Shown one piece after another: positions 1 through 64,000 of a stretch of 64,000 bases of DNA; the first letter of the stretch is position 1, and every line of letters starts with the position of its first letter. Below the pieces are notes generated by a model, which was given only the letters and a program-made list of their open reading frames with translations, did not search any database and had not been told where the DNA came from. The position numbers and the translations under genes were made by a program. The DNA is taken from the sequence record PQ511146.1; one strand, 5' to 3'. Source of the stretch: Escherichia phage NHEP1.

Positions 1-225
1 TAACAGTGCACCAGACAGAATCCCCTTCATCATCTTTAAAGGTAAGACACTGGGCCGAGTTTTCCAACTCATCAAGTTCTTCTTGTGATAAATAGGTCCC
101 TTCTTCCAGAAGGGCTTTTACCAGAGGGTTCTCACAAAACTCTGCTTCATAAATTGCACCGAGTGTGCAATCTTTAAAAGCTCGGTCATTTGCAACGCAT
201 TCTGGCTTCAAAGTAATTTTCATCT
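1..225 (-). CDS. hypothetical protein, partial (C-terminus beyond window edge)
   Basis: ATG at 225-223 on minus strand preceded by GGAG SD; frame open to position 1; absent from ORF track because truncated. Confidence 0.45.
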
Positions 226-298
226 TGGCGGTCTCCTTAATTATTTAAAATCAACGCTCTGTCTGTGTGGGGTATCTTACATCTACCCCAACTTGTTG

Positions 299-670
299 TC
301 AACGACTATTTTCAATCATCCACCAAGGATCGAGATAAGTTTGTTGACTTTTTGCCCACTGGCAAACTTCATTGTACATCTGGATCTCTTTGTCCGTCAG
401 TTCACGAATAGGCTCATCTATACCCTCATTTTTGTGGTAATCCCAGTCGGCATCGATTTCCCACAACCATGACTTACGATCTTCACGTTTACGCACACAG
501 AAGTCCCCAGGACGGCCTGCCAGTGCATTTAGGAACTCGTTCTCCGCTCGCTCCTGGAGAATACTAAGGAGCAAAACGTTGGAGCATGACCGTAAAATAT
601 GCTTCAGCTCACAATCATCGATCTCAACTTCAATACGTTGCTTGACTGTGTGGGTACCTTTTACTAACAT
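299..670 (-). CDS. hypothetical protein
   Basis: Track ORF 299..697 begins at TTG; internal ATG at 670 is preceded by AGGAGGT SD, so start moved. Confidence 0.55.
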   Translation of the reverse strand: MLVKGTHTVKQRIEVEIDDCELKHILRSCSNVLLLSILQERAENEFLNALAGRPGDFCVRKREDRKSWLWEIDADWDYHKNEGIDEPIRELTDKEIQMYNEVCQWAKSQQTYLDPWWMIENSR

Positions 671-680
671 TCTACCTCCT

Positions 681-875
681 CTAGACGAACTCTGCAAGGG
701 TTGTGTTGTTCACTGCACCGCAGTAGATGGAGTATCCCAACCCGTTAGGGTGTAGAAACCACGGCACACCTTGATCATCCTTCACGTATACATCTCCATT
801 TTCCGTAAAGGGCCAATACTCTTCTCCAAGGGTAAAATACCTACTCATACCTTCAGCCAGATACTTTACTTTCAT
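681..875 (-). CDS. small hypothetical protein, member 1 of a tandem paralog triplet
   Basis: 64 aa; shares motif DDxGxxWF/L...G...G...A.F with the next two ORFs. Confidence 0.5.
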   Translation of the reverse strand: MKVKYLAEGMSRYFTLGEEYWPFTENGDVYVKDDQGVPWFLHPNGLGYSIYCGAVNNTTLAEFV

Positions 876-1099
876 AGATCCTCTTCAACAGCTACAAACT
901 TGGCAAGTAGGGTGGTTCCATAGATATGATACTCACCGTTTGCCAGATGGGAGATAAACCAGGCAACACCGTCCTCGTCTTCGATCATATTGTTTCTGCG
1001 ATCCTCGTCGTAATAAACCTTGTAGACCTTACCTTCTTCAAAGAATGATAGGTCTGTCATCTTCTCTTCTACAAATGTCGCTTTAACCAAAGTTGTCAT
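872..1099 (-). CDS. small hypothetical protein, member 2 of tandem paralog triplet
   Basis: 75 aa; EDEDGVAWFISHLANGEYHIYGTTLLAKF matches paralog motif; overlapping stop/start with neighbours. Confidence 0.5.
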   Translation of the reverse strand: MTTLVKATFVEEKMTDLSFFEEGKVYKVYYDEDRRNNMIEDEDGVAWFISHLANGEYHIYGTTLLAKFVAVEEDL

Positions 1100-1380
1100 T
1101 GATCTGCCTCCTTCTTGTTGAGCCGGAACACTGCAATAATAGCATTTCCAAGATGCAGTGTCAAATCATTTCCCAGATACCATAACATTCCACGGTCATC
1201 TTTAATGAAAGGGTAACAATCCGGTGCCTTCCAGACATTATACACTTTGCCGACCTGAAAGAAATCAGGCCCTGTTGGAATTTTAGTACCGGGCCATACT
1301 TGGGACACCTGAACGCATTCTACCTGCATAATGACAGGGATAGTCATGGAGGTAAATGTTTTTGTTGGTTCTACTACCAT
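1096..1380 (-). CDS. small hypothetical protein, member 3 of tandem paralog triplet
   Basis: Track ORF 1096..1470 overlaps polymerase 3' end; ATG at 1380 preceded by GAGAGGAGA SD; KDDRGMLWYLGNDLTLHLGNAIIAVF matches paralog motif. Confidence 0.5.
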   Translation of the reverse strand: MVVEPTKTFTSMTIPVIMQVECVQVSQVWPGTKIPTGPDFFQVGKVYNVWKAPDCYPFIKDDRGMLWYLGNDLTLHLGNAIIAVFRLNKKEADQ

Positions 1381-1429
1381 AAAAGTCTCCTCTCTGTCTA
1401 ACAACACTTCCGTGTGTTGATAGTTTACA

Positions 1430-4400
1430 TTAGTGACAATCACCCCAGTTACGACCGCACAAGTATTCACCTGTGATCTGGAACGGAACGCCCATCATTT
1501 TAGAAGCCTGCCAGAAGCAATGCACCACCATTTCGCCCACAGGGCTCCAGATAAGCTCAAGCTTTCCGTCATCATTCAAGATAGGATCGTATACCGTATT
1601 TCCATCCTTGTCAACCACTTCGTTTCCGTCCTCATCTTTGCGTGCCTTTTTGTACTTATGACCGTCGAACACATGAAGTTTAGCCTCTTGTTGGGCTTTA
1701 AATGTTTCCAGCTCTTCAATTGTGTCGAAGGTGTATACGGTTTTATACTTAGGTGTGTCAGGCACTTGAAGCTGATATTCGTCATGGTAATAGATAATAC
1801 GACGAACACCCTCATCATACCATCCACGCTTCACCATCTGGTGGTGCATGAGGATTCCGACCAAGTCGCACAACGATGCACCGCCATTTTGCTGATATGC
1901 ATTAAGCAAAGAGTGTTTAGAGCGGGTCCAAATGGCATGCCCGTCAAAAGAGTAGATAAATTTCTTACCTGTTGCTTCCCAGAATTTCTCCAGATCCTCT
2001 TTACGCCCCTTAAGGCCCGGGTTGGCATCCCAGAGAGCATCAATTACTCTCTGTCCAAGTTCTGGAGAGATATCTAGCATATCTGCAACTTTATCTTTTT
2101 GTGCCCCGTACATAACCCCATATGTGACAGGCTTACCATCGTTACGGGAAATCTCCTTGCCTGCTACAGAAGAGTAAGCTTTGGCGTTATTACAGTTACC
2201 GCACACTGCCACTTTACCATTCCTTCTCACAATGATTGCTCCAGAAGGGACGGTAACGCAATAAACCAAAGAACCGCTCACCTCGACAGACTCTTTAGAT
2301 AGTGTCAGCAACCCTGCTCTCTGTTTGCTACCAATCGTGATTCTGTGCTGTACGGAACGACCTTTTTTGTGAATCGCCACCGTATTATTCCGTAAACCAC
2401 ACTGAGTAGCCAGCGCAGACACAACCTCTACAGATTTCTTCCTGCACCCGGCCTGAGAGTAGTAGGCAACTTTTCCACCTTCGGAAGATACCCACCCGTC
2501 CCAGTTAGATAAAGAAGCTATAAACAGGTTTTTAGATTCTTTATCAAGGTCCATCAGGTTGTAGGTGAAATCCTTATTGCTGTCCAAAAACTCAAATACC
2601 CAGGACGGAACGTGGAATTGGAACCTTCTCGCCAGTAAGCCCCCTTTTGTGGTTTTCCCGCTCTGCTCTACATAACTAAGGCTTAGAGCAGAAAAAGTAT
2701 CTAAAAGCGTTGCAACTTTTCTGCCCTTCCCGACCTGAATCCTGCACACGATGCTGCCGTCCTTATTTGTATGCAAGTGCCCATCATCGTGAATAGCAAT
2801 AAGCAAATTAACCTGGGCAGGAGATAAGGTTGTATTCCCATAAAACTCTGCCGCATGGATAAACCTTCTTCCTGAATTAGACCCTTTACCTGCTTTCAGG
2901 TCTTTTGCCAAATCTTCAAACAATTTATTGCTTCTGTGATCCACGGTCAGCATCCTGTGTTGATCTGTAACCATAAAATCCACACTGCTGTTGTGGAAAT
3001 GATACATATCCCCACAATAACTACGCTTAACGTAATTTAATGGAGTAACAAGGTTCATCGACGAGGTGTTGTGATCGTACTGGAACACCTGTGTTCCCGG
3101 ATCAAGATCTTCAAACCTCACCCACCCTTTCTCCGTGAGAATTTGTGTATCTCCTGAATAACAGTGTGCATCGCCGTTACTTACAACATCATAATACAGA
3201 CCGTTGTCAAACTCAAAGGCACCCCAGGCCCCGATGAGCTGCTCTAAGTTGGACCCGTCAATACCGATCTCAAAGTATCCTGGAGGAACACCCCACAGAC
3301 TACGCATCTCTTTACCCATAACCACTTTAGGAGATGGTTTAGGCATGTTTGCACAAATACTATGTTTCTGTCTGGAAGTGTTTGTTAATCCAGAACTTTT
3401 AGCAGGAAGCTTGTGGTCAATCTTCAAACGTGGATGATTAAGAAGACCAGTATCAACCTTATCTTCCTTGATTGGATCAAGGACCGATCTGCGGTTTCGC
3501 AATGATAACCACAAAACGATATCTTTAGCCATCTCTCCGTTCAATTTTTCAAGATTCGGGCACAGGTGTCCAAACGTATCTTTCAGTTGCGGAGAAGTAA
3601 TAAGCGCTCTGGCTTTTCTACGTATCTTCCCAAACACTTCCTTTTTAATCCTTTCTGAGTTAGGGAAGCTTCGGAACTTATGCACAGTTGTCTGGAACTT
3701 GGCATCAGTTTTGTTCCAGAAGTTGATAATTAGATCACAATACTCTGACTCCAAAAGCTCGTCCATATATGCATATACTCGTGCATCAACATCTGCATCA
3801 GGTAAAGCTTTCTTCTTGCTGTCTTTAGTTACATCTTTAGTTCTCCACATTGTTGGGAGCCAACCAGCACTGATCAGGTATCGCTTGATGTCGTCCTGAT
3901 TGCTGATTTTCATAGGTATCTTGCAGTCAGGCATTCGCTTCTGCTGTAGGTCACTTATCGCCTGATCCATCAGCTCTTTAGGTAAAGGGTGTGGTGTAGA
4001 AGTTCCTTTGATATACCCCCTCAAGAAATCAGCCATCTTATCGGGGTCTTTACAGCCCATCTCTTCACACCATTTTATCCCCATCTTACTTACATCCCCT
4101 GTGGAGGTAAATGCTCGCTTAGGAGGAGCTTTGAACTCTAAAGCACTCATGTCCACAGGGTAGCCAAGCTTGTCTTTTAACCATTTCCAACCATTATTGG
4201 AGATTGTCCCATCTTGGTTAAACGGCTTTTCAGGGAACTTAGGCCGCTGAGACATTGATAACTCTTTTAAAGGAAGTTGTGGTTCAACACGATCAGCGAT
4301 CTCTTTCATCCACGCATCGCAACGGTCACGTAAAGCAATAGCCCCATCTATGTCGAAATACACCCCCTGTCGAGCCTGCAGCTCCATCAGGAAGTGCTGT

Positions 4401-5176
4401 AACATGCCTCGGCGTAATGCGTTCTTCCAGGTGATCTTCTTGAAGCCTTTCGGCTTCTCTTTGGCAGGATCGTACATAAAGTTCTGCATGTCAGATTTGC
4501 CGTAGAATACACCTTTTGATTCCGCTACCAACTCCTTCCAGAGCAACTCCTGGATGATAACGTCCTCGAACACACGATCCACATACTTCCACAGTGGAAG
4601 CTCACGCCAGTCATCGATTTGAACTTTCTGGTTACCAAGGGCATAGCCCCATGCCATAAGGCCATGAGGCCCAACAGGCTGCATTTTCTTGGTAACTGGA
4701 TTGAATACTGCGTCCGGACAACCTTTTGGCAAAGGGCGGTCAGGCCACAAGATTCGGCTCATCGCTAACGTATCAAACAGATTAACCGGGTGGTCGTTGA
4801 TAGTCCCCATGCATTTAGGATCACGGAACATATCAAAATGAATACCGGATAATCTTTCCATCAGCATAAAGTCGTAACTGTAGCAGTTATGACAGTTCAA
4901 AGCCGTAGGTGACCAGTCTGAATTGCCTGTAAGCCAACCTTCCAACTCTGAAAAATCTGCTATGCGAGCCTCAAAATCTGTATAAAGGGTCTTCTTTGCC
5001 AGAATGAAGTTCTTAGCTTTCTCCACATCCTCTTCAGAGTAGTGTGTGCGGTCATTTAGAGGAAGGAACAGCATAAAACGGTTCTTATTCAGCTCTTTAA
5101 ACAAACCGCAGTGATAATAAAGATCTGGGTCTTCCAGCAGGCCAGAGGCCTCAAAATCGAACGACCACATGCTCAT
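1430..5176 (-). CDS. DNA polymerase, family A, with N-terminal 3'-5' exonuclease domain; intein-containing precursor
   Basis: 1248 aa; Exo I motif FDFEASGL; Pol A motif A-like IDGSNLEQL, motif B KxxxYGxMYG, motif C YYHDE; AAGGAG SD before ATG at 5176. Confidence 0.9.
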   Translation of the reverse strand: MSMWSFDFEASGLLEDPDLYYHCGLFKELNKNRFMLFLPLNDRTHYSEEDVEKAKNFILAKKTLYTDFEARIADFSELEGWLTGNSDWSPTALNCHNCYSYDFMLMERLSGIHFDMFRDPKCMGTINDHPVNLFDTLAMSRILWPDRPLPKGCPDAVFNPVTKKMQPVGPHGLMAWGYALGNQKVQIDDWRELPLWKYVDRVFEDVIIQELLWKELVAESKGVFYGKSDMQNFMYDPAKEKPKGFKKITWKNALRRGMLQHFLMELQARQGVYFDIDGAIALRDRCDAWMKEIADRVEPQLPLKELSMSQRPKFPEKPFNQDGTISNNGWKWLKDKLGYPVDMSALEFKAPPKRAFTSTGDVSKMGIKWCEEMGCKDPDKMADFLRGYIKGTSTPHPLPKELMDQAISDLQQKRMPDCKIPMKISNQDDIKRYLISAGWLPTMWRTKDVTKDSKKKALPDADVDARVYAYMDELLESEYCDLIINFWNKTDAKFQTTVHKFRSFPNSERIKKEVFGKIRRKARALITSPQLKDTFGHLCPNLEKLNGEMAKDIVLWLSLRNRRSVLDPIKEDKVDTGLLNHPRLKIDHKLPAKSSGLTNTSRQKHSICANMPKPSPKVVMGKEMRSLWGVPPGYFEIGIDGSNLEQLIGAWGAFEFDNGLYYDVVSNGDAHCYSGDTQILTEKGWVRFEDLDPGTQVFQYDHNTSSMNLVTPLNYVKRSYCGDMYHFHNSSVDFMVTDQHRMLTVDHRSNKLFEDLAKDLKAGKGSNSGRRFIHAAEFYGNTTLSPAQVNLLIAIHDDGHLHTNKDGSIVCRIQVGKGRKVATLLDTFSALSLSYVEQSGKTTKGGLLARRFQFHVPSWVFEFLDSNKDFTYNLMDLDKESKNLFIASLSNWDGWVSSEGGKVAYYSQAGCRKKSVEVVSALATQCGLRNNTVAIHKKGRSVQHRITIGSKQRAGLLTLSKESVEVSGSLVYCVTVPSGAIIVRRNGKVAVCGNCNNAKAYSSVAGKEISRNDGKPVTYGVMYGAQKDKVADMLDISPELGQRVIDALWDANPGLKGRKEDLEKFWEATGKKFIYSFDGHAIWTRSKHSLLNAYQQNGGASLCDLVGILMHHQMVKRGWYDEGVRRIIYYHDEYQLQVPDTPKYKTVYTFDTIEELETFKAQQEAKLHVFDGHKYKKARKDEDGNEVVDKDGNTVYDPILNDDGKLELIWSPVGEMVVHCFWQASKMMGVPFQITGEYLCGRNWGDCH
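2195..3163 (-). mobile_element. intein (about 323 aa) in DNA polymerase between motifs A and B, with putative LAGLIDADG-type homing endonuclease
   Basis: Begins CYSGDTQIL (block A, Cys1 codon at 3163-3161); TxxH block B (VTDQH); LLIAIHDDG and IASLSNWDG resemble LAGLIDADG; ends ...VAVCGN with +1 Cys; motif B resumes right after. Confidence 0.7.
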
Positions 5177-5234
5177 ATACAGTTCTCCTTAAAGGGGAGG
5201 CGGTTGTACTACCCCTCCCACTCTTGGTTAAACA

Positions 5235-7313
5235 TTAAAAAGGTGTTTCGTCGTCTTCAAAACCAGGAACGTGGTTAGAGGACGGATCATCATACTGAAG
5301 GTCTTCCTGTGTGTCAACAGGGTTAACAGCAGGGGTTATAACCTTATCAGCCACAACCTTGCCCACAGGTGTTTCTACAACTGCATGCTCCTGATCCTCA
5401 AACATAGCCTGAGGTCTCCAAACAACCTCCCCACCTTCCCCGTCTGTAAACATCTGCATTTCTTTGTCCCAGTACCAGTTGCTGGCATCATAGAACTTGC
5501 CTGTGTGGGGATCCATAACTAGAGTGTCCGCAATACCTAAGGTTTTTGCTGGGCGGTTTTTAAGACCTACCAGTCGGACACGTCCACGGGAACGATCCAC
5601 CATCTCCTCTGCCTCTACCCCGACAACCACCCAGCTAAGTTGCTCCAATCCGGCACTACCGCGAAGGTTCTCTTTTCGTACAGGGTACCAGAAAGGTAAC
5701 GGATTTCCATCCTTATCCTTCGGAGGTACAATCTCTGTGCGCTTCAGGTGAGCAATCACCAAGATAAACACATTAAACTGCTTACAGAACGCGGCTAGTT
5801 GAGTCATAGCCATGTCAAGCTCTTTACGCTCATCCTTAACATTAAGCCCTGAAATCACCATAGACAGGTGATCCAGCACAATGTAACGGCAGTGATACAG
5901 GCACACCATTTGTTTAAGCTTAGTGATCAGCTCATCTACAGGGATGGAGCCGAAATGCTTGAACACTTTGATTTTTCCGGCCTTGGCCCAAGATTGATGA
6001 ATCTCAGCGTGCTCCTGATCGGTCAGGAACTGACTGGGGTCTTCAACAAACTCTTTAACATCAAACCCCAGCTGGTTAGCGTACAGAGAGTTGATTGCTT
6101 CCTCAGGATCCTCTTCAAGGTGAATCAGGCACAGGCGATCATCCTCTTCATAATCATCAGCTTTAGGGCATGTTGGATCCATCAAGTATCTTGCAATGCA
6201 ATGTTCCAGCTTCTTGGCTACAGTTGTTTTACCACCGCCAGACGGGCCTGTCAGCATCATCAAGGTGCCTTTGTGGAGTCCTTTCAGCATCTTCTGCAGT
6301 TTAGGGAACTCTGCACTGATATCTACGCCATTGGAAGTCTTCTTACGAAGAGATTCAATGGAGAAGTCTTCTAAATCAGATACAGCATCAGGCACATATT
6401 TGACTGGGTGACGGAACATGTTGACAATATCTTCCAGCTTTTTAGCCTTCAGCATGTCACGAATATCTTTTACACCATCAGGGTCGTTTACCTCACCCGG
6501 GTATTCCACGTGGTAAACGTTATCAGCCATCAAAAATGCTGCGATATTATGTGTGGCTTCAACACCTTTAATAACGTGTTTTTGCTTCTCTACCTCGTTA
6601 GCTGCATCGTTGTCCATTGCAAGGACCACTGTTCCGTAGCTACGGATAAATTTCTCATTGTTCGCAAAAGTGTCTACGGCGTTTGCACACCCACAGTTAA
6701 TTCCAACAAAAGGCAGGCATGGTTTTCCTGCCAGATCCCCGCCGTTGATAACTGCATCAATCCCATCCTGGACTTCTTTAGCCCACTGCTTCACCTTCGC
6801 TGGGGCTTTAGCATTGGTGAGAATTCCTTTTACTTGTATCTGATATGCAGCCTGCCACGCTGCAATAACATCTCCTTCTCCCTCACAAACGTTAATCTGC
6901 TTACGGTTGTTGGAGGATGCACACAGCTTTTGACCAAACATCTGGGAGTTGGCCTTTACTATGCCAACAACCGAGAAATGGCCCCTTTGCTCTTTAGGGA
7001 TTGTCCAGTCACGCTTTTTAAAGCCAGATAGATTACCGTAGCGGTCATAATACGGAAAGTAGGTGGCAGTAACAGTTACACCATCCTCTTGGGATAGCGA
7101 TGATCGTACACCAAAATATTGTGCAGCCATCAGTCCAATATTTTGTTGTGGAACAGGGACAATTTTAGTGTTTTCTAAAACAGTCTCCACAGTTTCAACT
7201 TCTTTTTCATCACGATAGTCTCGTTTCACACTCCCCCCACTTTTATACTTAGTTGCTTTCGGGTTTGGCTCACCGAAACGGTTGTATGCAGATGCCATGA
7301 ATTTACTGCCCAT
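5235..7313 (-). CDS. DNA primase/helicase (TOPRIM-like N-terminal region plus DnaB-like ATPase)
   Basis: 692 aa; Walker A LTGPSGGGKTT, Walker B-like YIVLDHLS; acidic VLAMDNDAANE region N-terminal of the ATPase; AAGGAG SD. Confidence 0.7.
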   Translation of the reverse strand: MGSKFMASAYNRFGEPNPKATKYKSGGSVKRDYRDEKEVETVETVLENTKIVPVPQQNIGLMAAQYFGVRSSLSQEDGVTVTATYFPYYDRYGNLSGFKKRDWTIPKEQRGHFSVVGIVKANSQMFGQKLCASSNNRKQINVCEGEGDVIAAWQAAYQIQVKGILTNAKAPAKVKQWAKEVQDGIDAVINGGDLAGKPCLPFVGINCGCANAVDTFANNEKFIRSYGTVVLAMDNDAANEVEKQKHVIKGVEATHNIAAFLMADNVYHVEYPGEVNDPDGVKDIRDMLKAKKLEDIVNMFRHPVKYVPDAVSDLEDFSIESLRKKTSNGVDISAEFPKLQKMLKGLHKGTLMMLTGPSGGGKTTVAKKLEHCIARYLMDPTCPKADDYEEDDRLCLIHLEEDPEEAINSLYANQLGFDVKEFVEDPSQFLTDQEHAEIHQSWAKAGKIKVFKHFGSIPVDELITKLKQMVCLYHCRYIVLDHLSMVISGLNVKDERKELDMAMTQLAAFCKQFNVFILVIAHLKRTEIVPPKDKDGNPLPFWYPVRKENLRGSAGLEQLSWVVVGVEAEEMVDRSRGRVRLVGLKNRPAKTLGIADTLVMDPHTGKFYDASNWYWDKEMQMFTDGEGGEVVWRPQAMFEDQEHAVVETPVGKVVADKVITPAVNPVDTQEDLQYDDPSSNHVPGFEDDETPF

Positions 7314-8067
7314 TAATTCTTCTCCTTACTGCAGGCTCGTTTGCTAAGAATACAGCTCTTGCCCAGCCACGTGGTGTAAGGCTTCGAATCATCTTCGTCC
7401 TTGCACTCTTTCCACCTAGCTTAGCGTGTTGCATGGAATAACCACTAACCGCATCAACTATTTGCGGGACAGGTTTTGTGGCGGGGATTATAAATCCATT
7501 GCCTATCCAACCGCAAGTTATTTTTGGGTAGGCATCACGTGGAGCTATAAATTCAGGAAACCATGGGTTTACATCATCCTCTGGTAAATACCCACCATAA
7601 TCCGAAGGATGAAAACGGTAATCAGGTTTTCGCCACAGTGTTGACATAACTCCTACAGGGTTCTCTACATGCCACGGGCAATCGTAAATCTCTCCCAACT
7701 CTTCTGCAACCCGAGCATCTTTCACAGCATTAATTTGGATCAGAGGATCCTTAGCCAGCTTTTTCTTAAAGTGTGCAGCTCCGGATACTGCTAAATGCGT
7801 GCACGGAGGAAATGCAAGAATAAAGTCTGGAGCCGGATACATGCAAAAAGTTTCTTGAGGGAACCATGGATCAATCCAATAATCCACATAGTGAATGTTA
7901 GGATGATCGGTTATCACCTCTACATAACTACCGTGGTCAGCACCTTCTGCATTAAAGCACAGGCACAGGTACCCAGCTTTTGCCCAGTCAATAACTGCAC
8001 CACCGGACCCGTCAAATAGACTCCACACGACACCTTTGTGGTAGTGTTCTTTGTAGATAAATTTCAA
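7303..8067 (-). CDS. DNA (cytosine-5)-methyltransferase-like protein
   Basis: Motif I SLFDGSGG (FxGxGG), motif IV-like FPPCTHLAVSG (PPC), motif VI HVENPVG (ENV) in canonical order; track start GTG at 8097 lies in a terminator hairpin, TTG at 8067 follows AGGAGA SD (start uncertain). Confidence 0.5.
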   Translation of the reverse strand: MKFIYKEHYHKGVVWSLFDGSGGAVIDWAKAGYLCLCFNAEGADHGSYVEVITDHPNIHYVDYWIDPWFPQETFCMYPAPDFILAFPPCTHLAVSGAAHFKKKLAKDPLIQINAVKDARVAEELGEIYDCPWHVENPVGVMSTLWRKPDYRFHPSDYGGYLPEDDVNPWFPEFIAPRDAYPKITCGWIGNGFIIPATKPVPQIVDAVSGYSMQHAKLGGKSARTKMIRSLTPRGWARAVFLANEPAVRRRINGQ

Positions 8068-8083
8068 TTTGCTGTCTCCTAAT

Positions 8084-8112
8084 GCAAAAAGCCCCACCCT
8101 TTCGGGCAGGGC
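8084..8112 (-). terminator. rho-independent terminator after the 8119..8601 gene
   Basis: Minus-strand transcript GCCCUGCCC-GAAA-GGGUGGGGC followed by UUUUU. Confidence 0.55.
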
Positions 8113-8118
8113 ATAGTG

Positions 8119-8601
8119 TTAAACCCGGATACCTATTGTATACTCGGTGGATACCAATGTCAAATCTAAATTTAAAATTTCTTGCATCTCATAGTATGCG
8201 TCCAGGGTGAGATACATTTCACCATCCTTTTCTACATACTTGTCAAGGTGTTTTAGGCACTTTGGATAGCTATCAAGGGCAGCCTTTAGGCACTCAAACT
8301 CCGTGCTGTTGATGAATCCTTCCATCTTGGCTACCCGTTCCGGAGTAACGATAGCACTGTAGTGAGATTTAGCTTCCTGAATGCAATGGGTCCAAGCATC
8401 AACTTTCTCTTCGAAAAGTCCGAAGAACTTCTTCTTGGTGAGCTTCAGATTCTTTAAGTGCTTAAGAACTCGGTTGCCGATTACAGACACATCACGAAAC
8501 TTAAGGATCACTTTGTCAATATCCTCGCGGCCTATTTTCACAAAGCAGGCCTCACACATTTCAGGAGAGGCATAGCCTACTTTCCACATAAAATCTGACA
8601 T
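8119..8601 (-). CDS. hypothetical protein
   Basis: 160 aa ORF; AAGGAGGG SD 7 nt upstream of ATG. Confidence 0.6.
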   Translation of the reverse strand: MSDFMWKVGYASPEMCEACFVKIGREDIDKVILKFRDVSVIGNRVLKHLKNLKLTKKKFFGLFEEKVDAWTHCIQEAKSHYSAIVTPERVAKMEGFINSTEFECLKAALDSYPKCLKHLDKYVEKDGEMYLTLDAYYEMQEILNLDLTLVSTEYTIGIRV

Positions 8602-8613
8602 AGCACTCCCTCC

Positions 8614-9012
8614 TTATTCCTGAAAAGCAACGATATCGTATGAGCTTGCAGACGAGCCGGGGGAAGAGTGACTCCAGTCTAGATCATCAGAGAAGTCAGC
8701 ATACTGTGCACCACTCCGCAGTTTATATTTTACCCACTTACCTGGTGCAGGGTTTTCACCACCCTCCCATACTTCCCAACCTTCTGGCAAGCCGTTATCT
8801 TGGGAGTAACCATCAACTTCACTAGTGATCTCTGGGTTTGGCACCAAGATCCATGCAGGCTCTTCCTTCTTAGCAAGTGTCCACACAATGTATGTGTCTG
8901 AGCAGGAGCATGTCAGTAAAGTATACCCACTGTTCAGAACTTCTGCAAGCTCTTTTTCAGCATCTTCTAATTTGGTTAGGTGGTATTGGATAATCTTCAC
9001 ATCTGTAATCAT
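8614..9012 (-). CDS. hypothetical protein
   Basis: 132 aa ORF; AGGAGG SD upstream of ATG. Confidence 0.6.
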   Translation of the reverse strand: MITDVKIIQYHLTKLEDAEKELAEVLNSGYTLLTCSCSDTYIVWTLAKKEEPAWILVPNPEITSEVDGYSQDNGLPEGWEVWEGGENPAPGKWVKYKLRSGAQYADFSDDLDWSHSSPGSSASSYDIVAFQE

Positions 9013-9314
9013 TAGAAGCCTCCTACTTCTTCAGCAAATGCTGCCGCTGTCGTCGCTGCATCCAGATAGGACTCTAGTTCACGTGCTGCACGTTTGTAAA
9101 TCGAGTGGCGCAGATCGTTTGGTAACTGGTGAAAATCCACCTCTTCTCCGTTGTGGTAAACATGCACATCAGTAATCTGTCTAAATCCATAATAATCAAC
9201 ATCAGAATCACGGCACTCCAGATCTGGCAACTGGACAACTGCCTGAGCCTCTACAGTGAGCATATCGTCAAGTTCGAAATCGATTTCAAAAGTGTATGGT
9301 TTATAACGCTTCAT
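9012..9314 (-). CDS. hypothetical protein
   Basis: 100 aa ORF; AAGGAG SD upstream. Confidence 0.6.
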   Translation of the reverse strand: MKRYKPYTFEIDFELDDMLTVEAQAVVQLPDLECRDSDVDYYGFRQITDVHVYHNGEEVDFHQLPNDLRHSIYKRAARELESYLDAATTAAAFAEEVGGF

Positions 9315-9373
9315 TATTCGGTGTTCTCCTTATCTTGTGTGAAGAGTAGACCTCTCCTTCGATATTTTAAATA

Positions 9374-10717
9374 TTACTCTAAATCTTCTTCTGAGTCAAG
9401 CTTATCTTTCACAGCTAAATTAGGGGCAAGTTTGTAATAGCGAAAGCCCCCACCGCCTTGCCAGTTTACAGATTTAGAAATACCACTTTGATCTTCACCA
9501 TCGATCACTTTTTGCAAGCGTGGAATAATATGGGTATGACAATGATCTCCTAGCTCAACCGAGATCCAACGTCTTTTCATCTTGTGAGCTACAGCAGCAG
9601 TAGTTCCAGAACCACCAAATGAATCCAATACTAAATCTCCTTCTCGCGTACACATTTCTAAAATCCGCTTCAAAAGCGCTTCAGGTTTTTTTCCATTTTT
9701 GAAACTAACGCCCCCTTCATTTGCTATTCCATTCCAACTAATGTCAGTCCAAACATCAGTTATTAGTTCAGCAGGCTGCATCTCACCGTCAATTTCCAAA
9801 AGCCTGTTGGAATAAAAGACCATTTGCCTACCATTTGCGATATAAAAGCCTTCGACATCCTCATTTGGATGTACATAAACCTTATCCCTATCTTTCTTTG
9901 ACTTCTCGATAGTTTCTTTTCTCTTTATTTTGGCACCACCGCCAATTGCAACGGATTGAAATACACGTTCTGCATTATCAATTGCAAATTGTGCTAATTC
10001 ATCATCAAATGTATCAGGCAGTTTTTTCTTGGCTTCTTTTGTATCTTTATAGCCATTGGCCTTTGCAAACGCATCGGCAATACCGCACCACGTCCAACTT
10101 TTATAATGGTCATCTGGGTTTAATAGATATTTGTTATATCCCGTATCATACTCTTTAGGTATATAGATTTTGTTAAGTGGTTTCTTGGTACGATCTTTTG
10201 CATATACAAGCAAAAAGTTTGCTGTGGAGAAAACTGTAGTTCCTGTTGCCTTAAAGCCTGAAGGGCAATTTGTAGTCATCGATATGGTATTTAACTGATT
10301 TGCACGACCAAAAATCTCGTCCATCAAGACTTTTAAATAAGCCATTTCGCAGTCATCTAAGTGAACGAATATCACTCCATCATCGCTTAGCAGATTACGA
10401 ATTATTTCTAATCTGTCCCGCATTAAGCCCAGCCAAAGGGAGTGCTCCAGGCTATCATCGTAGTGCTCAAAATCCCTTCCGGTATTGAATGGCGGGTCTA
10501 TGTAAACACACTTCACTTTGCCTGCATACTCTTGCTCTAGTGCCTTCAATGCCAGTAAGTTATCTCCAAAAATCAGTTTATTATCAAAAATATCGTTTTC
10601 GGTCACCTTTTTACTGGCGTGATAAGACTTGCTCGAATCTTCTAACAAAATGTGAGGCTCTAGCTTTTTGCGCTCGTTCTTACCTATCCAGGTAAGTTCT
10701 AATTTGGTTTTACTCAT
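9374..10717 (-). CDS. DNA methyltransferase, N6-adenine/N4-cytosine beta class
   Basis: 447 aa; motif IV IDPPF precedes motif I DSFGGSGTT (beta-class order). Confidence 0.85.
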   Translation of the reverse strand: MSKTKLELTWIGKNERKKLEPHILLEDSSKSYHASKKVTENDIFDNKLIFGDNLLALKALEQEYAGKVKCVYIDPPFNTGRDFEHYDDSLEHSLWLGLMRDRLEIIRNLLSDDGVIFVHLDDCEMAYLKVLMDEIFGRANQLNTISMTTNCPSGFKATGTTVFSTANFLLVYAKDRTKKPLNKIYIPKEYDTGYNKYLLNPDDHYKSWTWCGIADAFAKANGYKDTKEAKKKLPDTFDDELAQFAIDNAERVFQSVAIGGGAKIKRKETIEKSKKDRDKVYVHPNEDVEGFYIANGRQMVFYSNRLLEIDGEMQPAELITDVWTDISWNGIANEGGVSFKNGKKPEALLKRILEMCTREGDLVLDSFGGSGTTAAVAHKMKRRWISVELGDHCHTHIIPRLQKVIDGEDQSGISKSVNWQGGGGFRYYKLAPNLAVKDKLDSEEDLE

Positions 10718-10743
10718 CGTTTGGTGCTCTCCTTAGTTTTTGT

Positions 10744-10761
10744 GGGGAGGAGTGCCTCCCC
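10744..10761. other. perfect intergenic hairpin GGGGAGG-AGTG-CCTCCCC
   Basis: 7-bp GC-rich inverted repeat between methyltransferase start and upstream gene stop; no U-tract on the coding (minus) strand. Confidence 0.4.
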
Positions 10762-10778
10762 TTTATACTCACATCTTA

Positions 10779-11120
10779 CTACTCAAGGTCTTCAGAGTCA
10801 AGCTCAAAAAGAATCAAACTGTGCATGCCTGCAGAGAGATCAACACACCCTGCAACAATAAGGGTTTGATAGTAAGGTTCAGCACCCTCAATATCTTCGT
10901 TAAAATCCACAACAAGGTAGTCACCTTTGTTAAAGGTGTATTTGTCCGATGTAAACGCAAAACCTGCCCAGTCCCCTACTGCAGGATCTTTATCAGTCAC
11001 CTTTGTTAGCAGTAGATCTTTTTCACGAGATCTTTTAGTAAAATCGTGAATCACAACATCCTTCTCTTCAGGAGTCGGATTGCCACACACGTAGTTAACG
11101 ATATTTCTCCACAAACTCAT
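10779..11120 (-). CDS. hypothetical protein
   Basis: 113 aa ORF; stop overlaps start region of next gene. Confidence 0.55.
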   Translation of the reverse strand: MSLWRNIVNYVCGNPTPEEKDVVIHDFTKRSREKDLLLTKVTDKDPAVGDWAGFAFTSDKYTFNKGDYLVVDFNEDIEGAEPYYQTLIVAGCVDLSAGMHSLILFELDSEDLE

Positions 11121-12487
11121 ACGTCCCCCTTTTCTGCTCTAGTTTCAAAATCTTTCCTGACTTTCTCGTCTAAGCCAGGGAAAGTTGTATTATAAAACTC
11201 TACGACTCTCGGGTCAACAATAATATCCACCTCTCTTAATGGACGCAACAAGTTTATTCCTTGTATCGTCTTAACCCGACTCAAGGCAACATACGTCATT
11301 CCGGGAGAGAAAGCTCCGTTCTTTCCGAGGTCTAGGTTGTAACAATCTAACGTAAGTCCTTGACTTTTATGCGATGTTACTGCGTACCCAGATTTCAAAG
11401 GAAGTTGCTCATAAGACCCGATCACAACCCTCTCTATGAACTTCTCCATCTTCCTTTCGGCAATATTGTACCTCTGGGAAGGTTTGTACTCGTTATTCTC
11501 CCACAATCTCGGCTCAATTTCAACCTGTGTCCCGTCTTCCAGCTCAACCACCACAGACTTGGTCTTGAATTTTACCACTGTGGCGCGTGTCCCGTTGACA
11601 TAGTACGGAACTTTATGTGTCGGGTCAACATCGTTTGAGGTTATCATAACCTTCATCCCTATCTTCAGCCTCATTTCCTGCTCCACAGGCAGTGTGGAGG
11701 GGAACTTACCTTTCATTTTACCAATGTAGGTCTTCTCTGGGGCCTTGATGGCATCATAGAAACGTCTGTTCACCTCCTCTGCTTGCTTATTGGTGGCACA
11801 GATGGTCAAGGCATCTGTTGGGACACCACCATGATAGCAACGAGTGTTAAGCTCTGCTACAACCTCTTTTATGCGACGACCTTCACGAACACAGTTCAAC
11901 ATTGTGGCGAAGCGAACAGATTCCTGACGGAACTGGTCTACTAATGCTATATTGTGAAGATTAAGATCCTCCCAAGATTTTGTATAGCAACACAGGTCTG
12001 TGTGGTAGAAGTTGAAGTAGGCTTCTTTCTCCATAGAAGAGACAACTGGGGGTGCTTGGTAGAAATCTCCAAACAATAGCACCTGAATGCCTCCGAAAGG
12101 TTTGTCATTTTTCCGAAGAAAGCGGAGTTTTCTATCCATCTCTATGAACTTGTCAGCACGGATCATAGAGATTTCATCGATAATTAGGATGGTAAATGCC
12201 TTGCTTTTCAGAGGCTTTGCTGTTTTTGCCCTTATTGCTGTCCAGTCTGACTCCATGCTCACACCTGCGGCAAGATCGAAAGTTCGGTGCGCTGTTGCTC
12301 CATTAACGTTTAAAGCGGCTACCCCTGTCGGGGCAACCGTTATGCAAGAGTCTCCATACATGGACTGGATCATGTTGATAAGATATGTCTTCCCGGTTCC
12401 ACCGGGTCCACTTACGAAGACATTCTCACCACTCATGATTGCAACAAGGGCAGCATCTGTGCCTACATCGTACTGCCCTTTTTCCAT
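11117..12487 (-). CDS. SF1 DNA helicase, Dda/RecD/Pif1-like
   Basis: 456 aa; Walker A GPGGTGKT, Walker B IIDEISM, C-terminal SHKSQGLT and YVALSRV motifs. Confidence 0.85.
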   Translation of the reverse strand: MEKGQYDVGTDAALVAIMSGENVFVSGPGGTGKTYLINMIQSMYGDSCITVAPTGVAALNVNGATAHRTFDLAAGVSMESDWTAIRAKTAKPLKSKAFTILIIDEISMIRADKFIEMDRKLRFLRKNDKPFGGIQVLLFGDFYQAPPVVSSMEKEAYFNFYHTDLCCYTKSWEDLNLHNIALVDQFRQESVRFATMLNCVREGRRIKEVVAELNTRCYHGGVPTDALTICATNKQAEEVNRRFYDAIKAPEKTYIGKMKGKFPSTLPVEQEMRLKIGMKVMITSNDVDPTHKVPYYVNGTRATVVKFKTKSVVVELEDGTQVEIEPRLWENNEYKPSQRYNIAERKMEKFIERVVIGSYEQLPLKSGYAVTSHKSQGLTLDCYNLDLGKNGAFSPGMTYVALSRVKTIQGINLLRPLREVDIIVDPRVVEFYNTTFPGLDEKVRKDFETRAEKGDV

Positions 12488-13692
12488 TACGCCTCCTCGT
12501 AGATAATGTCGATAGTATTACCGTCGCGGTCAACCACGTACTCAATTGGGTCGCCATCTTTGCGTGATTCTGGAGCTACTACGATTTCGTAGCGGCATGC
12601 ACGGCACTTGGCGCTGTTGTGTTGGTAAGGTACACTAACTACATCAGCAGGGTCAACCATGACCGTCATCACAGTTCCGTAGCTCTTTGCATACTCTTTG
12701 CTGGCACAGTGCAGGCCATAAGAGCATGCAGCTTCCGGATCATCCTCTACAAAGTTACGGGGCATGGATACAAAAGCTCCCTGGTATTGTGGGACTTTAC
12801 CACTGTGCCAATCCACCCACTTGTCGCCGTTAAACTGAACCCCTTTGTAGCAAATGATTCGACCATCTTCTGCAATCTGAATGTCGTTTGCCTGCATAAA
12901 ATCGTAGAGCATGTTTACAGATTTTGCAGAAGGATTGCGTAGCAGGCGAACGAGGAATTTCACATAGCGGTCATCCAGTGTTCCGTCTGCATAATCTTTC
13001 TCAATTTTCTTTGCAATGGTGGATCGCATCTCTACACCGTAGTAGTAGAGCTTACCATCTTTCATGATCAGGTTGTCTGCAAGTGTGGTGAACTCATTCT
13101 TGCGTTCCAGCCAGACAAGGATTTCACCAATTGCCTCGTCATATTCCTGAACAGAGATATGGTCGAAGACTTTCTGGTAAACTTCCTCACTTTCACTGCG
13201 GCGAATTTCAAAAATACCTTCGTTGCAGGTGATCTGGAGGAGTTCCCCGCAAATAACCACCAAAGGCTCGATGCTTCGGGTCTGTTGCTGAGACACACTG
13301 CTCACCACCTCCAGCACCGGGTCTTTTACTTCTACTAAAGGTTCTTCTGACTTGATTGCTACCCCAGTGAACCCTACACCGTGAACAACACACAGTGGAT
13401 ATACCACACCCCAACGTTTAACGGAACCTTCTCCTGAATCTAAGATCATGGCGTACTTACCGTTATCTTCCAGCCCATATCGAAATAAACGGGCCTCTTC
13501 ACGGGTTTCAAAATCCTCACGGGTGTAGCAGACGCTGTCACGGTCAGGATCGAACAACTCTGGGGCACCTACTGCCAGTGTCCAGGTTGTGTTACCTTTC
13601 TCAATAGCGCATGTGAAACCCTTCTTCTCAAGCTCTGCACGGCGGTCACGTGCTTCTTTACGAGTTTTGAAATGTTCGTAGATGAAAATCAT
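12487..13692 (-). CDS. rIIB-like protein (tentative)
   Basis: Directly downstream of GHKL-ATPase gene; C-terminal region (MLYDFMQANDIQIAEDG...DVVSVPYQHNSAKCRACRYEIV) resembles my recollection of T4 rIIB; start moved to ATG after AAGGAGA SD. Confidence 0.45.
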   Translation of the reverse strand: MIFIYEHFKTRKEARDRRAELEKKGFTCAIEKGNTTWTLAVGAPELFDPDRDSVCYTREDFETREEARLFRYGLEDNGKYAMILDSGEGSVKRWGVVYPLCVVHGVGFTGVAIKSEEPLVEVKDPVLEVVSSVSQQQTRSIEPLVVICGELLQITCNEGIFEIRRSESEEVYQKVFDHISVQEYDEAIGEILVWLERKNEFTTLADNLIMKDGKLYYYGVEMRSTIAKKIEKDYADGTLDDRYVKFLVRLLRNPSAKSVNMLYDFMQANDIQIAEDGRIICYKGVQFNGDKWVDWHSGKVPQYQGAFVSMPRNFVEDDPEAACSYGLHCASKEYAKSYGTVMTVMVDPADVVSVPYQHNSAKCRACRYEIVVAPESRKDGDPIEYVVDRDGNTIDIIYEEA

Positions 13693-13702
13693 CTTGGTCT
13701 CC

Positions 13703-15685
13703 TTATTTGATGTTATTCTTTGTATCAATCAGTTCACGGTATTCAATCATAGCAGGAGTGTCCCAATATTTCAAGCCTACATGCTTCAAAAGTGGATATT
13801 TCTTTTCCAATCTTGCAATATAGGCCTTCCCGCACTTAACCCGGTTGGCGATTAAGATTTTGGCACGATGATTTAGCTCACCGTACTTCCACGTGGTGCT
13901 ACCTTCCCACTTGTGGAAATGTGGCCGATAACTTCCAAAATCCTGCATGGGGATAATTTTACCTAACTGTCTGTACAGGCTGTCATATGAAGTTTCATTT
14001 GCTGCGCGAGTTAGTAAGAATTTCCAAGCATCCTCTTTCAACAAATGTTCCACATTCTTCTCTGTAACATATTGGCAATCAGGATCAGTCCAAAGCAGAC
14101 GAGATTCCGACACCAGGTACAGATCTTCCCCTTCAGGAATCTGGAGTGCCGCACGCACACGGTCATAATCTTGCTGGTAGATGTTGCTCATCTGCCCTAG
14201 CCAACAACTTCCGCGTTGGATATCCCCCTCATACGGTATGCAGTGCTTAATCTTCCTGAACTCTGCCTTAGTAATACGCTCACGCCGGAAGTAACCATCC
14301 TTCTCAAGTTTTTTAACCCAATAGCCTGGTTCGTAACGGGTTTTGGTTTCACCTTTCTTCGTAGGTCGGCGTGGAAGCTCCGATAACAATTTGACCGTAT
14401 CTGCAAAAAACGGATGGTGTGCCGCCTCTTTAAACTCTTTCACCAGATCCGTGTTACGGCAATAGAAAACGTTGCGTCCGGTAATCTCGCTTAAGTAGTT
14501 ACACTTATTCCGGTTATATTTGCCGTCTCCGTCGTTAAATACTAAATAAACTCCCCGTAAGAATTCTACCTTTCCGTAGCAGGCGTAACCTATGCGGCCT
14601 TTATTTAAGCCGCCAGCGAAGATCTCGCAGTCCCCCAAATTTCCTAGCCCTGTTTCTTCCCAGCGGTCATACATAAAATTCTTACCGAAGATGTGCCCGA
14701 ACACTCCACTGTTCTTCATCATCTCGCGTGCTTCTGAGGATGTTTTTGCTGTCTCCAGTTCTGCAACAACTTCTGCTCCACGAAGGCGAATGCCTTCTTT
14801 GACAAAAGCTTCCAAACGCTCTTGGAATCCACCATCGTCGTGACCTTCTATGGTCCATTCACGCCCTGGGTTAATATTGCAATCTCCGATAGGGATCTCT
14901 ACACAAATTGCAGGATAATCTATTAGTGTCTCCAGGAACTTAGAACGGTAAGGTTGGTGACCCATTACCACACGACTCTCGTCAGAGCTGGTATAACCCT
15001 TCAGGATGGTCATCTTCCAACCATCTTTTTCATAATAATACTGCGCCTCTACTTTGTCTCCCTCCAGCATCTTGCTCGTCATCGGGTCGGTGACAGTGAA
15101 CGGAAATTTTGCATAGCGCAGGCATGATGCAATAGCGGTGCGATATTTCAGAACATGCTCTTTCTTAACATGAAACTGAACTTTTACCCCGTTGTGCTCT
15201 TCAGTCTTCCGCTCACGGATCTTGGTGACATTTGGGATACCCTGGTCCAAGAACAATAGGTATGTGCTTTCCACACCGTTGTGCACACTGATTACATCGA
15301 AAGTGTCCACCATACTGAACGGGGCCTTTGAACCAACACCTTTATTGCCTACCAGAGCGTTGCTGTTGCGCTTGGTTGACTCTCCGAGGTTCATGAAGGT
15401 GTTGCGGACCATCTCTTCTGACATGCCTAATCCAACGTCCTGCACAAAGAAGTATGGTTCAAGGTCTGTAGGAGAGTGAATGATGATCGGAACATCACCC
15501 CGTCCAGACTCAACATGGGAGTCCACAGCATTGAAGATCGGTTCACGGCAGCTTGCCAGCACCTTATCTTCATAAATCCCTTTGATGATTAGCCCAAAAG
15601 TCTCTTTGTTCAGAGAAATTGATCCCCTGGTTACCTCCATATTCCCAGTTAGCACCGCTTTAGTTTCACTGCTGTTTACAATCAT
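13703..15685 (-). CDS. GHKL-family ATPase, rIIA-like (tentative)
   Basis: 660 aa; Bergerat-fold motifs FNAVDS (N box), DVGLGM (G1), GNKGVGSKA (G2) in N-terminal third; AAGGAG SD. Confidence 0.55.
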   Translation of the reverse strand: MIVNSSETKAVLTGNMEVTRGSISLNKETFGLIIKGIYEDKVLASCREPIFNAVDSHVESGRGDVPIIIHSPTDLEPYFFVQDVGLGMSEEMVRNTFMNLGESTKRNSNALVGNKGVGSKAPFSMVDTFDVISVHNGVESTYLLFLDQGIPNVTKIRERKTEEHNGVKVQFHVKKEHVLKYRTAIASCLRYAKFPFTVTDPMTSKMLEGDKVEAQYYYEKDGWKMTILKGYTSSDESRVVMGHQPYRSKFLETLIDYPAICVEIPIGDCNINPGREWTIEGHDDGGFQERLEAFVKEGIRLRGAEVVAELETAKTSSEAREMMKNSGVFGHIFGKNFMYDRWEETGLGNLGDCEIFAGGLNKGRIGYACYGKVEFLRGVYLVFNDGDGKYNRNKCNYLSEITGRNVFYCRNTDLVKEFKEAAHHPFFADTVKLLSELPRRPTKKGETKTRYEPGYWVKKLEKDGYFRRERITKAEFRKIKHCIPYEGDIQRGSCWLGQMSNIYQQDYDRVRAALQIPEGEDLYLVSESRLLWTDPDCQYVTEKNVEHLLKEDAWKFLLTRAANETSYDSLYRQLGKIIPMQDFGSYRPHFHKWEGSTTWKYGELNHRAKILIANRVKCGKAYIARLEKKYPLLKHVGLKYWDTPAMIEYRELIDTKNNIK

Positions 15686-16182
15686 TTATTGCGCTCCTTG
15701 TAGTAGATATGACTCCCGAATTGAGCTGTCCTCTGCATCTTTTTTGCCCATTTCGGTCGTACTTTTGTTGTATGGTAGTGTGTTGCTCCGCCTGTTATAT
15801 CCATAGCCATGTATGCAACATGGTTGTTATTATAGACCTTTAGAAGCATCTTTGCAAGACTTTTAGCGTGATCCCATGAATCTTTTTCTGTCACCTTAAA
15901 AGTTTTGCCGTGGTTTGTCCACGAAAACTGGTTAGGTTGGTAGACAATCTTTCTTATAGTGTCTGGGTATTTGGGGTGAGATTTCCTGTTTAGTGTGGCA
16001 AACCCAGATGCCAGCATACCCATCGTGCCATCCCCTCTAGCCTCCCTGTAGATATTGCATGCCAGAATGTTTTCCTTAGTATCCGACGGCTTGCAGGTGT
16101 GATATACTTTTTGTTTTGGTGCTGCAACAACAGGCAGCGATAAAAATGCGCTCAAAATAATAGCAAAGATCTTAGTTTTCAC
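15682..16182 (-). CDS. cell wall hydrolase, SleB/Hydrolase_2-like, with N-terminal signal peptide
   Basis: 166 aa; signal peptide MKTKIFAIILSAFLSLPVVAAP; NIYREARGDG, NQFS and GATHYH motifs; GTG start after GGAG SD; stop overlaps rIIA-like start. Confidence 0.65.
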   Translation of the reverse strand: MKTKIFAIILSAFLSLPVVAAPKQKVYHTCKPSDTKENILACNIYREARGDGTMGMLASGFATLNRKSHPKYPDTIRKIVYQPNQFSWTNHGKTFKVTEKDSWDHAKSLAKMLLKVYNNNHVAYMAMDITGGATHYHTTKVRPKWAKKMQRTAQFGSHIYYKERNK

Positions 16183-16187
16183 AATAG

Positions 16188-16218
16188 CTCCAAATAGAAA
16201 ATCCCCGCCGAAGCGGGG
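16188..16218 (-). terminator. rho-independent terminator (UUCG tetraloop)
   Basis: Minus transcript CCCCGC-UUCG-GCGGGG followed by AUUUUCUAUUU; downstream of 16232..16612. Confidence 0.65.
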
Positions 16219-16231
16219 TGTGTCTTAGAAA

Positions 16232-16612
16232 TTAATCGTAGTGTGCCAAAATCTCTCCATCGTTGCAAGTCCCCTCTACGAAGTTGTGAAGATTCATGCA
16301 TTCATCTTGATAGAAGAATTTACCGCTTTTCAGCCGTAGACCAAACAACTCCGCATCTCCACGATGGCAAGCCTCTACAAGTTCATAGATTTCATACGGT
16401 AACTCTCCATCGTCATGGAAGAACCCCGCTTTATCGTTGACATAGATGAAGAAATAGTCACTGCTGTCGCAAGCGTCCAGTATTTTAAACCAGATTTCAT
16501 CCACATCTTTTTCTCGGATATCGATCACACAAGTGGAGCTGCATTCGTACTCCTTCTCCGGCTCCTCGGTCAATACCACCAAGTAGTTTCCCCGCTTACC
16601 TACTTTAGCCAT
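16232..16612 (-). CDS. hypothetical protein
   Basis: 126 aa ORF. Confidence 0.55.
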   Translation of the reverse strand: MAKVGKRGNYLVVLTEEPEKEYECSSTCVIDIREKDVDEIWFKILDACDSSDYFFIYVNDKAGFFHDDGELPYEIYELVEACHRGDAELFGLRLKSGKFFYQDECMNLHNFVEGTCNDGEILAHYD

Positions 16613-16621
16613 ACAACCTCC

Positions 16622-17806
16622 TCAAGCTTTAGCTAAAATGGCGCTAAACTCTTCACCAAACTCTTTTACAATCTTCATCAGGTTTGGGTATGCTTTGATC
16701 AGCTGAGCGACGATCTTGTCCCTGCCTTTACCAATAAGTAAGGCATTTCCTAAGGCGTTAGGTTTCATCATCGCCATAAAGACTGAGAATACAAAGTCTC
16801 GGTTCTCATCCTTGAAATTTTCCCAAAGGAAATCAAGGAAGTTTGCCACACAGCTGACAAGATCTTCGTCGGAGATACTTGCATTTTCCATCATATTACG
16901 AATAGCGATACAACCTTCTGACCCCAGAATCCACAAGATGTCTGGCTGCTTAGGACCTACATATTCTTTGCAGCCTCCTGCCATAATCCGACCGATTTCT
17001 GGCAAGTTTCGTTTCTTGGTGTGGTAGGTCCAAATTTCTACCGCTGCAGTGTGACCAATTGCACCTTGTAGAAGGACACGGGCCATAGCGTCAGAAATAA
17101 TACCGCTGTCAAAATCGTGCAGGATGTCAGATGCAGCAACCCAAGATCGCGGTGTGGCAAAAGATGGACAATTAATCTCAGCCATGGCCTCATAATTATC
17201 AATGGCTGATGGGACTCTTTTCAGATATCCAATTACAGAGGAGTGCACCCCATTAAGGAATGCATAGTCCTCAATAAACACCTCTGCACTGCTTGTAACT
17301 TCTACAATGATAAAGCGGTTAGCTAGAGGAGCTTCGAGCGCCGAAAGAACAGCACCGTCTGTAGCACGGTTACCTGCAGCTACAAAAACAGAGCCCTTAG
17401 GAAATGCATAGGTGCCGCACTTGTGGTCGAGCATAATTTGCATTGCAACCTTCTGCAGGTAGTTATCTGCATGAGTAAGCTCGTCTAGAAAGATAATTCC
17501 GCTCCAGTCCGGATCTGCAGGCCAAAATTCTGGAATTGCAAACACTGTACGTGTAGTCCCATCCGACTCTACAGGGATAGGTAGCCCAGATAAGTCAGCA
17601 GGGTCTTTATCTGACAGTCGCACGTCAACAAGGTTGTCATCTCGCTCACCGAACATATTATCAGCGATCTGCTTCATCACCTGACTTTTACCCACACCCA
17701 TTGGTCCCAAAATTAGGACAGATCGGCTATGACGTTGGGCAAACTGAATAATGGCTGGCAACTCACGGACAGTGATTTGACCACTTTCGAATACGTTTCT
17801 TGACAT
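16622..17806 (-). CDS. AAA+ ATPase, MoxR/CobS-like (AAA_5-type)
   Basis: 394 aa; Walker A ILGPMGVGKSQV, Walker B IIFLDELTHA. Confidence 0.75.
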   Translation of the reverse strand: MSRNVFESGQITVRELPAIIQFAQRHSRSVLILGPMGVGKSQVMKQIADNMFGERDDNLVDVRLSDKDPADLSGLPIPVESDGTTRTVFAIPEFWPADPDWSGIIFLDELTHADNYLQKVAMQIMLDHKCGTYAFPKGSVFVAAGNRATDGAVLSALEAPLANRFIIVEVTSSAEVFIEDYAFLNGVHSSVIGYLKRVPSAIDNYEAMAEINCPSFATPRSWVAASDILHDFDSGIISDAMARVLLQGAIGHTAAVEIWTYHTKKRNLPEIGRIMAGGCKEYVGPKQPDILWILGSEGCIAIRNMMENASISDEDLVSCVANFLDFLWENFKDENRDFVFSVFMAMMKPNALGNALLIGKGRDKIVAQLIKAYPNLMKIVKEFGEEFSAILAKA

Positions 17807-18108
17807 TAGTAAAAGTCCTCTACTTGTGTGTAAGTGTTTTCAAAGTTTTCCAAAACAGATGTCACATCGGATCTGTCAATATCGTACACAACTTCCCAGT
17901 TGTATGCAACCCTTTCTGCTGTTGCTTCTTCGGGACTTAACCGCCTACTGGGGTGAAAGAATGTTGGAGTGCACTTTCTTAGCTGTTTCCCGATTTTCCC
18001 ATAACAATACCTGTGGATAATTTTGTCAAAATTTAACTCTTTTTCTGCACAAAGTTCATGTTTCTGGTATAGCATGTTTATTACTCTTTTAAGTGGCCTC
18101 CTTGCCAC
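17806..18108 (-). CDS. hypothetical protein
   Basis: 100 aa ORF in compact minus-strand operon. Confidence 0.5.
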   Translation of the reverse strand: MARRPLKRVINMLYQKHELCAEKELNFDKIIHRYCYGKIGKQLRKCTPTFFHPSRRLSPEEATAERVAYNWEVVYDIDRSDVTSVLENFENTYTQVEDFY

Positions 18109-18114
18109 TACCTG

Positions 18115-18495
18115 CTAGAATGCAGTTCGAATCCAAACAAGGTTTTTATCTGCCCAATCATAAAGGCAAGTCATTGCACTGTTGAATTGCTCGCATGGTG
18201 GATAATCCTCTTCCATTCGGCGCATACCAGAACCTTGAGGGAAAAGACTCATTGCTGCAAACCACGAATCGTAGTCATCCACAGTGTCGAAGTAGTATAC
18301 AACATCCTCCAATTCAGGGTCGAATTTTAAATTATCAGGATCCAGCAGCTCAGGAAACTTGGCACGTAACTTGCCAGCTACGATACTTGCCAGCTCGCTA
18401 ACATGCTTGTTGTCCCAATCTACCAGTTTCCCGTCTTCATCGATGCGTCCTAGCCACTGTTCATGGAGATCAACTGTTGTCTTCCACTGTGCCAT
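18115..18495 (-). CDS. hypothetical protein
   Basis: 126 aa ORF. Confidence 0.5.
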   Translation of the reverse strand: MAQWKTTVDLHEQWLGRIDEDGKLVDWDNKHVSELASIVAGKLRAKFPELLDPDNLKFDPELEDVVYYFDTVDDYDSWFAAMSLFPQGSGMRRMEEDYPPCEQFNSAMTCLYDWADKNLVWIRTAF

Positions 18496-18497
18496 TA

Positions 18498-18755
18498 TCA
18501 GTCTACCTCTTCTTCCCGTTGCAGCTCAAGATACCCATAGGTCTGGATATCTTCAAGGGTGTGAAACTCCCCGTCAGCAGCCAAGGCGCGAACAACTTGG
18601 CGCAAAACTTTATGAGGGACTTCATCCAGCCCTAGATTCAGTGCAGGAAACACCTTATCTAAGTCAACAAAATAAACGAACTGTAGTTCACCAGCTTCAA
18701 AAGGTGTATCTTCAATAAACATCTTCTCGGCATTGGTCAAGATCTGCACTTTCAT
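18498..18755 (-). CDS. hypothetical protein
   Basis: 85 aa ORF. Confidence 0.5.
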   Translation of the reverse strand: MKVQILTNAEKMFIEDTPFEAGELQFVYFVDLDKVFPALNLGLDEVPHKVLRQVVRALAADGEFHTLEDIQTYGYLELQREEEVD

Positions 18756-19111
18756 TATTCTACCCCCTCTTCTTTTTCTTCAGCATTAGTTTCAGTGCTA
18801 CCCCACTCTGGAGTTTCCACCTCGATAGTAAACTCACGCACTACACGGTAATTGCCCATGAAGCGCTCCACTTCTTCAAGGCTTATGGAGAGGCCATTGG
18901 CAACCAAGTCTGCAGCACCCTTCTCTACCAGGTAGTCCAGATTGGCTTCCAAGGCTTCAGGCTCAAACCCTGTCAATGCAATCATATAACCTTCCCCTTC
19001 ATCAGGGAGGGCAATACAGCCCAACTGATTTTCTTTAAAAAAGCAGTGACCATCATTATTGATTGGGTGCTCATTGCAGTAAATAGCTGCACGATAAGTA
19101 ACTTTAGACAT
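18755..19111 (-). CDS. hypothetical protein
   Basis: 118 aa ORF. Confidence 0.5.
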   Translation of the reverse strand: MSKVTYRAAIYCNEHPINNDGHCFFKENQLGCIALPDEGEGYMIALTGFEPEALEANLDYLVEKGAADLVANGLSISLEEVERFMGNYRVVREFTIEVETPEWGSTETNAEEKEEGVE

Positions 19112-19123
19112 TGATAGGCCTCC

Positions 19124-19402
19124 TTAGGCAACTGTCATTTTACATTCTTTGAATTTTAGCACAAGACGGTGATTGTGTCTAGTGTCTAAAAAGATTTTTT
19201 CAACCATCAGGCACACGGTGTAACCGTCCATCTTATTGACAACAAAATCTCCAGGGTAAGGGAGAATGTCACCTGGACTGGGGAAACATAGCCCACTCAA
19301 GAAGGCATCGTCGGTGGTGGATTTAATGGATTTCCACACACTGTCTGCCTGAATATTTTCACCCACATAATATACACTACCACATGCCTTCATCATAGTC
19401 AA
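19124..19402 (-). CDS. hypothetical protein
   Basis: 92 aa ORF. Confidence 0.5.
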   Translation of the reverse strand: MTMMKACGSVYYVGENIQADSVWKSIKSTTDDAFLSGLCFPSPGDILPYPGDFVVNKMDGYTVCLMVEKIFLDTRHNHRLVLKFKECKMTVA

Positions 19403-20298
19403 ATCTCCGCGTAAATTAAACTGGAATCAGTATACTTCTTTAGTGGGTAAATATCCTGTCCATAGATGCCGTCATTAAACACCTCATCTACCCAAAGGCT
19501 ACACTTATATCCCATCATCTCTAAAACACCCATCTCTTCTTCGGTAAACTTATCACCGCTCTTGCAAGATGTCAATACCTCATTCTGTACTCTTGCCACC
19601 TCGAAGCGGTTATTGGCAATATCGCTATTAGCGATCAAATACTCACCCAAAGGGTGTGCGGCATTAAAGATGCACAGTGGACGGTTGACGTAATAGTCTC
19701 CAGGTGTATAAAAATTATTGAGGTCTTTCACTAGAACATTCTTATCAGTCACTTCATTCATAACATCATGCATATCGCACATCTTTATATGTTTGAGGAT
19801 TCCATCCCCCATCACAAAATAAAAACTTGCTGAAACACTTTCGGCATAGATCTTACTAGATCCGTTGTAGTTGTATTTTACTCGGATGCTAACGGGGGTT
19901 TTTCCTGTCGCGTTAGCCATCATCCAAAGAAATGGCAGCTCATACTTCTCCTCTGAGGAAACAAAAGGTGAAGTTGCCAGAGATCGGAAACCTCCAGAGA
20001 AGTTGAAAGTTACAGAACCGCTCCGGCGGTATGATACTGCGTATTCCACTTTTATATCAACATATCCGTTGGAGTAAGTATGCCCTCCATTATCAAGGTA
20101 TGTCCACTTATCGGACCCAGATACCAACCTCCGCTCAATTACCTTCATCACTACAGGGATTAGCGGATTAGTACAAACCGATTTTGAAGTAGCTTTATCA
20201 TCCAAAGCCTCGTAAATTGCAGAAAGGATATCACCTGCTGAGAGATTGGTTGTGATATCTTGTTTCCACCTGGTGCTAAAACTGTTAAGATTTGCCAT
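19399..20298 (-). CDS. hypothetical protein
   Basis: 299 aa; TAGGAGCAC SD before ATG; first gene after divergent promoter. Confidence 0.6.
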   Translation of the reverse strand: MANLNSFSTRWKQDITTNLSAGDILSAIYEALDDKATSKSVCTNPLIPVVMKVIERRLVSGSDKWTYLDNGGHTYSNGYVDIKVEYAVSYRRSGSVTFNFSGGFRSLATSPFVSSEEKYELPFLWMMANATGKTPVSIRVKYNYNGSSKIYAESVSASFYFVMGDGILKHIKMCDMHDVMNEVTDKNVLVKDLNNFYTPGDYYVNRPLCIFNAAHPLGEYLIANSDIANNRFEVARVQNEVLTSCKSGDKFTEEEMGVLEMMGYKCSLWVDEVFNDGIYGQDIYPLKKYTDSSLIYAEI

Positions 20299-20338
20299 GA
20301 GTAAGTGCTCCTATGTTAGTTTTCTTTTGAATGGGTGC

Positions 20339-20367
20339 ACTATATCGTGGATTTAGAGTAAAGTCAA
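20339..20367 (-). promoter_or_regulatory. sigma70-like promoter (TTGACT-N17-TATAGT) for leftward operon
   Basis: Read on minus strand: -35 TTGACT, 17-nt spacer, -10 TATAGT. Confidence 0.6.
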
Positions 20368-20380
20368 CACGTTTTTCAGG

Positions 20381-20409
20381 TTGACATCTTCTCAGGCACT
20401 TGGTAAGAT
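20381..20409 (+). promoter_or_regulatory. sigma70-like promoter (TTGACA-N17-TAAGAT) for rightward accessory operon
   Basis: -35 TTGACA at 20381-20386, 17-nt spacer, -10 TAAGAT; 14 bp from the divergent minus-strand promoter. Confidence 0.55.
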
Positions 20410-20440
20410 TTCTCCACCCACAGAGAACAAGAGACAACTC

Positions 20441-21430
20441 ATGAATCTTGAAAAATATTATACACCAGAAGAGTTAGAGCGCTTGCTCAAAAAATACAGA
20501 CGCAAACAGAATAACGCACGGAAACGGGATATAGAGTTCAACCTGTCATGGGAAGAATATCTCCTATTTGGTAAAAAACTTTTAGGAGAGGGAGTATGCG
20601 ACTATACCCTTATACCTTTCGACATGCACACAGATGAAAACGGACTGGGAAATCCTTTCTACCCATCTCTGGAGCGGATAGATGATGAAGGTCCTTATGC
20701 GGTTGACAATTGTTGTGTGGTGGGATTGAGATGCAACTCCCTAAAGGACTGCCTGGTAGATAAAAAGACCGCAGTCTTGATTAAAGACAAAACTGATCGA
20801 AAAATTGTCCAGCAGATGATGCTCCACCTGAGCGAAGAGCGTATGGAGAAATTGAAAGGTGATTACACTTTTGAAGATTTCATCTTGCAATATGGAACGG
20901 AAGAGGATAAACTAGCACTCTTTGACGAAGAATGGGAGGAAGATATGTCACCGATGCAGGATTTTAAAAACTTCATGGCTAATCGTGGAGCCAACAAGCA
21001 CATTTCTGACATTGTAAACGAGCCTGTAGTAGAGGAGATTGGAGAGATGACGCAACAGGCTTACGAAGAGGAAAAAGAGCCTCAAGTGGTCGAAGAAGAG
21101 CTTACAGAAGAGGTTCCTGCACTGCCTGACGATGTTGAGATTGCCAAAGCTTACACTTTCTATTGCCAGACGTTCTACGATGCAGGTATGAAAGTTGATC
21201 TGTCATTCAGCCAGTTTAAGAGCACATACATTCGAAAATGTTGTGCTTTAACTGGTGAACGTCTCGGTGCCGGACTTAAACCCCTATTAGTTACCGACTG
21301 GAACAAAGGTTTCACCAAAGGTAACTTCATGGTAGTATCTCCAATCATGGAGAAGGCTATGACAGACCTTATGAAGACCACTCGCATGACAATGACCGAG
21401 TTGGCTGGTATTTTCAAGCACGTTAAATAA
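20441..21430 (+). CDS. hypothetical acidic protein with two related Cys-containing segments
   Basis: Track ORF starts at TTG inside the promoter -35; first ATG is 20441; acidic linker EEEKEPQVVEEELTEEVP. Confidence 0.55.
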   Translation: MNLEKYYTPEELERLLKKYRRKQNNARKRDIEFNLSWEEYLLFGKKLLGEGVCDYTLIPFDMHTDENGLGNPFYPSLERIDDEGPYAVDNCCVVGLRCNSLKDCLVDKKTAVLIKDKTDRKIVQQMMLHLSEERMEKLKGDYTFEDFILQYGTEEDKLALFDEEWEEDMSPMQDFKNFMANRGANKHISDIVNEPVVEEIGEMTQQAYEEEKEPQVVEEELTEEVPALPDDVEIAKAYTFYCQTFYDAGMKVDLSFSQFKSTYIRKCCALTGERLGAGLKPLLVTDWNKGFTKGNFMVVSPIMEKAMTDLMKTTRMTMTELAGIFKHVK

Positions 21431-21435
21431 TGACA

Positions 21436-21450
21436 GGGGCCATTGGCCCC
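21436..21450 (+). other. intergenic hairpin GGGGCC-ATT-GGCCCC (possible weak terminator/attenuator)
   Basis: Perfect 6-bp GC stem between stop at 21430 and next start; weak U-tract. Confidence 0.4.
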
Positions 21451-21463
21451 TTCTGGAGTTTTA

Positions 21464-22924
21464 ATGGATAGCAGAAGTTCAGAAATCATTACCGCACAAA
21501 AAGATGATGCCTTGCGAATGCTGCAGGCCGCTCGCATGTACCTTCTTGAAAAGCTGCCGTTTTATGGCACACTGTTGTCAGGGTTGCAGTTCGTAGAAAA
21601 CCACACATGGTGCTCCACTATGGCAACAGACCATAAACGCATCTACTACAGCCCTGAGTTCATTATGGGGTTGGCAGATGAGCGTAAAACCATTCTTAAA
21701 GCATCTCTGACTGACAAGCAGTTTGAGATGGCTGAAGTTTTCTATTCCCCAAAATCTGTGAAAGAGGTGGCCTTTCTTCTGTCACATGAGGTGGGGCATA
21801 TTATCTGTGATCATCTGGTCCGTGGTAAAAGCTTTGAGCCGGAACTGTTCAATATTGCTTGTGATCACGTTATCAACACAGGTCTTGTGGTTGACTTTAG
21901 CAAGCCTCCTTGTGTTTTCTTCCCGAAGGGGAAAAGCACTGAGTTCGTAAAAGGTAAGCCTTTTGGCTTCTTAGCTAATTGCTACTGCGACATGAAGTTT
22001 CATGGATGGATTGCGGAGAACGTCTATGCAGTTCTTGATAAACAAAGAGATCAGAATGGCGGTAAAAGTAAGAACGGTAAAGGTGAGAACTCCCAAGGAG
22101 ATAAACGACAAACCGATGATCACATGAGCGGGAACGGTGGCACTAGTGATGATCTTGGAAAGGCTATGGGGTATGATCAGCCGCAACCAGTAATCAGTCA
22201 ATCGGATAAAGATCAGGCCATGCAGGACTCTGGTGACATGTTGGAAGCAGCAATGCAAGCTTCAGGAGGTCGTTGCCCCGAGGCGGTGCGCGAGTTTGTC
22301 AAAAACAGAGGCAAGCCTGTAATCAATTATATAGATATTATTAAGCAACGTATGTTATCTAAAAGAAAGGCTGAGTTAACCTACAGAAAACCTGGTCGCC
22401 GATCTGGGTCTTTGACCACCACAATGCGAAAAGTTGGAGCTATAAACAAGAATCAACACGTTATTGTTCCTGGTCGTAATCCGGAAAACACTATAGATAT
22501 TGTAGTGGCTTTAGACGTTTCTGGGTCGATCTCACAAAGAACTTTAAAGAAAATGTTCAATGAGATCACCGGGTTGTGCAATTTGTATAAAGAGTTTAAG
22601 GTTACGATGTTCTGTTGGTCAACCGAGGTTGGAGAGGTTAAAGTATACACTCGCGGTAACATCGATGAGATGATCAACTATGAGGTCCACTCAACATGGG
22701 GCACAACAGCCGCCTGCGTGTTCGAGTATCTTGATGCTAACATACCGAATGCAAAAGATGTCATCGTCCTTACCGACCTCTACTTTGAGCATAACTTTGA
22801 ACAAAAGGCTGTTGACAACAAGTGGAAAAAGTACGATACTTTATGGGTTCTCACCGAAGGGTATAATAAAAATTATATCCCGAGCTTTGGGAAAACTGTG
22901 GAATTAATCGAGTACGCTAAGTAA
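21464..22924 (+). CDS. metallopeptidase-like (HExxH) + von Willebrand factor A domain protein
   Basis: 486 aa; LLSHEVGHIICDH motif; C-terminal MIDAS-like VALDVSGSIS; track TTG start replaced by ATG after GGAG SD. Confidence 0.7.
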   Translation: MDSRSSEIITAQKDDALRMLQAARMYLLEKLPFYGTLLSGLQFVENHTWCSTMATDHKRIYYSPEFIMGLADERKTILKASLTDKQFEMAEVFYSPKSVKEVAFLLSHEVGHIICDHLVRGKSFEPELFNIACDHVINTGLVVDFSKPPCVFFPKGKSTEFVKGKPFGFLANCYCDMKFHGWIAENVYAVLDKQRDQNGGKSKNGKGENSQGDKRQTDDHMSGNGGTSDDLGKAMGYDQPQPVISQSDKDQAMQDSGDMLEAAMQASGGRCPEAVREFVKNRGKPVINYIDIIKQRMLSKRKAELTYRKPGRRSGSLTTTMRKVGAINKNQHVIVPGRNPENTIDIVVALDVSGSISQRTLKKMFNEITGLCNLYKEFKVTMFCWSTEVGEVKVYTRGNIDEMINYEVHSTWGTTAACVFEYLDANIPNAKDVIVLTDLYFEHNFEQKAVDNKWKKYDTLWVLTEGYNKNYIPSFGKTVELIEYAK

Positions 22925-22939
22925 GAGAGGATGGTATTT

Positions 22940-23197
22940 ATGGCAACAGAGGTAGTAATTAAAGCTGAACGCCCAGTTAAAAAAGCTATCAACACGTTCC
23001 CTGTAGGAACCATTGTGAGCATGATTACAGAGTCAGGCCGTGTATCTACACTGCTAATCGTGAAATCTGCATGCTCATCTTGTGTGTGGGCATACGATCT
23101 TGACGAGAAAGAACTGAAAGATTTTGTCGGGGAGCTGAAAGCAACAGAGCTTGACGCTCGTATCGAAGTATTTGGTGAAACTATGAAGGAAGAGTAA
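22940..23197 (+). CDS. hypothetical protein
   Basis: 85 aa; second ATG chosen for SD spacing. Confidence 0.5.
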   Translation: MATEVVIKAERPVKKAINTFPVGTIVSMITESGRVSTLLIVKSACSSCVWAYDLDEKELKDFVGELKATELDARIEVFGETMKEE

Positions 23198-23460
23198 TGA
23201 CTACAAAAATCACTATTGCAGAACCGAAAGCTAACACGCAACCTATCGAAAAGTTTAAATGCGGCGAGGTGGTAACATTTACACCAGATAATGAAGATGC
23301 TAAGATTTTTGCCATGGTAACAGCCGAGTGGATGTGTGACAATACCACACAGGTGCTGCGTTTTGACACCTATCTTACAGATGAAATCAGGAACGACAAG
23401 ATCGTGACTGGTGTGGATACTGAGATCATTTTCTACAAGAGCTTTTTAGAGGGTTTCTGA
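23197..23460 (+). CDS. hypothetical protein
   Basis: 87 aa; start overlaps upstream stop. Confidence 0.5.
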   Translation: MTTKITIAEPKANTQPIEKFKCGEVVTFTPDNEDAKIFAMVTAEWMCDNTTQVLRFDTYLTDEIRNDKIVTGVDTEIIFYKSFLEGF

Positions 23461-23461
23461 T

Positions 23462-23695
23462 ATGGCAAAAATTCGTAAATTATCCAGCAATCAGGTTGTG
23501 AAAGACTTTGAATCTGGAGAGATTCTGTATGTTCGTGATGCAGATGATGAAGGTGAAGATCTTGTTATGCTGGTAGGGCACGCTGAAGACGGATGCATCC
23601 AGGCTGTTTTTCTTGAAACAGCTGTGGTACACTGGATAGAGCTGGACCTGAAAGCACGAAAACCTAAAGCAGAAATCATTATTTACGAAGATTGA
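23462..23695 (+). CDS. hypothetical protein
   Basis: 77 aa. Confidence 0.5.
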   Translation: MAKIRKLSSNQVVKDFESGEILYVRDADDEGEDLVMLVGHAEDGCIQAVFLETAVVHWIELDLKARKPKAEIIIYED

Positions 23696-23711
23696 CAAAA
23701 AGGAGAGAGCC

Positions 23712-24161
23712 GTGTTGAGCAAACGTGAATGCGACAGCATTAGTCTGAATTCCTATAAGAAACAATGGTTTGGGGTAGAAGTTTGCCGACTGCGGCTAGG
23801 CTCCTACTTGAACTTCGTCTATTATGAGAGTGACAGCCGTATCGTCTCTTATGAAGTGTTCTACACTAAGAATACATTCGAGCTGAGACGTAAGGTGGAT
23901 GGCGGGAGATCTACCGCCCAGAATAATTGGGAAACTATTCTACCTCCAGATGTTATAGGAAGCCCCCTGAATGTATCTGAAGATGAAAATCTTATGGTTC
24001 ATGCTATGATGGGACTTGACAGCTTAGAGCTGGCGATCTATGATATGTCTATCGAAGCAGTTAAGCTGGACTACATCGAAAACACTTTAGAGGAAGGTAT
24101 CAAGAAGTTTCTCGGTGAGAAATTGAAAGCCCACTTTCATAAGGAGCTATATCTGTTATGA
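23712..24161 (+). CDS. hypothetical protein
   Basis: 149 aa; GTG start after AAAGGAGAGAG SD. Confidence 0.5.
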   Translation: MLSKRECDSISLNSYKKQWFGVEVCRLRLGSYLNFVYYESDSRIVSYEVFYTKNTFELRRKVDGGRSTAQNNWETILPPDVIGSPLNVSEDENLMVHAMMGLDSLELAIYDMSIEAVKLDYIENTLEEGIKKFLGEKLKAHFHKELYLL

Positions 24162-24403
24162 AGACCCGTAAAGAACGTAACAAGATTTTACCTGGCGCTC
24201 TCGAACACATGATGAAGTGCAGATCTATCTGGCACTCTGCCAAGGAGGGGCAGCATGTGGTCGTGGTTAGTGATAATGCCAACCCATTCGGTGATTATGT
24301 CACCATGATGACTCCATACATCCGCGACGGTGTTGTGGAAGTGGTTCCTTATAACGGTCTGCATGAGAGGCATTTTGAGAGCACTTTGCTAGTGGAGCTA
24401 TAA
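24158..24403 (+). CDS. hypothetical protein
   Basis: 81 aa; ATGA stop/start overlap. Confidence 0.5.
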   Translation: MKTRKERNKILPGALEHMMKCRSIWHSAKEGQHVVVVSDNANPFGDYVTMMTPYIRDGVVEVVPYNGLHERHFESTLLVEL

Positions 24404-24405
24404 TC

Positions 24406-24972
24406 ATGGCGGTCAATGTGGCTTACAACACAGGAAAGCTTGACAGAGACATTGGGTGTCTTGTCCTTTCAGATACAGAGGAGTATTGGGGTTATGGGTT
24501 GCTGTCAGACCCACACCCGAGCAACCTTGTATCAACAGTGCTATATCGCTACGACCCTGTACCAACGGTACACGACAAAGACATTCACGACCTTCGGATC
24601 AAGTGTCTGGAAGATCTTCTGAACAATGGCTGCAACGATCTGCGGGTAGCCAAGGAGAAGCTTACAAACATTCACAAAGAGGAAGTGATGAGCACCCTCA
24701 GTAAGAGATCAGTGCACAAAAAGATGATGCTGAACTTTGCAATGGGTATCTACATGGATGGGTATAAGGGAGGGGATCCGATCCTCAAGCTTCGCTGCCC
24801 AACACTGTGGGAAAGAGTGGTTGACAGTAAGGACGGTACTGCCCTGCTAGAACTCCACACTGCAGGTTGGATTTGGCGGTATGTAGACGGATACCCTCTG
24901 TGGGCATGTGGGCCCGGTGAGTTTGTTGACAGACCTAGCGCGGTAGTGGATTTGCTATTGCAGTTTGAATAA
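24406..24972 (+). CDS. hypothetical protein
   Basis: 188 aa; GGAG SD upstream. Confidence 0.55.
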   Translation: MAVNVAYNTGKLDRDIGCLVLSDTEEYWGYGLLSDPHPSNLVSTVLYRYDPVPTVHDKDIHDLRIKCLEDLLNNGCNDLRVAKEKLTNIHKEEVMSTLSKRSVHKKMMLNFAMGIYMDGYKGGDPILKLRCPTLWERVVDSKDGTALLELHTAGWIWRYVDGYPLWACGPGEFVDRPSAVVDLLLQFE

Positions 24973-25028
24973 AAGGTGAGTTATAAAGCATTCATACACC
25001 TATCAACAATACAACAAGAGAGACTGAG

Positions 25029-25304
25029 ATGACGAAAGAAGAAGCTGACGTATTAGACTTTGCACTAGAGGCTACGCAAGAGGCTCTAGTGTTAGCTTGG
25101 AAAATGAACCAACGTGCTGCAGAATGCAACCGCCGAATCAATGAGATCCTGGGTATGTCTATGTATGATTTCACCATGCATGCTGGAGAGATTCCTGAAT
25201 TAACTGCTGAGATGAATGATCTTGACAATAAAATTAATATCATTCTGAAGACAGCAGAAACAACTCACCAAACCGCCCGTAAATTTATCAACGAGAAGGT
25301 GTGA
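25029..25304 (+). CDS. hypothetical protein (predicted helical)
   Basis: 91 aa. Confidence 0.5.
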   Translation: MTKEEADVLDFALEATQEALVLAWKMNQRAAECNRRINEILGMSMYDFTMHAGEIPELTAEMNDLDNKINIILKTAETTHQTARKFINEKV

Positions 25305-25306
25305 AT

Positions 25307-25780
25307 ATGGACTACAGCTACTGCGGAGAAGAAGTACCTTTTAACTACAGCAATCTCGCCACGAGTAATCCATATGAGACTCGTCACGGCACACACATCA
25401 TTGCTATTGACTTTGATGGAACGTTTAATGCGAGCCCTTTCATCTTCTCCCGCCTTATTAAGGACCTGAAGAAGGAAGGGTGGACAGTCTATCTTGTGAC
25501 TTTCCGATTCATCACTCAAGACAACGTGGACATCGAATACTGGCGCAAGGAGTTAGATGTTGGAGTGTTTTATACTGGAGGCGTTCAGAAGGCCGCTTAT
25601 CTGGCGCAGTTTGATATCTACCCAGACATCTGGGTTGATGATTCTCCAGCTTGCATTCCGGCTAAGAATCAGTTAGAGTTTGCAATGAAGGAGATTGAGT
25701 ATAAGTCTGACGCTAAGCGTAACGGATGGCCCTTTATTATTGAAGATTACCCAGATCCTGAACCGGAGAAAGAACCATGA
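25307..25780 (+). CDS. HAD-superfamily hydrolase-like protein (putative phosphatase/nucleotidase)
   Basis: Motif I IAIDFDGT (DxDGT) near N-terminus, acidic WVDDSP motif near C-terminus; ATG 25307 after GAAGGTG. Confidence 0.5.
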   Translation: MDYSYCGEEVPFNYSNLATSNPYETRHGTHIIAIDFDGTFNASPFIFSRLIKDLKKEGWTVYLVTFRFITQDNVDIEYWRKELDVGVFYTGGVQKAAYLAQFDIYPDIWVDDSPACIPAKNQLEFAMKEIEYKSDAKRNGWPFIIEDYPDPEPEKEP

Positions 25781-25947
25781 AACGAAGATACCATTACGTG
25801 ATGTGGAAGTTATATCATGGTGCTGCTAAGGCTTATCGAGCCGTGTTTGGTAATGACAATCACTGCATTATGTTACACCTTACATCCATTGAGCATCACA
25901 ATGAGTGGATTCGTGCAATCGTAATAGGTGACAAAGACTTTAAGTAA
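25777..25947 (+). CDS. small hypothetical protein (56 aa), not in ORF track
   Basis: ATGA overlap with preceding stop; translation MKRRYHYVMWKLYHGAAKAYRAVFG... ends TAA at 25945-25947. Confidence 0.4.
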   Translation: MKRRYHYVMWKLYHGAAKAYRAVFGNDNHCIMLHLTSIEHHNEWIRAIVIGDKDFK

Positions 25948-25977
25948 AGTATGGCTTTCGAGATGGAGACTGACTAA

Positions 25978-26361
25978 ATGTGCAAGTGTAAATCTTATAA
26001 TTGGAAAGTGAAAGGTGCCAAGCATCCAAATGTTATCGTTGATGTGCCTAAAAAGCTCCGTGACGGCAAAAAACGTGTGTGCCTTGATAAGTGCATGGCT
26101 AAACCTATCATGAGCCTATGGGCGGCAGGATTGAAGACCTTAAACTGCTGCTGTGGTCATAACAAACGCCCACCAAGCATTATCATACCGGAGAATGCAG
26201 ATCCTAAAGCATATGCCAAGATACTGACCCGCTACTACAGCACCTTCTTGATTGGAAAATGGTGCCACGATGAACTCCAGTGGTGGATAGCGTATGGCGG
26301 TCTTGGTGCTGCTTTAGGTTTCCCAGCTTTATCAGATAAATCTGTCAAGGTATCGTCGTAA
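25978..26361 (+). CDS. Cys-rich hypothetical protein (possible zinc-binding)
   Basis: 127 aa; CKCK...C...C...CCCGHNKRP cysteine clusters. Confidence 0.5.
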   Translation: MCKCKSYNWKVKGAKHPNVIVDVPKKLRDGKKRVCLDKCMAKPIMSLWAAGLKTLNCCCGHNKRPPSIIIPENADPKAYAKILTRYYSTFLIGKWCHDELQWWIAYGGLGAALGFPALSDKSVKVSS

Positions 26362-26370
26362 CCTATTTTA

Positions 26371-26388
26371 AGGCCTCAAACGAGGCCT
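26371..26388 (+). other. hairpin AGGCCUC-AAAC-GAGGCCU after 25978..26361 (possible terminator)
   Basis: Perfect 7-bp stem right after stop; no strong U-tract. Confidence 0.35.
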
Positions 26389-26465
26389 ATGCCTTCATAA
26401 ACTACCTGCCTCTGTGTGATTACCCTTCTAAATAAAATACCCTCTCAAATTGCTTAAAATTAAGC

Positions 26466-26494
26466 TTGACATCAACACCAGATTTATATATGAT
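26466..26494 (+). promoter_or_regulatory. sigma70-like promoter (TTGACA-N17-TATGAT)
   Basis: -35 TTGACA 26466-26471, 17-nt spacer, -10 TATGAT 26489-26494; about 30 nt upstream of SD/ATG at 26525. Confidence 0.55.
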
Positions 26495-26524
26495 TATCTC
26501 ATCAACCAAGCAGAGGAGATTGTC

Positions 26525-26932
26525 ATGGATAATCTTGCGAGTGTGAACGTCGAAATTGTTAAACTAAAGTTCTTGGGCTTTCGAGACCCTAATTCTCTAA
26601 CAGCTATACTGATGGATACCCACTTCACACCTGGGAAAGAGTACACTGCCTTCCGTTATATTTGTGGAGATCACGAATCGGCCTATAGTGTGAATACAAA
26701 CCTCGGCGAGGGATATTTCATCAAAGATATCACAGATCACTTGTGGGGTATGTGGGAATTGGTGGAAGAAGAGAATAAATCCCTTCCCAAAGAGATTTGG
26801 GTGCACACCTTCCACACAGGTAAGTTCGGAGGTACGGAACATAAGTCTATCCACTATGAAGAAGAAAGTGCCATCAAACAACAAGCTGTGCTTGGTGGAT
26901 CTGTAGAAAAATTTGTTAAATGCGAGGACTGA
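26525..26932 (+). CDS. hypothetical protein
   Basis: Track ORF 26450..26932 overlaps the promoter; ATG at 26525 preceded by AGAGGAGA SD. Confidence 0.55.
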   Translation: MDNLASVNVEIVKLKFLGFRDPNSLTAILMDTHFTPGKEYTAFRYICGDHESAYSVNTNLGEGYFIKDITDHLWGMWELVEEENKSLPKEIWVHTFHTGKFGGTEHKSIHYEEESAIKQQAVLGGSVEKFVKCED

Positions 26933-26935
26933 GAA

Positions 26936-27136
26936 ATGGCTGATTTTTGTAAAGATTGCTCTGAAGAGTTGTTTGGCTTTGACTGCAAAGATTTGGAAGG
27001 TCTGATCACTGAGGATCAGTGGAAGGAAGGCTATGCAGCACCTGTTATTTGTGAAGGTTGTGGCTATACCTATGTTGACCATAAAGGTAAGCGCGTCAAG
27101 CCGTCTGAAGATGGGGCATGTTGGGAGTATTACTAA
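26936..27136 (+). CDS. small zinc-ribbon-like protein
   Basis: 66 aa; CxxC...CxxC (FCKDC ... CEGCG). Confidence 0.5.
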   Translation: MADFCKDCSEELFGFDCKDLEGLITEDQWKEGYAAPVICEGCGYTYVDHKGKRVKPSEDGACWEYY

Positions 27137-27145
27137 CTATAAAAA

Positions 27146-27172
27146 GAAAGGGGCCATTTGGCCCCTTTTTTA
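27146..27172. terminator. bidirectional rho-independent terminator between convergent transcription units
   Basis: AAAAAGAAAGGGGCC-AUUU-GGCCCCUUUUUU: 6-bp GC stem flanked by A-run and U-run. Confidence 0.75.
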
Positions 27173-27183
27173 TCTACTACTTG

Positions 27184-30100
27184 TTAAAGAGAGAAAGTCG
27201 CGTAGGCTCCCAGACGATACTGCTGATCACCAGGGAACATAACACCTATAGAGGCTGTCCCTAGAATCCTGCCTTCCTTTCCAGACTCCATTCTGAACCC
27301 TACCCATCCGGAACTCCTTGCAGCCTCGATGTTGTCGCTATACCCAAAAGTGGCAAGCTCGTCAACACCAGCTCCAAACAGCAACTGAAGCTGACTTCTC
27401 GGAAGCCCTATAATTTCAGGAATATATGCACCAAAGTACACCATCTGCCCTACCTTAGGACCGCTGCCGTACTCCATCGGCTTGCTTGTAGAGAAAGTCT
27501 TCATACCAGAAGTCCCTGCCGGATTAGGGTATGCCCCGTTTGTTGCTGTGCCTATCCACATTCTCCACTGAGGTGCCATCTGTCTGACAGTGAAAGATGT
27601 TGAAGACGTTTTGCGGCCTGCATCATCCGTAACTACAAACTTTATAGTGACATTACCAGGGGCTTTAAATGTTACCAATCCTGTGGTAGCATCCACTGTT
27701 GCAATGTTAGTATTACTACTTTCCCAAGTCTTTCTAATCCCTGGCACATTGGAAGGGGTAATAGAAGGTTCCTGCATCTGCAGTTTACCGCCCACAATCC
27801 CTATGCCGTTACCTGGATTATACAACGCACCAACTTCATCTACAATGTTACCTGCCTTGAGGCTGTACTTTTTAGAGAAGTTGTAAGTGCCGTTATATGC
27901 GTGTGTCCCTGAGAAGGTTACATCTGCCTTGCCGTTGGAGATGCAAACCAAAGCATACTTCCTGTCAGGCAACTGTGCCCCAGTTTCTGGGTGAGTTTTA
28001 CCCACCTGGAACACGCTCGGGTCAGTAGAGTCGTGGCTATCACTAACAGAGCTTGGACCACCCATCAACTGTGACAAGCAATTCCTTACCCATGTCCAGT
28101 TATTGTCACTGGAGAAGTCTACAGTCAAATCAAACACAACCCACTCATTTGGCTTCCACACAGGTGTTGTGATCAACTTACCAACACCCCCACCCTGAAG
28201 AGTAGGAGATTGTTCAGTGATCAGGGCAGAGTATGCCAGAGTGCCCAACTGCATAGTCTGGCTTGCTGTCCTCACTACCTTAGAATCAGCATCTGTGAAG
28301 TTGTTGATGATCTGGAATGTGCCATAAGTGTTTTTACAGGTAATTCTGGCGTTCAGTGTGTCAATCTTCCTCACATCTGCCATAGCAGTGTTAGACACAG
28401 AGAAGTCAGAAGCTTTAGCTGAGTTTGCTGCAACAGCCGGATCAACGTTGAGGGTTGCGTTGAACTGGCAGGCAGGAGTAACCAGCAGCTTGTTATCACC
28501 TATTTGCTTCCATGAAACACTTTGAACAGGGAGATTCCATTTAATACCTGAGAAAACTTTAGCAACCCTTGGTCCCAGAGCTCCCGTCCTGTTGTCTTTA
28601 CAGCACATGGACATAGTGATCGTTGACGGGGTGGCCTGACCAAACAATTGTTGTGCTTTTGCAGAGGACATGGTGTAGAAATTGTCCTTAACAAACTCAT
28701 CAGCCGCTAACGATCCGTCAGATCTCCACCATTGCACCTGGTACCCAGTCTTATCCCAGCCACCGACCTGCTTTAAGTCCTCCCAAGAGATTTCCAAATC
28801 TCCGGTGGTAGGGTTAATTGCCGCAGTTCCTGGTGTTCCAGATGACCATATTGGGATATCGAACCACGCTGGTTTAACAGACTGCACTGCGTTAGGTCCT
28901 ATTGCAGCAGCAAGTTGTTGACCCATCAATACGCGAGCATCTTTCACCAGACCCCACTCAATCATAGACCCAGAGTAACCCTCTTTCTTATATGCGGATG
29001 ACCCATTCAAGTGAATAAGTCTACTTGTGCCGAAGTTATGTGCTCCACCGCCGTTGTCGTCTGCAAAATTGGTTATGATTCTATCCCTGATGTTTTTCCA
29101 TGCCCTGCCCCCAATCTCGTAGTCATGGTCATAACATCTTTGCAGCGTTGTCCAGCAAATGATCGCCATCCTTCTGCCGTTACTGAAGCCAAAAGCCTGA
29201 TCGTTAAGCTCTCTCCACAAATAGCAGTTAGTGGTCCACATAGCTCTGTGAATGTTGAACCAGTTTATAGACTTGGCTGAGTTATCCCACTGAGTCCCAG
29301 GTAATTCAGGCCACACTGCATTAACCAGCATGTCTTCTGTTCCTGCATCAACCAAGAACCCTCTTACCTTTTTACCCATGCCTACCCTGTCTTTTGCAAT
29401 CCAACTGCCAAACAATCTCAGTTTTGGACCGTAAACAACATCTTCCGGATGCTCAAAAGAGACATACTTCAGATATACTGTAGGGTCACCATAGGTGCCA
29501 TCACAAACAGCTTTGTGCATGTTCTCGCCAAGGTCTAGACGAAGTCCTGTTACAACTTTTGACGTGTCGGTGAATTTGTCTGTTAAATCAAATTCATACC
29601 ACCACCAACCTGCACCCAACAATACCTTCTTACAACGCTGCGCATCTGTATCAGATATTCTCTTATCTCCTGAAAAAGGTGAGTCAGCAAACTGATAGTG
29701 CAGAGCAATTTCAAAAGGATGTGTGGAGGTCCCGTTTTCTGCAAGGACTTGTTTACCTATTAAGTCACACTTAATAATCATCACAACACGTTTGTACCCA
29801 TTTGTTACTGGGATCTGCATAGACATAGATGTCCCGTCCATGTTTGATCTCAGCGCAGTCATGATGATATAAGGATCAACGGCATTACCAAGAGTTTCAG
29901 GCCCTGGAATTATCTTATACTTCTTAACCTGCCCCATGATGTAATCACTGGCGTAAGTTGCAGCCTCGAAGCAAGATCCCCCGTTAGGCAGTTCCCCTGG
30001 CCCCCAGAAAAATGCGCCATAACAGTTATAAAACCACTTGTTAGGGTCGTATTTGTTCTTGAAGGTCTGAACCTCGTTGGCCTGTTTTGTCAAGAAAACC

Positions 30101-32817
30101 TGCGTATCTGTAAAGATTGCAGGGTTTACTCTTGACTGTCGATTAGCATACCCGGTTTGGTTAAACCATTGATTGCAAGAGTAATCCCTCATATAATCGT
30201 AATCAGAGTATTTGTTTGCATCCTCGTTCCAACACATGTTGAGGTTGGTGCCGCCCATGCATACAATATATTCTTCAACGTATTTATCACTTCGAGTGGG
30301 AATTCCTATGAACCATCTGTTAACAGGCTCGTCCCAAGCGGTACGTTCATCTTTAACGCAGATTGCAATCCAGTCATGTGTCCCTGTTTTCTTGCACACA
30401 TCCCGTTTCATACCGTAGTAGAATTCTTTGGTATTTGGCTCAGGTGCGCTTATCAGGTAGCTCCACGCTTGGTCTGCATAGGTTCCGTCAGTGCGTGGGT
30501 CGTGATCAAAGGCGTACATGATGATCCTTTCCCCGCCAAGATGTTCACCAAGAGTAACTTTGATGTTCACATCTCCGTAACCGTTGCGAACAACATCCAT
30601 ATTGTCAATAGAGATGCCTCTAGGGGTGTAGGCAATTTTCAGTGAGTTATCCTCACTGGTGCCCCCAAGTGTAATCCCTATGTTGTTTGTTGTCCCGTCG
30701 GCATATCTTACTGTGGCTTCCCAGCGTATTCCGAAATATCCTGCATCATGGCTGACAATTTTCAGTGTACGAGCACCTGGGTGAGGTTTTCCAGGATCAG
30801 GCCAAGGGTCTGGGTGTTCGTGGACAGTCAACGACGTTCCGTTTTGCTCGTTAACCTGCAACATTTTACCACCTCTGCCGTTAGGGTTGAACTCCCATAC
30901 GGCCTGTGTCTGCACTAAGTTGTTGTAGGTATTTCGTCTCTGATCATAAATCTCTTGGGTAACATCATAAGTGACTGATCCAGCATCCATTCTGTGGAGT
31001 CGGACCATATACGATGTATCTCCTTCTACCGCAGGCTGAGTCCCATTCAGCCCGAAGTATACAGTGTCATTAACATGGAACTGTTTGTTTCTACCGACAG
31101 TATGCCACTTACCGTCAGAAGGATACGCAGGAACTATGGTGTTCCAGTTCAAGGTCCTTGTCGTGTGCGTTCTGCCTGTGCCATGCTTGTCATGATAGGT
31201 TATTTTTACAGAGTACAGGCCACGTCTGTTCACATTCCTGTTATACTGAGTAACAACAACTTCGTTGGCCCCGCCGTGGTTCCAGTTGGTGGAGAATTGG
31301 TAATTTGCATCTGTAACAACCGTACCTGCAGCATTTACCAGTTCAATCTTGTCAATAATGAACGTAGCTCCCTCTGGCTGAGGCTTCAATTTCATCTTGA
31401 CCGTGTCACCAATGTAGATATTGCTAACGCTGCTAACACCGTTAACGTCAAAAATATCATCAACACCCCAACTATCTACTGGGACATTTTTATACCAATT
31501 CTCAGGAACCTCTGTGAACCCTTGACTATTAAGTCTGCCACCAAACAGGTTATTAGAACCTGCAAAACTTCCCCTTGGGATGCCTGACCACCAAAGTTTA
31601 CCATTAACAACAGTAAAGGTCCCTAAGAAACCTTCTCTGTGAATGCCTTGGAAATAAACACTCTCTGTCCAGCTAACTGGGAGGCGTTGCTCAACGTATT
31701 TAGCCGTAGCAAGGGCCTGGTAATGAACAAAATCGGCACGGGGGTTATTGTTTGCAGATTGTGCGCCAATATCGTTGCACAGGTTTCGAGAGAAGCCACG
31801 ATACTGCTTAGTACCATTGTTGAAGAAAATGCCACTTGTGCCGTACCCACGAGCCATTATCACCTCATGGGTGTAGGTTATATTCAAAGCACGCCAGGCA
31901 TCATCCCCCCAAACGTTTTGACCATAAAATACGTTAACAAGTTGTTGGTCATCAGGTCTGTGCATTCTTTGTGTTGCAACCACTGCCCCGTTCGGACCAC
32001 ACATGAATCCTTTCCACTCCTCATCTGCAGGAATGCCTTTCAAATCGTTGCGAGTAATCTGAGCAGGGGGCCAAACAAGGTCGTTTCTACTGTTGTTTCT
32101 CAGAAAGTCGTATCCAGCAATCCAAAAACCTCTAGGCCCACCGAAAATAACAGAGTTGTCATGCACCTCGCAGTTGATACTTGGGTTTTTCCAAGGGCCT
32201 GTTTCAGGATTTTCTGATGTTTCACCAATCTTTACAGGAGTTGCATGCTGGTTCTTATCTACATGTAAAGATCCGTAGGTGTTGTTACCAGACCCGTACA
32301 GGTGTAAAATGCCGTCACCCTCAGCCTCTGCCATAACCCAAACAGTGTTGTTAATACCACCCATTACCTCGATAAGGCGCTCTGGGTGGGTGTCAAGGTG
32401 CAATCCTTGAACAATCTGTTCCGGAAGAGGTGTCCACTCGTTTACGCAAACATCGTTACCACCTGCCGCAGTGGATCCGATAAGACCTGCAGTGCAACCG
32501 ATGTAGAAAAACTGGTTATCAAAAGTCCGGATCACAAACGCACGGTCTGCTCTCCACACATGATCAACATTCCAGGCCGTCTCGCTCGGGTAGTTTATAG
32601 GGTTACGATCCCCAGTGCGACACTCCCCGAACTTGTTATAGCCAGTAATATTAAGCTGACCGTCGTCAAAAAGTATAGCTAAGCTATTTACATAAGCTAC
32701 TGTAGTGCTTGTACCGTCACTGTTGTCTATTGGGTATGACAGAACAGCAAGTTCCTTAACTCCACCCCTCTTATCGAGGAAATGACGACCAAGTTTTAGC
32801 AAAGGGATTGGAAGCAT
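27184..32817 (-). CDS. giant putative virion protein (1877 aa) with N-terminal RCC1-like beta-propeller repeats and C-terminal-region Big_2 Ig-like domain
   Basis: RCC1-like glycine-rich repeats (GYNKFGECRTGD, YGSGNNTYGSLHVD); Big_2-like TWESSNTNIATVDATTGLVTFKAPGNVTIKFVVTDDAG; terminators on both sides. Confidence 0.6.
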   Translation of the reverse strand: MLPIPLLKLGRHFLDKRGGVKELAVLSYPIDNSDGTSTTVAYVNSLAILFDDGQLNITGYNKFGECRTGDRNPINYPSETAWNVDHVWRADRAFVIRTFDNQFFYIGCTAGLIGSTAAGGNDVCVNEWTPLPEQIVQGLHLDTHPERLIEVMGGINNTVWVMAEAEGDGILHLYGSGNNTYGSLHVDKNQHATPVKIGETSENPETGPWKNPSINCEVHDNSVIFGGPRGFWIAGYDFLRNNSRNDLVWPPAQITRNDLKGIPADEEWKGFMCGPNGAVVATQRMHRPDDQQLVNVFYGQNVWGDDAWRALNITYTHEVIMARGYGTSGIFFNNGTKQYRGFSRNLCNDIGAQSANNNPRADFVHYQALATAKYVEQRLPVSWTESVYFQGIHREGFLGTFTVVNGKLWWSGIPRGSFAGSNNLFGGRLNSQGFTEVPENWYKNVPVDSWGVDDIFDVNGVSSVSNIYIGDTVKMKLKPQPEGATFIIDKIELVNAAGTVVTDANYQFSTNWNHGGANEVVVTQYNRNVNRRGLYSVKITYHDKHGTGRTHTTRTLNWNTIVPAYPSDGKWHTVGRNKQFHVNDTVYFGLNGTQPAVEGDTSYMVRLHRMDAGSVTYDVTQEIYDQRRNTYNNLVQTQAVWEFNPNGRGGKMLQVNEQNGTSLTVHEHPDPWPDPGKPHPGARTLKIVSHDAGYFGIRWEATVRYADGTTNNIGITLGGTSEDNSLKIAYTPRGISIDNMDVVRNGYGDVNIKVTLGEHLGGERIIMYAFDHDPRTDGTYADQAWSYLISAPEPNTKEFYYGMKRDVCKKTGTHDWIAICVKDERTAWDEPVNRWFIGIPTRSDKYVEEYIVCMGGTNLNMCWNEDANKYSDYDYMRDYSCNQWFNQTGYANRQSRVNPAIFTDTQVFLTKQANEVQTFKNKYDPNKWFYNCYGAFFWGPGELPNGGSCFEAATYASDYIMGQVKKYKIIPGPETLGNAVDPYIIMTALRSNMDGTSMSMQIPVTNGYKRVVMIIKCDLIGKQVLAENGTSTHPFEIALHYQFADSPFSGDKRISDTDAQRCKKVLLGAGWWWYEFDLTDKFTDTSKVVTGLRLDLGENMHKAVCDGTYGDPTVYLKYVSFEHPEDVVYGPKLRLFGSWIAKDRVGMGKKVRGFLVDAGTEDMLVNAVWPELPGTQWDNSAKSINWFNIHRAMWTTNCYLWRELNDQAFGFSNGRRMAIICWTTLQRCYDHDYEIGGRAWKNIRDRIITNFADDNGGGAHNFGTSRLIHLNGSSAYKKEGYSGSMIEWGLVKDARVLMGQQLAAAIGPNAVQSVKPAWFDIPIWSSGTPGTAAINPTTGDLEISWEDLKQVGGWDKTGYQVQWWRSDGSLAADEFVKDNFYTMSSAKAQQLFGQATPSTITMSMCCKDNRTGALGPRVAKVFSGIKWNLPVQSVSWKQIGDNKLLVTPACQFNATLNVDPAVAANSAKASDFSVSNTAMADVRKIDTLNARITCKNTYGTFQIINNFTDADSKVVRTASQTMQLGTLAYSALITEQSPTLQGGGVGKLITTPVWKPNEWVVFDLTVDFSSDNNWTWVRNCLSQLMGGPSSVSDSHDSTDPSVFQVGKTHPETGAQLPDRKYALVCISNGKADVTFSGTHAYNGTYNFSKKYSLKAGNIVDEVGALYNPGNGIGIVGGKLQMQEPSITPSNVPGIRKTWESSNTNIATVDATTGLVTFKAPGNVTIKFVVTDDAGRKTSSTSFTVRQMAPQWRMWIGTATNGAYPNPAGTSGMKTFSTSKPMEYGSGPKVGQMVYFGAYIPEIIGLPRSQLQLLFGAGVDELATFGYSDNIEAARSSGWVGFRMESGKEGRILGTASIGVMFPGDQQYRLGAYATFSL

Positions 32818-32825
32818 TGTGTTCT

Positions 32826-32858
32826 CCAGATAAGAAAACCGCCCCGTCAGGAGCGGTC
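32826..32858 (-). terminator. rho-independent terminator after the 581-aa fibre gene
   Basis: Minus transcript CCGCUCC-UGAC-GGGGCGG followed by UUUUCUUAUC. Confidence 0.55.
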
Positions 32859-32865
32859 AGATATA

Positions 32866-34611
32866 TTAACGTTGTGCAATAACCACATCCACAATATCAC
32901 CAACACCACAATATGTCAATTGTAGCAAGGTGACACTGTTGGCTTTGTTGTTAATAACAGGAGTAGCCGACAGTATGGCATATTTATCGTGTAAGGTCAC
33001 GTTGTGGCCTACAGCATCCTGAATGACATAGATGATTGCAGTGAACGGGTAAGGTTTATCTTCAGCCGATGTTCCAGGCCATTGCCCTATTGTAAAATCC
33101 CCTTTCGCGTGGACAACATACATATTGGCCTGCCCGTTAGGTGTCCATGTCCCACTAGATGCGTCAGCCTCCTCTAAGTCAAACTCCACCTTCCCTGCAT
33201 GGAAAGCAGGGGCAGTAATAGTTTTACCAGCTTCAATTTCTTGAGAGGTGGTTATCTTGCCACTGGAGTTAATGCCATTACAGACAAAGTTGACATTAGA
33301 GAAGTCTGGCAGCCACCCAGTCACTGTACCTGATATTTCAAGGTTGTGAAGGTAGGTGGTGCCCGTCCCTGCTGCGTTTAAACTAACATCTCCATTTACC
33401 TGCAAGTTTCTGGTAACGTTGCAGTTTTCAGAGTTTGCAGTTGTTGCAGTTAGAGTGGTGGTTGTCAGCTCGGTAATTGCACCTTTGTTGGCTGTAAGCC
33501 CTTCTCCTTCAAAAGTGGCACGCTCATTCACCCTCAGAGTATTTAAAGATATGTTCTGGACAGATGCTGTGCCACGAATGACTATAGATCCGCCAACCTC
33601 TAAATCTCCATTGATCAGTGCATCTCCCGTGCTTTCAATATAGCTAGGGTAGATCATGGTGCCATCTACAGAGTAGGTTATCCCTGTAACGGTGCCTGTC
33701 ACCTCAAGGTTCTTAACCCTGGTGGTCCCATCAACCTGCAATGTCGGTTCGGTGGCTGCCTTCATGGCATTACCGCGAATGTACACGTAGTCAAAAAAGT
33801 TATTACCTAGACCATCAAAATGCACATCGTTGTTATTAGCCACTGGTTTCCCAGAAGTTATAGTGTCAGCTATAGCTCTGTGAGTTGATACTTCATGAGG
33901 TTGCAGCTCTGTGCTTCTCCAGTCTGCATGCTTAGGATCGCTCCACGCAAAGGTTAGTGTAGAAGTATTTGCAGTAAGGATTAGGTTCCTGAAGCGTGCA
34001 GTAGAATCTGCTCCATTAACAGGCCCGTGTAAGGTAAGGGTGCCCCCAACTATGGTGTTGGCAAGTTCTGTAAGACCTTTTACCACCAAAGATCCTACAG
34101 TAACTTTCATCCCCTCCATGGCTTTAAATATGCTATCCACATAGTCAACAACAAACTCTGTGTTTGCTATAGATTCGGACTTATCGTCCATTGGAGGTGT
34201 AGGTACTCTCGGGTCACCTTCGAACCTTGGACTGTTAAGTTTTGCGTAGTATTTTGCCATTACTGCAGAATCGGTATATAATCTCCAGTTCGGAGATCGT
34301 GAAGGATCTGCTGGCATCCTAACCGGGTTAGATTTTGATGCTGCTGGGGCGTACCACCACTGAGTGCCTGTATCCCCTTTAAACTCATACAACTGGTTAA
34401 AAACTGTTGTGGATGCACCATACGCCCAAGGGATTGGTGGCGTTTTAAAATAAAGGGTGTCAAGCATGGCTTTTCGTACCGTAGGGATGGTGGTCCCATC
34501 CTCTACGACAACTTCATCCACAGCGTTACCGTTGACAATCAAGTGCAAACGTTCAGAATCAACAATTACTTGATCTACCGCCTGCTCAAAGCTTGTCATG
34601 TCTTGCGCCAT
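32866..34611 (-). CDS. tail fibre / tailspike-like protein
   Basis: 581 aa; repetitive beta-rich segments (NLEVTGTVTGITYSVDG, NLEISGTVTGW) in fibre gene cluster. Confidence 0.55.
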   Translation of the reverse strand: MAQDMTSFEQAVDQVIVDSERLHLIVNGNAVDEVVVEDGTTIPTVRKAMLDTLYFKTPPIPWAYGASTTVFNQLYEFKGDTGTQWWYAPAASKSNPVRMPADPSRSPNWRLYTDSAVMAKYYAKLNSPRFEGDPRVPTPPMDDKSESIANTEFVVDYVDSIFKAMEGMKVTVGSLVVKGLTELANTIVGGTLTLHGPVNGADSTARFRNLILTANTSTLTFAWSDPKHADWRSTELQPHEVSTHRAIADTITSGKPVANNNDVHFDGLGNNFFDYVYIRGNAMKAATEPTLQVDGTTRVKNLEVTGTVTGITYSVDGTMIYPSYIESTGDALINGDLEVGGSIVIRGTASVQNISLNTLRVNERATFEGEGLTANKGAITELTTTTLTATTANSENCNVTRNLQVNGDVSLNAAGTGTTYLHNLEISGTVTGWLPDFSNVNFVCNGINSSGKITTSQEIEAGKTITAPAFHAGKVEFDLEEADASSGTWTPNGQANMYVVHAKGDFTIGQWPGTSAEDKPYPFTAIIYVIQDAVGHNVTLHDKYAILSATPVINNKANSVTLLQLTYCGVGDIVDVVIAQR

Positions 34612-34620
34612 GATTTCTCC

Positions 34621-34887
34621 TTAAGCTTTTTGCTCTTCGTTTTTAACGTGGTCAGGGTGCTGGCAACCCCACCGGAGCGAGATGAATTTGCTAATAAGCT
34701 GGGGGCAAGCTACCGAAGGTGCGTATATCCACGCATACCATTCAGGAAGCGTATCATTGTACCCCATATGAATAAACACCCCAGTCATCACTGCCATGCC
34801 TATGTTTGACCATAGCTTAGATTGGGACACTTTCGTAGGGTCATCAGATGCCGCAACCAACCCCCATAAAAACTGAGTTAATTTCAT
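34621..34887 (-). CDS. small membrane protein (holin candidate, speculative)
   Basis: 88 aa; hydrophobic segment LWSNIGMAVMTGVFIHMG. Confidence 0.3.
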   Translation of the reverse strand: MKLTQFLWGLVAASDDPTKVSQSKLWSNIGMAVMTGVFIHMGYNDTLPEWYAWIYAPSVACPQLISKFISLRWGCQHPDHVKNEEQKA

Positions 34888-34896
34888 TTACCCTCT

Positions 34897-35940
34897 TTAA
34901 GCATAAGATATGGTGATCCATTGACCGTTTACAAATTTTTGAATAGCACCAGTCCAATAGTCACCTTGATACGGGTGTTTATAGGCGTAATTGCCGGAGC
35001 ACATTACATGCCCAGGGTATACTCTTGATTCTCTGTAGGTGGTTCTGAAACGGTTTGCTATCCTTACATCTTCAACACCCCTACTAGGCATAGGGATAGT
35101 AAGGTTACCACTGCTATCTGCGCTACTACCATTTACCCTGCGGACCACGTTTCTCCCACCAACTGTTGCATATTGACCCCTGGCGGTTTTATCGTTACAA
35201 TCTACTCTTCCACCTATTTGAGCGCTGCCGCAGGATTGTTGTCCATTAACAGTGGCTCTTGGTATCGTTACCGCATTGGCATTTGCAGAGGAGCTTTTTG
35301 CATCATTGCATTCAAGATTTCCTTGGATAGCCAGTCTTGCACGGTTGGCAGTTATAGCATTGAGCTTCATAGCCGAAAACACAGGCTGCCCACCAGAAGG
35401 TTGAAATCTCCAACGGAAACCGTCTATTTGGTGAGAAGGATCATCAAGGTCTGTGCCGTCAGCGCCACCGATGTTGTCCATAATCCAGAAATCCATCATC
35501 GTCTTGTCTGGAGTTATGGTGGTGTATATCGCCGCATTGTCTGTTGACGCAGATGCAAACTCAATTCTTTGAAGACCTAAAGTTTGAGTCTGGATCATTG
35601 TGTCTCCAGTCTTGTCAACATAAAGGTCATCCATTTCTTCAGGCGAGTATACATTGAGAACTTGACGTGCAGCAGCTTTGTCTGGAACGTCTGCCAGATT
35701 ATTAGTGACCCTTAAGAATCTATTATCCCATCCAGGGACAACATCTTCTGTTAAATGCTTTAGCCACGCAGAGAGCATGTGGAGTTCAAAGTTAACAACT
35801 TCACATGCTATCCTTTGTGTCACATCCCAACCTTTCAATCTCTCTTCTTTGTTCGGTTGAGATTTGTTCAACTCTCCTGTATTTTCAAGCACAACATCCT
35901 GATTGGCCCAAATATCGAGAGGGATAACTGGTTTAGTCAT
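34897..35940 (-). CDS. tail fibre protein, paralog A (P2 gpH-like C-terminal tip)
   Basis: 347 aa; N-terminus and C-terminal tip (QKFVNGQWITISYA) clearly similar to 36956..37996; ATG after AGGAGAAC SD. Confidence 0.6.
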   Translation of the reverse strand: MTKPVIPLDIWANQDVVLENTGELNKSQPNKEERLKGWDVTQRIACEVVNFELHMLSAWLKHLTEDVVPGWDNRFLRVTNNLADVPDKAAARQVLNVYSPEEMDDLYVDKTGDTMIQTQTLGLQRIEFASASTDNAAIYTTITPDKTMMDFWIMDNIGGADGTDLDDPSHQIDGFRWRFQPSGGQPVFSAMKLNAITANRARLAIQGNLECNDAKSSSANANAVTIPRATVNGQQSCGSAQIGGRVDCNDKTARGQYATVGGRNVVRRVNGSSADSSGNLTIPMPSRGVEDVRIANRFRTTYRESRVYPGHVMCSGNYAYKHPYQGDYWTGAIQKFVNGQWITISYA

Positions 35941-35974
35941 CACGTTCTCCTGAGAAAATTCCTTAAGGACTATT

Positions 35975-36012
35975 TTAACACTTTAGAGAACAAAATGCAA
36001 GAACGGCATCCT
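35975..36012 (-). terminator. rho-independent terminator between the two fibre cassettes
   Basis: Perfect 8-bp stem GAACGGCA-(4 nt)-UGCCGUUC followed on minus strand by UUGCAUUUUGUUCUCU. Confidence 0.6.
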
Positions 36013-36030
36013 TGCCGTTCTGACCTTTGT

Positions 36031-36345
36031 TTACCTTTTACTATGCTCTACAAGCATGTGTAAAATCTTTTGTACATCAGCTCTGATACCGGAGACATCT
36101 GTCCTGACATCTTGCTTAAGGTCGTTAATATCGGCCTCTAGCTTACTTAGCCGGGTCTCAATAATGGAATCAAGTCTATCTTTTGTAACCATGCTATTTT
36201 TCACTAAAATGAGGTCTTTCTCCAGCTCATCCAGCCTCTTGGAAATGCCTTTCCATTTGGTGTGCCACTGGTTGAAAGCCCATACACAGATCGGGACAAC
36301 GGTACCCATGCAGATACCGTACAGTGCCGCCAAATCCAACTCCAC
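36031..36345 (-). CDS. membrane-anchored coiled-coil protein (spanin- or chaperone-like, speculative)
   Basis: 104 aa; N-terminal TM LAALYGICMGTVVPICVWAF then charged heptad-like region. Confidence 0.35.
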   Translation of the reverse strand: MELDLAALYGICMGTVVPICVWAFNQWHTKWKGISKRLDELEKDLILVKNSMVTKDRLDSIIETRLSKLEADINDLKQDVRTDVSGIRADVQKILHMLVEHSKR

Positions 36346-36356
36346 AACACCTCCTC

Positions 36357-36941
36357 TTAGAGGGTAGGTCGTTCCGGGAAGAAAATGTCAGGGGCTTTAG
36401 ATGTATCTATTTCAAGAAGTTTTACCCTGTACATTTTCAAATCTCTGATGTTGCGTTTTTGGTCATCAGTGAGATCGTATTCAAGGTCAATCATGTCTTG
36501 ATAGGCACCAATTCTAGCAGTAGCCCAAGCAAGTTCTGTCTCTATGACACCCTCTGCCTGTTGAACAAAGAATTCATTGTCTGTGACAAATTCATCACCA
36601 ACTAAACGCAAAGCGTCGTGGTGGAGCATAATGTTTTCTGGTACCTCTTCTTTTTTGGCGATAACCACACGAAGACCTGGAGCAGGCCACAAGGCATCGG
36701 GTTCTTCTGTAGATGTCTTAAGAATACCCTTCTCGTCAACAAGTAGGAAGATACAACCCGGATTTTCTTGTCGTAATGCTCGTGATTGCACATACCAATC
36801 GCCATCATCATTACGTAAAAAATATCCAGTGTATGCCGTGTAATCCTCAACCTCCTGAGGAGTCAACTCCTTGGTCTCCTTGTTGGTGTAGTATTCGCCA
36901 GATCCCGGCTGGTAAAGCTTAAACTCTTGAAGTATTTTCAT
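36357..36941 (-). CDS. tail fibre assembly protein (Tfa family)
   Basis: 194 aa; C-terminal signature RNIRDLKMYRVKLLEIDTSKAPDIFFPERP matches the conserved Tfa motif (...VD.S.APDI.WP..P); directly downstream of fibre paralog B. Confidence 0.65.
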   Translation of the reverse strand: MKILQEFKLYQPGSGEYYTNKETKELTPQEVEDYTAYTGYFLRNDDGDWYVQSRALRQENPGCIFLLVDEKGILKTSTEEPDALWPAPGLRVVIAKKEEVPENIMLHHDALRLVGDEFVTDNEFFVQQAEGVIETELAWATARIGAYQDMIDLEYDLTDDQKRNIRDLKMYRVKLLEIDTSKAPDIFFPERPTL

Positions 36942-36955
36942 GCTAGTCCTCCGAT

Positions 36956-37996
36956 CTACGCATAATTAACAGTGATCCATTGACCATTTACAAGTTTTTG
37001 TAAAGGACCTGCCCAGTAGGTTGAACCACGCATCTCTTTTTTATCACCAAAATGCCAACCTGTGACAACGTAGCCGTTGCGAACTGGAGATTCAGAAACA
37101 CCATCAACAAGTCTTGCACCGATTCTGATATCCTGTACCCCTGTCTGCGGGATGGTGATCGTTACATCGCCGTTACCGTTAGCCGTCACTCCATTCACAG
37201 AGCGCACCACATTTCTGTTACCGACAACACAGTGCTGGCTTCTTACAACCATACTGTCACAACTTGCGCCGCCATTAACATATACTGACCCAGCCGTCAA
37301 CTGACTAGCTACATTGCAGTTGGTGAATGTTGCTGTGCTGCTAATGGTGAGGTTATTACATCGCATGTTATCAACAACTTCAACATTGCCCACCACTTTC
37401 AACAACGCACGATTAGCCGTGATCGCGTTCAGGTACATCAGAGTGAACTCTGGGTTAATGTCCGGCTGAGTTGGCTGGAATCTCCAACGGAACGCATCTA
37501 CTGTAGATGTACCACCATCATCGAACGCCCCAATATTATCACTTAACCCAAAGTCAAGAGTTGTCTTATCTGGGCCAATAGTTGTCTCTATCCAAGCCTT
37601 ATCTGTCTCGGCAGCTTTAAAGTTGATACGTTGCAAACCCAATGGGCCTGTCATTGTATCACCTGTAACTTTTACATACCTGGCGTCTGCCTCTTCCTTA
37701 GTAATAATCCCAAGGTTTCTACGGGCAACAGGGATGTTTAAAAGATCACTCAAGTTATTATCACGTACCAGATAACGCCCTTCTTGAGCGGGGATCTGCT
37801 CGTCAGCAATGTATTTTGCCCAAGTTCCGAGCATATTGAAAATATAGTTAAGTTCTTCACAGGATGGCTTTTGACCAAGATCCCAACCTTTTCTCCACAA
37901 ATCATCAATCGGGCGTAGCCTGTTCTGTCTGTGGGTGTTAGGCAGAACCTGATCCTCCTCTGCCCAAATCTCTAATGGAAAACTAGGTTTTGACAT
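36956..37996 (-). CDS. tail fibre protein, paralog B (P2 gpH-like C-terminal tip)
   Basis: 346 aa; C-terminal QKLVNGQWITVNYA; paralog of 34897..35940. Confidence 0.6.
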   Translation of the reverse strand: MSKPSFPLEIWAEEDQVLPNTHRQNRLRPIDDLWRKGWDLGQKPSCEELNYIFNMLGTWAKYIADEQIPAQEGRYLVRDNNLSDLLNIPVARRNLGIITKEEADARYVKVTGDTMTGPLGLQRINFKAAETDKAWIETTIGPDKTTLDFGLSDNIGAFDDGGTSTVDAFRWRFQPTQPDINPEFTLMYLNAITANRALLKVVGNVEVVDNMRCNNLTISSTATFTNCNVASQLTAGSVYVNGGASCDSMVVRSQHCVVGNRNVVRSVNGVTANGNGDVTITIPQTGVQDIRIGARLVDGVSESPVRNGYVVTGWHFGDKKEMRGSTYWAGPLQKLVNGQWITVNYA

Positions 37997-38008
37997 TTTA
38001 TCTCCTGA

Positions 38009-40081
38009 TTATGAGAAGTCTGGCGGAACAACATCTTCTACATACCCTTTCAGAGCAACCTGTCCCATATGCAGAACAGTAGAATCTCTGGCGGTAACAG
38101 TGATGCTGTCAGACATTACTTGCGGGTATGCCCACACATACTGTTTTACCTCAGGGTATCTATACTCTATGGTTGCCATGTTTCCGCAGATACATCTCCA
38201 TAAAAATTCTTGGTAATTCCTGGTTGGGTCGTAGCCATATACCGGAGCAAGCTCTTTGCTAGGAACGAACCCTGCAAGGTATTGTATTTCAGACGGTTGC
38301 CAACCTAACTTAACGATAGGTATGTTTACAGACTCTTTTGCCTTTTCAATACCGCCCTGCATCACCCAATCGTAGCACTCGGTGCAGAAGAAATCAAGAG
38401 CGCCTGCTTCCTTTTTATATTGGTCGGCAAGGTTCAGTTTTTGCGTAAGCTCGGTTTCCATAATGGTCGGGAAAAACAGCAAAGCTGTCATCTGAGCCGA
38501 TGCAGCATGTGCTTTTATTGCCTTTGAAATAGCTGCAATACGAGCTCCAAGCTTACCACGACAAAATGCTACATACTTGTCATAAACACCGCCAGTTTTA
38601 GGATCGTCAATAGTCCCAATGTCTAGTGCATATTCACCAGTCTCATCATAAAACGCCTGCTTTGTAGGGTAGTCATAAATACAAGGCTTACGAGTATCGG
38701 TATTGAACCACCACCACGGTTCACCAATCTGCATAATCACTGGCAGGTTGTTTCTCATAGCGGCTGATGCAAAATTCTTAAATACTGCAGTAAGGAAATT
38801 CATACCCTCTTCAATGGTTGGAGACAGGAGGTAACTACAAGGCGTATAGCCTGTTTTAGCATAGTTATCGTTCCAGTCTCTCTGGGTCCATTCCAACGGA
38901 CAGGCATCGCTATAAAGCTCAAAGCTTACAGACTGCATAACGTCGAAGTCATGTCGTTTGGCATTGTACATAAAATCATCATGCCATTTATAAGCTGCAG
39001 CGTTTAGAGCTCCTGTTTTGTTTATAGACCATTGGGTTCCTGACCATGTGTAGTCATAATAATGGCTCATACCAACATAATGGTTTATGGTTCCTGTATA
39101 GCCCAGACGCTTGATATTACTCAACACCCTTAAAGGGGATACGTTCCACATATCGTCATATGCTGTGCAGATCCCAACATCGTGTTCTTTCACCTGAATA
39201 TTGTTAAGTTGCATCATTTTCCAGCCTGTGTCCGGCTGAAGAAGATCTAGACGCAACTCACACTCTACATTTTCCGTTCTCGGGTCTGTGCTATTACCTA
39301 CCCAATCTTTAGGCATAAGTGGTATTAGAATCCTTCTCACCTGCCGGGGATCAACACCCATCATGTTGTTGTTCTGGTCCATCCCGACGCAGTCCTCGAA
39401 ATCAATATGAATTTCTGCAACATTCTTATCCTCTGAGATGCTGACAGCATATTGAGCTAAAGGAACATAGATGATTGTACCATCAACAAGGTCTACAGTC
39501 ATAATCATCTTTTCAGGGGTGGAGAAGTTGCTGGCATTGGTTATTGACATTCTGAACCAAAGCTTGGTGTTTCTCATCTCGTAGTGATCATCAAATCCAA
39601 TGCCGAAATGGTCATACTTGTCAACTGTTTCCCAAATGCACCCAGCCATGCCCCCATATGTTCTTGACACTAAACGATTAATACAGCAGTTATTATCCGC
39701 AACAATACAGGTGCTTTCAGTCTGCTGTGTGGTTGTAACCCAGTATCTTGGGTGAAACATTCTCTCCTCAACGGTATCCCAAGATATTCTGTCAAGATTT
39801 TCATCTGAAACTATTGTACATTTCGCTCTTTGTGTTCCAATCATAACCCCTTGGGAGTTTGATGAAAACTCCATAAAGAAGCTCCTTGGCAACCTGTTTG
39901 GCAATTTGTCAACAATTTCTACAGGGATCTCGATACTGGTTGCCCCAACCGGGATAGTTACATCGCCCTCAACATGATCATAATCCCTACCCGGAACTGC
40001 AGTATCCTGAACTGTGCGGTAATGAAACCGTGCAGCCATTGTAGAGTAATCACGGTAAGGTTTAAAAACAGCTGTTGCCAT
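38009..40081 (-). CDS. baseplate/fibre-associated structural protein with N-terminal Calx-beta-like segment
   Basis: 690 aa; DYDHVEGDVTIPVGATSIEIPVEIVDK; positioned after baseplate J/I-like genes. Confidence 0.45.
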   Translation of the reverse strand: MATAVFKPYRDYSTMAARFHYRTVQDTAVPGRDYDHVEGDVTIPVGATSIEIPVEIVDKLPNRLPRSFFMEFSSNSQGVMIGTQRAKCTIVSDENLDRISWDTVEERMFHPRYWVTTTQQTESTCIVADNNCCINRLVSRTYGGMAGCIWETVDKYDHFGIGFDDHYEMRNTKLWFRMSITNASNFSTPEKMIMTVDLVDGTIIYVPLAQYAVSISEDKNVAEIHIDFEDCVGMDQNNNMMGVDPRQVRRILIPLMPKDWVGNSTDPRTENVECELRLDLLQPDTGWKMMQLNNIQVKEHDVGICTAYDDMWNVSPLRVLSNIKRLGYTGTINHYVGMSHYYDYTWSGTQWSINKTGALNAAAYKWHDDFMYNAKRHDFDVMQSVSFELYSDACPLEWTQRDWNDNYAKTGYTPCSYLLSPTIEEGMNFLTAVFKNFASAAMRNNLPVIMQIGEPWWWFNTDTRKPCIYDYPTKQAFYDETGEYALDIGTIDDPKTGGVYDKYVAFCRGKLGARIAAISKAIKAHAASAQMTALLFFPTIMETELTQKLNLADQYKKEAGALDFFCTECYDWVMQGGIEKAKESVNIPIVKLGWQPSEIQYLAGFVPSKELAPVYGYDPTRNYQEFLWRCICGNMATIEYRYPEVKQYVWAYPQVMSDSITVTARDSTVLHMGQVALKGYVEDVVPPDFS

Positions 40082-40767
40082 TAACCCTCCTGTCTAGTTG
40101 CGTTTACTGTAATACTTTCACAATAAATGGTTGTAGTGTCCCAATCAGGTCTTACGTCAGGAACATATAACAAAGTAGCCAGCCCACCAACCCCGAACTG
40201 ATTTTCTTCCCACACTGATCCAAAGCCGAGAGCTGTAGAGTCCCCTTCAAAACCAAAAGCTTGCCCTTGCGACTCCGTAAGACGCAAATGACAAGGCAAT
40301 GGCAGCATATCCAAGATCTGGTCGATAGACTGCAATATGTCAAAGCAAGTTTTTCTAATGTTTATGTCAAACCTGAAATTGTCACCTTTCCACGTATCGA
40401 AATTATCTCTTCCGAACAACTGTCGTAAGGTGGAGATGACATCTTCGCGAGTACCACCTCTTGATGATGCTGCCTGCTGAATAATCAGTGTAGCACGAAA
40501 ATCCGCATCTGAAAGCCCATTCCGAAGAATACCAAGTTGATTACCAACTTCGTCAAGGTATCTTCCGCTGGCATTGTTAAGCAGTCTTCCTTCAGCCAAA
40601 CCTACCAGCATCTTATCAACATTCTCCAACCTTTTAAGGTACACGGTTAAGAATGTGACTAAATTAACCTTCTCAGCCAGAAAATCTCCAGGTAGGTAGT
40701 CAAGACCCCCCTGAACAAAATCTGGCAGAGTGTGGATGTGGTTGACATCCGACTTAATCTCTGCCAT
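40081..40767 (-). CDS. baseplate protein, gpI-like position
   Basis: 228 aa; immediately downstream of Baseplate_J-like gene with overlapping stop/start; assignment positional. Confidence 0.35.
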   Translation of the reverse strand: MAEIKSDVNHIHTLPDFVQGGLDYLPGDFLAEKVNLVTFLTVYLKRLENVDKMLVGLAEGRLLNNASGRYLDEVGNQLGILRNGLSDADFRATLIIQQAASSRGGTREDVISTLRQLFGRDNFDTWKGDNFRFDINIRKTCFDILQSIDQILDMLPLPCHLRLTESQGQAFGFEGDSTALGFGSVWEENQFGVGGLATLLYVPDVRPDWDTTTIYCESITVNATRQEG

Positions 40768-40778
40768 ATCTCGCCGCC

Positions 40779-42269
40779 TTAAATAGTTTGTTGGAAAGTT
40801 ATATTACTTTCGTCGAGGTCAAACACCTCGGTCATGTTTGCAACAATATCGTTTGTAGTGTAAGCTTCGTCAGAGGCTCCTACAGGTTTAACTTGAATTA
40901 CCAATCTGTTAAATCTGCCTATCGACACAGCAGCGGATGCAGCACCTACCAATTGGATATTGTACAACGTATCGGCGACATCCAAGCCGTTAACAACCTG
41001 TAAAAGAGCCTCTACAATGGCATCTTTTTCGGTTGTGGAAAGCGCAGCACCTGAGTAGGTAATTCTTACATCTAGGCGGTAGGTATTTGCCTTGGAGTAA
41101 TAAATCCTTTCAGTCTGACCGTCTGATGTGGTAATATCGTAGAAGATATTCCCATAAGTTCTGTTTGTGCAAGCTATGGTTTGATACAGTGCCTGACAGA
41201 TATCCTCTGTTGCACCACCAAACACCACCACTTGAAACTTATAAGGTGGTATACCTTTCGCATCCGTTTTATCGGTGTTGTTGGAGAACACTCTTACTTT
41301 CTCAACACCTTTCACCTCGCTTACAGCGCTAAGGATTGCAGGACGGGTAGCTTTAGATGTCAGCTGTTTAGTGCTGGAAGCTCTTAAGCGATACTCAGAG
41401 TCTTTCTCAACATCCCTACCCTCATTGAATCTTTCTCGGTTGGTAAGCTTGATAAATCCACTGGGAGTAGGTGACATTGTTGTCACGGTTTCTGCCTCTC
41501 TTGACAGCTCACCAGCCTCGTTAGCGATAACATCTAGGGTGATAGTTCTTTCCCCTACAATCGGGGATACTCTGAAATCTACCCTGCTATTAAGTCCAAC
41601 TTGATCAAGATTCGAATTGTACCCTATCCACAACGTCCCTGTCAACATATCTATCTGAATTAGATCATCATTCAGCAGGGTTGTATTATCGACAATGAAT
41701 TGCTTAATCTCGCCGTAAAAGCTTGGCAAATCAGAAGAGTCCAGAGCCTTATCTGTTAAAACCAGACTTTTTGTTTTGATACTTCCGTCTGTCTGGTTGG
41801 TAATTTGAAAGTTGTATTTCCCAATTCTTAGGTCTGGAGCGTTTATTCTGTGAGCAATAAGATTTCCCGCCACCTGCACATCGTTGCTAAGAACAAAGTT
41901 GCCACTGTCCAGCGTATAAGTTTTGGAATCATAAATCATATTGTACGGCACAGTTGTGTTGATTGTCAACTGGCAGGTACCTGATGATTTAGAACGGCCT
42001 CTTCGGTAAATACCCTGTCTTCCAAGAAGCTCATCCAGGTAAATACCTTCTGCCCCATATAGCGTCTGTGATGCGTATACAGATGCTGCCATAAGAATAA
42101 GTTGATATTCTCGCTCGTTGAAAATAGTGGTCAGCTTATCTGCAACTGAGTTACTTTGTACGTTGAAGTTTTCGCCAAAAGCACGGATCAGGCTTTGCTT
42201 AGTTTCAACGATTAGGTCATTTAGGGTTGGTATAACGAAACCAGCCTCTGTCAATCCATACTTAGCCAC
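40779..42269 (-). CDS. baseplate wedge protein, Baseplate_J (gp6/gp47/XkdT-like)
   Basis: 496 aa; N-terminal GLTEAGFVIPTLNDLIVETKQSLIRAFG, central YRLRASSTKQLTSKATRPAILSAVSEVKGVEKVRVF and C-terminal region fit Baseplate_J pattern; GTG start after GGAGGAG SD. Confidence 0.65.
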   Translation of the reverse strand: MAKYGLTEAGFVIPTLNDLIVETKQSLIRAFGENFNVQSNSVADKLTTIFNEREYQLILMAASVYASQTLYGAEGIYLDELLGRQGIYRRGRSKSSGTCQLTINTTVPYNMIYDSKTYTLDSGNFVLSNDVQVAGNLIAHRINAPDLRIGKYNFQITNQTDGSIKTKSLVLTDKALDSSDLPSFYGEIKQFIVDNTTLLNDDLIQIDMLTGTLWIGYNSNLDQVGLNSRVDFRVSPIVGERTITLDVIANEAGELSREAETVTTMSPTPSGFIKLTNRERFNEGRDVEKDSEYRLRASSTKQLTSKATRPAILSAVSEVKGVEKVRVFSNNTDKTDAKGIPPYKFQVVVFGGATEDICQALYQTIACTNRTYGNIFYDITTSDGQTERIYYSKANTYRLDVRITYSGAALSTTEKDAIVEALLQVVNGLDVADTLYNIQLVGAASAAVSIGRFNRLVIQVKPVGASDEAYTTNDIVANMTEVFDLDESNITFQQTI

Positions 42270-42302
42270 GTCACTCCTCCGGTATGAAAATCTCTACAAG
42301 GT

Positions 42303-42331
42303 ATTTTACCAAATTTTGTAACAATAGTCAA
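42303..42331 (-). promoter_or_regulatory. sigma70-like promoter (TTGACT-N17-TAAAAT) upstream of Baseplate_J-like gene
   Basis: Read on minus strand right after the terminator: -35 TTGACT, 17-nt spacer, -10 TAAAAT. Confidence 0.55.
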
Positions 42332-42336
42332 TCTGA

Positions 42337-42366
42337 GCATAAAAATAAACCCCGCCGAAGCGGGGC
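42337..42366 (-). terminator. rho-independent terminator (UUCG tetraloop) after the 1381-aa gene
   Basis: Minus transcript CCCCGC-UUCG-GCGGGG then UUUAUUUUUAU; same hairpin as at 16203-16218. Confidence 0.7.
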
Positions 42367-42374
42367 TTTAAAGG

Positions 42375-45300
42375 TTAGTCGTGAGACTCGTTCCAAGGTC
42401 CCTGGAAGCTTGAGTTAGAACGACTAACGATCACAGTGGGACAGGAGATTGTGACACCTGTCACGCTAGACGTTGACCACGGTGTGTAAATCTCGATAAC
42501 AATGTCTATAGTTTGTTCACCCAGACCTGTTATCCCTACCGCACACATGCCGTTGTTGTCGTTAAAATACTTCTTGCCAGCAAGGATCTGATGACCAGCT
42601 ATCCATGCATTCAGCTGGGAGCTGGCAAGAGTACCATTCAGTTTAAAGAAGAATGTTACGTTCTTACCCTGACCTGAAACGTTATCTACGTATCTCCACC
42701 TCCAACGGCAAACCCTTTGCCGGGAGTTGTATACTGGAGCACAATCTCCGTAAGTCCTGTGTGCAACAATCGCACCTTCGAACTGGTTAGCACGGATAAC
42801 GGAAGCTTCTACACGTCCACGGAATGTACCTCCTGTTGCATCTATGGTTCCTCTAAAGCTACCGTTGTTGGCATAAACATCCCCACGGAAGGTGCCACTG
42901 GTAGCGTTAACTGCCCCTGTGAAGTTACCTGCACTAGCGTTGATGTTACCTTTCACCCACACATCCATAAACTGGGCGTGCCCGTTCTTGTTAATATACC
43001 AACCGTATTTGTGGTACCCGTTGCCATCGTAGTTGTTTGACGAAATTTCTTGCGCGATCTTGGCAGAAGAGATCGTGCCGTTCTCTATAAAAGCGTCTTT
43101 CAAGAACGCTTGGTTGTTCTTGATTGCGAAAGCAAGGGTTGCTGTTCCATTGCCTGGGTTGTATACCGCAAAGTTGTTTGCGCTAACCATGAAATATGAC
43201 TGAACTTGGCCTCCAGAGCCTTCCATGCCTAACTGGATACCTGCCACATACTTATTCCCTGCGGAGTCTACCTGTATTTTTGTGCCCCATTGAGCATTTA
43301 CTTTGCCCTCTAAGTCGGTCACAGCCTTAGATGTTGTAGCCACTGCAGCTCTGAGTTCGGTCACATCTCCAACATCATCAATAATCTCCTGCTTAGCAAC
43401 AGCAAGTTCTTGACGAATAGCTGACGCTGTGCCATTAATAAGGTCAACAGTAGACTTATTAGTTTCAGAAATATTCGCAGACAATTCTTTCTTAGTCTGA
43501 GTCAGCTTATTATCCAACCCGTTAATGTTATTGGTGTTGGTTGTAATCTGCCCTTTAGCAGTGGTTAACTGCTCAGTCAAAGCTGCCGTTTTCTGATTCA
43601 ATAGGTCAGTTGTGGCCTTGTTGGTGGTAGAAATCAACGTATTAAGATCAGACTTGGCGGTGTTTATCTTACCATCAAGCGTGGTGTAGTTTTTGGACAC
43701 TGTGGCGTTGGTCTGGCTAATCTTCTGGTCAAGAGTCTCAGAAGTTCTGTTCAGCAAGTCCACAGTGGCCTGGTTAGTGCTCAGAATGCTCGCATCCAAC
43801 TCAGATCTTTGAGTATTCAACTTGCCCTCTAGGCTCTTATCACCAGCCAGATAGCCTTTTTCAACATCTCCGATCTGCTCAGTCAACTCTCCCTGTGCAG
43901 CAACCAGTTTTTCATCCAACGCCTCTGTTTTCTTATTAAGAAGATCAGTGGTGGATTTGTTGGTTGACTCAATCAAGGATGATAGTTTAGCACTCTCATT
44001 TTGCAGGTTGTTGGTCAACTCACCTTTCGTTGCTGTCAGCTTGTTATCTAAAGCCTCAGTTTTCCGATTAAGGAGATCTGTAGTCGTTTTATTGGTTGAA
44101 ACAATTAGAGAGTTCAGCTCAGAGCTTTCCTGTGCCAAAGCATCTTCCAATTCACCCCTTGTTGAAACAATCTTCTCGTCCAAAGCTTCAGTTTTCTGAT
44201 TTAACAGATCGGTTGTAGCTTTGTTAGTGGTCTGTATTAGAGAAGTCAGCTTACCACTTTCTTTAGAAAGATCATCTGCAAACTTGTTCTGAGTGGCTAC
44301 CAGTTTCTGGTCTAGAGTGGTAAGCGTTCCATTAACGTCCTGGAAGTTGTCGTGGGTTTCTTGGATGAATATTCCAACCCTATTCCCCAACTGAGCATAC
44401 AGCTTGTCTACTCTAGAGAACTCACCTTCCATGTGGTCAAAAGCCTCGTCAACTCTACCATCCATGTACCTGTTAAGTTCTGTGACACGATTTTCAACCT
44501 CTTCAATAGAGGAATCTAAAGTGCTCATCAACTCTTTATAAGTTTCTGTCTTTTTAAATTCAGCATCTATCTGAGGCATCAAATCTTCAATAGAGGTGTA
44601 GCAGCGTGCAGCGCATTCTATAAACTGAGAACTACCAAAAGCGTTTGTGGTTCGAATATACCAATAATAGATCTTATCGTTCTGCAGACCTTCAGATGTC
44701 CAAGTTGAACCAACACCCATACGAGTGGCTTTTGAAGTAACGGTTGCATCACTTGTGTCTGGCAACCTTGTCATACCAGATGTCCAAAAGTCATACTGGG
44801 TGCTTACACTTGCTAAGTCCCTGCTGTGCGGAATCAAGGTGATAGCAAAGTATCCCTGCTTAACTTCTACAGAAACCGGAGCTTCAGGTGCCTGAATGTT
44901 AAACTCGCAGTACGCTTCTGGAGATACACCACCTTTATAAGATGTTGCAACCACGGTTGCTGTGTATGACCCTTTGGTCAATCCTTCTACACGGACAAAC
45001 TGCTCTACTGTTTGTGCTGTCCAAATAATTTCTCCGTTCTTTCTTACCTGCACAATATTTTGAGCATAAGTTCCAACGTTGTCCCAAGCCAAAACACCAT
45101 GAGTTACTTCCCCAGCTTGAAGAACAGAGTATCTGAAGTTTTGCGGTTGAGCTACGCCGGACGGGGATATCGGAATATCCACATCGCCAGAATCCGGAAG
45201 TTGCCCTGTGGCATCATTCCACTCTTTAGCATCTTGACGGAGTTTTACCTTGACACCGCCCTTTTTGGTGAACTCCCACTCAAGAACCCTCATTTCTTGG

Positions 45301-46520
45301 CCCACTATACCAATACTTGGAAGGTCCATCGTAACGTAACGCCCAGGCTTAAATTTAAAACCCCGCATATTGCAGGTTACTTCAATAATCCTACCAGCTC
45401 TGGCACGTCTTAAGAAGATTGCAGAAACACGCTGAGCTTGATAAGGACTGGTAACAAAGCGATAATCTATATCGATTATCTTTCTTTCTCCATCCTTCTC
45501 TATCCACTCTGGGACAAACACTGATGGAAAATCTGTTTCAGAATATCCTTTAGCCGGACTAGTGAATCTGCCAGTTATTGTGTTGGATCTTTTGTCGAAG
45601 GAGGCTTCAGGATAGATCTTAACCTCACCGCAAACACAGTCCTCACTCAGTGTCATTGTTGCCGGGCCATAGTATGCACCTACCAGCAGACCATATTTGC
45701 CAGCTACATAGCTAAGGTCTGCACCACAAGCTTTCAGCATCTCTGCCATAATGCTTGCTGGTGCTTCATCCATGTCGAACTCGCCATTAATGGTGTAACG
45801 GCGCTCACTGGTTCCGTCCGCGTTTTTTACAGCCTCGTCGCATATGTTGGCAGCTTCCTTGAAGGACTCCCAGTTGATGGTTTCGTCAGGACATTTAAGG
45901 TACGTTCTTAGATAGTCCAGAATCACCAAGGCAGCGTTGTTGGTATACACCTCTTTACTGATACGAGGATCATAACATTTTTTACCAACCTTGACGAGTG
46001 TAACGTTTGGCAACCCAAAAGGAAACTTGTTAGGGTCAAACTTAAAGCTGGCACGTAGCCAACTGATCCCTCTACCTATCATGTCTGGTGACCACGAAGG
46101 GCAGTGTGTGCCCATGAAAGGATCAGAGGTTTTCCTGTCGTTATGCAACTCCCACGATACCAAATCCCCATACGAGGAAATAGGATTACCGTCGATAAGT
46201 ATATCTTCTATACCTTCCAAGGGATGATTGGCAAGAACAATAGCACAATGAAGGGTTCTGTCCCTGTCCTGCTCTAAAAACGCAAGCAATCCAGATGTGC
46301 GTGTCTTCCCATATACTACAGAGCAAGGTGCAGCAGAAGATCTGAGAAGTTTTTGTCTATCTTGTTGACTTCTGTAAGATTTGTTGCCTTCGAAAATCTT
46401 ATCAAGGGTTCTGGTGGTAACAGTGTTCAGGCTGTCAGCCAGAGCTGCCTTGGATGCGTTCCAGTCATAGCTCGAAGATCTTGCAGAAGCAACGATGTTA
46501 TCAATCATTGCAATTGGCAT
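42375..46520 (-). CDS. lambda gpJ-like host specificity / central tail fibre protein with expanded coiled-coil repeat insert
   Basis: 1381 aa; FN3-like segment (APEAPVSVEVKQGYFAITLIPHS ... YYWYIRTTNAFGSSQFIE) and YVAGIQLGMEG... segment resemble recalled lambda J; six 44-57 aa repeats (L[TNS]SLI.[ST]TNK.TTDLLN) between them. Confidence 0.55.
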   Translation of the reverse strand: MPIAMIDNIVASARSSSYDWNASKAALADSLNTVTTRTLDKIFEGNKSYRSQQDRQKLLRSSAAPCSVVYGKTRTSGLLAFLEQDRDRTLHCAIVLANHPLEGIEDILIDGNPISSYGDLVSWELHNDRKTSDPFMGTHCPSWSPDMIGRGISWLRASFKFDPNKFPFGLPNVTLVKVGKKCYDPRISKEVYTNNAALVILDYLRTYLKCPDETINWESFKEAANICDEAVKNADGTSERRYTINGEFDMDEAPASIMAEMLKACGADLSYVAGKYGLLVGAYYGPATMTLSEDCVCGEVKIYPEASFDKRSNTITGRFTSPAKGYSETDFPSVFVPEWIEKDGERKIIDIDYRFVTSPYQAQRVSAIFLRRARAGRIIEVTCNMRGFKFKPGRYVTMDLPSIGIVGQEMRVLEWEFTKKGGVKVKLRQDAKEWNDATGQLPDSGDVDIPISPSGVAQPQNFRYSVLQAGEVTHGVLAWDNVGTYAQNIVQVRKNGEIIWTAQTVEQFVRVEGLTKGSYTATVVATSYKGGVSPEAYCEFNIQAPEAPVSVEVKQGYFAITLIPHSRDLASVSTQYDFWTSGMTRLPDTSDATVTSKATRMGVGSTWTSEGLQNDKIYYWYIRTTNAFGSSQFIECAARCYTSIEDLMPQIDAEFKKTETYKELMSTLDSSIEEVENRVTELNRYMDGRVDEAFDHMEGEFSRVDKLYAQLGNRVGIFIQETHDNFQDVNGTLTTLDQKLVATQNKFADDLSKESGKLTSLIQTTNKATTDLLNQKTEALDEKIVSTRGELEDALAQESSELNSLIVSTNKTTTDLLNRKTEALDNKLTATKGELTNNLQNESAKLSSLIESTNKSTTDLLNKKTEALDEKLVAAQGELTEQIGDVEKGYLAGDKSLEGKLNTQRSELDASILSTNQATVDLLNRTSETLDQKISQTNATVSKNYTTLDGKINTAKSDLNTLISTTNKATTDLLNQKTAALTEQLTTAKGQITTNTNNINGLDNKLTQTKKELSANISETNKSTVDLINGTASAIRQELAVAKQEIIDDVGDVTELRAAVATTSKAVTDLEGKVNAQWGTKIQVDSAGNKYVAGIQLGMEGSGGQVQSYFMVSANNFAVYNPGNGTATLAFAIKNNQAFLKDAFIENGTISSAKIAQEISSNNYDGNGYHKYGWYINKNGHAQFMDVWVKGNINASAGNFTGAVNATSGTFRGDVYANNGSFRGTIDATGGTFRGRVEASVIRANQFEGAIVAHRTYGDCAPVYNSRQRVCRWRWRYVDNVSGQGKNVTFFFKLNGTLASSQLNAWIAGHQILAGKKYFNDNNGMCAVGITGLGEQTIDIVIEIYTPWSTSSVTGVTISCPTVIVSRSNSSFQGPWNESHD
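43390..44290 (-). repeat. diverged tandem repeat array (about 132-bp units) encoding coiled-coil repeats inside the J-like gene
   Basis: Recurring DNA blocks with ...gttggt...gaaa... cores near 43440, 43600, 43940, 44070, 44200; protein repeats LTSLIQTTNKATTDLLNQ / LNSLIVSTNKTTTDLLNR / LSSLIESTNKSTTDLLNK etc. Confidence 0.6.
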
Positions 46521-46957
46521 TAATACCTCCAGACATCAACAACGATAGAATCTTTCATGTCGAACATAAAGATCCCTTTATCACCTTTCGCCCAAATCTG
46601 GTTGTTCCAGAACACACCAGCGGTGAGCCCGTTCAGACCTTCGAAAATAACAATATCACCACGCTGAACCTGTTTAGGAGTATCCAGTCGAGTCAAAAAG
46701 AGATCAAAAATAGTAGGCAGATGTGTGGTTTTGAAACGAAGCATGCACCATCTCTTGCTTTCCAACTCTGTTTTATACGTTCCTTCAAAGTTAGAAAGAA
46801 AATCTGTTCCGTATTGGGCATCAACACACTTAGCCGCAAAAGTGCAGCAATCGTGGAATCCCCATTCAAACGGGATGGTGGCTTCTTCGTCAAACACTTT
46901 CCACAATCTTTCTTGCCAGTCCACTAAACGAGGGTGTGTGCTCATTAAACCTCCCAA
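46520..46957 (-). CDS. tail-associated NlpC/P60-like peptidase (tentative)
   Basis: 145 aa; FEWGFHDCCTFAAKCVDAQYG with candidate catalytic Cys; immediately upstream of J-like gene. Confidence 0.35.
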   Translation of the reverse strand: MGGLMSTHPRLVDWQERLWKVFDEEATIPFEWGFHDCCTFAAKCVDAQYGTDFLSNFEGTYKTELESKRWCMLRFKTTHLPTIFDLFLTRLDTPKQVQRGDIVIFEGLNGLTAGVFWNNQIWAKGDKGIFMFDMKDSIVVDVWRY

Positions 46958-47511
46958 ATGATCGGGCGGCTTGCCACCTGATCCACATATTTAAAAAATC
47001 TGTCATTATCGTTTCTTGAGCTATGGCTCTCCTCTGTGTACCGATAAGGAAAACCTCTTAACCAGCTGTTGAAGATGGAAGATATGGATATGGACAAAGC
47101 ACTATTCTCCCCTGTCTGAATAGCCATGTCTGTTATAAGGCCGTCAAACAAGCCATTGGTTGTAACAGGTAAACCATTCTCCATAGCTGTGATATACAAC
47201 GTGGCACGACAACCCGAATACTCCGTCTTCAGCAGATCACCTACATACTTGGGATCAAACCCGTTCAATGTTGCTACCACAGATCCGAAGTTGGTGGCAT
47301 CTTTCTCAGACACAGCAGTCAATGTTGCTGATCCACCTATCCCTATAAAATGTTGCCCCTCAATCACCACAACACCAGTTCCTGAGCACACCCTGACAGT
47401 CCCTGTTGGTAGCTCTAGCTTTGCAGCAATTAAGATCTCAACACTATCAAGCTCCAGCTTTTCAAGAAATAAATTATCTAATGGCGCTCTAATCATCTTA
47501 GAAATCCTCAA
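46945..47511 (-). CDS. tail tip assembly protein (hypothetical)
   Basis: 188 aa; overlapping stop/start with neighbours. Confidence 0.4.
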   Translation of the reverse strand: MRISKMIRAPLDNLFLEKLELDSVEILIAAKLELPTGTVRVCSGTGVVVIEGQHFIGIGGSATLTAVSEKDATNFGSVVATLNGFDPKYVGDLLKTEYSGCRATLYITAMENGLPVTTNGLFDGLITDMAIQTGENSALSISISSIFNSWLRGFPYRYTEESHSSRNDNDRFFKYVDQVASRPIIWEV

Positions 47512-48088
47512 AGAAGTTGATAACTATATTATCACCTTTTTGCATAGCATCGACTTTTTGCTTAATTTTATAAATATCTCTGATATGAAACCTACCCTTT
47601 GGGGATTGAGTTATTATCTTCATAGTGTCCCCTGCGGCAATAGGTTTTCTAAGTCTTGGAGATATGCTTATAACAGCAGACCCAACACCATCGCTGCGCA
47701 CTGGAGCTGTTACCACTTTCAATTCATCGTTAACAGATATTTTATCCCCAGCTCTGGCTATGTCTCTGTTTGGCTCCCATCCGACCGTCTTCAAAAAATC
47801 GTCGTTACCAGTAGGCCCAAGGGCGATTGGCTCATTAGCTGTTACTGAGTGACCGTACGTTTTAATAAGAAAAATGTTCCCATCTTTATACACCTGATCA
47901 ACAAAGCTCTTAAGCTCTAGCAGTTGTGACTCGCTGATATTGGAAACCGTCAAAGTGCCTTTCCAGTTAGGTGTGGCATAGGTCACTTTTTGCGTTTTAC
48001 CTGTAAACGGACTTTTAAACGTAACAATATCTGCCAGCAGCTCCAATCTGATGTCTGGAAGGTATCTAGGCCTTTCCCATAAAAACAT
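47498..48088 (-). CDS. tail tip protein (hypothetical, distal-tail-like position)
   Basis: 196 aa; first gene after terminator 48148-48180. Confidence 0.4.
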   Translation of the reverse strand: MFLWERPRYLPDIRLELLADIVTFKSPFTGKTQKVTYATPNWKGTLTVSNISESQLLELKSFVDQVYKDGNIFLIKTYGHSVTANEPIALGPTGNDDFLKTVGWEPNRDIARAGDKISVNDELKVVTAPVRSDGVGSAVISISPRLRKPIAAGDTMKIITQSPKGRFHIRDIYKIKQKVDAMQKGDNIVINFFEDF

Positions 48089-48147
48089 TGTGCCTCCAGG
48101 TTAAACAATCATGATAGTTATTTTACCAGATTTTGAGTTAATACGCA

Positions 48148-48180
48148 ATACAAACAAAAAGCCCCCGCCGAAGCGAGGGC
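48148..48180 (-). terminator. rho-independent terminator (UUCG tetraloop) after the 1272-aa fibre gene
   Basis: Minus transcript GCCCUCGC-UUCG-GCGGGGGC then CUUUUUGUUUG. Confidence 0.65.
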
Positions 48181-48187
48181 AAAACAG

Positions 48188-51100
48188 TTACTTCAGTTTC
48201 TCTTGCAGCCCAGTAACAACCTCTGTCAATTTTTTAACCTGTTCCTCAAGGGCGGTTATTTTATCATCCTGTTCCCTACAAACTTGGACAAGCAAGCCTG
48301 TCACAGCTGCGTAATCCACGCTGTAGAATCTTTCCTCTGTTATCAAAGGAGTTCCATCTTGCGTGGGATCAGGAGCCTCTTTCCTTTGCACGAAAGATCC
48401 AACCGCTTCAGGTAATGCTTCCATAACCTCTTGAGCAATTACCCCTGCGTAAGGCATACCATTCTCTTTTAAAGTGTAGGTATAGCCATTCATCTTCCGG
48501 ATAGCTTCTAACGCGTTAGGAATAACTTCTATGTTATCCTTCAGGTCGCGGTCAGAGTTTTGGTTCACGGATACACAGTTTACTGCACCGTTTACAGAAA
48601 GATATCTTGATTTATCCGGCAAGGTACCACAATGCCATACCCAATTTGCTTGAGAATCGTCAAGAACCTTAAACTCCAACACGTTTGGACGATTTCCTGT
48701 GCTGCCGTTGCCCCAATAGTGCATATGAGCGCTATTCGCAGGCATGTTGCCACCGTTATTAGTGACATGGCTTCCAGAAATATATACCTTTAACTCTGGG
48801 GTCGGTATTTCCCCTTCTGGGGTTGTTCCTCCATACCTGAAGCTAACACCGTTACCGCCTGTTTGGGTCCACGGTCCCCAAGTAAAGACCTGCTTCACCA
48901 TATTCCCATAACGTATAAATCTATCGCCGTGATAGGTAATATACTCTTGAACACACCCATTACCGTTATTGGCGTTATTTTGTAACACAATGAGTGTCCC
49001 GGCCTCATTTACGGGATAATGACGATCATTTGTTGCATCATTATTTGCAGGCTGATGGTAAATACCCTCCCACAATCCGTGATAGGTATTAAGGTCTGAA
49101 GTACCAAGGCCTTGACCCCTGTGCTGCATGGCCTTATTCCAGGGGTGATGATTACCACCTTCTATAGACCTGGTGTATAAGTTACTTTGTCTGCCAGCAA
49201 TCTGGAAAGCGTAGTTTCCTGAGAATCCTACAGATAAGCCACCTACAACCATGGTGTCTTGTGGACCGTTAACATTACCAGCTATTATTTTTGACGGGTT
49301 GTTAGGCCCGAACTGGTTGTTCCAGTCTGCACCAGTATGACATACAAAACCACCAGGAGCTGAGAAAGTACCGTCCTTGTTGAAGTTGTAGAATCTATGA
49401 GCTGTGCCTACCACATCACGAACAATAACTTGACCAGCCTCTGGGGTGGATCTGAACTCTGCCTGTCCTTGCAGTCTTGCACCATTACCACATTTAGAGG
49501 TAAAGGTGTTGTTGATCAGATCCTCTGTTCCTTCCGATGCAGCTTGGAACCCTGCGTTAGAGAACAGTGCTTTCCTGGTGGTTTGGCTACCTGGACAAAT
49601 GTAGTTAAGACCATTATACCACATCTCTACAGGAGGCATCTCTGTCTTACTCATCAGAACCATTCTGTCAGGTGTGCCTATATAGTGCCAGCCTGCGCCA
49701 CCCCCAGTATAGAACCCTGATGTTCCCTTGAACTCAGCAAGAGGTCTGGTGTTTGTTACATCATCACCTTTAATTGCAAGACTTAAATTATCTGATGCAA
49801 GAGGGGCGCAAAACTTGACACCATCTTGGTTGTTAGTTACATTCCCTACCTGCCAGTCATTTTCTCTGGTAAATACCTCAAGAACGTTTCTGCTTGCGTA
49901 GATACTAACAGGGAAAGCACGCGCCTCAACATAGAATGCAACATACTCCTGCTTTCCTCTGGTTGGAGCTATGCACCCAAGAATTGCTTTCTCGTTTTGG
50001 TAGAAATTAATAACACCTTGGAAAGAATCCCCCCTATCCGTCCAGCCACCAGTTCTGTAGTGACACTGCAAGGTAGCACAGTTCATAGGGTCATTTCCAG
50101 ATGAAGATCTGGTGACTATAGTAATATCCGTACCTGTCGAAGGGGCGTAATACGGATCTGTTCTAACGATGATTGGGTAGTATTTCCCATCTTCCATCCC
50201 TGCGGTTCTTGGCAGTGTTAAGAAATCTTTTACACCTGCTGCTACAGGAACTCTAAACATATTCTGAGCTTCTGCCAGAGTTGTAACCCCAGTACCACCT
50301 GCTGCCTGAGGTAAAGGTTCCCACTTGGCCTTCCGGTTGTTATAAACACCCCATTCCAGAGTACCATTACCGGATTCATCCATCCCTCCATCCCAGATTA
50401 CCATTTTTGCGGCTTTCTTGGATCCCCAGAACCCTCTTTCTGCTCCTGAACTACGGATCCATTCTCCGAGTCCCCAGTTTGTCAGCTGACCAGTAAGATC
50501 CCCAACCTGCATGTATTTAGGACAGTCTAATACGCCGTCTTCGCGGAAACCTAAATATCTATGGGTTTCAGATCCTTTTGCACCTTTGTGTAGGTGGATT
50601 GTTAACCACGCCTTATTGTCGTTTCTTACCTCGGAATAGATCCTATACCCATGCTCAAGGACACCGTCAGCACTGTATTTGTCCCCGTGAACAATGCCAG
50701 ATGCCGACTTGACATCAGCAGAGCTTTGAGACAGGTAAAGGTGCCCGAAGGTAGGAGAATTCCTAGACCCAAGACCTATGTGCGATCTAAAGGTCTCATC
50801 GTTACGAGGTCTGACCATCGGCTGCCATGCAGTCCACTGGTTTGTGTTGGCCTGATAAGTTCTCAAATACCAAACATCTACGTTAGAGAATGGGTAGTAT
50901 TCCTGACGACAGCCTGTGCCGCCGTTAGCATTGTTCTGCCAAACAATTAGGTGACCCGCACCAGAACCTGCAGGGTAACCATTTGCCTCAGTTGCATTAG
51001 CAGTCATCGGCTGGTAGTATACACCATCCTGATTACCAGTCAAGTTATTGATATTGAAATTTGCCTCAAGGGCTGCACGTTGCTTATAGAAAGCCCCTAA

Positions 51101-52006
51101 GTTAATGCGTGCACCTGCGGCATCTTTGGCCCCTGTACCACCCTGCTCTATAGCAAGAGGTTGCCACGAAGCTGTTTGTTGGTTCCACATACCCCAACGG
51201 CCTGTTGCATCAAGCTGCAAGTACCCTGCCGTGTTTAAATCATCTCCGGCACGGATAACTGTTCTTGTTGGGTTGTTTGCCTCCAGGCGTTTAAATTCGT
51301 CACGAAGTGCTATTCTTTTTGTTGTTGCTACACCGTTGGTTACTGCAATGGTATACATGGCTCCAGAGGTAGCGCCACGGAAAATGCCATCAACAGTTGT
51401 AGTATCACGACGAGATACCACACCGTTCAGAAATTTTTCACCAGCTGCTTCAGAAGGGTAGTTAGTAGTTCTTCCCTCTTCAATAACTGCAGGACCAACA
51501 AAGTTGACAAGGTGAATAACATCACCTACAGTATGCACTGTACCAAAATCTACCCGCTGTGCAAGTGCTTTAGCATCGTTGGCTGTCTGAACAGTAACAT
51601 CCATTACATCCTGGACAGACTGCCCTTCGGCTGTCATGATCATAGATGCGCCAATGGTAGATTCTAGCTCCTCCCTTAGGGACGGGTCAGTATATACCAT
51701 CCACGCAGCGTCAGTAATCCCACCGTCAGAATATGGTGAAGACAGTGCAGGGACAGTGTGTGGAAATTCGCCTTTCCAACGCAGGTATAGATCTTCCTCT
51801 TCGAAGTAGGCAAAATCCATTGGGCCGTTTAACTTACCACCTTCCTTAAAGGAGATTACATGAGAAACAGTCCCATCCACATGGACAACATCGCCAATTT
51901 TTACACGACGGGTCAGGTCTGGTTGTTGAACAACCAGGTAATCATCCTCTGTCACTGCGGTAGTGGCAGGAAGAGATTCAATTCTGACAACTTTAATATC
52001 AGCCAT
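48188..52006 (-). CDS. long tail fibre / tailspike with C-terminal intramolecular chaperone (Peptidase_S74-like) domain
   Basis: 1272 aa; C-terminus SDRDLKDNIEVIPNALEAIRKMNGYTYTLKENGMPYAGVIAQEV then coiled coil; N-terminal 120 aa homologous to 54641..55309. Confidence 0.7.
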   Translation of the reverse strand: MADIKVVRIESLPATTAVTEDDYLVVQQPDLTRRVKIGDVVHVDGTVSHVISFKEGGKLNGPMDFAYFEEEDLYLRWKGEFPHTVPALSSPYSDGGITDAAWMVYTDPSLREELESTIGASMIMTAEGQSVQDVMDVTVQTANDAKALAQRVDFGTVHTVGDVIHLVNFVGPAVIEEGRTTNYPSEAAGEKFLNGVVSRRDTTTVDGIFRGATSGAMYTIAVTNGVATTKRIALRDEFKRLEANNPTRTVIRAGDDLNTAGYLQLDATGRWGMWNQQTASWQPLAIEQGGTGAKDAAGARINLGAFYKQRAALEANFNINNLTGNQDGVYYQPMTANATEANGYPAGSGAGHLIVWQNNANGGTGCRQEYYPFSNVDVWYLRTYQANTNQWTAWQPMVRPRNDETFRSHIGLGSRNSPTFGHLYLSQSSADVKSASGIVHGDKYSADGVLEHGYRIYSEVRNDNKAWLTIHLHKGAKGSETHRYLGFREDGVLDCPKYMQVGDLTGQLTNWGLGEWIRSSGAERGFWGSKKAAKMVIWDGGMDESGNGTLEWGVYNNRKAKWEPLPQAAGGTGVTTLAEAQNMFRVPVAAGVKDFLTLPRTAGMEDGKYYPIIVRTDPYYAPSTGTDITIVTRSSSGNDPMNCATLQCHYRTGGWTDRGDSFQGVINFYQNEKAILGCIAPTRGKQEYVAFYVEARAFPVSIYASRNVLEVFTRENDWQVGNVTNNQDGVKFCAPLASDNLSLAIKGDDVTNTRPLAEFKGTSGFYTGGGAGWHYIGTPDRMVLMSKTEMPPVEMWYNGLNYICPGSQTTRKALFSNAGFQAASEGTEDLINNTFTSKCGNGARLQGQAEFRSTPEAGQVIVRDVVGTAHRFYNFNKDGTFSAPGGFVCHTGADWNNQFGPNNPSKIIAGNVNGPQDTMVVGGLSVGFSGNYAFQIAGRQSNLYTRSIEGGNHHPWNKAMQHRGQGLGTSDLNTYHGLWEGIYHQPANNDATNDRHYPVNEAGTLIVLQNNANNGNGCVQEYITYHGDRFIRYGNMVKQVFTWGPWTQTGGNGVSFRYGGTTPEGEIPTPELKVYISGSHVTNNGGNMPANSAHMHYWGNGSTGNRPNVLEFKVLDDSQANWVWHCGTLPDKSRYLSVNGAVNCVSVNQNSDRDLKDNIEVIPNALEAIRKMNGYTYTLKENGMPYAGVIAQEVMEALPEAVGSFVQRKEAPDPTQDGTPLITEERFYSVDYAAVTGLLVQVCREQDDKITALEEQVKKLTEVVTGLQEKLK

Positions 52007-52011
52007 TCTTT

Positions 52012-52036
52012 CTCCTGAAAGGGGGCAAACAGCCCC
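52012..52036 (-). other. intergenic hairpin GGGGGC-UGUUU-GCCCCC immediately upstream of fibre gene SD (weak terminator/attenuator)
   Basis: 6-bp GC stem between stop of 52042..54639 and AGGAGAAAGA SD of 48188..52006; short UUUC tail. Confidence 0.4.
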
Positions 52037-52041
52037 CTATG

Positions 52042-54639
52042 TTAAAGGTACAATCCACGGTATTGAGCATAAAGTCCCAGACCGCGAAGGATTTCGCCAG
52101 AGTGATAGCCTACCGGATCAGAAACTGCCCAGCAGCCGTTTAAAACATTATCCCCGTTAATGAAGTGGTGCTTTTGCAGTAACTTCATACAGGCTTCTAC
52201 AACAATATCTATTTGAGGTATTGTCTCTGAATACCCGCAAAGACCTAGCCAGCAGCAACCTGCAAGCCATTCACCTACCACCCACATCCTGTCTCCTCTG
52301 TCCTGATAAGAGTATCCTCCAGAGGTGTTAAAGTCTGTAGGTAGATTTCCTGAATGAGATGACTGGAATCTGTTGAGGAACCATGCCCATTTCTGGCAGA
52401 ACAGGAACAGTCTTTCATCAACAGGTTCTTTATGTTTCTTGAGCTCATATATTGTGCGGCACGCAGCAACAAAAGATCTTGACTGGAGCTTAGAGTTATC
52501 TACCATCTCCCACCAACCAGTCAACCCTTCATTACCTCTTTGCCATACATAACGTGAGGCAACTGGACCCTCTGTCTTAAATGTATTATTATACCAGACT
52601 TGAGAGTCGTACAGAAAGCCTATTGTATTTGACAATCTATGGCGATCTATGTTTTCTGCACCCATGCAGTAGACTGCTGGGTATTGCATGCCAGGGTAGG
52701 GCCAATTTGGCTTTTCCTCTAAGAGATAGTTTTCCTTATCTATCACCTTCCCAGCAGGGAACACACCAGGAGTGTGTCTGTATGCTCCTTGCTTGTAGTT
52801 TCTGACATAGCAATCACCAACCTTGGCGGTTGATTCTGTCTTGCTTGCCATCCATACACTAAACCAGATCAGATAAGCATCCCTATCTGCAACATAAAAT
52901 TGCGGCAGCGTGTTGACGCAATACAGATCGAACAAGCCATTGCCTATCTGCCTGTCGCTCAGACTGAAATCTACAGAGGTAATTCCTTTAGGGTTAGCAA
53001 AGAAAGGTTTAATCTCATCTTCTGTGTGATGAGGTTGTGTTGGGTCTAGTTTAAAATCGCCCAGGGTAAGAGTTTCTGTTATCCATTGCCCGTTAGTAGC
53101 ATATAGATCAGCATACCATAACCAACGGTCTTTGTCAAGAAATTTGACCCTTACCATCTCATCATCTGACCGATAAGTCACTGAGTTTAAAGAAATCTCT
53201 CTTCCAAAATTGAAAGTTACCTTGCCTCTTACTATGTTGCAACGGGTGAAGTTGTCAGAGTGGTTGTAAATGTCGGTATCATACTGCATACTGACACTCG
53301 CGCCACCGCTTACGGTAATGTTTTCCTCTTTTGGCAAGAGATACGGGTTACCGTCTTTACCAACCACCTCCACGAAATCGGTGACCTTGGCAACTGTCTC
53401 TGTTACCTCTGACCCTCCAAAAGGGACCCCTATCCTATACTGTTTTTTGTTATTGTTGCCATCATTAAGGATGAAATGTGGCTGAAACAGAACCCCTTCT
53501 CCTCCGAAATTCATAACAATTTCAGCATCTCTGCCTATTTTGTATGTAATCCCTTTTTGGATTATTTCGCAAGGCTGGCGTGCGTTCATTCTAAAATTGA
53601 TATATCCGTCACTATCCCTACTCATGACAGGTACTGTTCCTGCAACTAGACAGGTGCCATCTGTGAACGGAGCCTTAATCAACGTGGTCTTTCTAAACAG
53701 TTTGTCGTAGGCATTTATATCACTGAAATTAAGCAGCTTGTTGTAAGATTGCTTAAACGCTGTGTAATACTTTTCCTCACCTGTCAAGGTATAGAGTTGA
53801 TAACAAGCGTCACACCACATTTCTTCCCCGTCCAACTCTGGGGCTTGATTGTCTGCAACCACGTTTATAGGATTTACAATTACAGGGGATCCAGCAGGTA
53901 TCACCGATCCACCCTGCTCTTGTGGCAATCTCACACAGTAGGTTACCTTGTGGCTGCCTGTAACACCCTTATCCTGCAGTTGGATTGTGCCGAACTCTGC
54001 AGACGTATGACCACTATCGGCTATGCTACCATTGGCCCAATAGCGGTTACCATCCCATGCTATATACCACTCAACCCACCAACTTAATCCAGATGTTGTC
54101 CAATTTGGGTTAGCATCTGTGCCGCCGTAAACATCAGAGTCTACAGTGTTTCTTCCTAGCACACCGTTATACGCTTGGAATGCCTTGTCTAAGTATTCTC
54201 CCCATGTCGGGGATCCAGCTGGGATTTTTCCTCTACCATTGGTGAAAGACACCACTACATCTTTAAACCCACCATGTGATGGAACCCCATCTGTGGATAA
54301 CGGGTAGTGGGACAATCTTTGCATTTTACTTTCTACTGCATATACGCCCAGAAGATGACTGTTGTAGGCTTCCCAAGCCTCTTTGGCCCTATCTAGATAA
54401 AAATCGCTTTTTGATGCCCTGTATGCCTCAATGTACCCCAGAATCAACACAGCCTGAGCTTCATGCATTGCCCAATCATTATTTATCTTACTCCCTGACC
54501 AACCTGACGCTATAAGTCCATCCTGGTTTACCAGTTTGTTCTGCGTGGGGAGATTGGTAATGCCTGTGTTGTTATCGAGGCACTTCCTGTGCCCCTCAAT
54601 CATCTGAAATACGTTATCAATGTTGTGTTGAATACGCAT
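52042..54639 (-). CDS. putative tail-associated polysaccharide-degrading enzyme (alpha/alpha-toroid-like, speculative)
   Basis: 865 aa; aromatic/Trp-rich helical segments at both ends with beta-rich middle; own AGGAG SD inside the end of the upstream gene; start 1 nt after upstream stop. Confidence 0.35.
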   Translation of the reverse strand: MRIQHNIDNVFQMIEGHRKCLDNNTGITNLPTQNKLVNQDGLIASGWSGSKINNDWAMHEAQAVLILGYIEAYRASKSDFYLDRAKEAWEAYNSHLLGVYAVESKMQRLSHYPLSTDGVPSHGGFKDVVVSFTNGRGKIPAGSPTWGEYLDKAFQAYNGVLGRNTVDSDVYGGTDANPNWTTSGLSWWVEWYIAWDGNRYWANGSIADSGHTSAEFGTIQLQDKGVTGSHKVTYCVRLPQEQGGSVIPAGSPVIVNPINVVADNQAPELDGEEMWCDACYQLYTLTGEEKYYTAFKQSYNKLLNFSDINAYDKLFRKTTLIKAPFTDGTCLVAGTVPVMSRDSDGYINFRMNARQPCEIIQKGITYKIGRDAEIVMNFGGEGVLFQPHFILNDGNNNKKQYRIGVPFGGSEVTETVAKVTDFVEVVGKDGNPYLLPKEENITVSGGASVSMQYDTDIYNHSDNFTRCNIVRGKVTFNFGREISLNSVTYRSDDEMVRVKFLDKDRWLWYADLYATNGQWITETLTLGDFKLDPTQPHHTEDEIKPFFANPKGITSVDFSLSDRQIGNGLFDLYCVNTLPQFYVADRDAYLIWFSVWMASKTESTAKVGDCYVRNYKQGAYRHTPGVFPAGKVIDKENYLLEEKPNWPYPGMQYPAVYCMGAENIDRHRLSNTIGFLYDSQVWYNNTFKTEGPVASRYVWQRGNEGLTGWWEMVDNSKLQSRSFVAACRTIYELKKHKEPVDERLFLFCQKWAWFLNRFQSSHSGNLPTDFNTSGGYSYQDRGDRMWVVGEWLAGCCWLGLCGYSETIPQIDIVVEACMKLLQKHHFINGDNVLNGCWAVSDPVGYHSGEILRGLGLYAQYRGLYL

Positions 54640-54640
54640 C

Positions 54641-55309
54641 TTAGATAGCTCCTGCTATAATCAGTGCCCCGTACCAAGTTAGCCCGTTGTCGTAGGTTTC
54701 TAACTTGAAAATATCTGTTGCACCAGCTGTAAATGTTAGGATAGGATCTCTTCCGTATGCCCATTTAACATTATCAGGCCAATAGACTTTGTTACCGCCA
54801 GAGGTCTGAGTAATGCATACGGTTATAGTTCTCGCTACCCCTTCAAGACCTTCTGTCTGATTTTCAAAAGAGATTGTGGTATTTGAAGTTAGTCGAACTT
54901 TAAAAGTGTCCGCAACTTCAAGATCCATATCAAGCTGACCACCAATAGATCCGTAATCAACTATTCTGCCAGAAGAAGTTGCAGCAAGCTCCCCAAAAAC
55001 AGACCAGGCTTTTGCAGACACACCCCCAGCACCCTCTACAGTAGAGTCTGGGAGGATTATTTTAGGGTAATCCCCGTTCCACGTGTAGTATCGCTTGGTC
55101 TCTGGGTCATAAGCAAAGTCCTTCTTGCTCTTAAGATAACCGCCCTCTGTGAAATAAACTATTTTAGTAATGCTAAGATCATTGACAACATCATCAATCT
55201 TAGCCTTTCTTGTCCCGTCAGTCTGGTTGACAACCAAGAAGTCATCACTCAAGACTGTTTCTGCATCTTCAAGATCTGGGATTGGTATTGTAGGATAAGC
55301 TACAGCCAT
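54641..55309 (-). CDS. tail fibre N-terminal anchor-domain protein (adapter)
   Basis: 222 aa; DDFLVVNQTDGTRKAKIDDVV...FTEGGYLKSKKDFAY aligns with N-terminus of 48188..52006 (DDYLVVQQPDLTRRVKIGDVV...FKEGGKLNGPMDFAY). Confidence 0.55.
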   Translation of the reverse strand: MAVAYPTIPIPDLEDAETVLSDDFLVVNQTDGTRKAKIDDVVNDLSITKIVYFTEGGYLKSKKDFAYDPETKRYYTWNGDYPKIILPDSTVEGAGGVSAKAWSVFGELAATSSGRIVDYGSIGGQLDMDLEVADTFKVRLTSNTTISFENQTEGLEGVARTITVCITQTSGGNKVYWPDNVKWAYGRDPILTFTAGATDIFKLETYDNGLTWYGALIIAGAI

Positions 55310-55318
55310 GATTTCTCC

Positions 55319-56035
55319 TTAGTTAACATCAATAGCACGACCAGACTGGTTGGCAATAGCCTCATCATTAGAGGTAGCAATAACACCCGAATATTCGCGC
55401 TCATCTGGAGCAAGCGTCCAGGTATTGCGGTTAATGGTTTGTTCTGCATCAGTCATCAGCAGATCTTTATCCTGAGTCAACAGAGAACCTACAGGGATCG
55501 GGTTTTCCATCTCAGGACCAGCATACTGGTTCCACCACGTAGCATCCCCGGTTCTAGGCAACCTGAAGTTGATCAGGTAGTACAGTTTATTAGCCCACTT
55601 AATCCAACCTTCATCATCACACAGAGAGGTTGTCCCAGCATCAGGCTGTGGATAGGTAAACTGGTCAAGACCTACGAAAGCAAGTCTTACAATCTCGTTC
55701 TCTTTGGTAACAACCTCAAAGAACGCTTGGTATGTTCTCGATCTTCGATCCATGGTGGATTGGAAGTTTATGATGTTTAGTACATCCGGCTCTTGTCTTG
55801 CCACTTCCATAATCTTGTTATCAAGAACAGTCTTCATGACCTTCTTACTGAGAAAGTCCATATAAGGGAAGCCAAACAACTCGTCAAAGTACCAGCTCCC
55901 TTTCCAGGTATTAAACCTCATCCACAGGCGCTGGCGCAGACTTACCTGGTTTGAGTCTATCAACTCAAGACCTTTATCTATCGCCAAATCACCTGTCTGT
56001 GGGTCCATCAATATATCACTATAAAGCGTAGCCAT
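55319..56035 (-). CDS. baseplate wedge protein, gp25/GPW-like
   Basis: 238 aa; TWKGSWYFDELFGFPY resembles the GPW/gp25 core motif (...KGSRPFDPEFG...). Confidence 0.5.
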   Translation of the reverse strand: MATLYSDILMDPQTGDLAIDKGLELIDSNQVSLRQRLWMRFNTWKGSWYFDELFGFPYMDFLSKKVMKTVLDNKIMEVARQEPDVLNIINFQSTMDRRSRTYQAFFEVVTKENEIVRLAFVGLDQFTYPQPDAGTTSLCDDEGWIKWANKLYYLINFRLPRTGDATWWNQYAGPEMENPIPVGSLLTQDKDLLMTDAEQTINRNTWTLAPDEREYSGVIATSNDEAIANQSGRAIDVN

Positions 56036-56047
56036 GCAAGCCCTCTA

Positions 56048-56725
56048 TTAGTGCGGTCCACTTGTCTCGCCATCAGGGCAAGAGTGGGTATGACCTTTAT
56101 ATTCTGCATAGAATGAGTCCAAATCCACACCAGCAGCCGTTATAATTCTACCAGACGGGTCTACTGTTGCACCATTCATTCTAATATTCCCATCCACAGC
56201 AGCTCGTAAGTTGGCAGCTCCGTTAGTGAAAGAAAACTCCCCACTACTGTCGCACCGTAATGTCCCGCCAGGTGTTTGAAGCTCAAAATCACCAGAAGGT
56301 GTCAGCTTAAAATAAACCCTATCATTCCATAACTCCACATTATCAGGATCGATCTGCAAAGCGTTCGAGTCTGAATGAACAGAGGTTATTGCCCACCCTG
56401 GAAACAGACCGTGAGTTTGTTGATCGTCGTTATTGTTTTCATTTCTCTCTGAAAACTGCAACCCTACAACATCGCCAGCCTTAATAGGGAGTGTTAACCT
56501 TGCCTTCCCACTGTTTGCAGACATCACCTGGATCGGAACGTCATAAATAAGAGGGTATCTCTCAACATCCCCGTCATCAAACGTGGTTTCAGCTATTGGC
56601 TGTACTGCTGCGGAGGGGATACTGTAATCTACACTGACAACTCTGGCCCTGATACTGGTGTGGTAGTCCCTCATTATTTTTTCTATAAAGGATCTTACAG
56701 CAGCATCTTTCCTATTTATTGCCAT
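56048..56725 (-). CDS. baseplate central spike, gpV/gp5-like
   Basis: 225 aa; C-terminal KGHTHSCPDGETSGPH with HxH metal-binding-type apex motif; adjacent to gp25-like gene. Confidence 0.55.
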   Translation of the reverse strand: MAINRKDAAVRSFIEKIMRDYHTSIRARVVSVDYSIPSAAVQPIAETTFDDGDVERYPLIYDVPIQVMSANSGKARLTLPIKAGDVVGLQFSERNENNNDDQQTHGLFPGWAITSVHSDSNALQIDPDNVELWNDRVYFKLTPSGDFELQTPGGTLRCDSSGEFSFTNGAANLRAAVDGNIRMNGATVDPSGRIITAAGVDLDSFYAEYKGHTHSCPDGETSGPH

Positions 56726-57723
56726 TATACCTCCTCAGTTTTGTCAACAACTCCACCCACTGTTTCCCCAAGGCCAAGCTCTGTAGTGTAATCACCACCT
56801 TCTATGGTGCCCTTATGATGGACTGTGATCACCTTATAGAAGCCTGTGTATTGCCTGCTTTTAAGATAAATGGTGGACTCTGGGAGGATCGCCCCGTTAA
56901 GACATGTGGTTACAGTAAGACCAACATCCTCTCTCGGGTTTTTCTTTTTCTTACTTGTGCCACCTTTCGCAGCAGCTTTAGCTTTTCGTTTTTTAGCAGG
57001 TTCTGGGTTTTTAGGTGTGGGTGATCCGTGCATCCCAGACTCTGCACTTATTTCAAATACAGAGTCCTTGAACCTTTTTCCAACCTTGGTCCAATATAGA
57101 GCACCGTCCTGAACGCTGAATGTTGAGTTTGTCAGCCTTGCAAACCTGCGGAGGTTCTCTGCAGTGTTCCCAGAGAAAGCCATAGAGTATTGTAAAGTCT
57201 GGTTTCCAAAACCAACAACCCTACCTTTTGGCAAGTTCATATCCTTCAGCAGGTCATTAAGCACAGAGTTCAGAGGTGTGCCCTTCTGATAAGACCTTGT
57301 GCTTTGGCACTTAATGATGTTCTCAGTGCCATCCCCAAAGATGAACTTAGTTTTTCTGGTCGGACCTTCCCATCTGTCCTCAACAAACTCTACAGTTCCG
57401 GAGAATATCAACTGGTTCTCATTATCATAGCCAGCCTCAAACATAACTGCAAGAGCATCAGCTTGATGCATATCCAGATAGTTAACTGTATCGTCAGACA
57501 GGTTGTAAACTGTCACATAGCCTTTGTTTGGCTCTTTGGTATTGTCCTTTTGTATGTCAAACTCGATATTGGCAGCACCAGTGTCCGAGCTAATCTCATA
57601 AACTCCGGAATCACTCTCTCCTTTCTTTTCAACAGATTTTGGGATATTGGTTTTTGATTTACCGCCATGCTCTACAGGACGACCAAATAATAATCGCCAT
57701 GTTCTACGTCTGTACTCTGCCAT
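56725..57723 (-). CDS. tail/baseplate protein (hub-like position), hypothetical
   Basis: 332 aa; Lys-rich segment PEPAKKRKAKAAAKGGTSKKKKNPR; between tape measure and spike. Confidence 0.35.
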   Translation of the reverse strand: MAEYRRRTWRLLFGRPVEHGGKSKTNIPKSVEKKGESDSGVYEISSDTGAANIEFDIQKDNTKEPNKGYVTVYNLSDDTVNYLDMHQADALAVMFEAGYDNENQLIFSGTVEFVEDRWEGPTRKTKFIFGDGTENIIKCQSTRSYQKGTPLNSVLNDLLKDMNLPKGRVVGFGNQTLQYSMAFSGNTAENLRRFARLTNSTFSVQDGALYWTKVGKRFKDSVFEISAESGMHGSPTPKNPEPAKKRKAKAAAKGGTSKKKKNPREDVGLTVTTCLNGAILPESTIYLKSRQYTGFYKVITVHHKGTIEGGDYTTELGLGETVGGVVDKTEEV

Positions 57724-58103
57724 TATTCTAACCCTTGCTGTTCCTTGTAAAGATCAACTGGGGTGCCGTATACAAGCTGTAGCTCGGATCTTGCTCCAAG
57801 GTTGTATCTTCCAACCCTGCCCCAATATTGATCATCTTTAAACGACAGCGCCATCAACCTACCTTTCGGTAAATCGTCTCTGTAATGCAGTCCGTCTAAG
57901 ATATCTTGACAAGCTGTTACTTTTCTGGTTACTAAAGGGCTGTCACCTACCGGACCAAGGGATAACCACCAAGACTCATCCCTCTCATTCCATTGCATAC
58001 GCATTTCATACGTTTCATTGTCTAAAACAACACGCATGGTTTGATCGGGAAAGCCGTCAATGTCCCACACAAAGGTGATTATGCACCAATCTTTAAGCTC
58101 CAT
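57723..58103 (-). CDS. tail protein, hypothetical
   Basis: 126 aa; stop/start overlap with neighbours. Confidence 0.4.
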   Translation of the reverse strand: MELKDWCIITFVWDIDGFPDQTMRVVLDNETYEMRMQWNERDESWWLSLGPVGDSPLVTRKVTACQDILDGLHYRDDLPKGRLMALSFKDDQYWGRVGRYNLGARSELQLVYGTPVDLYKEQQGLE

Positions 58104-58114
58104 TGCACGCCCCC

Positions 58115-58999
58115 TTATTTTCCGTTAACTTTGTTGTAGTTTCCCTGCTCAGATGGGACTATGGTAGAAGGTCTTCCATATTCCTGATAATACCAATCCG
58201 CAGCAGATTGAGTAACACCGTTTTCATCCGTCCACATCATAGATTTGTATGGCTGCCACTCTTCTGCGGCATTTGTGGATGCAGTGTCTGCAAATGCCCC
58301 TGTATCCCTCTTGTTACCTACGTTACTGCCATTCTTACAGTCGTTGACAGCACCTTTTTGCTGGGTCTTGCCTACTTTCTTAGGGTTGCTGTATACAGTT
58401 GCATTAACAACCTTGTTCAAGTAGAATGTGCGGAACTCTGTAAGTTCTACATCAAACACCATCGCAGCACCTTCACCAACAGACTTGTTGGCAGAAAGGC
58501 TGGTTATGATGTAGTTCTCAAGGAGTCTTTCCTCGGTAACCAAAGAAACCAACTGGCGCTTATTAATGATCTCAGTCAAAGCCTCCAGTGCAGCGCCTGG
58601 TCGCATAGATGCTGCAGGATTTTTAGAGTCAGTGTTCCTGTCAATGTAGTTTTGCTCATAGATTATATGTGGTGATGTATTTACCCTACCAGTAAAAGAA
58701 AATACACCATCTTTAATTACAGCGTGGTCTGACAGGGTAGATTTATCTTCCACCGCAAACCCAGTTTTATCAACAGAATGTTTGAAAGAGTAGTTCTCAA
58801 CCTGATCGAAGATAATGGCAAGATCGTTAGTAAAGTTTTTACCCTTCATCTCCGTATTGCGACCACCATAGTTAAGACCGCTGACAAACATAGTGTACTT
58901 TACATCGCTTTCAGTTTGCTGCTCTGCCTTTTCAGCCTTTGGAGATTTAACCTCTTGAGGCTTGTACAGGTCTTTTTCATCAACTATATTGCTTGGCAT
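58115..58999 (-). CDS. tail protein, hypothetical (first gene after tape measure)
   Basis: Track start 59026 abuts the promoter -10; second ATG at 58999 follows GGAGAGG SD. Confidence 0.4.
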   Translation of the reverse strand: MPSNIVDEKDLYKPQEVKSPKAEKAEQQTESDVKYTMFVSGLNYGGRNTEMKGKNFTNDLAIIFDQVENYSFKHSVDKTGFAVEDKSTLSDHAVIKDGVFSFTGRVNTSPHIIYEQNYIDRNTDSKNPAASMRPGAALEALTEIINKRQLVSLVTEERLLENYIITSLSANKSVGEGAAMVFDVELTEFRTFYLNKVVNATVYSNPKKVGKTQQKGAVNDCKNGSNVGNKRDTGAFADTASTNAAEEWQPYKSMMWTDENGVTQSAADWYYQEYGRPSTIVPSEQGNYNKVNGK

Positions 59000-59032
59000 A
59001 ACCTCTCCAGGACACTCCGATACCATCTAGAT

Positions 59033-59061
59033 ATTGTATCATAAAATAGCCGTTTTTACAA
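59033..59061 (-). promoter_or_regulatory. sigma70-like promoter (TTGTAA-N17-TACAAT)
   Basis: Read on minus strand after terminator 59065-59092: -35 TTGTAA, 17-nt spacer, -10 TACAAT. Confidence 0.45.
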
Positions 59062-59064
59062 CAC

Positions 59065-59092
59065 CGATAAAATAAAGGGGGCCGGAGCCCCC
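59065..59092 (-). terminator. rho-independent terminator after tape measure gene
   Basis: Minus transcript GGGGGC-UCCG-GCCCCC followed by UUUAUUUUAU. Confidence 0.65.
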
Positions 59093-59105
59093 TATGTGCC
59101 GTTTA

Positions 59106-61442
59106 TTACCAAAGATCTGTTGACATAAAGTTAATATCTTTGTTGTTCTCCCACTCAAGTTTTGCATCAATTATTTTGTTAAACTCGCCCTCATTTATTG
59201 AAATAGTGATTTTCCCATCACTGATCTCTAAAGGCAGCATTTCCATAGTTCTTAATTGAGAAGCAAAACCAGGGCCACCTGGCAACGGAAGAGTACCGCC
59301 AGGTAAGGTGTCCAAAGGATCAACAAACCCGTTACCTCCGGATATAATATCTTTGCGAATCATATCGCTGATAGTATCCAGTTGCTGATTTCTTTCACTC
59401 AGCGGGTTGAAACGGTCATTAAATAACTCTCCGGCACTTAATATTGTGCCGATAATGCCCAGCTTGCCAAGTATGCCAACTTTACCACCAGGTGTCTTGA
59501 GGCCACCTCCACCTTTTCCTGCTGCGCCGCCACCACCAGATCCTTCTGCAGTGGCTGCACCTGCTGCTCCAGCTGCACCTCTTAGAGAACTAAGGAATTT
59601 AAAGGTTTTTACAAGCATGGATGCCATGACAAAACCTTTTGTCAGGGCGTTGACGACCAGCATGATGGCAGCAGCAAACCCTGCCCATTTAGCATAGCTA
59701 AAGGTGTCATGAAGCTCTTCAGAATATTCCTTCGTCTTAGCTGTTATGAATCCCCATTTAATCCCCCATTCAAGGAAAAACATGCGGATCTTGACTATAG
59801 TGTTGTTCAGTTCACCAACTACCCAGTTAAGACCTCTCACAAACCCGCTAACAAAATCACCAGAGGCATCCCACACAAATTGCAAAGTCTCACCAGTGCG
59901 GATCAGTGTATAATAGAACTCTGTTAGTTCGTCAGCCCAACGGGTGAACAGTTTCTGACGGGACAGTTCGATGAAGGTTTTCAGTCTGTTTTCTGCCAGC
60001 ACGTTAGACTTCTGCATTCTCTCATAACCAGCTGCAGATGCCTCGTTCATGTACTTAGCCACATACTTCATGATCTTGGCTGTTTTAACCTCACCTTTCT
60101 TCATCATGTCCATGAACTGATCCATGGAGAGTTCAGAAAGACCAAAAGCCTCTTTGGTGGCCTTGATGAAAGGTTCATATGCCCCAGGTAACGCTTCAGC
60201 AAGTTGTTGCTTAAGTTCTTCGGACATTACCTGTCCTTTACCAAGCATTTGCTGGATTGCCATAATACCGCGCTGGTATTTTACCTCATCCGCACCATAA
60301 GCAGCAGCATACTGTGAGTATGCAGAGAATAGCTCATGGACCTCTTGGTTCGTCATCTGATTTTTGGCGTTCACCGCCATCTGAGAATAACCCTGAAGAC
60401 CAGATTTGAGATCAAAACCAAGACGCATGGCCTCTTGCTGGACAAACGCAACTTCACTGTTGGCTTTGTTTGGATCTCCAGTAACAGCAGTAAGAGCAGC
60501 ACTTGCCCCCTCCATCATGTGACCGGATCTGTTCACCGCAGCAAATCCAGAAAAAGCTGTATACGCAGCTGTTGCATTAATAACAGATCTACGTAAGTCT
60601 CTCAGGGCATCGCCTAGTGTAAGCGTTTGGCTGGTGGCGCTTTTAAACCCAGACTGCAGAGCTGACAGGTGGGCGTTAAAGGTTGACTTTTTCATCTCTC
60701 CGCGAGCAAACCTGGACTCTAACTCAGAGTATCCTGGCAAGCTTCCACGGAATCCGGCTCCATACTTGGCAGAAAGTCTTATCGCAGAGTTGTATAGGTG
60801 GGTTCTCCTTGCCTCACGATCCGACATAAGCCTATTATCCATACCAGCTTTACTGTCCCTTCTTAGCTGCCTATGGTAACGGTTCATAGCCGCTGTCTGA
60901 GCTTTCACAAGATTAGGGTCGGAAGCCACACCACCCATGTTAGGGTTACCGGGGATATATTTGAAAGATTTGGCATTAGCCAAAACTCTTGCCTTAGGTG
61001 CCTTATAACCACCGTAAGACACTGGTGCAGATTTGGCAGCCTTTTTGGCCTCTTTAGCTTGCTGCTGGTAGAACTTACGCATCCTAGCCATTTCTGGATT
61101 TTTAGCGGTAAGATTACCCACAGCTTGTTTACGTCTCGCGTTCTCCCTACGTTCTATTGCAGCCCTTACTGCAGCCTCTTTCTTGGCTTGTGTTACGCTC
61201 TCCCTGTGCAGTTTAGCATTTGCCTGAGATTGCTGTCTGGCAACCCGCTGCATTGTTTGCTGGGTTTTAACAGCCACTGCCTGCCATCTACTCATTGGGT
61301 TGGCTGAGTTAAAATCCTCGCCCAGTTTCCTGAACTCCCTCCCAATACTGCGAATTTTCTCTACAGCTTTTTTGTAGGAGGAGTTCTCTATCTCAAAGCC
61401 AATCTTGTTGACTGTTGTGGCAACTATTTTGTTTGTAGCCAT
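59106..61442 (-). CDS. tail tape measure protein
   Basis: 778 aa; helix-rich, Ala/Gln/Lys-rich, Gly-rich segment (GAAGAAGAATAEGSGGGGAAGKGGGG) with hydrophobic stretches; directly downstream of G/GT chaperone pair. Confidence 0.8.
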   Translation of the reverse strand: MATNKIVATTVNKIGFEIENSSYKKAVEKIRSIGREFRKLGEDFNSANPMSRWQAVAVKTQQTMQRVARQQSQANAKLHRESVTQAKKEAAVRAAIERRENARRKQAVGNLTAKNPEMARMRKFYQQQAKEAKKAAKSAPVSYGGYKAPKARVLANAKSFKYIPGNPNMGGVASDPNLVKAQTAAMNRYHRQLRRDSKAGMDNRLMSDREARRTHLYNSAIRLSAKYGAGFRGSLPGYSELESRFARGEMKKSTFNAHLSALQSGFKSATSQTLTLGDALRDLRRSVINATAAYTAFSGFAAVNRSGHMMEGASAALTAVTGDPNKANSEVAFVQQEAMRLGFDLKSGLQGYSQMAVNAKNQMTNQEVHELFSAYSQYAAAYGADEVKYQRGIMAIQQMLGKGQVMSEELKQQLAEALPGAYEPFIKATKEAFGLSELSMDQFMDMMKKGEVKTAKIMKYVAKYMNEASAAGYERMQKSNVLAENRLKTFIELSRQKLFTRWADELTEFYYTLIRTGETLQFVWDASGDFVSGFVRGLNWVVGELNNTIVKIRMFFLEWGIKWGFITAKTKEYSEELHDTFSYAKWAGFAAAIMLVVNALTKGFVMASMLVKTFKFLSSLRGAAGAAGAATAEGSGGGGAAGKGGGGLKTPGGKVGILGKLGIIGTILSAGELFNDRFNPLSERNQQLDTISDMIRKDIISGGNGFVDPLDTLPGGTLPLPGGPGFASQLRTMEMLPLEISDGKITISINEGEFNKIIDAKLEWENNKDINFMSTDLW

Positions 61443-61454
61443 GCTTTCCTCATA

Positions 61455-61491
61455 ATAAAAAGGGCCAGATCCCAGAAAAGGAATCCGGCCC
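61455..61491 (-). terminator. stem-loop with U-tract between chaperone genes and tape measure gene (attenuator-like)
   Basis: Minus transcript GGGCCGGAUUCC-(loop)-GGGAUCUGGCCC followed by UUUUU, then GAGGAAA SD of tape measure. Confidence 0.45.
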
Positions 61492-61496
61492 TTAGA

Positions 61497-61745
61497 TTAT
61501 CCTCTCCTGCGTTTAGCTTTCGCAGCAGCTGCGGCAGCCCTCTGCTCCCGCTCCATTTCCCTATTTTGGACGGTATCTAGGAATTCTTCGATATCAAGAT
61601 ACTCACAGAGTTTCAGGAAATACGCCATATCTGCAAGATTTAGCGATTCAAAATTTTCCCCTTTGAAATTCTTGAGCACCCTGCACCAAAGAAAGTCGAA
61701 CCAGTTAAGTGAACTGTTCTTGGCTGCCCACTCACTGGCCCTCAC
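61497..61745 (-). CDS. tail assembly chaperone T segment (expressed as G-T fusion by -1 frameshift)
   Basis: 82 aa with GTG start; its frame is open about 38 codons upstream, overlapping the end of 61757..62230 in the -1 frame. Confidence 0.55.
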   Translation of the reverse strand: MRASEWAAKNSSLNWFDFLWCRVLKNFKGENFESLNLADMAYFLKLCEYLDIEEFLDTVQNREMEREQRAAAAAAKAKRRRG

Positions 61746-61756
61746 AACAACCTTGC

Positions 61757-62230
61757 TTATTCCTGCTCTTCCGGAGCCTGATCCAGATTGTTCACCTGCT
61801 GGATCATACCCATCTGCTGTAACATCTCCAGAAGGCTTCCTAAACCGTCTTGTGTGAAAAAACAGCCGTAGTTAACCTCCAGAACCTTACCTGCCAGCTT
61901 AATCATCTCCAGCAGATGCCCTGCAAACACAACATCAGGGTTAAGCTTATCCACACCATCCACGGTAATATCTTCGAACAAGATTTTAAATAACTCTTCA
62001 ATAGAGTTATCATCAAGTTCTTGAAACAGGTAAGCCAGGGCTGTAGGAAGGACCTCTGCCATATTCTGACCACCTGAGAGAATAGATCCGCCGACAGCTC
62101 CTAGCGGGACAGCTACAATCTTACCGATTTTAGGCATGTTTTTCATTGCTTTCATCGGTCCCCAGTGGGTGATCACAAAGTTGTGCCCTGCTAAATCAAT
62201 CTCTGTTGTAGGTCTAAAGTTTATAGCCAT
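61757..62230 (-). CDS. tail assembly chaperone (gpG-like)
   Basis: 157 aa acidic protein immediately upstream of tape measure; contains slippery heptamer. Confidence 0.65.
   Translation of the reverse strand: MAINFRPTTEIDLAGHNFVITHWGPMKAMKNMPKIGKIVAVPLGAVGGSILSGGQNMAEVLPTALAYLFQELDDNSIEELFKILFEDITVDGVDKLNPDVVFAGHLLEMIKLAGKVLEVNYGCFFTQDGLGSLLEMLQQMGMIQQVNNLDQAPEEQE
61856..61862 (-). other. programmed -1 ribosomal frameshift site (slippery heptamer U UUU UUC)
   Basis: In-frame T_TTT_TTC at codons Cys123-Phe124-Phe125 of chaperone gene; -1 frame open from here into 61497..61745. Confidence 0.55.
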
Positions 62231-62273
62231 TTTATAGCATCCTTATTAGTCATGTTGTGCACCATATTTGTGT

Positions 62274-62302
62274 ATTTTACCATGATTATGGTGCATTGTC
62301 AA
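62274..62302 (-). promoter_or_regulatory. sigma70-like promoter (TTGACA-N17-TAAAAT) upstream of chaperone/tape-measure genes
   Basis: Read on minus strand: consensus -35 TTGACA, 17-nt spacer, -10 TAAAAT. Confidence 0.6.
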
Positions 62303-62341
62303 TTTAACCTTTCAAGCAATCCAAAAGAGTTTGTCAAAACC

Positions 62342-62374
62342 ATAAAAGCAAAAAGCCCCACCCGAAGGTGAGGC
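62342..62374 (-). terminator. rho-independent terminator (UUCG tetraloop) after tube gene
   Basis: Minus transcript GCCUCACC-UUCG-GGUGGGGC followed by UUUUUGCUUUU. Confidence 0.65.
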
Positions 62375-62392
62375 TTATACTAAAGTGTGCCC

Positions 62393-62866
62393 TTAGATAA
62401 TACCTGCAAGACCTGCGAGGCCAGTGAGAGCACCAGTGATGTTGTCACGGTTGAGCCATGCATCCAGAATACCGATATCCCAGTCCAGCTGACCTACTTC
62501 GGTTCCGTAAGTGAGGTCAGGCTGTTTTTGGATCCAACCGATTGTGGCAATACCAGGACCCTGGCTACCTTCCAGTAGAACCGGGAAGAATACCAGACCA
62601 GTAATAGATGCCTGTTTCTGCCAGTCAGAAAGGTAAGCGTTCCATACAGAAGTGTTCTGCAAAGACACAGTCATAACACCAGATTGGTTACGAGACAGGG
62701 CTGCAGACATTTCGCCATCCACACCAACATGAGGGTAGATGTTGTCTTCGTTTCTTGAAACAACAATCTTGGTGTCAGCAGCGAAGCCAGTGACACGCTG
62801 CTGCATCAGATACAGTTTGACCTTTTTAGGGTCATAAGCATAAGGAGTTAAAATTTGAGTTTCCAT
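62393..62866 (-). CDS. tail tube protein (putative)
   Basis: 157 aa; positioned between putative sheath and chaperones. Confidence 0.45.
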   Translation of the reverse strand: METQILTPYAYDPKKVKLYLMQQRVTGFAADTKIVVSRNEDNIYPHVGVDGEMSAALSRNQSGVMTVSLQNTSVWNAYLSDWQKQASITGLVFFPVLLEGSQGPGIATIGWIQKQPDLTYGTEVGQLDWDIGILDAWLNRDNITGALTGLAGLAGII

Positions 62867-62876
62867 CTAGTCTTCC

Positions 62877-64000
62877 TTATTCAGTCATTGCAACAGCATT
62901 GGTGGATTTAGAACCAACCTTGTCCAGAAGGACGTTGATCCGGATACGAACGAAGTGCAGGGCGTTGTTATACACCAGTTCTACTTTCACACCTTCCAGA
63001 ACACGAGCAGCCAACTGATTGGTTGGGATCTCTGCACGTTTAGGAACTGTGATGATCGGGTCGTAGAACACATTGTTGTCTTCGTCAAAACCTGTCAGGA
63101 TCGCGCCATTCTTAATGCCGGTATTGATCGGGTTGTTCATCAGAACAGACTTGATAACCGGAAGATCATCATCAGACATCTTCATGCTTAAACCCATATT
63201 GGAGCGACGATGCATGTACCCAAACATGGATTCTTCAGATCTGAACTTGATCCAGTGTGCAAAACGAATAGCGTCTGCATACTGACCTGAAGCACACTTA
63301 CCTTCCCAGAAAGCGCCAACACCGTTAATCATTCTGTAGAAGTTAACGTGGTTTTCCCAAATCGCCATACGTTGAGTTAAAGTCAGAGATGGTGCAATCA
63401 CACCTGGCATCTGTTTTAAGTGCAAGCTGTCACCGTAGGACGGATCGTTGGATGCCATAGCACCTATGATACCACCCTCCGGGAAGTCCTTATCTGCACG
63501 AGGATCGTACATGCCAACACTGTCATATTGTGCAGCTTTCAGTTTGGTAGCGATGTTGCTATCTTTGCCAGTCACATCTTCTGCAGTAGAGTAGACGTGC
63601 AGCTTGTAGTTGGCCTGAGCCCACTTAGCACATGCTTCAATGTCGGTGTGGTCTTCATGGCACAGGAAGTACCAATTGTCCCGCTCAGCATTGATCTTAT
63701 CAACTACTGTAGAAGGTTTTTCAGAATTGGCGATATTCTTGATTGTATAGTTACCAGTATGATAACCAACAGTGCAGTCACCAGTGATGGTGATAACACC
63801 TTCAGAAGCCTCTACAGTGATATCGTTCAAGTTATCATCTGCTTCGATTTTAGTCTTCATTGATTCTGCAATCTGAGTTGCAGCTGTCCCACCAGAGATA
63901 GGAACTATCAAAGAGGTATTGTAGCCACCTTTTGCAATGGTCATTACGACATCGGTATCAGCTGCGGCAGCAATACCTTTAAAATCTACAGTGGTTTTTT
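62877..64000 (-). CDS. tail sheath protein (putative), N-terminus beyond window edge
   Basis: Frame stays open upstream of track ATG (63944) to window end; position before a 157-aa tube-like protein; C-terminal region loosely sheath-like. Confidence 0.45.
   Translation of the reverse strand, partial: KTTVDFKGIAAAADTDVVMTIAKGGYNTSLIVPISGGTAATQIAESMKTKIEADDNLNDITVEASEGVITITGDCTVGYHTGNYTIKNIANSEKPSTVVDKINAERDNWYFLCHEDHTDIEACAKWAQANYKLHVYSTAEDVTGKDSNIATKLKAAQYDSVGMYDPRADKDFPEGGIIGAMASNDPSYGDSLHLKQMPGVIAPSLTLTQRMAIWENHVNFYRMINGVGAFWEGKCASGQYADAIRFAHWIKFRSEESMFGYMHRRSNMGLSMKMSDDDLPVIKSVLMNNPINTGIKNGAILTGFDEDNNVFYDPIITVPKRAEIPTNQLAARVLEGVKVELVYNNALHFVRIRINVLLDKVGSKSTNAVAMTE

Follow-up and report, generated by a model that had tools for sequence, protein, structure and literature searches.

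The stretch of DNA analysed here (the window) comprises 64,000 nucleotides from Escherichia phage NHEP1 (PQ511146.1) and belongs to a Vequintavirus, as shown by DNA identities of 99.4% and 99.2% to Vequintavirus genomes (S127 BCL3 and ECP26). Within it, an initial annotation had described a gene for a secreted SleB-like cell-wall hydrolase that overlaps the first gene of an rIIA/rIIB-like pair, and the three open reading frames stand at the coordinates it gave, all on the minus strand (Table 1). By its sequence, the region 12487-16182 is the gp2-gp1-gp238 block of an rV5-like Vequintavirus. In rV5, gp2 was annotated as a cell wall hydrolase, gp1 as rIIA, gp238 as rIIB and gp237 as a PIF1 ATPase, with gene 2 at 1980..2480 and gene 1 at 1..1983 and hence a 4-nt overlap (Kropinski et al. 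2013, PMC3606486). The block is present in 121 phage records, and its identity to closely related genomes is 92-99%. We note that the annotation adds nothing new: genes, gene order, overlap and upstream terminator had all been described for rV5 in 2013; likewise, a signal peptide and toxicity upon expression in E. coli (the latter as "data not shown") were reported in 2020 for the Certrevirus homologue of gp2 (PMC7344957).

Table 1 Features of the hydrolase-rIIA-rIIB-helicase block in the NHEP1 window.
Feature	Position	Strand	Remarks
Intrinsic-terminator-like hairpin, CCCCGC-TTCG-GCGGGG, then ATTTTCTATTT	16192..16218	-	Directly upstream of hydrolase Shine-Dalgarno
Hydrolase Shine-Dalgarno, GGAG	16188..16191	-	
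gp2-type SleB-family (Hydrolase_2) murein hydrolase, putatively exported	15682..16182	-	166 aa, GTG start
gp2 signal-like peptide, aa 1-20	16123..16182	-	Manual n/h/c-region reading
gp2 catalytic Glu47 codon	16042..16044	-	
Sigma-70-like promoter match, TTGCAA-17-TATAAT, within hydrolase coding sequence	15829..15857	-	10/12 consensus positions, predicted
ATGA overlap, hydrolase stop TGA / rIIA start ATG	15682..15685	-	Shared with rV5
rIIA homologue, 660 aa (rV5 gp1)	13703..15685	-	phrog_612 "RIIA" E=4.5e-123, aa 1-658
rIIA N-terminal GHKL ATPase domain HATPase_c_3 (PF13589), aa 50-147	15245..15538	-	34.9 bits, cut-off 25
rIIB homologue, 401 aa (rV5 gp238)	12487..13692	-	phrog_609 "RIIB" E=1.6e-61 and four further RIIB phrogs
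rIIB N-terminal extension, ~100 aa	13393..13692	-	Two beta-alpha-beta-beta repeats (AF2 aa 1-109, pLDDT 77)
Dda/PIF1-type helicase, 456 aa	11117..12487	-	PF05970 PIF1 E=1.2e-33; phrog_325 "Dda-like helicase" E=6e-111

The genes of the block are tightly packed. The stop codon of the hydrolase gene overlaps the start codon of rIIA, as the initial annotation had claimed, and rIIA has a Shine-Dalgarno sequence of its own (AAGGAG, 8 nt upstream of the ATG). We place the start of rIIB at the ATG at 13692, which is preceded by AAGGAG and yields 401 aa as in rV5 gp238, and not at the TTG at 13728 of the listed open reading frame. The rIIB stop in turn overlaps the start of the helicase gene as TAATG, the helicase gene being the next in this co-directional block.

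The hairpin ahead of the hydrolase gene is identical to terminator t003 of rV5 (dG -16 kcal/mol; PMC3606486 Table S4). Hairpins with T-rich tails but other stem sequences occupy the equivalent position in Avunavirus and in four other Vequintavirinae-like locus groups, and the GTG/TTG start of the hydrolase gene recurs across genera, although the Certrevirus gene starts with ATG. A hairpin ahead of a gene is common in phage genomes. Nevertheless, it appears from these conserved elements that the dose of gp2 is kept low by the upstream terminator hairpin together with the GTG/TTG start. The predicted promoter inside the hydrolase coding sequence lies ~140 nt upstream of the rIIA ATG and is absent from the published list of rV5 promoters (PMC3606486). 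By eye, we also saw a sigma-70-like promoter sequence directly upstream of the hydrolase gene in two Stephanstirmvirinae phages.

Family, fold and export signal of gp2

The designation of gp2 as a SleB-like hydrolase is borne out by profile, residue and structure comparisons. Specifically, gp2 matches Pfam Hydrolase_2 (PF07486) with 70.4 bits (cut-off 27) over profile positions 2-100 of 100, it matches phrog_938 "endolysin" with E=1.7e-27, and in phmmer searches it matches the SleB structures 4F55 and 4FET. In the alignments with both structures, Glu47 (motif YREARGD) falls on the Glu of YGESRGE, which we take to be E157 of the B. cereus and E151 of the B. anthracis enzyme, numbers that derive from the chain offsets of the structures and from the literature on these enzymes. 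This residue is invariant in an alignment of 14 homologues and at least 90% conserved in another, and the neighbouring motifs vary little or not at all; the catalytic residue, whose loss the initial annotation had named as one of two outcomes that would undo its proposal, is thus intact. An AF2 model of gp2 (pLDDT 88.3), when searched against the PDB with Foldseek, gave matches at E<1e-3 to 4F55 and 4FET only, both SleB catalytic domains (prob 1.0, TM 0.72-0.79).

These comparisons identify gp2 as a member of the SleB family and not as a SleB orthologue. With the SleB equivalog TIGR02869 it scores 48.3 bits against a cut-off of 236.5, the match being limited to the catalytic part (model positions 83-201), and it is without the N-terminal peptidoglycan-binding domain of SleB (PG_binding_1). 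Because spore SleB prefers the muramic-delta-lactam cortex, activity of gp2 on ordinary Gram-negative murein is an assumption.

The N-terminus of gp2 has n-, h- and c-regions that can be recognised by hand (M-K-T-K; IFAIILSAFLSLPVVA; V-V-A|A-P). The h-region has a Kyte-Doolittle value of 2.6 over 15 residues, with Lys2 and Lys4 ahead of the hydrophobic core (aa 5-20). All phage homologues that we examined begin with a signal-like sequence that has an AxA-type site, as do nearly all members of a set of ~60 non-redundant viral homologues. The signal peptide proposed initially is therefore both recognisable and conserved, and gp2 carries what reads as a Sec-type export signal, through which the protein would be exported and cleaved to a mature form of ~16.9 kDa and pI ~10. 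The pair Cys30/Cys42 is conserved and shows no variation in the Vequintavirinae alignment. Across ~1,260 phage genomes, the hydrolase keeps the export signal, the catalytic Glu and the Cys pair.

The rII genes and the conservation of their linkage to the hydrolase

The profile matches in Table 1, including a GHKL domain above its cut-off, identify the two genes downstream of gp2 as genuine T4-type rIIA and rIIB homologues, as had been proposed. By tblastn, the rIIA protein matches rIIA of T4-like (e.g. RB59), FelixO1-like and other phages, and its translation contains, by eye, an N-box-like motif (FNAVD) and Gly-rich motifs (DVGLG, GNKGVG). The rIIB homologues, some of which carry the name "rIIB lysis inhibitor" in their source records, share a conserved core at ~aa 132-373 (alignment of 22 homologues), and a T4-like rIIB match at 5e-32 is given in the rV5 table (PMC3606486). 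A SPOR (murein-binding) domain that would link rIIB to the hydrolase was considered and not established (Pfam 19.2 bits against 21, E=0.0015); a Foldseek search with the model of rIIB aa 1-109 returned no significant match, with the SPOR domain of CwlC (1x60) in 28th place at E ~1. We found no export signal in rIIB, in which a single stretch (aa 95-113) is moderately hydrophobic; the 22-homologue alignment shows no conservation of that stretch. The idea that a 61-aa Certrevirus protein encoded upstream of dda is a relic of the N-terminal repeat in rIIB was rejected, the hhalign probability being 0.15%.

The hydrolase and the rII genes are distributed differently. At ~2,640 phage records, rIIA has a far wider distribution than the hydrolase, and T4-like phages are among the rIIA matches and not among the hydrolase matches listed. 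In the Vequintavirinae-like loci examined, the ATGA overlap is specific to Vequintavirus: in Av-05 it is replaced by a 20-nt gap, and in three other locus groups a small membrane-protein gene lies between the hydrolase gene and rIIA. Certreviruses keep the hydrolase and have no rII genes. Within the flanks fetched (up to ~6 kb), no rII gene accompanies the hydrolase in Stephanstirmvirinae, T5-like phages, Pakpunavirus or Nankokuvirus, nor at most of the more distant IMG/VR hydrolase loci. All Vequintavirinae genera are reported to retain the SleB-like enzyme itself (PMC7344957). As judged from the loci examined, the hydrolase adjoins rII genes in only some Vequintavirinae genera, and the two are not linked in a conserved way; that rII proteins modulate the hydrolase, as suggested in the initial annotation, is therefore purely conjectural. 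In 14 IMG/VR loci the genes follow the order hydrolase-rIIA-rIIB-dda, even where rIIA identity has fallen to 35%, a persistence that would allow for a functional link of some kind. The best reading of the proximity of gp2 to the rII genes, as far as gene order can tell, is that it reflects a lineage-specific arrangement together with tight operon packing.

Two other candidate partners were considered and rejected. A small membrane protein encoded downstream of the hydrolase is present in several Vequintavirinae-like genera but not in all hydrolase carriers, so it is not a universal partner: we found no convincing TM segment in the downstream open reading frames of the NHEP1 window, Av-05, phi92-like phages, Phapecoctavirus, T5-like phages or Nankokuvirus. 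In anhysbys_18, one downstream stretch is a borderline TM candidate. The upstream orf126 (rV5 gp3, T5.083-like) adjoins the hydrolase gene in Vequintavirus loci only.

Lysis genes elsewhere and the role of gp2

The initial annotation suggested that gp2 is a signal-peptide endolysin and noted no canonical holin-endolysin cassette elsewhere. The latter statement holds within the window, in which tblastn searches with Vequintavirus sequences of the endolysin, the holin candidate and the spanins found none of them, and fails for Vequintavirus genomes as a whole, since separate genes for all of these lie outside the window, in the other half of these genomes. Specifically, the Vequintavirus endolysin belongs to the lambda-lysozyme family (PDB 1AM7, E=3e-56) and was found in 114 records, and a holin candidate and an i/o-spanin pair are also encoded. 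Pfam gave no match for the endolysin, the holin candidate or the spanins, the endolysin being identified through the PDB lambda lysozyme. In MaxTheCat the lysis genes are dispersed (endolysin bas57_0207, holin candidate bas57_0112, spanins bas57_0001 and 0002), and we did not meet a contiguous holin-endolysin-spanin cassette there. The endolysin is of the lambda-R type (rV5 gp89), and its ECP26 version, LysECP26, has been purified and lyses Gram-negative cells (PMC9728275). With a separate active endolysin at hand, the identification of gp2 as the signal-peptide endolysin of the phage does not stand.

We lean, with some reserve, towards the reading that gp2 is not an endolysin but an accessory, Sec-exported periplasmic murein lytic transglycosylase. 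After Sec-dependent export, the signal peptide would be removed behind Ala20, and a disulfide between Cys30 and Cys42 would stabilise the mature protein in the periplasm. Its gene would be expressed within a non-late transcription unit of replication genes, with the upstream terminator hairpin and the non-ATG start holding it at a low dose. During infection gp2 would most likely attack the sacculus from the periplasm, nicking or thinning it and thereby permitting fast, complete lysis once the holin and the lambda-R-type endolysin act. A homologue is reportedly toxic when produced on its own (PMC7344957).

Other readings account for part of the same evidence. That gp2 is a periplasmic murein-remodelling factor apart from final lysis (one that opens the sacculus, affects shape or division, or alters the envelope in a way that affects superinfection) strikes us as unlikely, though it has several points in its favour: the neighbours of the gene in Vequintavirinae, Stephanstirmvirinae, Pakpunavirus and Nankokuvirus serve replication and nucleotide metabolism and not lysis; it may have its own promoter in the two Stephanstirmvirinae phages mentioned above; and it is kept across the subfamily whereas the type of canonical endolysin varies even among certreviruses (PMC7344957). 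However, toxicity on expression fits a lytic effect equally well, and no nearby partner genes indicate a specific envelope process. A model in which gp2 is the main endolysin and co-translated rIIA and rIIB time its activity, for instance through membrane energisation, seems distinctly improbable. Although the export signal and intact Glu, the overlap with rIIA, the gene order at the 14 IMG/VR loci and the holin-like open reading frames (1-2 TM) right after the hydrolase gene in sister genera (see also PMC7344957) are all consistent with it, the same genomes encode a biochemically verified endolysin, a holin candidate and spanins, the overlap is lost even in Av-05, Certrevirus has the hydrolase without rII, the hydrolase is encoded in over 1,000 further phage genomes (where the loci were examined, rII genes were not in its vicinity), and the rIIA matches include T4-like phages whereas the listed hydrolase matches do not. 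Exported endolysins gated by membrane potential do have precedents, in Lys44 of fOg44 and the SAR endolysins, which also count for this model.

That gp2 might be weak or inactive on Gram-negative murein and act mainly as a murein-binding protein we consider very improbable: the specialisation of spore SleB for muramic-lactam cortex, the missing N-terminal binding domain and the low equivalog score fit such a protein, but the catalytic Glu and its surrounding motifs are (nearly) invariant in its homologues, and one homologue is toxic on expression (PMC7344957). Hardly credible is a virion-associated lysin that pierces the cell wall at DNA injection. Many phages do have virion murein hydrolases, and some databases call this family "endolysin", but gp2 is not one of the virion proteins that mass spectrometry identified in rV5 and CB7, has a Sec-type signal and is encoded outside the structural module, and the virion module already has an annotated central spike/tail lysozyme and a baseplate cell-wall hydrolase.

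A further reading deserves mention. The gene for a protein with one or two TM segments directly after the hydrolase gene in sister genera could place the enzyme in a genuine lysis module; in the NHEP1 window no membrane-protein gene adjoins gp2, the hydrolase gene overlapping rIIA directly. It is conceivable, if improbable, that in Vequintavirinae the exported transglycosylase is the effector of a second, holin-independent module for lysis or lysis timing, gated by the energised inner membrane through the small 1-2-TM protein in some genera, rIIA/rIIB in others, or both, with the terminator and weak start keeping its dose sublethal until then. If true, this would give the rII proteins a concrete murein-hydrolase partner. 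More generally, over 1,200 sequenced phages of Gram-negative bacteria encode a small SleB-family enzyme of this kind, predicted to be exported. In the genomes checked, or according to the literature, these phages also have a conventional endolysin or a second predicted murein hydrolase, and in the large lytic myoviruses examined the SleB-family enzyme is encoded among early or replication genes. As a small basic domain, gp2 may also interest developers of enzybiotics.

Comparison with known systems

The NHEP1 locus differs in nothing of substance from that of rV5, with which it shares gene order, protein sizes (166, 660, 401 and 456 aa), the 4-nt hydrolase/rIIA overlap and the t003 sequence; the window represents a further isolate of the genus of rV5. 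The Certrevirus proteins CB7_83 (Pectobacterium phage CB7) and CR3_087 (Cronobacter phage CR3) are homologous SleB-like enzymes with signal peptides, encoded in the same slot upstream of a Dda-type helicase, but rIIA and rIIB are missing and a holin candidate of 62-65 aa with two TM segments follows the hydrolase. With T4, whose rII proteins protect from Rex-type exclusion and whose rII mutants lyse rapidly, the locus has in common adjacent, co-oriented rII genes, an rIIA with a GHKL domain and full phrog_612 coverage, and the C-terminal core of rIIB; however, rIIA resembles its T4-type counterparts at no more than ~27-30% identity, within the N-terminal 190 aa, and the N-terminal extension of rIIB with its two repeats is an addition relative to T4 rIIB. 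We know of no hydrolase neighbour of the T4 rII genes.

gp2 resembles Bacillus SleB (4F55, 4FET) in Pfam family, fold and catalytic Glu, and is unlike it in having no PG_binding_1 domain, in falling below the SleB equivalog cut-off and in coming from a phage of a Gram-negative host, which has no muramic-lactam cortex. Like Lys44 of Oenococcus phage fOg44 and the SAR endolysins (P1 Lyz, phage 21 R21), it is a predicted muralytic, Sec-routed protein that would need no large-hole holin. However, those enzymes are the sole endolysins of their phages, beside a holin or pinholin, whereas the phage that encodes gp2 has a separate cytoplasmic endolysin, and the N-terminus of gp2 is a cleavable-looking Leu/Ile/Phe-rich signal with an AxA site as opposed to a Gly/Ala-rich SAR anchor.

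A hydrolase–rII gene block already described in rV5

The minus-strand block at 11117..16218 is compact and co-directional, comprising a hairpin and four ORFs. Profile searches and ORF coordinates bear out everything that the initial annotation stated as fact about the hydrolase, rIIA and rIIB genes, and the identity of the block's genes is near certain; for rIIB it was only the start that had to be moved, from the TTG at 13728 in the ORF list to an ATG 10 nt after the rIIA stop codon. The rIIA protein also matches HATPase_c_3 above threshold.

Coordinates of features in the window and in the compared hydrolase loci (L-numbers, locus positions)
Feature	Position	Strand	Remarks
GC-rich hairpin with T-rich tail	16192..16218	-	upstream end of block
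166-aa ORF (gp2, hydrolase)	15682..16182	-	GTG start at 16182 (16180..16182); Hydrolase_2 (PF07486), 70.4 bits vs cut-off 27; phrog_938
Candidate promoter, TTGCAA-17-TATAAT (10/12)	15829..15857	-	sigma-70-like; inside hydrolase gene
660-aa ORF (rIIA)	13703..15685	-	ATG on preceding stop, ATGA 15682..15685; phrog_612, E=4.5e-123, full length
401-aa ORF (rIIB)	12487..13692	-	ATG 13692, preceded by AAGGAG; phrog_609, E=1.6e-61
rIIB N-terminal extension	13393..13692	-	aa 1-100
456-aa ORF (dda)	11117..12487	-	ATG on rIIB stop, TAATG; Dda/PIF1 helicase (profile search)
447-aa methyltransferase ORF	9374..10717	-	N6/N4 DNA methyltransferase; PF01555, E=5e-44
Small 1-2-TM ORF after hydrolase	L013 6524-6679		
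Small 1-2-TM ORF after hydrolase	L015 6536-6691		
Small 1-2-TM ORF after hydrolase	L021 6440-6667		
Small 1-2-TM ORF after hydrolase	L018 6511-6744		
Small 1-2-TM ORF after hydrolase	L023 6495-6686		
Small 1-2-TM ORF after hydrolase	L024 6509-6739		
Small 1-2-TM ORF after hydrolase	L026 6528-6725		
Small 1-2-TM ORF after hydrolase	L027 6477-6665		
Small 1-2-TM ORF after hydrolase	L034 6528-6725		
Sigma-70-like sequence upstream of hydrolase	L007 ~4415-4450		by eye
Sigma-70-like sequence upstream of hydrolase	L008 ~4400-4435		by eye

The feature is already known. In rV5, gene 2 encodes a cell wall hydrolase (166 aa, PF07486) and gene 1 encodes rIIA (660 aa), the coordinates of the two sharing 4 nt, while gene 238 encodes rIIB (401 aa) and gene 237 a PIF1 ATPase (456 aa) (PMC3606486 Table S3). 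Because the hairpin sequence is, in addition, identical to rV5 terminator t003 (PMC3606486 Table S4), we regard the block as already in the literature for a well-known phage genus. The 11000-17000 region matches 121 phage records, nearly all of them Vequintavirus, with 99.4% identity to Escherichia phage S127 BCL3 and 99.2% to vB_EcoM-ECP26. Between 16 and 23 records that match the window or its hydrolase are named 'Campylobacter phage' (host C. jejuni; C2, A142, A150 and others). Across the block, phages C2 and A142 share ~92.5% identity with this E. coli Vequintavirus, and the A150 hydrolase resembles that of the phi92-like phage muut; these C. jejuni host labels look doubtful.

The methyltransferase gene lies two genes downstream of the helicase. 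At this position MaxTheCat (Bas57), a carefully annotated relative, has a trio of short hypothetical genes together with a Dcm-like methyltransferase, and from this different gene content the methyltransferase part of the block appears to be variable among isolates. The N-terminal extension of Vequintavirinae rIIB contains two conserved repeats (F..R..AR...G...W.V) that are predicted to form beta-alpha-beta-beta units. A Pfam SPOR match falls slightly under threshold, the Foldseek match to a CwlC SPOR half-domain has an E of only ~1, and the protein is labelled 'SPOR domain-containing' in GenBank record YP-6; a SPOR domain here is at most a candidate. A 498-aa metagenome protein (P0015) that is 100% identical to rIIB across 55% of the query has precomputed Pfam domains from many TPR-type repeat families; its origin may lie in gene fusion or in a chimeric assembly.

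Linkage to rII and signals for expression

The hydrolase gene had been proposed to be translationally coupled to rIIA. The ATGA overlap is indeed present, but it is confined to Vequintavirus (phage Av-05 has a 20-nt gap instead), and comparison among genomes speaks against hydrolase and rII being obligately linked. Vequintavirus and Avunavirus share the order hydrolase-rIIA-rIIB-dda with several further Vequintavirinae-like groups (14 of 80 IMG/VR loci), and this order persists with rIIA identity down to 35%. Certreviruses keep the hydrolase without rII, consistent with a published account (PMC7344957), and usually have a 62-65-aa two-TM ORF next. Within flanks of up to ~6 kb, neither the phi92-like, Phapecoctavirus, T5-like, Nankokuvirus and Pakpunavirus loci nor the more distant IMG/VR loci have homologues of rIIA, rIIB or dda; the hydrolase neighbors there are typically nucleotide-metabolism genes. 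In Vibrio phage F95, which lies outside Vequintavirinae, hydrolase and rIIA are ~23 kb apart. Homologues of rIIA occur in 2,642 phage records, those of T4-like phages included, and no T4-like phage is among the hydrolase matches listed.

In Mydovirus-like loci and in L018, L023 and L024, an ORF of 51-77 aa, predicted to have one hydrophobic helix or two, separates hydrolase and rIIA. Such an ORF lies ahead of rIIA where rII exists and ahead of dda in Certrevirus, and is missing from Vequintavirus and Avunavirus. It could be a holin, a pinholin or an enzyme inhibitor.

Six Vequintavirinae-like groups, namely Vequintavirus, Avunavirus, Mydovirus-like, L018/L024-type, L023-type and Certrevirus, have a hairpin resembling a terminator, with its T-rich tail, 20-25 nt ahead of the hydrolase start codon (the window, L022, L015, L021, L018, L023, L024, L026-L028 and L034). 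The stems differ among groups (e.g. CCCCGC/GCGGGG vs AGCCCC/GGGGCT), which indicates selection on structure. In rV5, no promoter is predicted between t003 and genes 2, 1 and 238, and the closest upstream minus-strand promoter, P010, is ~4.2 kb off (PMC3606486). Vequintavirus starts the hydrolase gene with GTG; in Avunavirus, the Mydovirus-like and L018/L023/L024 groups and both Stephanstirmvirinae genera the start codon is TTG (non-ATG starts were located in the window, L004, L005, L007, L008 and L015-L024). We infer that hairpin and non-ATG start together would limit the dose of a potentially lethal exported enzyme. The hydrolase also seems to be mis-annotated because of its non-ATG start: one protein derived from NCBI (P0003) begins only at internal Met56, a fragment of 111 aa, and the Av-05 hydrolase is annotated from an ATG further upstream (181 aa).

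The candidate promoter inside the hydrolase gene, ~140 nt before rIIA begins, could permit independent transcription of rIIA; were it active, rIIA/rIIB would be transcribed independently of the hydrolase. Sigma-70-like sequences (TTGCAA-17-TACAAT or TATACT) precede the hydrolase, with no hairpin, in muut and in the Phapecoctavirus anhysbys, which points to early expression from a promoter of its own.

Fold, export and conservation of the hydrolase

A phmmer search of PDB sequences matched the hydrolase to nothing but the catalytic domains of SleB (4F55 and 4FET). The catalytic residue appears to be retained: Glu47 (in YREARGD) aligns with the Glu of YGESRGE, which chain offsets number E157 for B. 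cereus and E151 for B. anthracis and which is reported to be catalytic in SleB. An AlphaFold model built from 11 sequences has a mean pLDDT of 88.3, and among PDB entries Foldseek matches it significantly to these SleB domains alone (probability 1.0, target TM 0.72-0.79). Orthology with SleB itself was rejected, as the peptidoglycan-binding domain is absent and the score is 48 bits against an equivalog cut-off of 236.5 bits.

The N-terminus reads MKTK-IFAIILSAFLSLPVVA-AP and is arranged in n-, h- and c-regions like a cleavable Sec signal, in keeping with the signal peptide originally proposed; the sole site compatible with the -3/-1 rule follows A20, and the N-terminus contains no lipobox. Cleavage there would give a mature protein of ~16.9 kDa with a pI of ~10. 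A homologue is carried by 1,263 phage records, from groups that include Vequintavirinae, Stephanstirmvirinae, T5-like Epseptimavirus, Pakpunavirus, Nankokuvirus and pf16. A signal-like hydrophobic segment is found in all annotated examples and in nearly all of ~60 non-redundant IMG/VR homologues, roughly 30-50 residues upstream of the catalytic Glu (more in a few). Cys30 and Cys42, which are invariant in the Vequintavirinae alignment and present in both Stephanstirmvirinae homologues, are compatible with a putative periplasmic disulfide.

The endolysin and the role of gp2

Four concordant lines of evidence indicate that the hydrolase is not the phage's endolysin, contrary to what had been suggested. 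The Vequintavirus endolysin is a separate protein of the lambda lysozyme family (1AM7, E=3e-56; 114 phage records), and that of ECP26, whose hydrolase-rII block is 99.2% identical to the window's, has been purified under the name LysECP26 and shown to lyse Gram-negative cells (PMC9728275). Its rV5 homologue, gp89, was called 'an obvious lysin', with gp129 as holin candidate (PMC3606486). By tblastn the 64-kb window contains none of the Vequintavirus endolysin, holin-candidate and spanin genes, so that the reported lack of a holin-endolysin cassette holds for the window only. In MaxTheCat the endolysin is bas57_0207 and the holin candidate bas57_0112, and a pair of i/o-spanin genes adjoins the terminase gene. 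No cassette was evident because of where the window was cut. The original observation is thus confirmed, and its interpretation partly supported.

We lean, with little more than even confidence, toward gp2 being an accessory exported lytic transglycosylase. A non-late transcription unit would yield gp2 at a low level; after Sec export, cleavage and oxidation, the enzyme would attack the sacculus from the periplasmic side, assisting the pathway of holin, lambda-type endolysin and spanin without replacing it. SleB-like proteins have homologues in all Vequintavirinae genera, and the type of canonical endolysin varies even within certreviruses (PMC7344957), which suggests that the role of gp2 is not merely redundant with the endolysin. 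Non-lytic murein remodelling by gp2 strikes us as unlikely, if by no means negligible. With a separate endolysin in hand and rII lacking in Certreviruses, the original model of a principal endolysin gated by rII is improbable; it is scarcely more probable that the hydrolase and its variable following genes (the 1-2-TM protein, rIIA/rIIB or both) form a genuine lysis-timing module. A weak or inactive binding protein is very improbable, and a virion lysin, gp2 being absent from the named virion proteins of rV5 and CB7, barely credible.

What remains of interest in the proposed accessory transglycosylase is a putatively exported phage enzyme of wide distribution. It differs from SAR-anchored proteins, whose anchors are Gly/Ala-rich, in having a hydrophobic core rich in Leu, Ile and Phe, and it has the catalytic-domain fold in common with Bacillus SleB, which carries an N-terminal peptidoglycan-binding domain that the phage hydrolase does without.

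Follow-up and report, generated by a model that had tools for sequence, protein, structure and literature searches.

What does a short hairpin that recurs almost unchanged at several places of a phage genome do there, and do its copies form a family? We asked this question of a 64,000-nt stretch of Escherichia phage NHEP1 (PQ511146.1; hereafter the window), for which an original prediction had proposed a recurrent family of UUCG-capped terminator hairpins with a possible additional role in processing or protein binding. The DNA of the window is 93-100% identical to that of Vequintavirus phages (such as ECP32, Murica and rV5 relatives) and, judged by this identity, it is a Vequintavirus, an rV5-like coliphage.

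Four UUCG hairpins follow genes on the minus strand

The four hairpins were found exactly where they had been placed, including the related form near 62355..62374. At the core sites the plus strand reads CCCCGC-CGAA-GCGGGG; it is the minus strand, coding at these sites, that carries UUCG loop and U tract. The hairpins, named below by the lowest coordinate of the stem, and the elements predicted around them are as follows.

16192..16218, minus strand: predicted intrinsic terminator, equivalent to rV5 t003; hairpin CCCCGC-UUCG-GCGGGG at 16218..16203
16202..16192, minus strand: U-rich tail AUUUUCUAUUU of the 16203 hairpin; DNA after the stem, ATTTTCTATT
42337..42368, minus strand: predicted intrinsic terminator; stem-loop 42368..42347, core 42365..42350
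48151..48180, minus strand: predicted intrinsic terminator, equivalent to rV5 t041; stem-loop 48180..48161
62343..62376, minus strand: predicted intrinsic terminator, equivalent to rV5 t052; stem-loop 62376..62353

On the minus strand, the DNA of the 42347 hairpin is AAGCCCCGC-TTCG-GCGGGGTTT followed by ATTTTTATGC (as RNA, AAGCCCCGC-UUCG-GCGGGGUUU, then AUUUUUAU). The 48161 hairpin is GCCCTCGC-TTCG-GCGGGGGC followed by TTTTTGTTTG (as RNA, GCCCUCGC-UUCG-GCGGGGGC, then UUUUUGUUUG), with one substitution relative to the core that leads to a U.G wobble. The 62353 hairpin is AAGCCTCACC-TTCG-GGTGGGGCTT followed by TTTGCTTTTA (as RNA, AAGCCUCACC-UUCG-GGUGGGGCUU, then UUUGCUUUUA); its stem is unlike the other three, while its C(UUCG)G cap, a loop closed by a C-G pair with C on the 5' and G on the 3' side, is identical and is present on the minus strand in 4/4 hairpins. 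In all four the stem is 6-10 bp long and contains 6-7 G-C pairs, the loop has 4 nt, and the predicted RNA fold energies are -14.0, -16.5, -16.9 and -20.4 kcal/mol (z from -2.95 to -4.73 against shuffled sequences). The first 8 nt 3' of each stem contain 5-7 T on the minus strand, the weakest tract being that of the 16203 site (ATTTTCTA).

We also looked at the genes that precede the hairpins, with functions assigned from PHROGs and from the annotation of ECP32. Every hairpin is intergenic, in the sense orientation and close to a minus-strand stop codon: 6 nt past that of a 1381-aa tail fibre gene (42375..46520) for 42347, 7 nt past that of a 1272-aa tail fibre gene (48188..52006) for 48161, 13 nt past that of the ORF 16232..16612 for 16203, and 16 nt past that of the gene of a 157-aa virion structural protein (62393..62866) for 62353. 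The latter gene adjoins the tail sheath gene, and the tail assembly chaperone gene comes after the 62353 terminator.

Chance does not account for the four hairpins. A count over both strands of the window, in which a TTCG-loop hairpin needed a stem of 5 bp or more and no fewer than 4 G-C pairs, returned exactly these four, while a first-order Markov simulation of the window gave a mean of 0.10 and a maximum of 1 in 300 runs. In addition, allowing 2 mismatches at most, the 14-mer CCCGCCGAAGCGGG had 3 matches where 0.12 were expected, a number reached in 0/100 shuffles. Among the strong T-tailed tetraloop hairpins of the window the loop is TTCG in 4/8, against an expectation from composition of 0.0034 per loop. 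The whole genome of ECP32 (133 kb) contains only six TTCG hairpins, all of them between annotated CDS and in the sense orientation; five of the six pass a T-tail filter of at least 5 T in 8 nt (the copy at 90549 is followed by TATGATCTGG), and TTCG is the most frequent loop among the T-tailed tetraloop hairpins of that genome.

The hairpins are predicted to be intrinsic terminators

With a probability of roughly 0.9, we consider all four hairpins to be canonical intrinsic (Rho-independent) terminators that would act on the RNA polymerase of the E. coli host, termination at them being predicted from the sequence. The original prediction had also read them as terminators, and this part of it stands, as G+C-rich stem, C(UUCG)G cap, U tract, sense orientation after stop codons and annotation in near-identical phages all agree with it. 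According to this reading, the polymerase would transcribe the G+C-rich inverted repeat and the nascent RNA would fold into a hairpin of 6-10 bp with a C(UUCG)G tetraloop, the extra-stable cap presumably speeding the nucleation of folding. Hairpin formation would work against the rU:dA hybrid of the U tract, which is weak, with release of the transcript a few nt downstream. The hairpin left on the 3' end would then probably shield the transcript against 3' exonucleases.

These elements are already known and ordinary, having been recorded earlier in rV5 and Murica. Table S4 of the rV5 study (Kropinski et al. 2013, Virol J 10:76) lists t003, t041 and t052 as predicted rho-independent terminators with these sequences, and the promoters P036, P040 and P051 adjacent to these sites. 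All four sites are annotated "terminator", with the same hairpins, in Escherichia phage Murica (KT001917.1), as is the homologue of the 16203 site in HdK5; the ARNold/MFOLD list of rV5 terminators (Table S4) lacks the 42347 copy that is annotated in Murica. The elements of the window are thus the same as these entries, with identical hairpins at the same positions in genomes whose DNA is 92-100% identical to the window, and no difference of substance, those annotations all being predictions; a literature search on Vequintavirinae phages yielded neither mapped 3' ends nor termination assays in vitro.

We also recorded the promoter-like sites and the other predicted terminators of the window.

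42303..42331, minus strand: promoter-like site past the 42347 terminator (TTGACT, 17 nt, TAAAAT), equivalent to rV5 P036
48119..48128, minus strand: late-promoter-like box TGGTAAAATA past the 48161 terminator, equivalent to rV5 P040
62274..62302, minus strand: promoter-like site past the 62353 terminator (TTGACA, 17 nt, TAAAAT, with TG), equivalent to rV5 P051
59076..59093, minus strand: putative sister terminator past the tape measure gene, with a UNCG loop (AGGGGGC-UCCG-GCCCCCU), equivalent to rV5 t049
8091..8112, minus strand: another putative terminator, with a GAAA (GNRA) tetraloop (GCCCUGCCC-GAAA-GGGUGGGGC, then UUUUUGC), equivalent to rV5 t232

A promoter box lies within about 30-90 nt downstream of three hairpins (42347, 48161 and 62353), the P036 equivalent having the extended -10 box TGGTAAAATA at 42311..42302 on the minus strand. 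These three hairpins would be the ends of late structural transcripts, those of the two tail fibre genes and of the structural gene beside the tail sheath gene, and the boxes past them would restart transcription for the next genes.

The 16203 site is arranged in another way. Its U tract AUUUUCUAUUU is interrupted, and the start of the gene of a SleB-like hydrolase (GTG at 16182) lies only 20 nt beyond the terminator, leaving no room for a promoter before that gene. Considering the broken tail and the start codon 20 nt on, the site cannot terminate efficiently if the downstream genes are expressed from upstream; it would then have to be leaky and would so act as an attenuator.

The same hairpin recurs outside the phage group

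We asked whether the core was specific for rV5-like phages. The exact 16-mer CCCCGCTTCGGCGGGG was found in at least 120 viral stretches belonging to at least 102 unrelated groups, none of them rV5-like, and in at least 120 stretches of bacterial genomes from many phyla. Among the viral matches listed, a T tail was present on the TTCG strand in 98/125 compared to 20/123 on the other side, and the bacterial occurrences had a T tail in 85/120. A motif specific to rV5 is ruled out by this distribution, the exact 16-mer being widespread in unrelated viral contigs and bacteria and mostly T-tailed.

The early terminator TE of phage T7 is an experimentally characterised intrinsic terminator for E. coli RNA polymerase. 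At position 7588 of NC_001604, where RefSeq labels it 'E. coli transcription terminator TE', it reads GGCTCACCTTCGGGTGGGCC then TTTCTGCG; it is also a C(UUCG)G-capped G+C-rich hairpin with a U-rich tract after it, and it has 16 nt (CTCACCTTCGGGTGGG) in common with the core of the 62353 hairpin. The ribosome binding site and start codon of the gene after TE come within about 20 nt of it, an arrangement like that at 16203. T7 differs in belonging to an unrelated family (Autographiviridae) and the flanks are non-homologous, which indicates that the likeness of TE and 62353 is convergent.

C(UUCG)G hairpins were reportedly described in intercistronic regions of phage T4 by Tuerk et al. in PNAS in 1988, and in rho-independent terminators of E. 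coli by d'Aubenton Carafa et al. in J Mol Biol in 1990. The hairpins of the window have the same extra-stable tetraloop closed by C-G, a combination enriched where transcription units end, and do not differ from them in kind; here UUCG caps half (4/8) of the strong tetraloop terminators. According to a later paper (PMC3972237, which cites Tuerk 1988 and d'Aubenton Carafa 1990), UUCG and GAAA tetraloops nucleate unusually stable hairpins, and these hairpins act as rho-independent terminators.

Position is conserved in other genera while stems and loops change

Conservation was followed in GenBank phages of Seunavirus, Mydovirus, Certrevirus and Henunavirus; for Klebsiella phage K45PH128C2, whose annotation is poor, only the sequence was used. 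Relatives of the baseplate gene in IMG/VR amounted to only 3 near-identical loci with little diversity. Results showed that a hairpin with a T tract is present upstream of the baseplate wedge gene, the position of 42347, in all four other genera, with the stems GGGGC/GCCCC, CCACCC/GGGTGG, GGGAGCC/GGCTCCC and CCCGC/GCGGG and the loops UUCG, UCCG, UCU and UUCG. At the terminator after the tape measure gene the lengths of both arms change together (GGGGC/GCCCC versus GGGGGC/GCCCCC), and the loop of the 59076..59093 site is UUCG in four other Vequintavirinae genera. Hairpin and T tract are thus kept at 2/3 syntenic sites (pre-baseplate and post-tape-measure) over 5 genera, with stems that are different or length-matched. 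The post-tube site (62353) has a different, weaker hairpin in the three distant genera examined; for the 48161 site, none of the distant genera examined had a syntenic counterpart, and the 16203 site had no distant comparator, as the protein of its upstream gene is restricted to the genus. In one rV5-like metagenomic contig UUAG replaces UUCG at the 42347 site, and therefore the UUCG loop is not strictly required.

Other roles and origins of the hairpins

We next considered whether the main role could be other than termination, the hairpins being processing sites, stability determinants or sites for a phage or host RNA-binding protein. Stable 3' hairpins slow 3' exonucleases in general, and the position of 16203, 20 nt before the next start with no promoter between, means that transcripts must often pass through it. 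We nevertheless consider such a main role unlikely. Every copy has a U tract, which termination needs but which would be superfluous in a stability or binding element, and among the matches listed 71-78% of the unrelated occurrences of this hairpin are T-tailed. Moreover, stems are swapped freely between genera and loops vary (UUCG, UCCG, UCU, UUAG), which argues against sequence-specific recognition, and UUCG loops are compact caps that rarely make protein or tertiary contacts. An Rfam 15 scan of the whole window gave no match at the gathering score, which excludes only known structured RNA since generic terminators are outside Rfam. For the additional protein-binding or processing role that had been suggested we found no evidence, and no feature of the sequence hints at a binding partner of its own.

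Still less expected is that a phage-encoded factor, an antiterminator or an RNA-binding protein, would time read-through, or that units of terminator and TGGTAAAATA would work as recombination cassettes in fibre exchange. The clearest candidate for factor-timed read-through could be 16203, with the SleB-like hydrolase and the rIIA/rIIB genes downstream without an intervening promoter, and both big tail fibre genes do have a unit of terminator and TGGTAAAATA after them; positive support for factor recognition or for a fibre-exchange cassette was not found in this analysis of the window and its relatives.

Could the copies derive by descent from one dispersed element, for example a mobile terminator-promoter cassette aiding the exchange of tail fibre genes? 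The PeSLs (promoter-early stem-loops) of T4-type phages are said to be mobile regulatory cassettes of this kind, as described by Arbiol, Comeau and Krisch in 2010, and the window resembles them in that intergenic spacers combining a stem-loop terminator with a promoter occur several times per phage genome. Two copies have an identical 16-nt core and a third is one base off, and 42347 and 48161 each come after a large tail fibre gene and are both followed by the box AAAATyTGGTAAAATA. However, the alignment of the four intergenic regions (mean column identity 58%) showed no similarity outside hairpin, T tract and promoter box, and the spacing from hairpin to box is unequal (38 nt at 42347 versus 34 nt at 48161). 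With the closing C-G fixed, only 32 all-G/C stems of 6 bp exist, and an identical pair among few terminators is not improbable; the 16-mer, in addition, recurs in at least 102 unrelated phage-contig groups and in many bacterial phyla. Unlike PeSLs, which have extended shared sequence and recombination junctions, the copies here are similar in functional motifs only: extended homology between them is absent, and in the one genome pair compared, that with Murica, the only break in similarity is inside the fibre gene (43466-44532), with no breakpoint at the terminator. A PeSL-like cassette was rejected on these grounds, and descent from one element is very improbable. Non-homologous flanks, the presence of the 16-mer in unrelated phages and bacteria and the core of T7 TE all argue for convergence instead: the copies would be alike through selection converging on one short, very stable hairpin and not through the copying of one element. 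The family of the original prediction is accordingly not retained as a special one, as the likeness is limited to hairpin and T tract (two copies also sharing a downstream promoter box) and the 16-mer is widespread elsewhere.

Finally, the stems are perfect inverted repeats that could in principle extrude in DNA, but action at the DNA level (a cruciform, a recombination or a packaging signal), or functionless chance palindromes, has practically no likelihood given the excess over the simulated count, and since all copies of the window and all six of ECP32 are sense, intergenic and with the T tract only on the transcribed side, asymmetries that a DNA-level palindrome would not show.

In conclusion, read as intrinsic terminators, the hairpins would show where late transcription units end in an rV5-like phage of therapeutic or biocontrol use, which is mainly a matter of annotation, and synthetic constructs could borrow them as compact terminators. 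Bacterial and phage terminators are well known to favour the C(UUCG)G cap, and the recurrence would reflect this rather than a new repeat family or a regulatory RNA.

Hairpin sequences and gene setting

The stretch is 93-100% identical to genomes of Vequintavirus, the rV5-like E. coli myoviruses, with vB_EcoM-ECP32 (ECP32) as the closest. Sixteen to eighteen unannotated GenBank MG0656xx "Campylobacter phage" records (host Campylobacter jejuni) are also 93-100% identical to the NHEP1 coliphage, and these are probably mislabelled or derived from contaminating coliphage.

The original prediction described near-identical terminator hairpins with a CCCCGC-UUCG-GCGGGG core, and all four were found where expected, the plus strand reading CCCCGC-CGAA-GCGGGG or a variant. 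The UUCG loop and the T-rich tail belong in every case to the minus-strand reading, and we named the hairpins after the minus-strand 3' end of the stem (16203, 42347, 48161 and 62353). Nearby genes are mostly on the minus strand as well, and in three of the four spacers a promoter-like site lies 3' of the hairpin.

Hairpins and promoter-like sites in the window
16218..16203, minus: hairpin CCCCGC-TTCG-GCGGGG, tail ATTTTCTATT; 13 nt past the stop of a 126-aa gene without assigned function; 3' end 20 nt from the start codon of a SleB-like hydrolase
42368..42347, minus: hairpin AAGCCCCGC-TTCG-GCGGGGTTT, tail ATTTTTATGC; 6 nt past the stop of a 1381-aa tail fibre gene; 3' end 77 nt from the baseplate wedge gene start codon
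42331..42303, minus: promoter-like TTGACT, 17 nt, TAAAAT with TGGTAAAATA (box 42302-42311)
48180..48161, minus: hairpin GCCCTCGC-TTCG-GCGGGGGC, tail TTTTTGTTTG; 7 nt past the stop of a 1272-aa tail fibre gene; 3' end 72 nt from the distal tail protein gene start codon
48128..48119, minus: promoter-like box TGGTAAAATA
62376..62353, minus: hairpin AAGCCTCACC-TTCG-GGTGGGGCTT, tail TTTGCTTTTA; 16 nt past the stop of a 157-aa virion structural protein gene adjoining the sheath gene; 3' end 122 nt from the tail assembly chaperone gene start codon
62302..62274, minus: promoter-like TTGACA, 17 nt, TAAAAT (box 62274-62283)

The cores of 16203 and 42347 are identical over 16 nt, that of 48161 differs by one base giving a U.G wobble, and 62353 has a stem unlike the other three with the same C(UUCG)G cap. 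A census of tetraloop hairpins (at least 5 bp, at least 4 G-C pairs, both strands of the window) returned exactly these four with a TTCG loop, against a mean of 0.10 and a maximum of 1 in 300 first-order Markov simulations. Allowing up to 2 mismatches, a 14-mer search of the window gave 3 matches where 0.12 were expected, and none of 100 shuffles reached 3. Predicted RNA fold energies were -14.0, -16.5, -16.9 and -20.4 kcal/mol (z-scores -2.95 to -4.73). The recurrence of the hairpins is confirmed.

We also ran the motif search on the complete ECP32 genome (133,317 bp). Results showed six TTCG-loop hairpins of the same quality, namely the four in the window and two on the plus strand, which come after the genes for ribonucleotide reductase alpha and a ClpP-like protein respectively. 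All six lie between annotated genes in sense orientation and five pass a T-tail filter of at least 5 T in 8, the copy past the ClpP-like gene being followed by TATGATCTGG. TTCG is the commonest loop of T-tailed tetraloop hairpins in ECP32; among the strong ones in the window it accounts for 4 of 8, where base composition predicts 0.0034 per loop, the others having UCCG, GAAA, AAAU and UGAC loops.

Other hairpins were noticed along the genome. At 8091-8112 (minus) lies a GAAA-tetraloop terminator, GCCCTGCCC-GAAA-GGGTGGGGC, of which the genome contains a second, near-identical copy over 22 nt (118957-118978 and 129101-129126 in ECP32; t213 and t232 in rV5), a longer recurrence than the UUCG one. 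A strong hairpin at 10744-10761 (plus), GGGGAGG-AGTG-CCTCCCC, is followed by a T-rich tail on the plus strand, but the genes on either side of its spacer are both on the minus strand; ECP32 repeats this arrangement at 130349-130366 with a tail of 9 T. The hairpin could be an antisense-facing terminator. Between convergent plus and minus gene blocks, the palindromic hairpin at 27144-27171, AAGAAAGGGGCC-ATTT-GGCCCCTTTTTT, has T tracts on both strands and is the counterpart of the predicted rV5 bidirectional terminator t026/t027. At 36000-36021 (minus), the spacer 5' of the equivalent of rV5 promoter P030 contains a hairpin with a T-rich tail, AGAACGGCA-AGGA-TGCCGTTCT, which has no entry in the rV5 terminator list.

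Prior annotation

Using ARNold and MFOLD, the rV5 genome paper arrived at 20 predicted rho-independent terminators (PMC3606486). Its Table S4 lists t003 (CCCCGCTTCGGCGGGG ATTTTCTATTT), t041 (GCCCTCGCTTCGGCGGGGGC TTTTTGTT) and t052 (GCCTCACCTTCGGGTGGGGC TTTTTGC), with predicted promoters P036, P040 and P051 directly beside those sites, together with the late motif TggTAaAAtA, and has no entry for the 42347 copy among its terminators (PMC3606486). The GenBank record of Murica, a close relative, carries "terminator" features at all four homologous sites, where the underlying sequences are the same hairpins, and in HdK5 the 16203 homologue is annotated with a note of -16.3. The four hairpins are therefore already annotated as predicted terminators, three in rV5, all in Murica and the first in HdK5. 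A literature search found no transcript-end mapping for members of the Vequintavirinae.

Conservation in other Vequintavirinae genera

We compared the structural module (about 41 kb each) of Seunavirus SPLA5a, Mydovirus K45PH128C2, Certrevirus CR3 and Henunavirus pEp_SNUABM_01, whose baseplate wedge proteins are 51-61% identical to that of the window. In all four, a hairpin with a T tract occupies the spacer 5' of the baseplate wedge gene and a TATGrTAAAATA box comes after it; the stems differ.

Hairpin before the baseplate wedge gene
Window (42347): AAGCCCCGC-TTCG-GCGGGGTTT
Seunavirus: AAGGGGC-TTCG-GCCCCTT
Mydovirus: AACCACCC-TCCG-GGGTGGTT
Certrevirus: AAAGGGAGCC-TCT-GGCTCCCTTT
Henunavirus: AAACCCGC-TTCG-GCGGGTTT

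The site past the tape measure gene reads (A)AAGGGG(G)C-TTCG-GCCCC(C)TT in the four genera, the additional G of one arm being paired by an additional C in the opposite arm, and AGGGGGC-TCCG-GCCCCCT in the window. Sequence turns over at these two sites but position and structure are preserved, as selection for termination predicts. At the post-tube site (62353), the three distant genera examined have a different, weaker hairpin without a UUCG loop. One rV5-like metagenomic contig (IMGVR_UViG_3300010279_000001, about 610-625) has TTAG instead of TTCG at the 42347 site on an unchanged stem, and therefore loop identity is preferred, not obligatory.

The TGGTAAAATA box, proposed as a late promoter motif by the rV5 paper (PMC3606486), lies 3' of terminators and 5' of late structural genes, and takes the form TATGrTAAAATA before the baseplate wedge and post-tape-measure genes of the four other genera. 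This conservation strengthens the late-promoter proposal.

Descent or convergence

The hairpins had been called a family, and common descent does not account for them. The four intergenic regions can be aligned only in the hairpin and T tract, plus the promoter box in two of them. The exact 16-mer CCCCGCTTCGGCGGGG occurs in at least 120 IMG/VR viral contig stretches; those among the matches listed form 102 groups without mutual similarity, none like the window, and at least 5 T in 8 follow on the TTCG strand in 98/125 of the matches listed versus 20/123 on the other side. It is also found in at least 120 bacterial genome stretches, including Pseudomonas, Stenotrophomonas, Burkholderia, Aeromonas, Bacteroidetes and Actinomycetota, with a T tail in 85/120 of those listed. 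The 62353 hairpin shares 16 nt (CTCACCTTCGGGTGGG) with the early terminator TE of the unrelated phage T7, which RefSeq places at position 7588 and labels as the E. coli transcription terminator. By our own arithmetic, a 6-bp all-G/C stem with the closing C-G fixed has only 32 forms, so that finding two identical ones in a small set of such terminators is unremarkable. On these comparisons the "family" is best described as a functional class, arrived at many times independently.

Recombination or mobile cassettes resembling the promoter-early stem-loop (PeSL) cassettes of T4-type phages are disfavoured, as in the one genome pair compared (window 41.7-63 kb against Murica) the sole similarity gap falls inside a fibre gene (43466-44532) and none at a terminator.

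Proposed mechanism

By sequence, position and annotation, the terminator assignment of the original prediction is correct, as a predicted and ordinary one, and the four hairpins are most likely standard intrinsic terminators for host RNA polymerase. The C(UUCG)G cap, which is unusually stable, would nucleate the nascent hairpin; as the hairpin forms against the U tract with its weak rU:dA hybrid, the transcript would be released. UUCG-capped terminators have review-level backing (PMC3972237, citing Tuerk 1988 and d'Aubenton Carafa 1990). At 42347, 48161 and 62353, the terminator would end a late transcript and the promoter box would restart transcription for the genes that follow.

The 16203 hairpin has an interrupted U tract, and a GGAG ribosome binding site falls within the 20 nt that lead to the GTG start codon of the SleB-like hydrolase (16182-16202, minus). 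Because this start lies just 20 nt after the stem, expression of the hydrolase, and of rIIA behind it, would require either read-through or internal promoters that have gone unrecognised. Considering both the interrupted tract and the short distance, 16203 would have to pass a good share of polymerases and may behave as an attenuator.

A processing or protein-binding role had also been suggested, and nothing supports it: the U tract, needed only by termination, is on every copy, stems and loops turn over freely from genus to genus, and no Rfam family matched anywhere in the window. Shielding of the released 3' end from exonucleases is likely, on general knowledge, as a by-product of termination.

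In conclusion, C(UUCG)G caps have long been known to be enriched in the terminators of enterobacteria and phages, and the recurrence reflects this enrichment. The hairpins are real and the terminator reading of them was right, but they are ordinary and had been annotated before.

Follow-up and report, generated by a model that had tools for sequence, protein, structure and literature searches.

The locus raises the question of whether two genes on opposite strands, more than 3 kb apart, can still encode the two halves of one ATPase–vWA system, and at which stage of infection such a system would act. The window, that is, the whole 64-kb stretch of DNA analysed, belongs to an rV5/FV3-like Vequintavirus and holds a single copy of each of the two gene families. 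The initial annotation had placed an ATPase at 16622..17806 on the minus strand and an HExxH protein with a vWA domain at 21464..22924 on the plus strand, and both open reading frames are present there in these orientations. The kind of pair is already known, as it was described in jumbo phages by Iyer et al. 2021, and the two genes carry the GenBank labels 'MoxR ATPase' and 'putative metallopeptidase/VWA-like'. The discovery itself is therefore ordinary; the pair counts among the 14 core genes of N4-like phages.

The two proteins

The product of 16622..17806 (394 aa, minus strand) belongs to PHROG 1297 (E 4e-110) and is a homologue of N4 gp24. It carries a Walker A motif, GPMGVGKS (aa 34-41, 17684-17707), a Walker B motif, IIFLDE (aa 104-109, 17480-17497), the sensor-1 sequence AAGN with N146 (17369-17380), and two arginine motifs, LANRF with R164 (17312-17326) and ATPRS with R220 (17144-17158). 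In an alignment of 32 homologues, G37, G39, K40, S41, D108, E109, N146, R164 and R220 are invariant. When the window protein was compared with Pfam, every AAA match fell under the gathering score (16.9 against 22 bits for AAA_5, PF07728), bpMoxR reached 15.5 bits with a cut-off of 27, and AAA_3 (PF07726) gave no match. AAA_3 or AAA_5 matches were found in 13-15 of the 32 alignment members, homologues about 30-35% identical, and the Sulfurovum homologue exceeded both thresholds. The predicted model (pLDDT 83) gave NorQ, known from NorQ–NorD VWA complexes, and CbbQ2 as top Foldseek matches, with E values of 2e-8 to 4e-8 and TM scores of 0.62-0.67 normalised to the target, while clamp loaders, ClpC and McrB ranked lower. 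The family profile also matched Midasin (E 3e-10). Judged by predicted fold and profile evidence, the protein is a MoxR-class AAA+ ATPase with intact catalytic motifs.

From the earlier label 'MoxR/CobS-like', the MoxR part is retained, with no sign of an unrelated ATPase family. The CobS part was dropped and a CobS/CobT label for the pair was rejected, since no CobS, CobT or CobT_C model in Pfam or NCBIfam matched either protein at E values up to 0.1. As for the BchI/BchD type, a Mg_chelatase match was found in only one of the 32 alignment members, and it was weak (E 0.0074).

The product of 21464..22924 (486 aa, plus strand) is a homologue of N4 gp25 in which a zincin-like DUF2201_N domain precedes a vWA domain (DUF2201). 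The HMM families proposed for it were confirmed in the case of DUF2201: the N-terminal domain matched DUF2201_N (PF13203) with E 1e-28 and 101 bits (cut-off 23.2), and DUF2201 was over threshold with E 3.5e-11. The HExxH sequence is HEVGH (aa 108-112, 21785-21799); across the homologues both histidines (H108, H112) are invariant and E109 nearly so, and the motif is kept in all nine lineages checked. A conserved basic motif, GRRSGS (22394-22411), lies in the linker. The MIDAS, whose integrity had been a point of doubt, is complete on the vWA domain as read from the protein sequence, with DVSGS (D351-x-S353-x-S355, 22514-22528), T414 (within 22697-22708) and D438 (within 22769-22780), and all five residues are invariant in 28 of 28 homologues.

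The N-terminal domain matched zincin peptidase families only, namely DUF2201_N and, weakly, M48 and SprT-like. No solved structure for DUF2201_N was detectable by sequence, and no functional study of DUF2201 was evident from titles and abstracts. The domain is taken here as a putative zincin-type peptidase, and the protein would be proteolytic. The vWA domain is minimal (about 140 aa); the VWA domains of NorD and BchD are among its matches, and a NorD-like finger insertion is not evident in its secondary structure.

A divergent locus probably derived from an adjacent pair

The ATPase and vWA genes are separated by 3,657 bp (17806 to 21464), in agreement with the diverging units about 3.6 kb apart described at first. 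Back-to-back sigma70-like promoters were found at 20339..20409, inside the intergenic segment 20299-20440. The minus-strand promoter is TTGACT-17-TATAGT (20367..20339) and the plus-strand one TTGACA-17-TAAGAT, with TG ahead (20381..20409), each with 10 of 12 matches in the consensus scan. All four hexamers are unchanged in five relatives, the least similar being 85% identical, and in the most distant of these they are kept although part of the minus-strand spacer has diverged. An annotated promoter occupies the equivalent position in PVP-SE1.

On the minus arm, six close-packed genes (299, 92, 118, 85, 126 and 100 aa; 17806..20298) lie between the promoter and the ATPase gene, the last of them overlapping the ATPase start codon (TAATG). 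All six fall in PHROG families, none with a supported function, and no strong terminator-like site was found in 17806..20298. The unit ends with a gene of 126 aa (16232..16612); after it comes a terminator-like hairpin, CCCCGC-TTCG-GCGGGG, with a T-rich tail (16218..16203, minus strand). This last gene was considered as a remnant of a vWA gene and rejected for lack of any HMM signal. The plus arm starts with an Srd-like gene (329 aa; PHROG 3118, 4592 and 1400; 20441..21451 with its hairpin) labelled 'anti-sigma factor' in GenBank, and a GC-rich hairpin, AGGGGCC-ATT-GGCCCCT (21435-21451), is placed just upstream of the vWA gene. The sigma70-like promoters, together with the middle timing of gp24/25 in N4, suggest by analogy that both units may be early.

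For other genomes, loci were searched with the ATPase alignment and the vWA gene was then sought in the flanks; a scan with the single vWA protein recovered only near relatives. Of 71 IMG/VR loci that could be evaluated, 68 have a DUF2201 gene immediately downstream of the ATPase homologue and in the same orientation; these loci come mostly from one clade and do not represent independent events. Among 72 evaluable loci of bacteria, 45 show this arrangement, and 24 bacterial homologues had no recognisable DUF2201 neighbour. The genes are adjacent in N4 (gp24/gp25), SSBI34 and RaK2, where they are annotated as gp24-like and gp25-like, and co-directional at a distance of 1-3 kb in phiFa, Pag-Yong1 and Ettore. 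Next to one vWA homologue (46% identity), no ATPase was found inside ±10 kb, and megablast gave no isolate relative of that locus. Since this order, with the vWA gene next downstream of the ATPase gene, is found in most of the other phages examined and in many of the bacteria, the widespread partnership claimed for these families is supported.

Gene order was then compared among relatives. In SSBI34 it is Srd-like(-) … ATPase(+) vWA(+), the Srd-like homologue being on the strand opposite to that of the pair, and in a CR3-like locus it is helicase(-) SleB(-) … ATPase(+) vWA(+). In both the window and PVP-SE1 it is SleB(-) ATPase(-) … Srd-like(+) vWA(+). Relative to CR3/SSBI34-like phages, one inversion accounts for the split: a single event, with its right breakpoint in the spacer between the ATPase and vWA genes, would have divided an ancestral ATPase-to-vWA operon. 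The inverted interior would have carried the bidirectional promoter region, so that one control region now has the two genes on its opposite arms, where they are probably still expressed together from host sigma70-type promoters before the late genes. The inversion is ancient; the divergent split pair also occurs in PVP-SE1 and 4MG, and between PVP-SE1-like phages and the window the ATPases are 50-54% and the vWA proteins 43-45% identical. In the split state, purifying selection on both genes is strong, with dN/dS values of 0.017-0.035 over the two in rV5-like phages (0.017-0.027 for the ATPase), and they have stayed intact and constrained after the inversion. The split genes are probably still partners, and probably co-expressed or co-regulated.

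Comparison with described systems

The closest described counterpart is gp24/25 of N4, core genes (only 14 are shared in N4-like phages) transcribed among the middle genes and with no known function (PMC4193335). The family profiles matched gp24 with E 6e-57 and gp25 with E 3e-47, the same HExxH and DxSGS motifs are present, and N4 and the window share the module order ATPase–vWA–rIIA–rIIB–helicase. Identity is low: the ATPases are only about 27% identical and the vWA proteins about 21%. The N4 genes are adjacent and co-directional instead of divergent and 3.6 kb apart, and N4 middle genes use the phage's own RNAPII, whereas the window promoters resemble host sigma70 sites.

According to Iyer et al. 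2021 (Viruses 13:63), group 2.2 jumbo phages encode a MoxR AAA+ ATPase with a vWA protein bearing an N-terminal metallopeptidase domain, as in the window, and a role in virion assembly was predicted. Detectable homologues of the pair occur in the jumbo phages RaK2, G17/PBECO4-like and PA5oct-like, while the window belongs to a 135-140-kb Vequintavirus in which the pair is split and lies in an early/middle-type region. The Acidianus two-tailed virus is likewise described, as quoted in PMC7824862 and PMC7159879, as having a MoxR-vWA system that acts as a chaperone of tail assembly (Scheele et al. 2011). Compared by description, it also has a virus-encoded MoxR ATPase with a vWA protein, but it is an archaeal virus, lacks a peptidase domain in its vWA protein and uses the system for extracellular tail development.

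In NorQ–NorD, the VWA domain inserts a finger into the MoxR hexamer's pore, and this binding mode was proposed in 2023 as one common to MoxR/VWA couples in general (PMC9976466, with structures in PMC13036017). NorQ–NorD, CbbQ–CbbO and RavA–ViaA insert metals into, or release inhibitors from, defined enzymes. Their partner proteins, unlike the window vWA protein, have no peptidase domain, sequence identity is 15-20%, and a finger-like insertion is not evident in the window vWA domain.

Function of the split pair

The reading that we favour, held with some confidence, is that the ATPase and the vWA protein are two subunits of one N4 gp24/gp25-type machine, split by inversion and acting before the late genes. 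The ATPase would assemble as a MoxR-type AAA+ hexamer. The vWA protein would be its dedicated adaptor, with the C-terminal vWA domain docking onto the ATPase ring in what we infer to be a physical complex and the MIDAS site gripping an acidic residue of a target protein. The N-terminal zincin (HExxH) domain may then cleave or process this target, with ATP hydrolysis remodelling adaptor and target. Literature searches returned no experiment on the pair in any phage, and no timing or knock-out data under Vequintavirus transcriptomes, rV5 MoxR or N4-like vWFA. Genome-wide CRISPRi-ART screens cover T4, T5, SUSP1 and PTXU04, and include neither an rV5-like phage nor N4.

A virion-assembly chaperone with a maturation protease is the role put forward, with the archaeal precedent, in passages quoted from PMC7824862 and PMC7159879. 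It agrees with RaK2, where the pair is directly downstream of tail tube, head-closure and virion structural genes, and core-gene status in N4-like phages would suit an indispensable morphogenetic function. Most other neighbourhoods speak for a different stage. In the window the pair is found just behind sigma70-like promoters with rIIA/rIIB, a helicase and small early-type genes; in N4 it is transcribed among the middle genes beside dCTP deaminase, rIIA/B, helicase and DNA polymerase; in an environmental phage clade it stands between a 5'-3' exonuclease and thymidylate synthase, and in phiFa it adjoins RNase H and replication genes. In addition, gp24 and gp25 have no structural role in the core-gene table of N4-like phages. 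An assembly role is considered unlikely, and the genomic context points to the replication or host-takeover stage. The pair could also be a counter-defence or conflict module that destroys a host immune or stress protein or mediates superinfection exclusion. Such a module would fit the host-type promoters, the proximity to rIIA/rIIB, which counter Rex exclusion, a 578-kb phage in which the pair lies among HSP20, ClpS and ClpP genes, and a bacterial contig resembling a defence island (SNF2-type helicase, another AAA+ ATPase, M50-like protein, kinase, PP2C phosphatase and JAB genes). It would be similar to the ternary conflict systems of MoxR–vWA type that Kaur et al. are said to have described in 2020, reportedly composed of a bpMoxR-type ATPase with VMAP or a beta-propeller protein as third component. 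Against it, the bpMoxR match is sub-threshold and no VMAP or beta-propeller component was noticed on non-systematic inspection. PADLOC gave no model match for either protein, the ATPase being recognised only at P-loop level, and a known defence-system label was rejected. Variability is usual in accessory anti-defence genes, whereas the pair belongs to the small N4-like core and is conserved across several phage families, which makes a conflict module improbable.

A chaperone that inserts a metal or cofactor into some metalloenzyme of the phage or its host, for instance one of nucleotide metabolism, with HExxH as a metal-handling module in the manner of NorQ–NorD, CbbQ–CbbO or CobS–CobT, would account for NorQ and CbbQ being the nearest solved structures, for the NorD and BchD VWA matches, and for the frequent presence of thymidylate synthase, dCTP deaminase and thymidylate kinase nearby. 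It is judged very improbable, as no CobS, CobT, NorD or CbbO family match was obtained, the N-terminal domain resembles peptidases only, and by inspection, with no statistics applied, no metalloenzyme is a steady neighbour across lineages. Separate transcripts 3.6 kb apart, and the bacterial ATPase homologues with no DUF2201 neighbour, might even suggest that in rV5-like phages the inversion was followed by loss of the functional link, the two genes now occurring together for historical reasons. This is hardly credible with every catalytic residue kept and dN/dS no higher than 0.035 for both genes, the split maintained into PVP-SE1-like phages despite their divergence, no alternative partner in the window and one conserved bidirectional promoter region serving both arms.

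Within the favoured reading of one machine acting before the late genes, a more specific function can be put forward tentatively. The pair may be a trans-acting, AAA+-driven, MIDAS-targeted metalloprotease for an essential pre-late step, for example the processing or removal of one particular replication or host-takeover protein of host or phage, a step common to Schitoviridae, Vequintavirinae, several jumbo phages and many uncultured phages.

The rV5-like genes are now tied to N4 gp24/gp25, and the hypotheses on their role are narrowed. N4 or rV5-like phages of E. coli offer convenient systems for studying the pair, which is one of the few genes or gene sets common to N4-like, rV5-like, several jumbo and many environmental phages. 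If the proposal is true, the rV5-type split would mean that the partnership survives the loss of operon linkage, given one bidirectional control region.

The ATPase and the vWA protein

Both genes were found exactly where the initial annotation had placed them, the ATPase on the minus strand (16622..17806, 394 aa) and the vWA protein on the plus strand (21464..22924, 486 aa), with one copy of each family in the window. The ATPase carries Walker A (GPMGVGKS), Walker B (IIFLDE), sensor-1 N146, R164 and R220, and the key residues of these motifs do not vary across an alignment of 32 homologues with identities down to 29%. Taken alone, the window protein falls below all Pfam gathering thresholds (AAA_5, 16.9 versus 22 bits); AAA_3/AAA_5 matches are present in relatives of about 35% identity, and the family profile matched Midasin (E 3e-10). 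For the AlphaFold model (pLDDT 83), the nearest proteins are the MoxR ATPases NorQ and CbbQ. The CobS and CobT_C labels proposed initially were not supported.

The vWA protein matched DUF2201_N (1e-28) and DUF2201 (3.5e-11) above the Pfam thresholds. The HExxH and MIDAS motifs attributed to it are there, as HEVGH and a complete MIDAS (D351-x-S353-x-S355, T414, D438), and H108, H112 and all five MIDAS residues are unvarying in 28 homologues. A GGAG sequence 6 nt before the ATG at 21464 supports this codon as the start. In addition, the linker that joins the zincin domain to the vWA domain, modelled with low confidence, contains a basic motif conserved at aa 308-316 (window 22385-22411), T-Y-R-(K/R)-P-x-R-R-S, in which R312 is nearly invariant; this motif might engage the pore or serve as a processing site.

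More than 100 rV5/FV3-like Escherichia phages (Vequintavirus) match the 7.5 kb surrounding the pair at 93-97% nucleotide identity, and for these GenBank names the ATPase "MoxR ATPase" and the vWA gene "putative metallopeptidase domain" or "VWA-like domain-containing protein". Window 16000-23500, an E. coli rV5-type region, is also matched by sixteen records that bear the name "Campylobacter phage" (MG0656xx). Their host field is Campylobacter jejuni in 15 and Campylobacter alone in one, and the six listed are 93% identical across the whole 7.5 kb, which suggests mislabelled or contaminant database entries. PHROG 1314, the family of the DUF2201_N–DUF2201 protein, bears the label "HNH endonuclease", found in RefSeq for N4 gp25, RaK2 gp481 and PVP-SE1 gp216, with "homing endonuclease" for phage Ettore. 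Since no HNH domain was detected by Pfam in the vWA protein (21464-22924), this looks like a propagated mis-annotation. The ATPase homologue of Salmonella phage SSBI34 (L181, 10650-11870) is named "ribosomal protein uS19" in GenBank, an obvious annotation error for a MoxR homologue.

Gene neighbourhoods of the pair

The proposed ATPase–vWA partnership was tested by the position of the DUF2201 gene around ATPase homologues in IMG/VR, phage isolates and bacterial genomes. Among the 71 IMG/VR loci with sufficient flanking sequence, 68 have the DUF2201 gene directly 3' of the ATPase on the same strand, with a gap of 517 bp or less. Two others are divergent (rV5-type and Seunavirus-type), and the last (L048) has another downstream gene. 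Since the IMG/VR loci belong mostly to one environmental clade, isolates were added. N4 (gp24/gp25), RaK2, SSBI34, a 578-kb phage and one bacterial contig have the two genes side by side, and in phiFa, Pag-Yong1 and Ettore they are co-directional at 1.0-2.9 kb. In bacterial genomes, the two are adjacent at 45 of 72 evaluable loci and nearby at 3, and no recognisable DUF2201 gene was found in the flanks of the remaining 24, mostly Sulfurovum-type. HExxH, DxSGS and Walker B are kept in every lineage inspected, as is Walker A, with SSPGMGKS as the variant in N4 gp24. The partnership is thus upheld by 68/71 viral and 45/72 bacterial adjacencies and by adjacency in N4, RaK2 and SSBI34. From this linkage and motif conservation across lineages, it is concluded that the ATPase and vWA genes are a genuine, ancient two-gene unit, namely the N4 gp24/gp25 pair.

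Individual loci showed further arrangements. A viral vWA homologue of 46% identity (L014, IMGVR_UViG_3300045988_163358) has no ATPase gene within ±10 kb, and at L048 a 359-aa ORF bearing a CxxxC-type motif (CNFNCS) comes after the ATPase, with no vWA gene before the contig end. Bacterial MoxR homologues without DUF2201 include L097, L098, L105, L110 and L127-L130. In Sulfurovum sp. CS9, the ATPase overlaps a preceding 462-aa ORF that has no Pfam match and is possibly a diverged or alternative partner. In the 578-kb phage contig (L005, 1592-8591), the pair has HSP20, ClpS and ClpP genes around it, suggestive of a proteostasis neighbourhood; the 465-aa ATPase there lacks a Pfam match but matches the family HMM with an E-value of 9e-76. 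In bacterial contig JAZRYF010000023.1 (L007, 3496-14662), the pair is inside a co-directional cluster encoding an AAA+ ATPase, a 272-aa protein, a 1076-aa SNF2/ResIII helicase, the MoxR homologue, the DUF2201 protein, and M50-like, LRR and metallophosphoesterase proteins, adjoined by kinase, PP2C phosphatase, VWA and JAB genes. The cluster is possibly an island of defence or conflict genes.

Gene order, inversion and transcription units

The module at window 11117-17806 (minus strand) is shared with N4 (L095, 9938-22276) at 21-31% protein identity. Although the window belongs to a myophage and N4 is a podophage, the order ATPase–(vWA)–rIIA–rIIB–helicase is common to both. N4 gp24 and gp25 are two of the 14 N4-like core genes, with middle-phase transcripts and unknown function (PMC4193335).

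SSBI34, a member of Vequintavirinae that is closest, among annotated phages, to Cronobacter CR3/CR9, has the order Srd-like(−), bidirectional region, ATPase(+), vWA(+), and the CR3-like metagenomic locus L017 reads helicase(−), SleB(−), then ATPase(+), vWA(+). The window, PVP-SE1, 4MG and locus L016 share helicase(−), rIIB(−), rIIA(−), SleB(−), ATPase(−), bidirectional region, Srd-like(+), vWA(+). One inversion interconverts the two orders. The inverted block begins with the Srd-like gene and extends through the ATPase; its right breakpoint is in the ATPase–vWA spacer. The adjacent state is probably ancestral, as judged from the outgroups (N4-like, jumbo and environmental phages, and bacteria). 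The split state is old: it unites rV5-like phages with the PVP-SE1-like ones, in which the ATPase shares just 50-54% identity with that of the window.

The divergent promoter described initially was recovered as two back-to-back sigma70-like promoters in a 142-bp intergenic region between the arms, each with 10/12 consensus positions. All four hexamers are identical in five relatives, the minus-strand spacer being partly diverged in the most distant one, and a promoter is also annotated at the corresponding position in PVP-SE1. In the tightly packed minus-strand unit the ATPase comes seventh, its start overlapping the stop of the preceding ORF (TAATG), and the unit ends at a hairpin with a T-tract (16218..16203). 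The plus arm begins with the Srd-like gene (20441-21430, plus strand, 329 aa), followed by a GC-rich hairpin and the vWA gene. The Srd-like protein has the PHROG labels "HNH endonuclease", "decoy of host sigma70" and "Srd anti-sigma factor" (N-terminal ~100 aa), and its gene, "anti-sigma factor" in GenBank, stays with the bidirectional promoter region in inverted and non-inverted layouts. A strong terminator-like hairpin (27147-27168; 9-bp stem, AAAGGGGCC…GGCCCCTTT) marks the junction of the short plus-strand block (~20.4-27.1 kb) with the next minus-strand block, and GC-skew switches at 20 kb and 26-28 kb agree with the block limits. Since the two units occupy opposite arms of one bidirectional promoter region, both genes still depend on one control region after the inversion. 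With dN/dS at 0.017-0.035, strong purifying selection acts on both genes in their split arrangement. Promoter type and neighbours suggest that the units are early; no transcriptome was found for the rV5-like phage group.

Proposed function and significance

The best-supported reading of the mechanism builds on established MoxR/VWA couples. In NorQ–NorD, the ATPase hexamer is plugged by a single VWA partner, whose linker, and through it the client, is remodelled by ATP hydrolysis (PMC9976466, PMC13036017). In contrast to NorD, the adaptor in the window additionally bears a zincin domain with an intact HExxH. The putative complex would therefore likely use ATP and MIDAS targeting to cleave or process a specific client. 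Pure metal insertion is less likely, given the peptidase domain.

Neighbours of the pair in different lineages include rIIA/rIIB, helicase, thymidylate kinase, thymidylate synthase, dCTP deaminase, exonuclease and RNase H. Together with the sigma70-like promoters and N4 middle-phase expression, this context argues for a pre-late function tied to host takeover or replication. A role in virion assembly, as proposed for the pair of jumbo phages (PMC7824862), sits uneasily with the same context, although in RaK2 the pair comes directly 3' of consecutive tail and virion-structural genes. Counter-defence is possible, but PADLOC returned no match in its favour, and conservation among core genes speaks against it.

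The observation is real and its initial interpretation essentially right. The kind is already described, in jumbo phages (Iyer et al. 2021), as N4 gp24/25 core genes (Chan et al. 2014) and in GenBank rV5-like annotation. New here are the homology made explicit with N4 gp24/gp25, a single inversion as the explanation for the divergent layout, and evidence that the partnership persists.

Follow-up and report, generated by a model that had tools for sequence, protein, structure and literature searches.

The 142-bp intergenic spacer at which two gene blocks diverge in Escherichia phage NHEP1 (PQ511146.1) very probably holds a pair of back-to-back sigma-70 promoters, one driving a leftward and the other a rightward transcription unit. 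We analysed this site within a 64,000-nt stretch of the genome (the window), and all positions are counted from its first nucleotide. Judged by sequence and position, the two predicted promoters are orthologs of P010 and P011 of phage rV5. Because the same pair was predicted for rV5 in 2013, the feature is an ordinary and already known one, and finding it here is a rediscovery of that published prediction. The original prediction, which was made from the DNA sequence of the window, held that the pair probably recruits host RNA polymerase; this reading is supported by the motifs, their excess over chance, their orientation, their conservation and the rV5 prediction.

Re-reading of the sequence and a promoter scan returned both promoters with the hexamers and positions that had originally been given. 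From position 20339, the plus strand reads ACTATA-TCGTGGATTTAGAGTAA-AGTCAA-CACGTTTTTCAGG-TTGACA-TCTTCTCAGGCACTTGG-TAAGAT. The leftward promoter, on the minus strand, consists of the -35 hexamer TTGACT (20362-20367; 5/6), a 17-nt spacer (20345-20361) and the -10 hexamer TATAGT (20339-20344; 5/6 to TATAAT). The rightward promoter, on the plus strand, consists of the -35 hexamer TTGACA (20381-20386; 6/6), a 17-nt spacer (20387-20403) that ends in the extended -10 motif TGn (T20401, G20402) and the -10 hexamer TAAGAT (20404-20409; 4/6 to TATAAT). Both -10 hexamers have T1, A2 and T6, and both spacers lie within the sigma-70 criterion of 17 +/- 1 bp. The scan, which serves as the promoter-prediction check that had been proposed, called both sites at 10/12 and flagged the TG before the plus-strand -10; the leftward promoter has CGA before TATAGT instead. 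The sites, which had been described as consensus promoters, are of near-consensus sequence, and the gap between their -35 hexamers is 13 bp (20368-20380, CACGTTTTTCAGG) rather than 14 bp. The claimed back-to-back arrangement where the two gene blocks diverge is borne out, with each promoter facing its own gene.

Predicted transcription starts lie 7 nt after each -10 hexamer, the usual -10-to-start distance, at A20332 on the minus strand and A20416 on the plus strand. These starts would be 84 bp apart, which leaves the core elements of the leftward (20339-20367) and rightward (20381-20409) promoters free of overlap. Counted from the predicted starts, the leftward leader is 34 nt long with an AGGAG Shine-Dalgarno sequence at 20308-20312, and the rightward leader is 25 nt long with a weak GAGA Shine-Dalgarno sequence. 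The spacer itself spans 20299-20440, since the start codon of gene 11 is the ATG at 20441.

At the centre of the region is a T5/A5 tract (20372-20376), which occupies positions -44 to -40 of both promoters. The minus strand reads AAAAACGTG-TTGACT, so that AAAAACGTG lies at -44 to -36 of the leftward promoter, and the rightward promoter sees T5. The proximal UP subsite is an A/T tract in the region from -38 to -46 with the consensus AAAAAARNR. The tract looks like a proximal UP element of the leftward promoter, a putative function suggested by its sequence and position. Each -35 hexamer falls at about -54 to -49 of the opposite promoter.

Taken together, these elements suggest that the spacer comprises two promoters for unmodified host RNA polymerase carrying sigma-70, which would bind both sites upon entry of the DNA. 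From a start near A20332, the leftward promoter would serve gene 10 and those lying further left, with transcription reaching at least its first strong intrinsic terminator (CCCCGCTTCGGCGGGG plus ATTTTCTATT; 16203-16218, minus strand), an ortholog of rV5 t003. From a start near A20416, the rightward promoter would serve genes 11 and 12 as well as roughly 15 small genes, and its unit would close at a bidirectional terminator (27147-27168) that is an ortholog of rV5 t026/t027. As a proximal UP element, the A5 tract would help the leftward site, and TGn would offset the 4/6 -10 hexamer of the rightward site. The leftward block contains homologs of rV5 genes 10 to 1 (hypothetical proteins, a MoxR ATPase, a cell-wall hydrolase, rIIA and rIIB), and the rightward block contains homologs of rV5 genes 11 to 26 (a Srd-like gene, gene 12 encoding a DUF2201 metallopeptidase/VWA protein, and many small proteins). 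This gene content and the type of promoter point to both blocks being early.

Proteins of the MoxR ATPase family usually act together with VWA proteins. The MoxR-type AAA ATPase gene (16622-17806, minus strand) and the DUF2201 metallopeptidase/VWA-like gene (21464-22924, plus strand) lie on opposite arms of the divergent pair, and they would then be a likely functional pair split between the two units. We also observed a GC-rich hairpin, GGGGCC-ATT-GGCCCC (21436-21450), between the stop of gene 11 (21430) and the ATG of gene 12 (21464). The plus-strand sequence after it, TTCTGGAGTTTTA, contains the Shine-Dalgarno sequence of gene 12, and the scan called the hairpin terminator-like on the minus strand only. 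Inside the rightward unit, the hairpin may act as an attenuator or as a signal for mRNA stability or processing.

The first leftward gene (19399-20298, minus strand; 299 codons from the ATG at 20298) is a homolog of rV5 gp010 and belongs to PHROG 12338, a family of unknown function. It is annotated as a 'putative alpha 1-3 fucosyltransferase', an annotation that is poorly supported, as a Pfam search with gene 10 gave no hit. The first rightward gene (20441-21430, plus strand; 329 codons) is a homolog of rV5 gp011. Its whole protein matches PHROG 3118 (HNH endonuclease), and residues 13-110 match weakly, at the PHROG level, to the Srd, sigma-70-decoy and endonuclease VII families. The names given to gene 11 across records (Srd-like anti-sigma factor, anti-termination protein and HNH endonuclease) conflict and are poorly supported.

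The annotated start of gene 11 also varies. A program-made list of open reading frames starts it at 20381, on the TTG that opens the -35 hexamer TTGACA, and at least one GenBank record (LR597647) does the same. Most records use the ATG at 20441, and the RefSeq record of rV5 uses a TTG 42 nt inside (the loci concerned are 20381-20443 in the window, 6737-7777 in L002 and 6787-7722 in L003). A coding start at the -35 TTG, which swallows the promoter, is probably wrong. Two further small matches are probably due to chance. The sequence TGTTAAGATTT at the start of gene 10 (20283-20293) nearly duplicates the rightward extended -10 region TGGTAAGATTT (20401-20411) and, with TTTCCA 17 nt upstream, forms a weak extra plus-strand site of 8/12. 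Both start codons stand in the 7-nt context ACTCATG (20296-20302 and 20437-20443), which makes an inverted repeat.

Consensus scans are prone to false positives, and a window this large is expected to give about 15 matches at 10/12 or better, so we considered whether both sites might be chance resemblances within the intergenic spacer. Across both strands of the whole window we found 36 such matches, compared with 15.3 +/- 4.2 in 60 dinucleotide-preserving shuffles of the window scanned with the same promoter criteria. From the shuffle rate, the joint probability that a 142-bp stretch carries one or more matches on both strands comes to about 3e-4. The matches also follow the gene map, in which the coding strand is minus over 1-20298, plus between 20441 and about 27100, and minus once more over the structural genes (27184-64000). 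Of the 18 strong matches in the two divergent blocks (1-27100), 17 are co-oriented with the genes, and in the structural-gene block the two orientations are equally frequent (9:9). The orientation of the two sites, their distance from the genes and their site-specific conservation, both in the genus and in a clade at about 65% protein identity, oppose a chance origin, the probability of which we regard as close to negligible.

The pattern of conservation is that expected of working -35/-10 promoters, with conserved hexamers, lengths and TG amid drifting spacers. We aligned the region 20150-20600 from 14 distinct Vequintavirus haplotypes and four IMG/VR contigs (L006-L009), 18 sequences in all. 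Among the 14 haplotypes, 2 of the 24 hexamer columns vary, compared with 27 of the 47 columns in the spacers and gap (13/17 in the leftward spacer, 9/17 in the rightward spacer and 5/13 in the gap; one-sided Fisher p = 4e-5) and with 48 of the 118 other intergenic columns taken together (p = 0.0014); the aligned sequences are related by descent rather than independent samples, so these p values are indicative. Within the genus, the rightward -10 varies at its third position alone (A/C), and the leftward -10 differs in one haplotype, which reads TACAGT. The T5 tract and the ten bases past the leftward -10 (20329-20338), which form the discriminator and start region, show no variation in the genus. 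The rightward -35 hexamer, the TG at 20401-20402 and the 17-nt length of both spacers are the same in all 18 sequences, and the leftward -35 hexamer is likewise invariant in the 14 haplotypes and the IMG/VR clade. In that clade, the gene 11 protein is 64-67% identical and the spacer sequences are unrelated. It nevertheless retains AGTCAA, a gap of 13-14 bp with T5, TTGACA, the 17-nt spacers and TGn, and its -10-like hexamers read TATTCT on the left and TAGTGT or TAATGT on the right.

The window comes from an rV5-like E. coli phage of the genus Vequintavirus. At the DNA level the region shares 99.2% identity with Escherichia phage B9-1. It matches 117 phage records, all of them rV5-like (Vequintavirus), and blastn beyond the genus returned Vequintavirus records alone, at 86.5-100% identity. 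The name 'Campylobacter phage' (host C. jejuni) is carried by 16 GenBank records (for example, MG065644 and MG065659) that also match this E. coli rV5-like region, at about 90-93% identity among the matches listed. One that we opened is flagged UNVERIFIED, and these records look like mislabelled or contaminant coliphage genomes.

The rV5 genome paper (Kropinski et al. 2013, Virol J 10:76, PMC3606486) proposes four transcription units, two of which are 10-1-238-164 and 11-26. In its Table S4, P010 is given at 6636-6681 on the minus strand, as CAAAAACGTG-TTGACT...TATAGT, and P011 at 6685-6713 on the plus strand, as TTGACA...TGATACGAT; P010 is counted there among the MEME-supported promoters (PMC3606486). 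The 142-bp spacer of NHEP1 aligns with that of rV5 without gaps, which places the promoters at the coordinates published for rV5, and the 451-bp query 20150-20600 (spacer and flanking coding sequence) is 90.5% identical to rV5. The two phages share the position between gene 10 and gene 11, TTGACT-N17-TATAGT, TTGACA-N17 with TGn and the 13-bp gap. They differ in the rightward -10, which is TAAGAT here and TACGAT in rV5, and in several bases of the spacers and gap. Both the rV5 pair and the pair described here are computational predictions. Start-site, RNA-seq or polymerase-binding data for Vequintavirinae phages did not turn up in the portions of the literature that our search covered; polymerase binding and initiation at the two sites are predicted.

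The rV5 authors also proposed a late-promoter motif, TggTAaAAtA (PMC3606486), and the plus-strand sequence TGGTAAGATT resembles it. The sites might then serve a phage-modified polymerase, as middle or late promoters do, rather than the unmodified host enzyme. Most other members of the genus, however, read TGATAAGAT or TGATACGAT at this place, so that the likeness to the late motif is that of an extended -10. Strong -35 hexamers, absent from promoters of the T4 late type, moreover stand at optimal spacing in both sites, and the downstream genes are small non-structural genes together with rII, MoxR and Srd-like genes, with no virion genes among them. We therefore regard a modified-polymerase class as extremely unlikely and retain the reading as sigma-70 promoters.

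Because the DNA search matched Vequintavirus records alone, we reached more distant genera through the gene 11 protein. This gave ten phages or loci: PVP-SE1, GAP31 and FENT2 (Seunavirus), Av-05 (Avunavirus), DP and Ro1 (Mydovirus), Hena1 and pEp_SNUABM_01 (Henunavirus), a Serratia phage and Salmonella phage SSBI34. Eight of the ten have a divergence point at which the gene 11 homolog comes first. The two exceptions are the Serratia phage and SSBI34, whose homolog is separated from the divergence point by one to four small genes; here the promoter is at the divergence point itself. A rightward promoter of the form TTGACA-N16/17-(G/C/T)AT.AT, scoring 10-11/12, is present in all ten, and the PVP-SE1 record has it annotated as a promoter. 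Leftward candidates in the other genera score 8-9/12, with the exception of SSBI34 (11/12). In two more distant phages, a Klebsiella phage of the Stephanstirmvirinae and an Aeromonas phage, the gene 11 homolog lies within a co-oriented block rather than at a divergence point.

The difference between the two sides raises the possibility that the rightward promoter alone is a major one, with the leftward match weak or non-functional and the leftward genes transcribed mainly from promoters inside their block. The rightward scores across all Vequintavirinae genera examined and the weaker leftward ones in most others are consistent with this, as are further co-oriented minus-strand matches at 20060, 19181, 15857 and elsewhere. 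The RefSeq record of rV5 (NC_011041) points the same way, as the sole promoter annotated at the site is P11, a sigma-70-type promoter with the -10 TACGAT. Outside Vequintavirus and its sister clade, what is conserved on the leftward side could alternatively be the upstream part of the rightward promoter. Within the genus, by contrast, the leftward site has a score of 10/12, an optimal 17-nt spacer, an invariant -35 and a -10 that is changed in one haplotype out of 14. The start region of this site is also invariant while its spacer is free to vary, the A5 tract lies at -44 to -40, there is no other strong promoter upstream of gene 10, and the rV5 paper includes the leftward promoter in its MEME-supported set (PMC3606486). 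A rightward promoter acting alone thus seems to us quite unlikely, and we favour two functional promoters, possibly of unequal strength.

Across Vequintavirinae, three classes of spacing separate the inverted -35 hexamers, namely 3-4 bp (five groups), 13-14 bp (Vequintavirus and the sister clade) and 23 bp (SSBI34), in steps of about one helical turn (seen in the regions upstream of the gene 11 homologs of L010-L017, L020 and L021). In Vequintavirus, an invariant A/T tract also lies exactly midway between the promoters. These two observations are the basis for supposing that the promoters form a phase-locked unit, co-regulated by geometry alone through a shared or contested UP-like element or through supercoiling coupling. 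There are three classes, and the leftward matches are weak in the 3-4 bp class (8-9/12), so the helical-turn pattern is a hint, and we consider phase locking unlikely.

The same inverted hexamers allow another reading, in which the conserved near-palindromic core GTCAAC-N11-GTTGAC is an operator, bound by a dimeric regulator from phage or host that would switch both units together; this role could replace that of two -35 elements or come on top of it. The two -35 regions form a perfect 6-bp inverted repeat around the invariant T5 tract, and the annotation of the first rightward gene product as anti-sigma or Srd-like makes feedback on the region conceivable. Such a repeat, however, arises automatically from any back-to-back promoter pair, and an operator-only model leaves the conserved -10 hexamers, TGn and the fixed 17-nt spacers unexplained. 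The hexamer distances of 3-4 or 23 bp in other genera also fit poorly with one fixed dimer site, and no DNA-binding regulator was identified nearby. We judge an operator very unlikely and prefer to read these hexamers as the -35 elements of two promoters. The idea of anti-sigma feedback was set aside on account of the conflicting PHROG names of gene 11 and because its product gave no Pfam hit and no related solved structure.

Other functions for the spacer were sought in the sequence around it. An Rfam scan of 19800-21600 at E <= 1 returned no family. Repeats in 20280-20460 comprised nothing beyond two-copy matches of 7-11 nt (one direct and two inverted), all probably due to chance, and they give no support to a replication origin or packaging site. 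The sign of the GC skew changes near 20 kb, where it coincides with the switch in gene orientation.

The region shares features with several known systems. Back-to-back divergent sigma-70 promoter pairs in bacteria were reportedly classified by Beck and Warren in 1988, and the twin-domain supercoiling model is said to be that of Liu and Wang (1987). Negative supercoiling from divergent transcription could couple two promoters. Like the bacterial pairs, the site described here has two non-overlapping core promoters that would fire away from each other, and the distance of about 84 bp between their predicted starts would in principle let both polymerases bind simultaneously. It differs from bacterial divergent pairs in that no regulator site was identified between the promoters. 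The early promoters of phage T4 are strong sigma-70 promoters equipped with UP elements and extended -10 motifs. The predicted pair resembles them in its near-consensus -35 and -10 hexamers, its optimal spacing, its TGn and its upstream A/T tracts, and would likewise be served by the unmodified host polymerase. A further likeness to T4 is the Srd-like gene downstream, as the rV5 authors noted; the same paper describes rV5-type phages as having no homologs of T4 gp33, gp45 and gp55 (PMC3606486).

Closer in taxonomy, a putative early promoter of the form AAAA(N3-4)TGTTGAC(N17-19)TATAAT, including a UP-like part, has been predicted for Certrevirus, a genus of the same subfamily (PMC7344957). The leftward site fits this consensus with AAAA-ACG-TGTTGAC, and in Certrevirus, as described there, and in the phage analysed here predicted promoters cluster in blocks of small genes that are taken to be early (PMC7344957). 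By contrast, the rightward site has no AAAA, reads GGTTGAC and carries an extended -10 instead.

These results raise no new biological question, apart from a minor one, namely whether coupling between the two polymerases underlies the helical-turn spacing classes. The exact coordinates could be used for start-site mapping or as compact bidirectional promoter parts, although this practical value is small. The results mean that the predicted transcription map of rV5 carries over to this phage, and that the predicted rightward promoter carries over to the whole subfamily.
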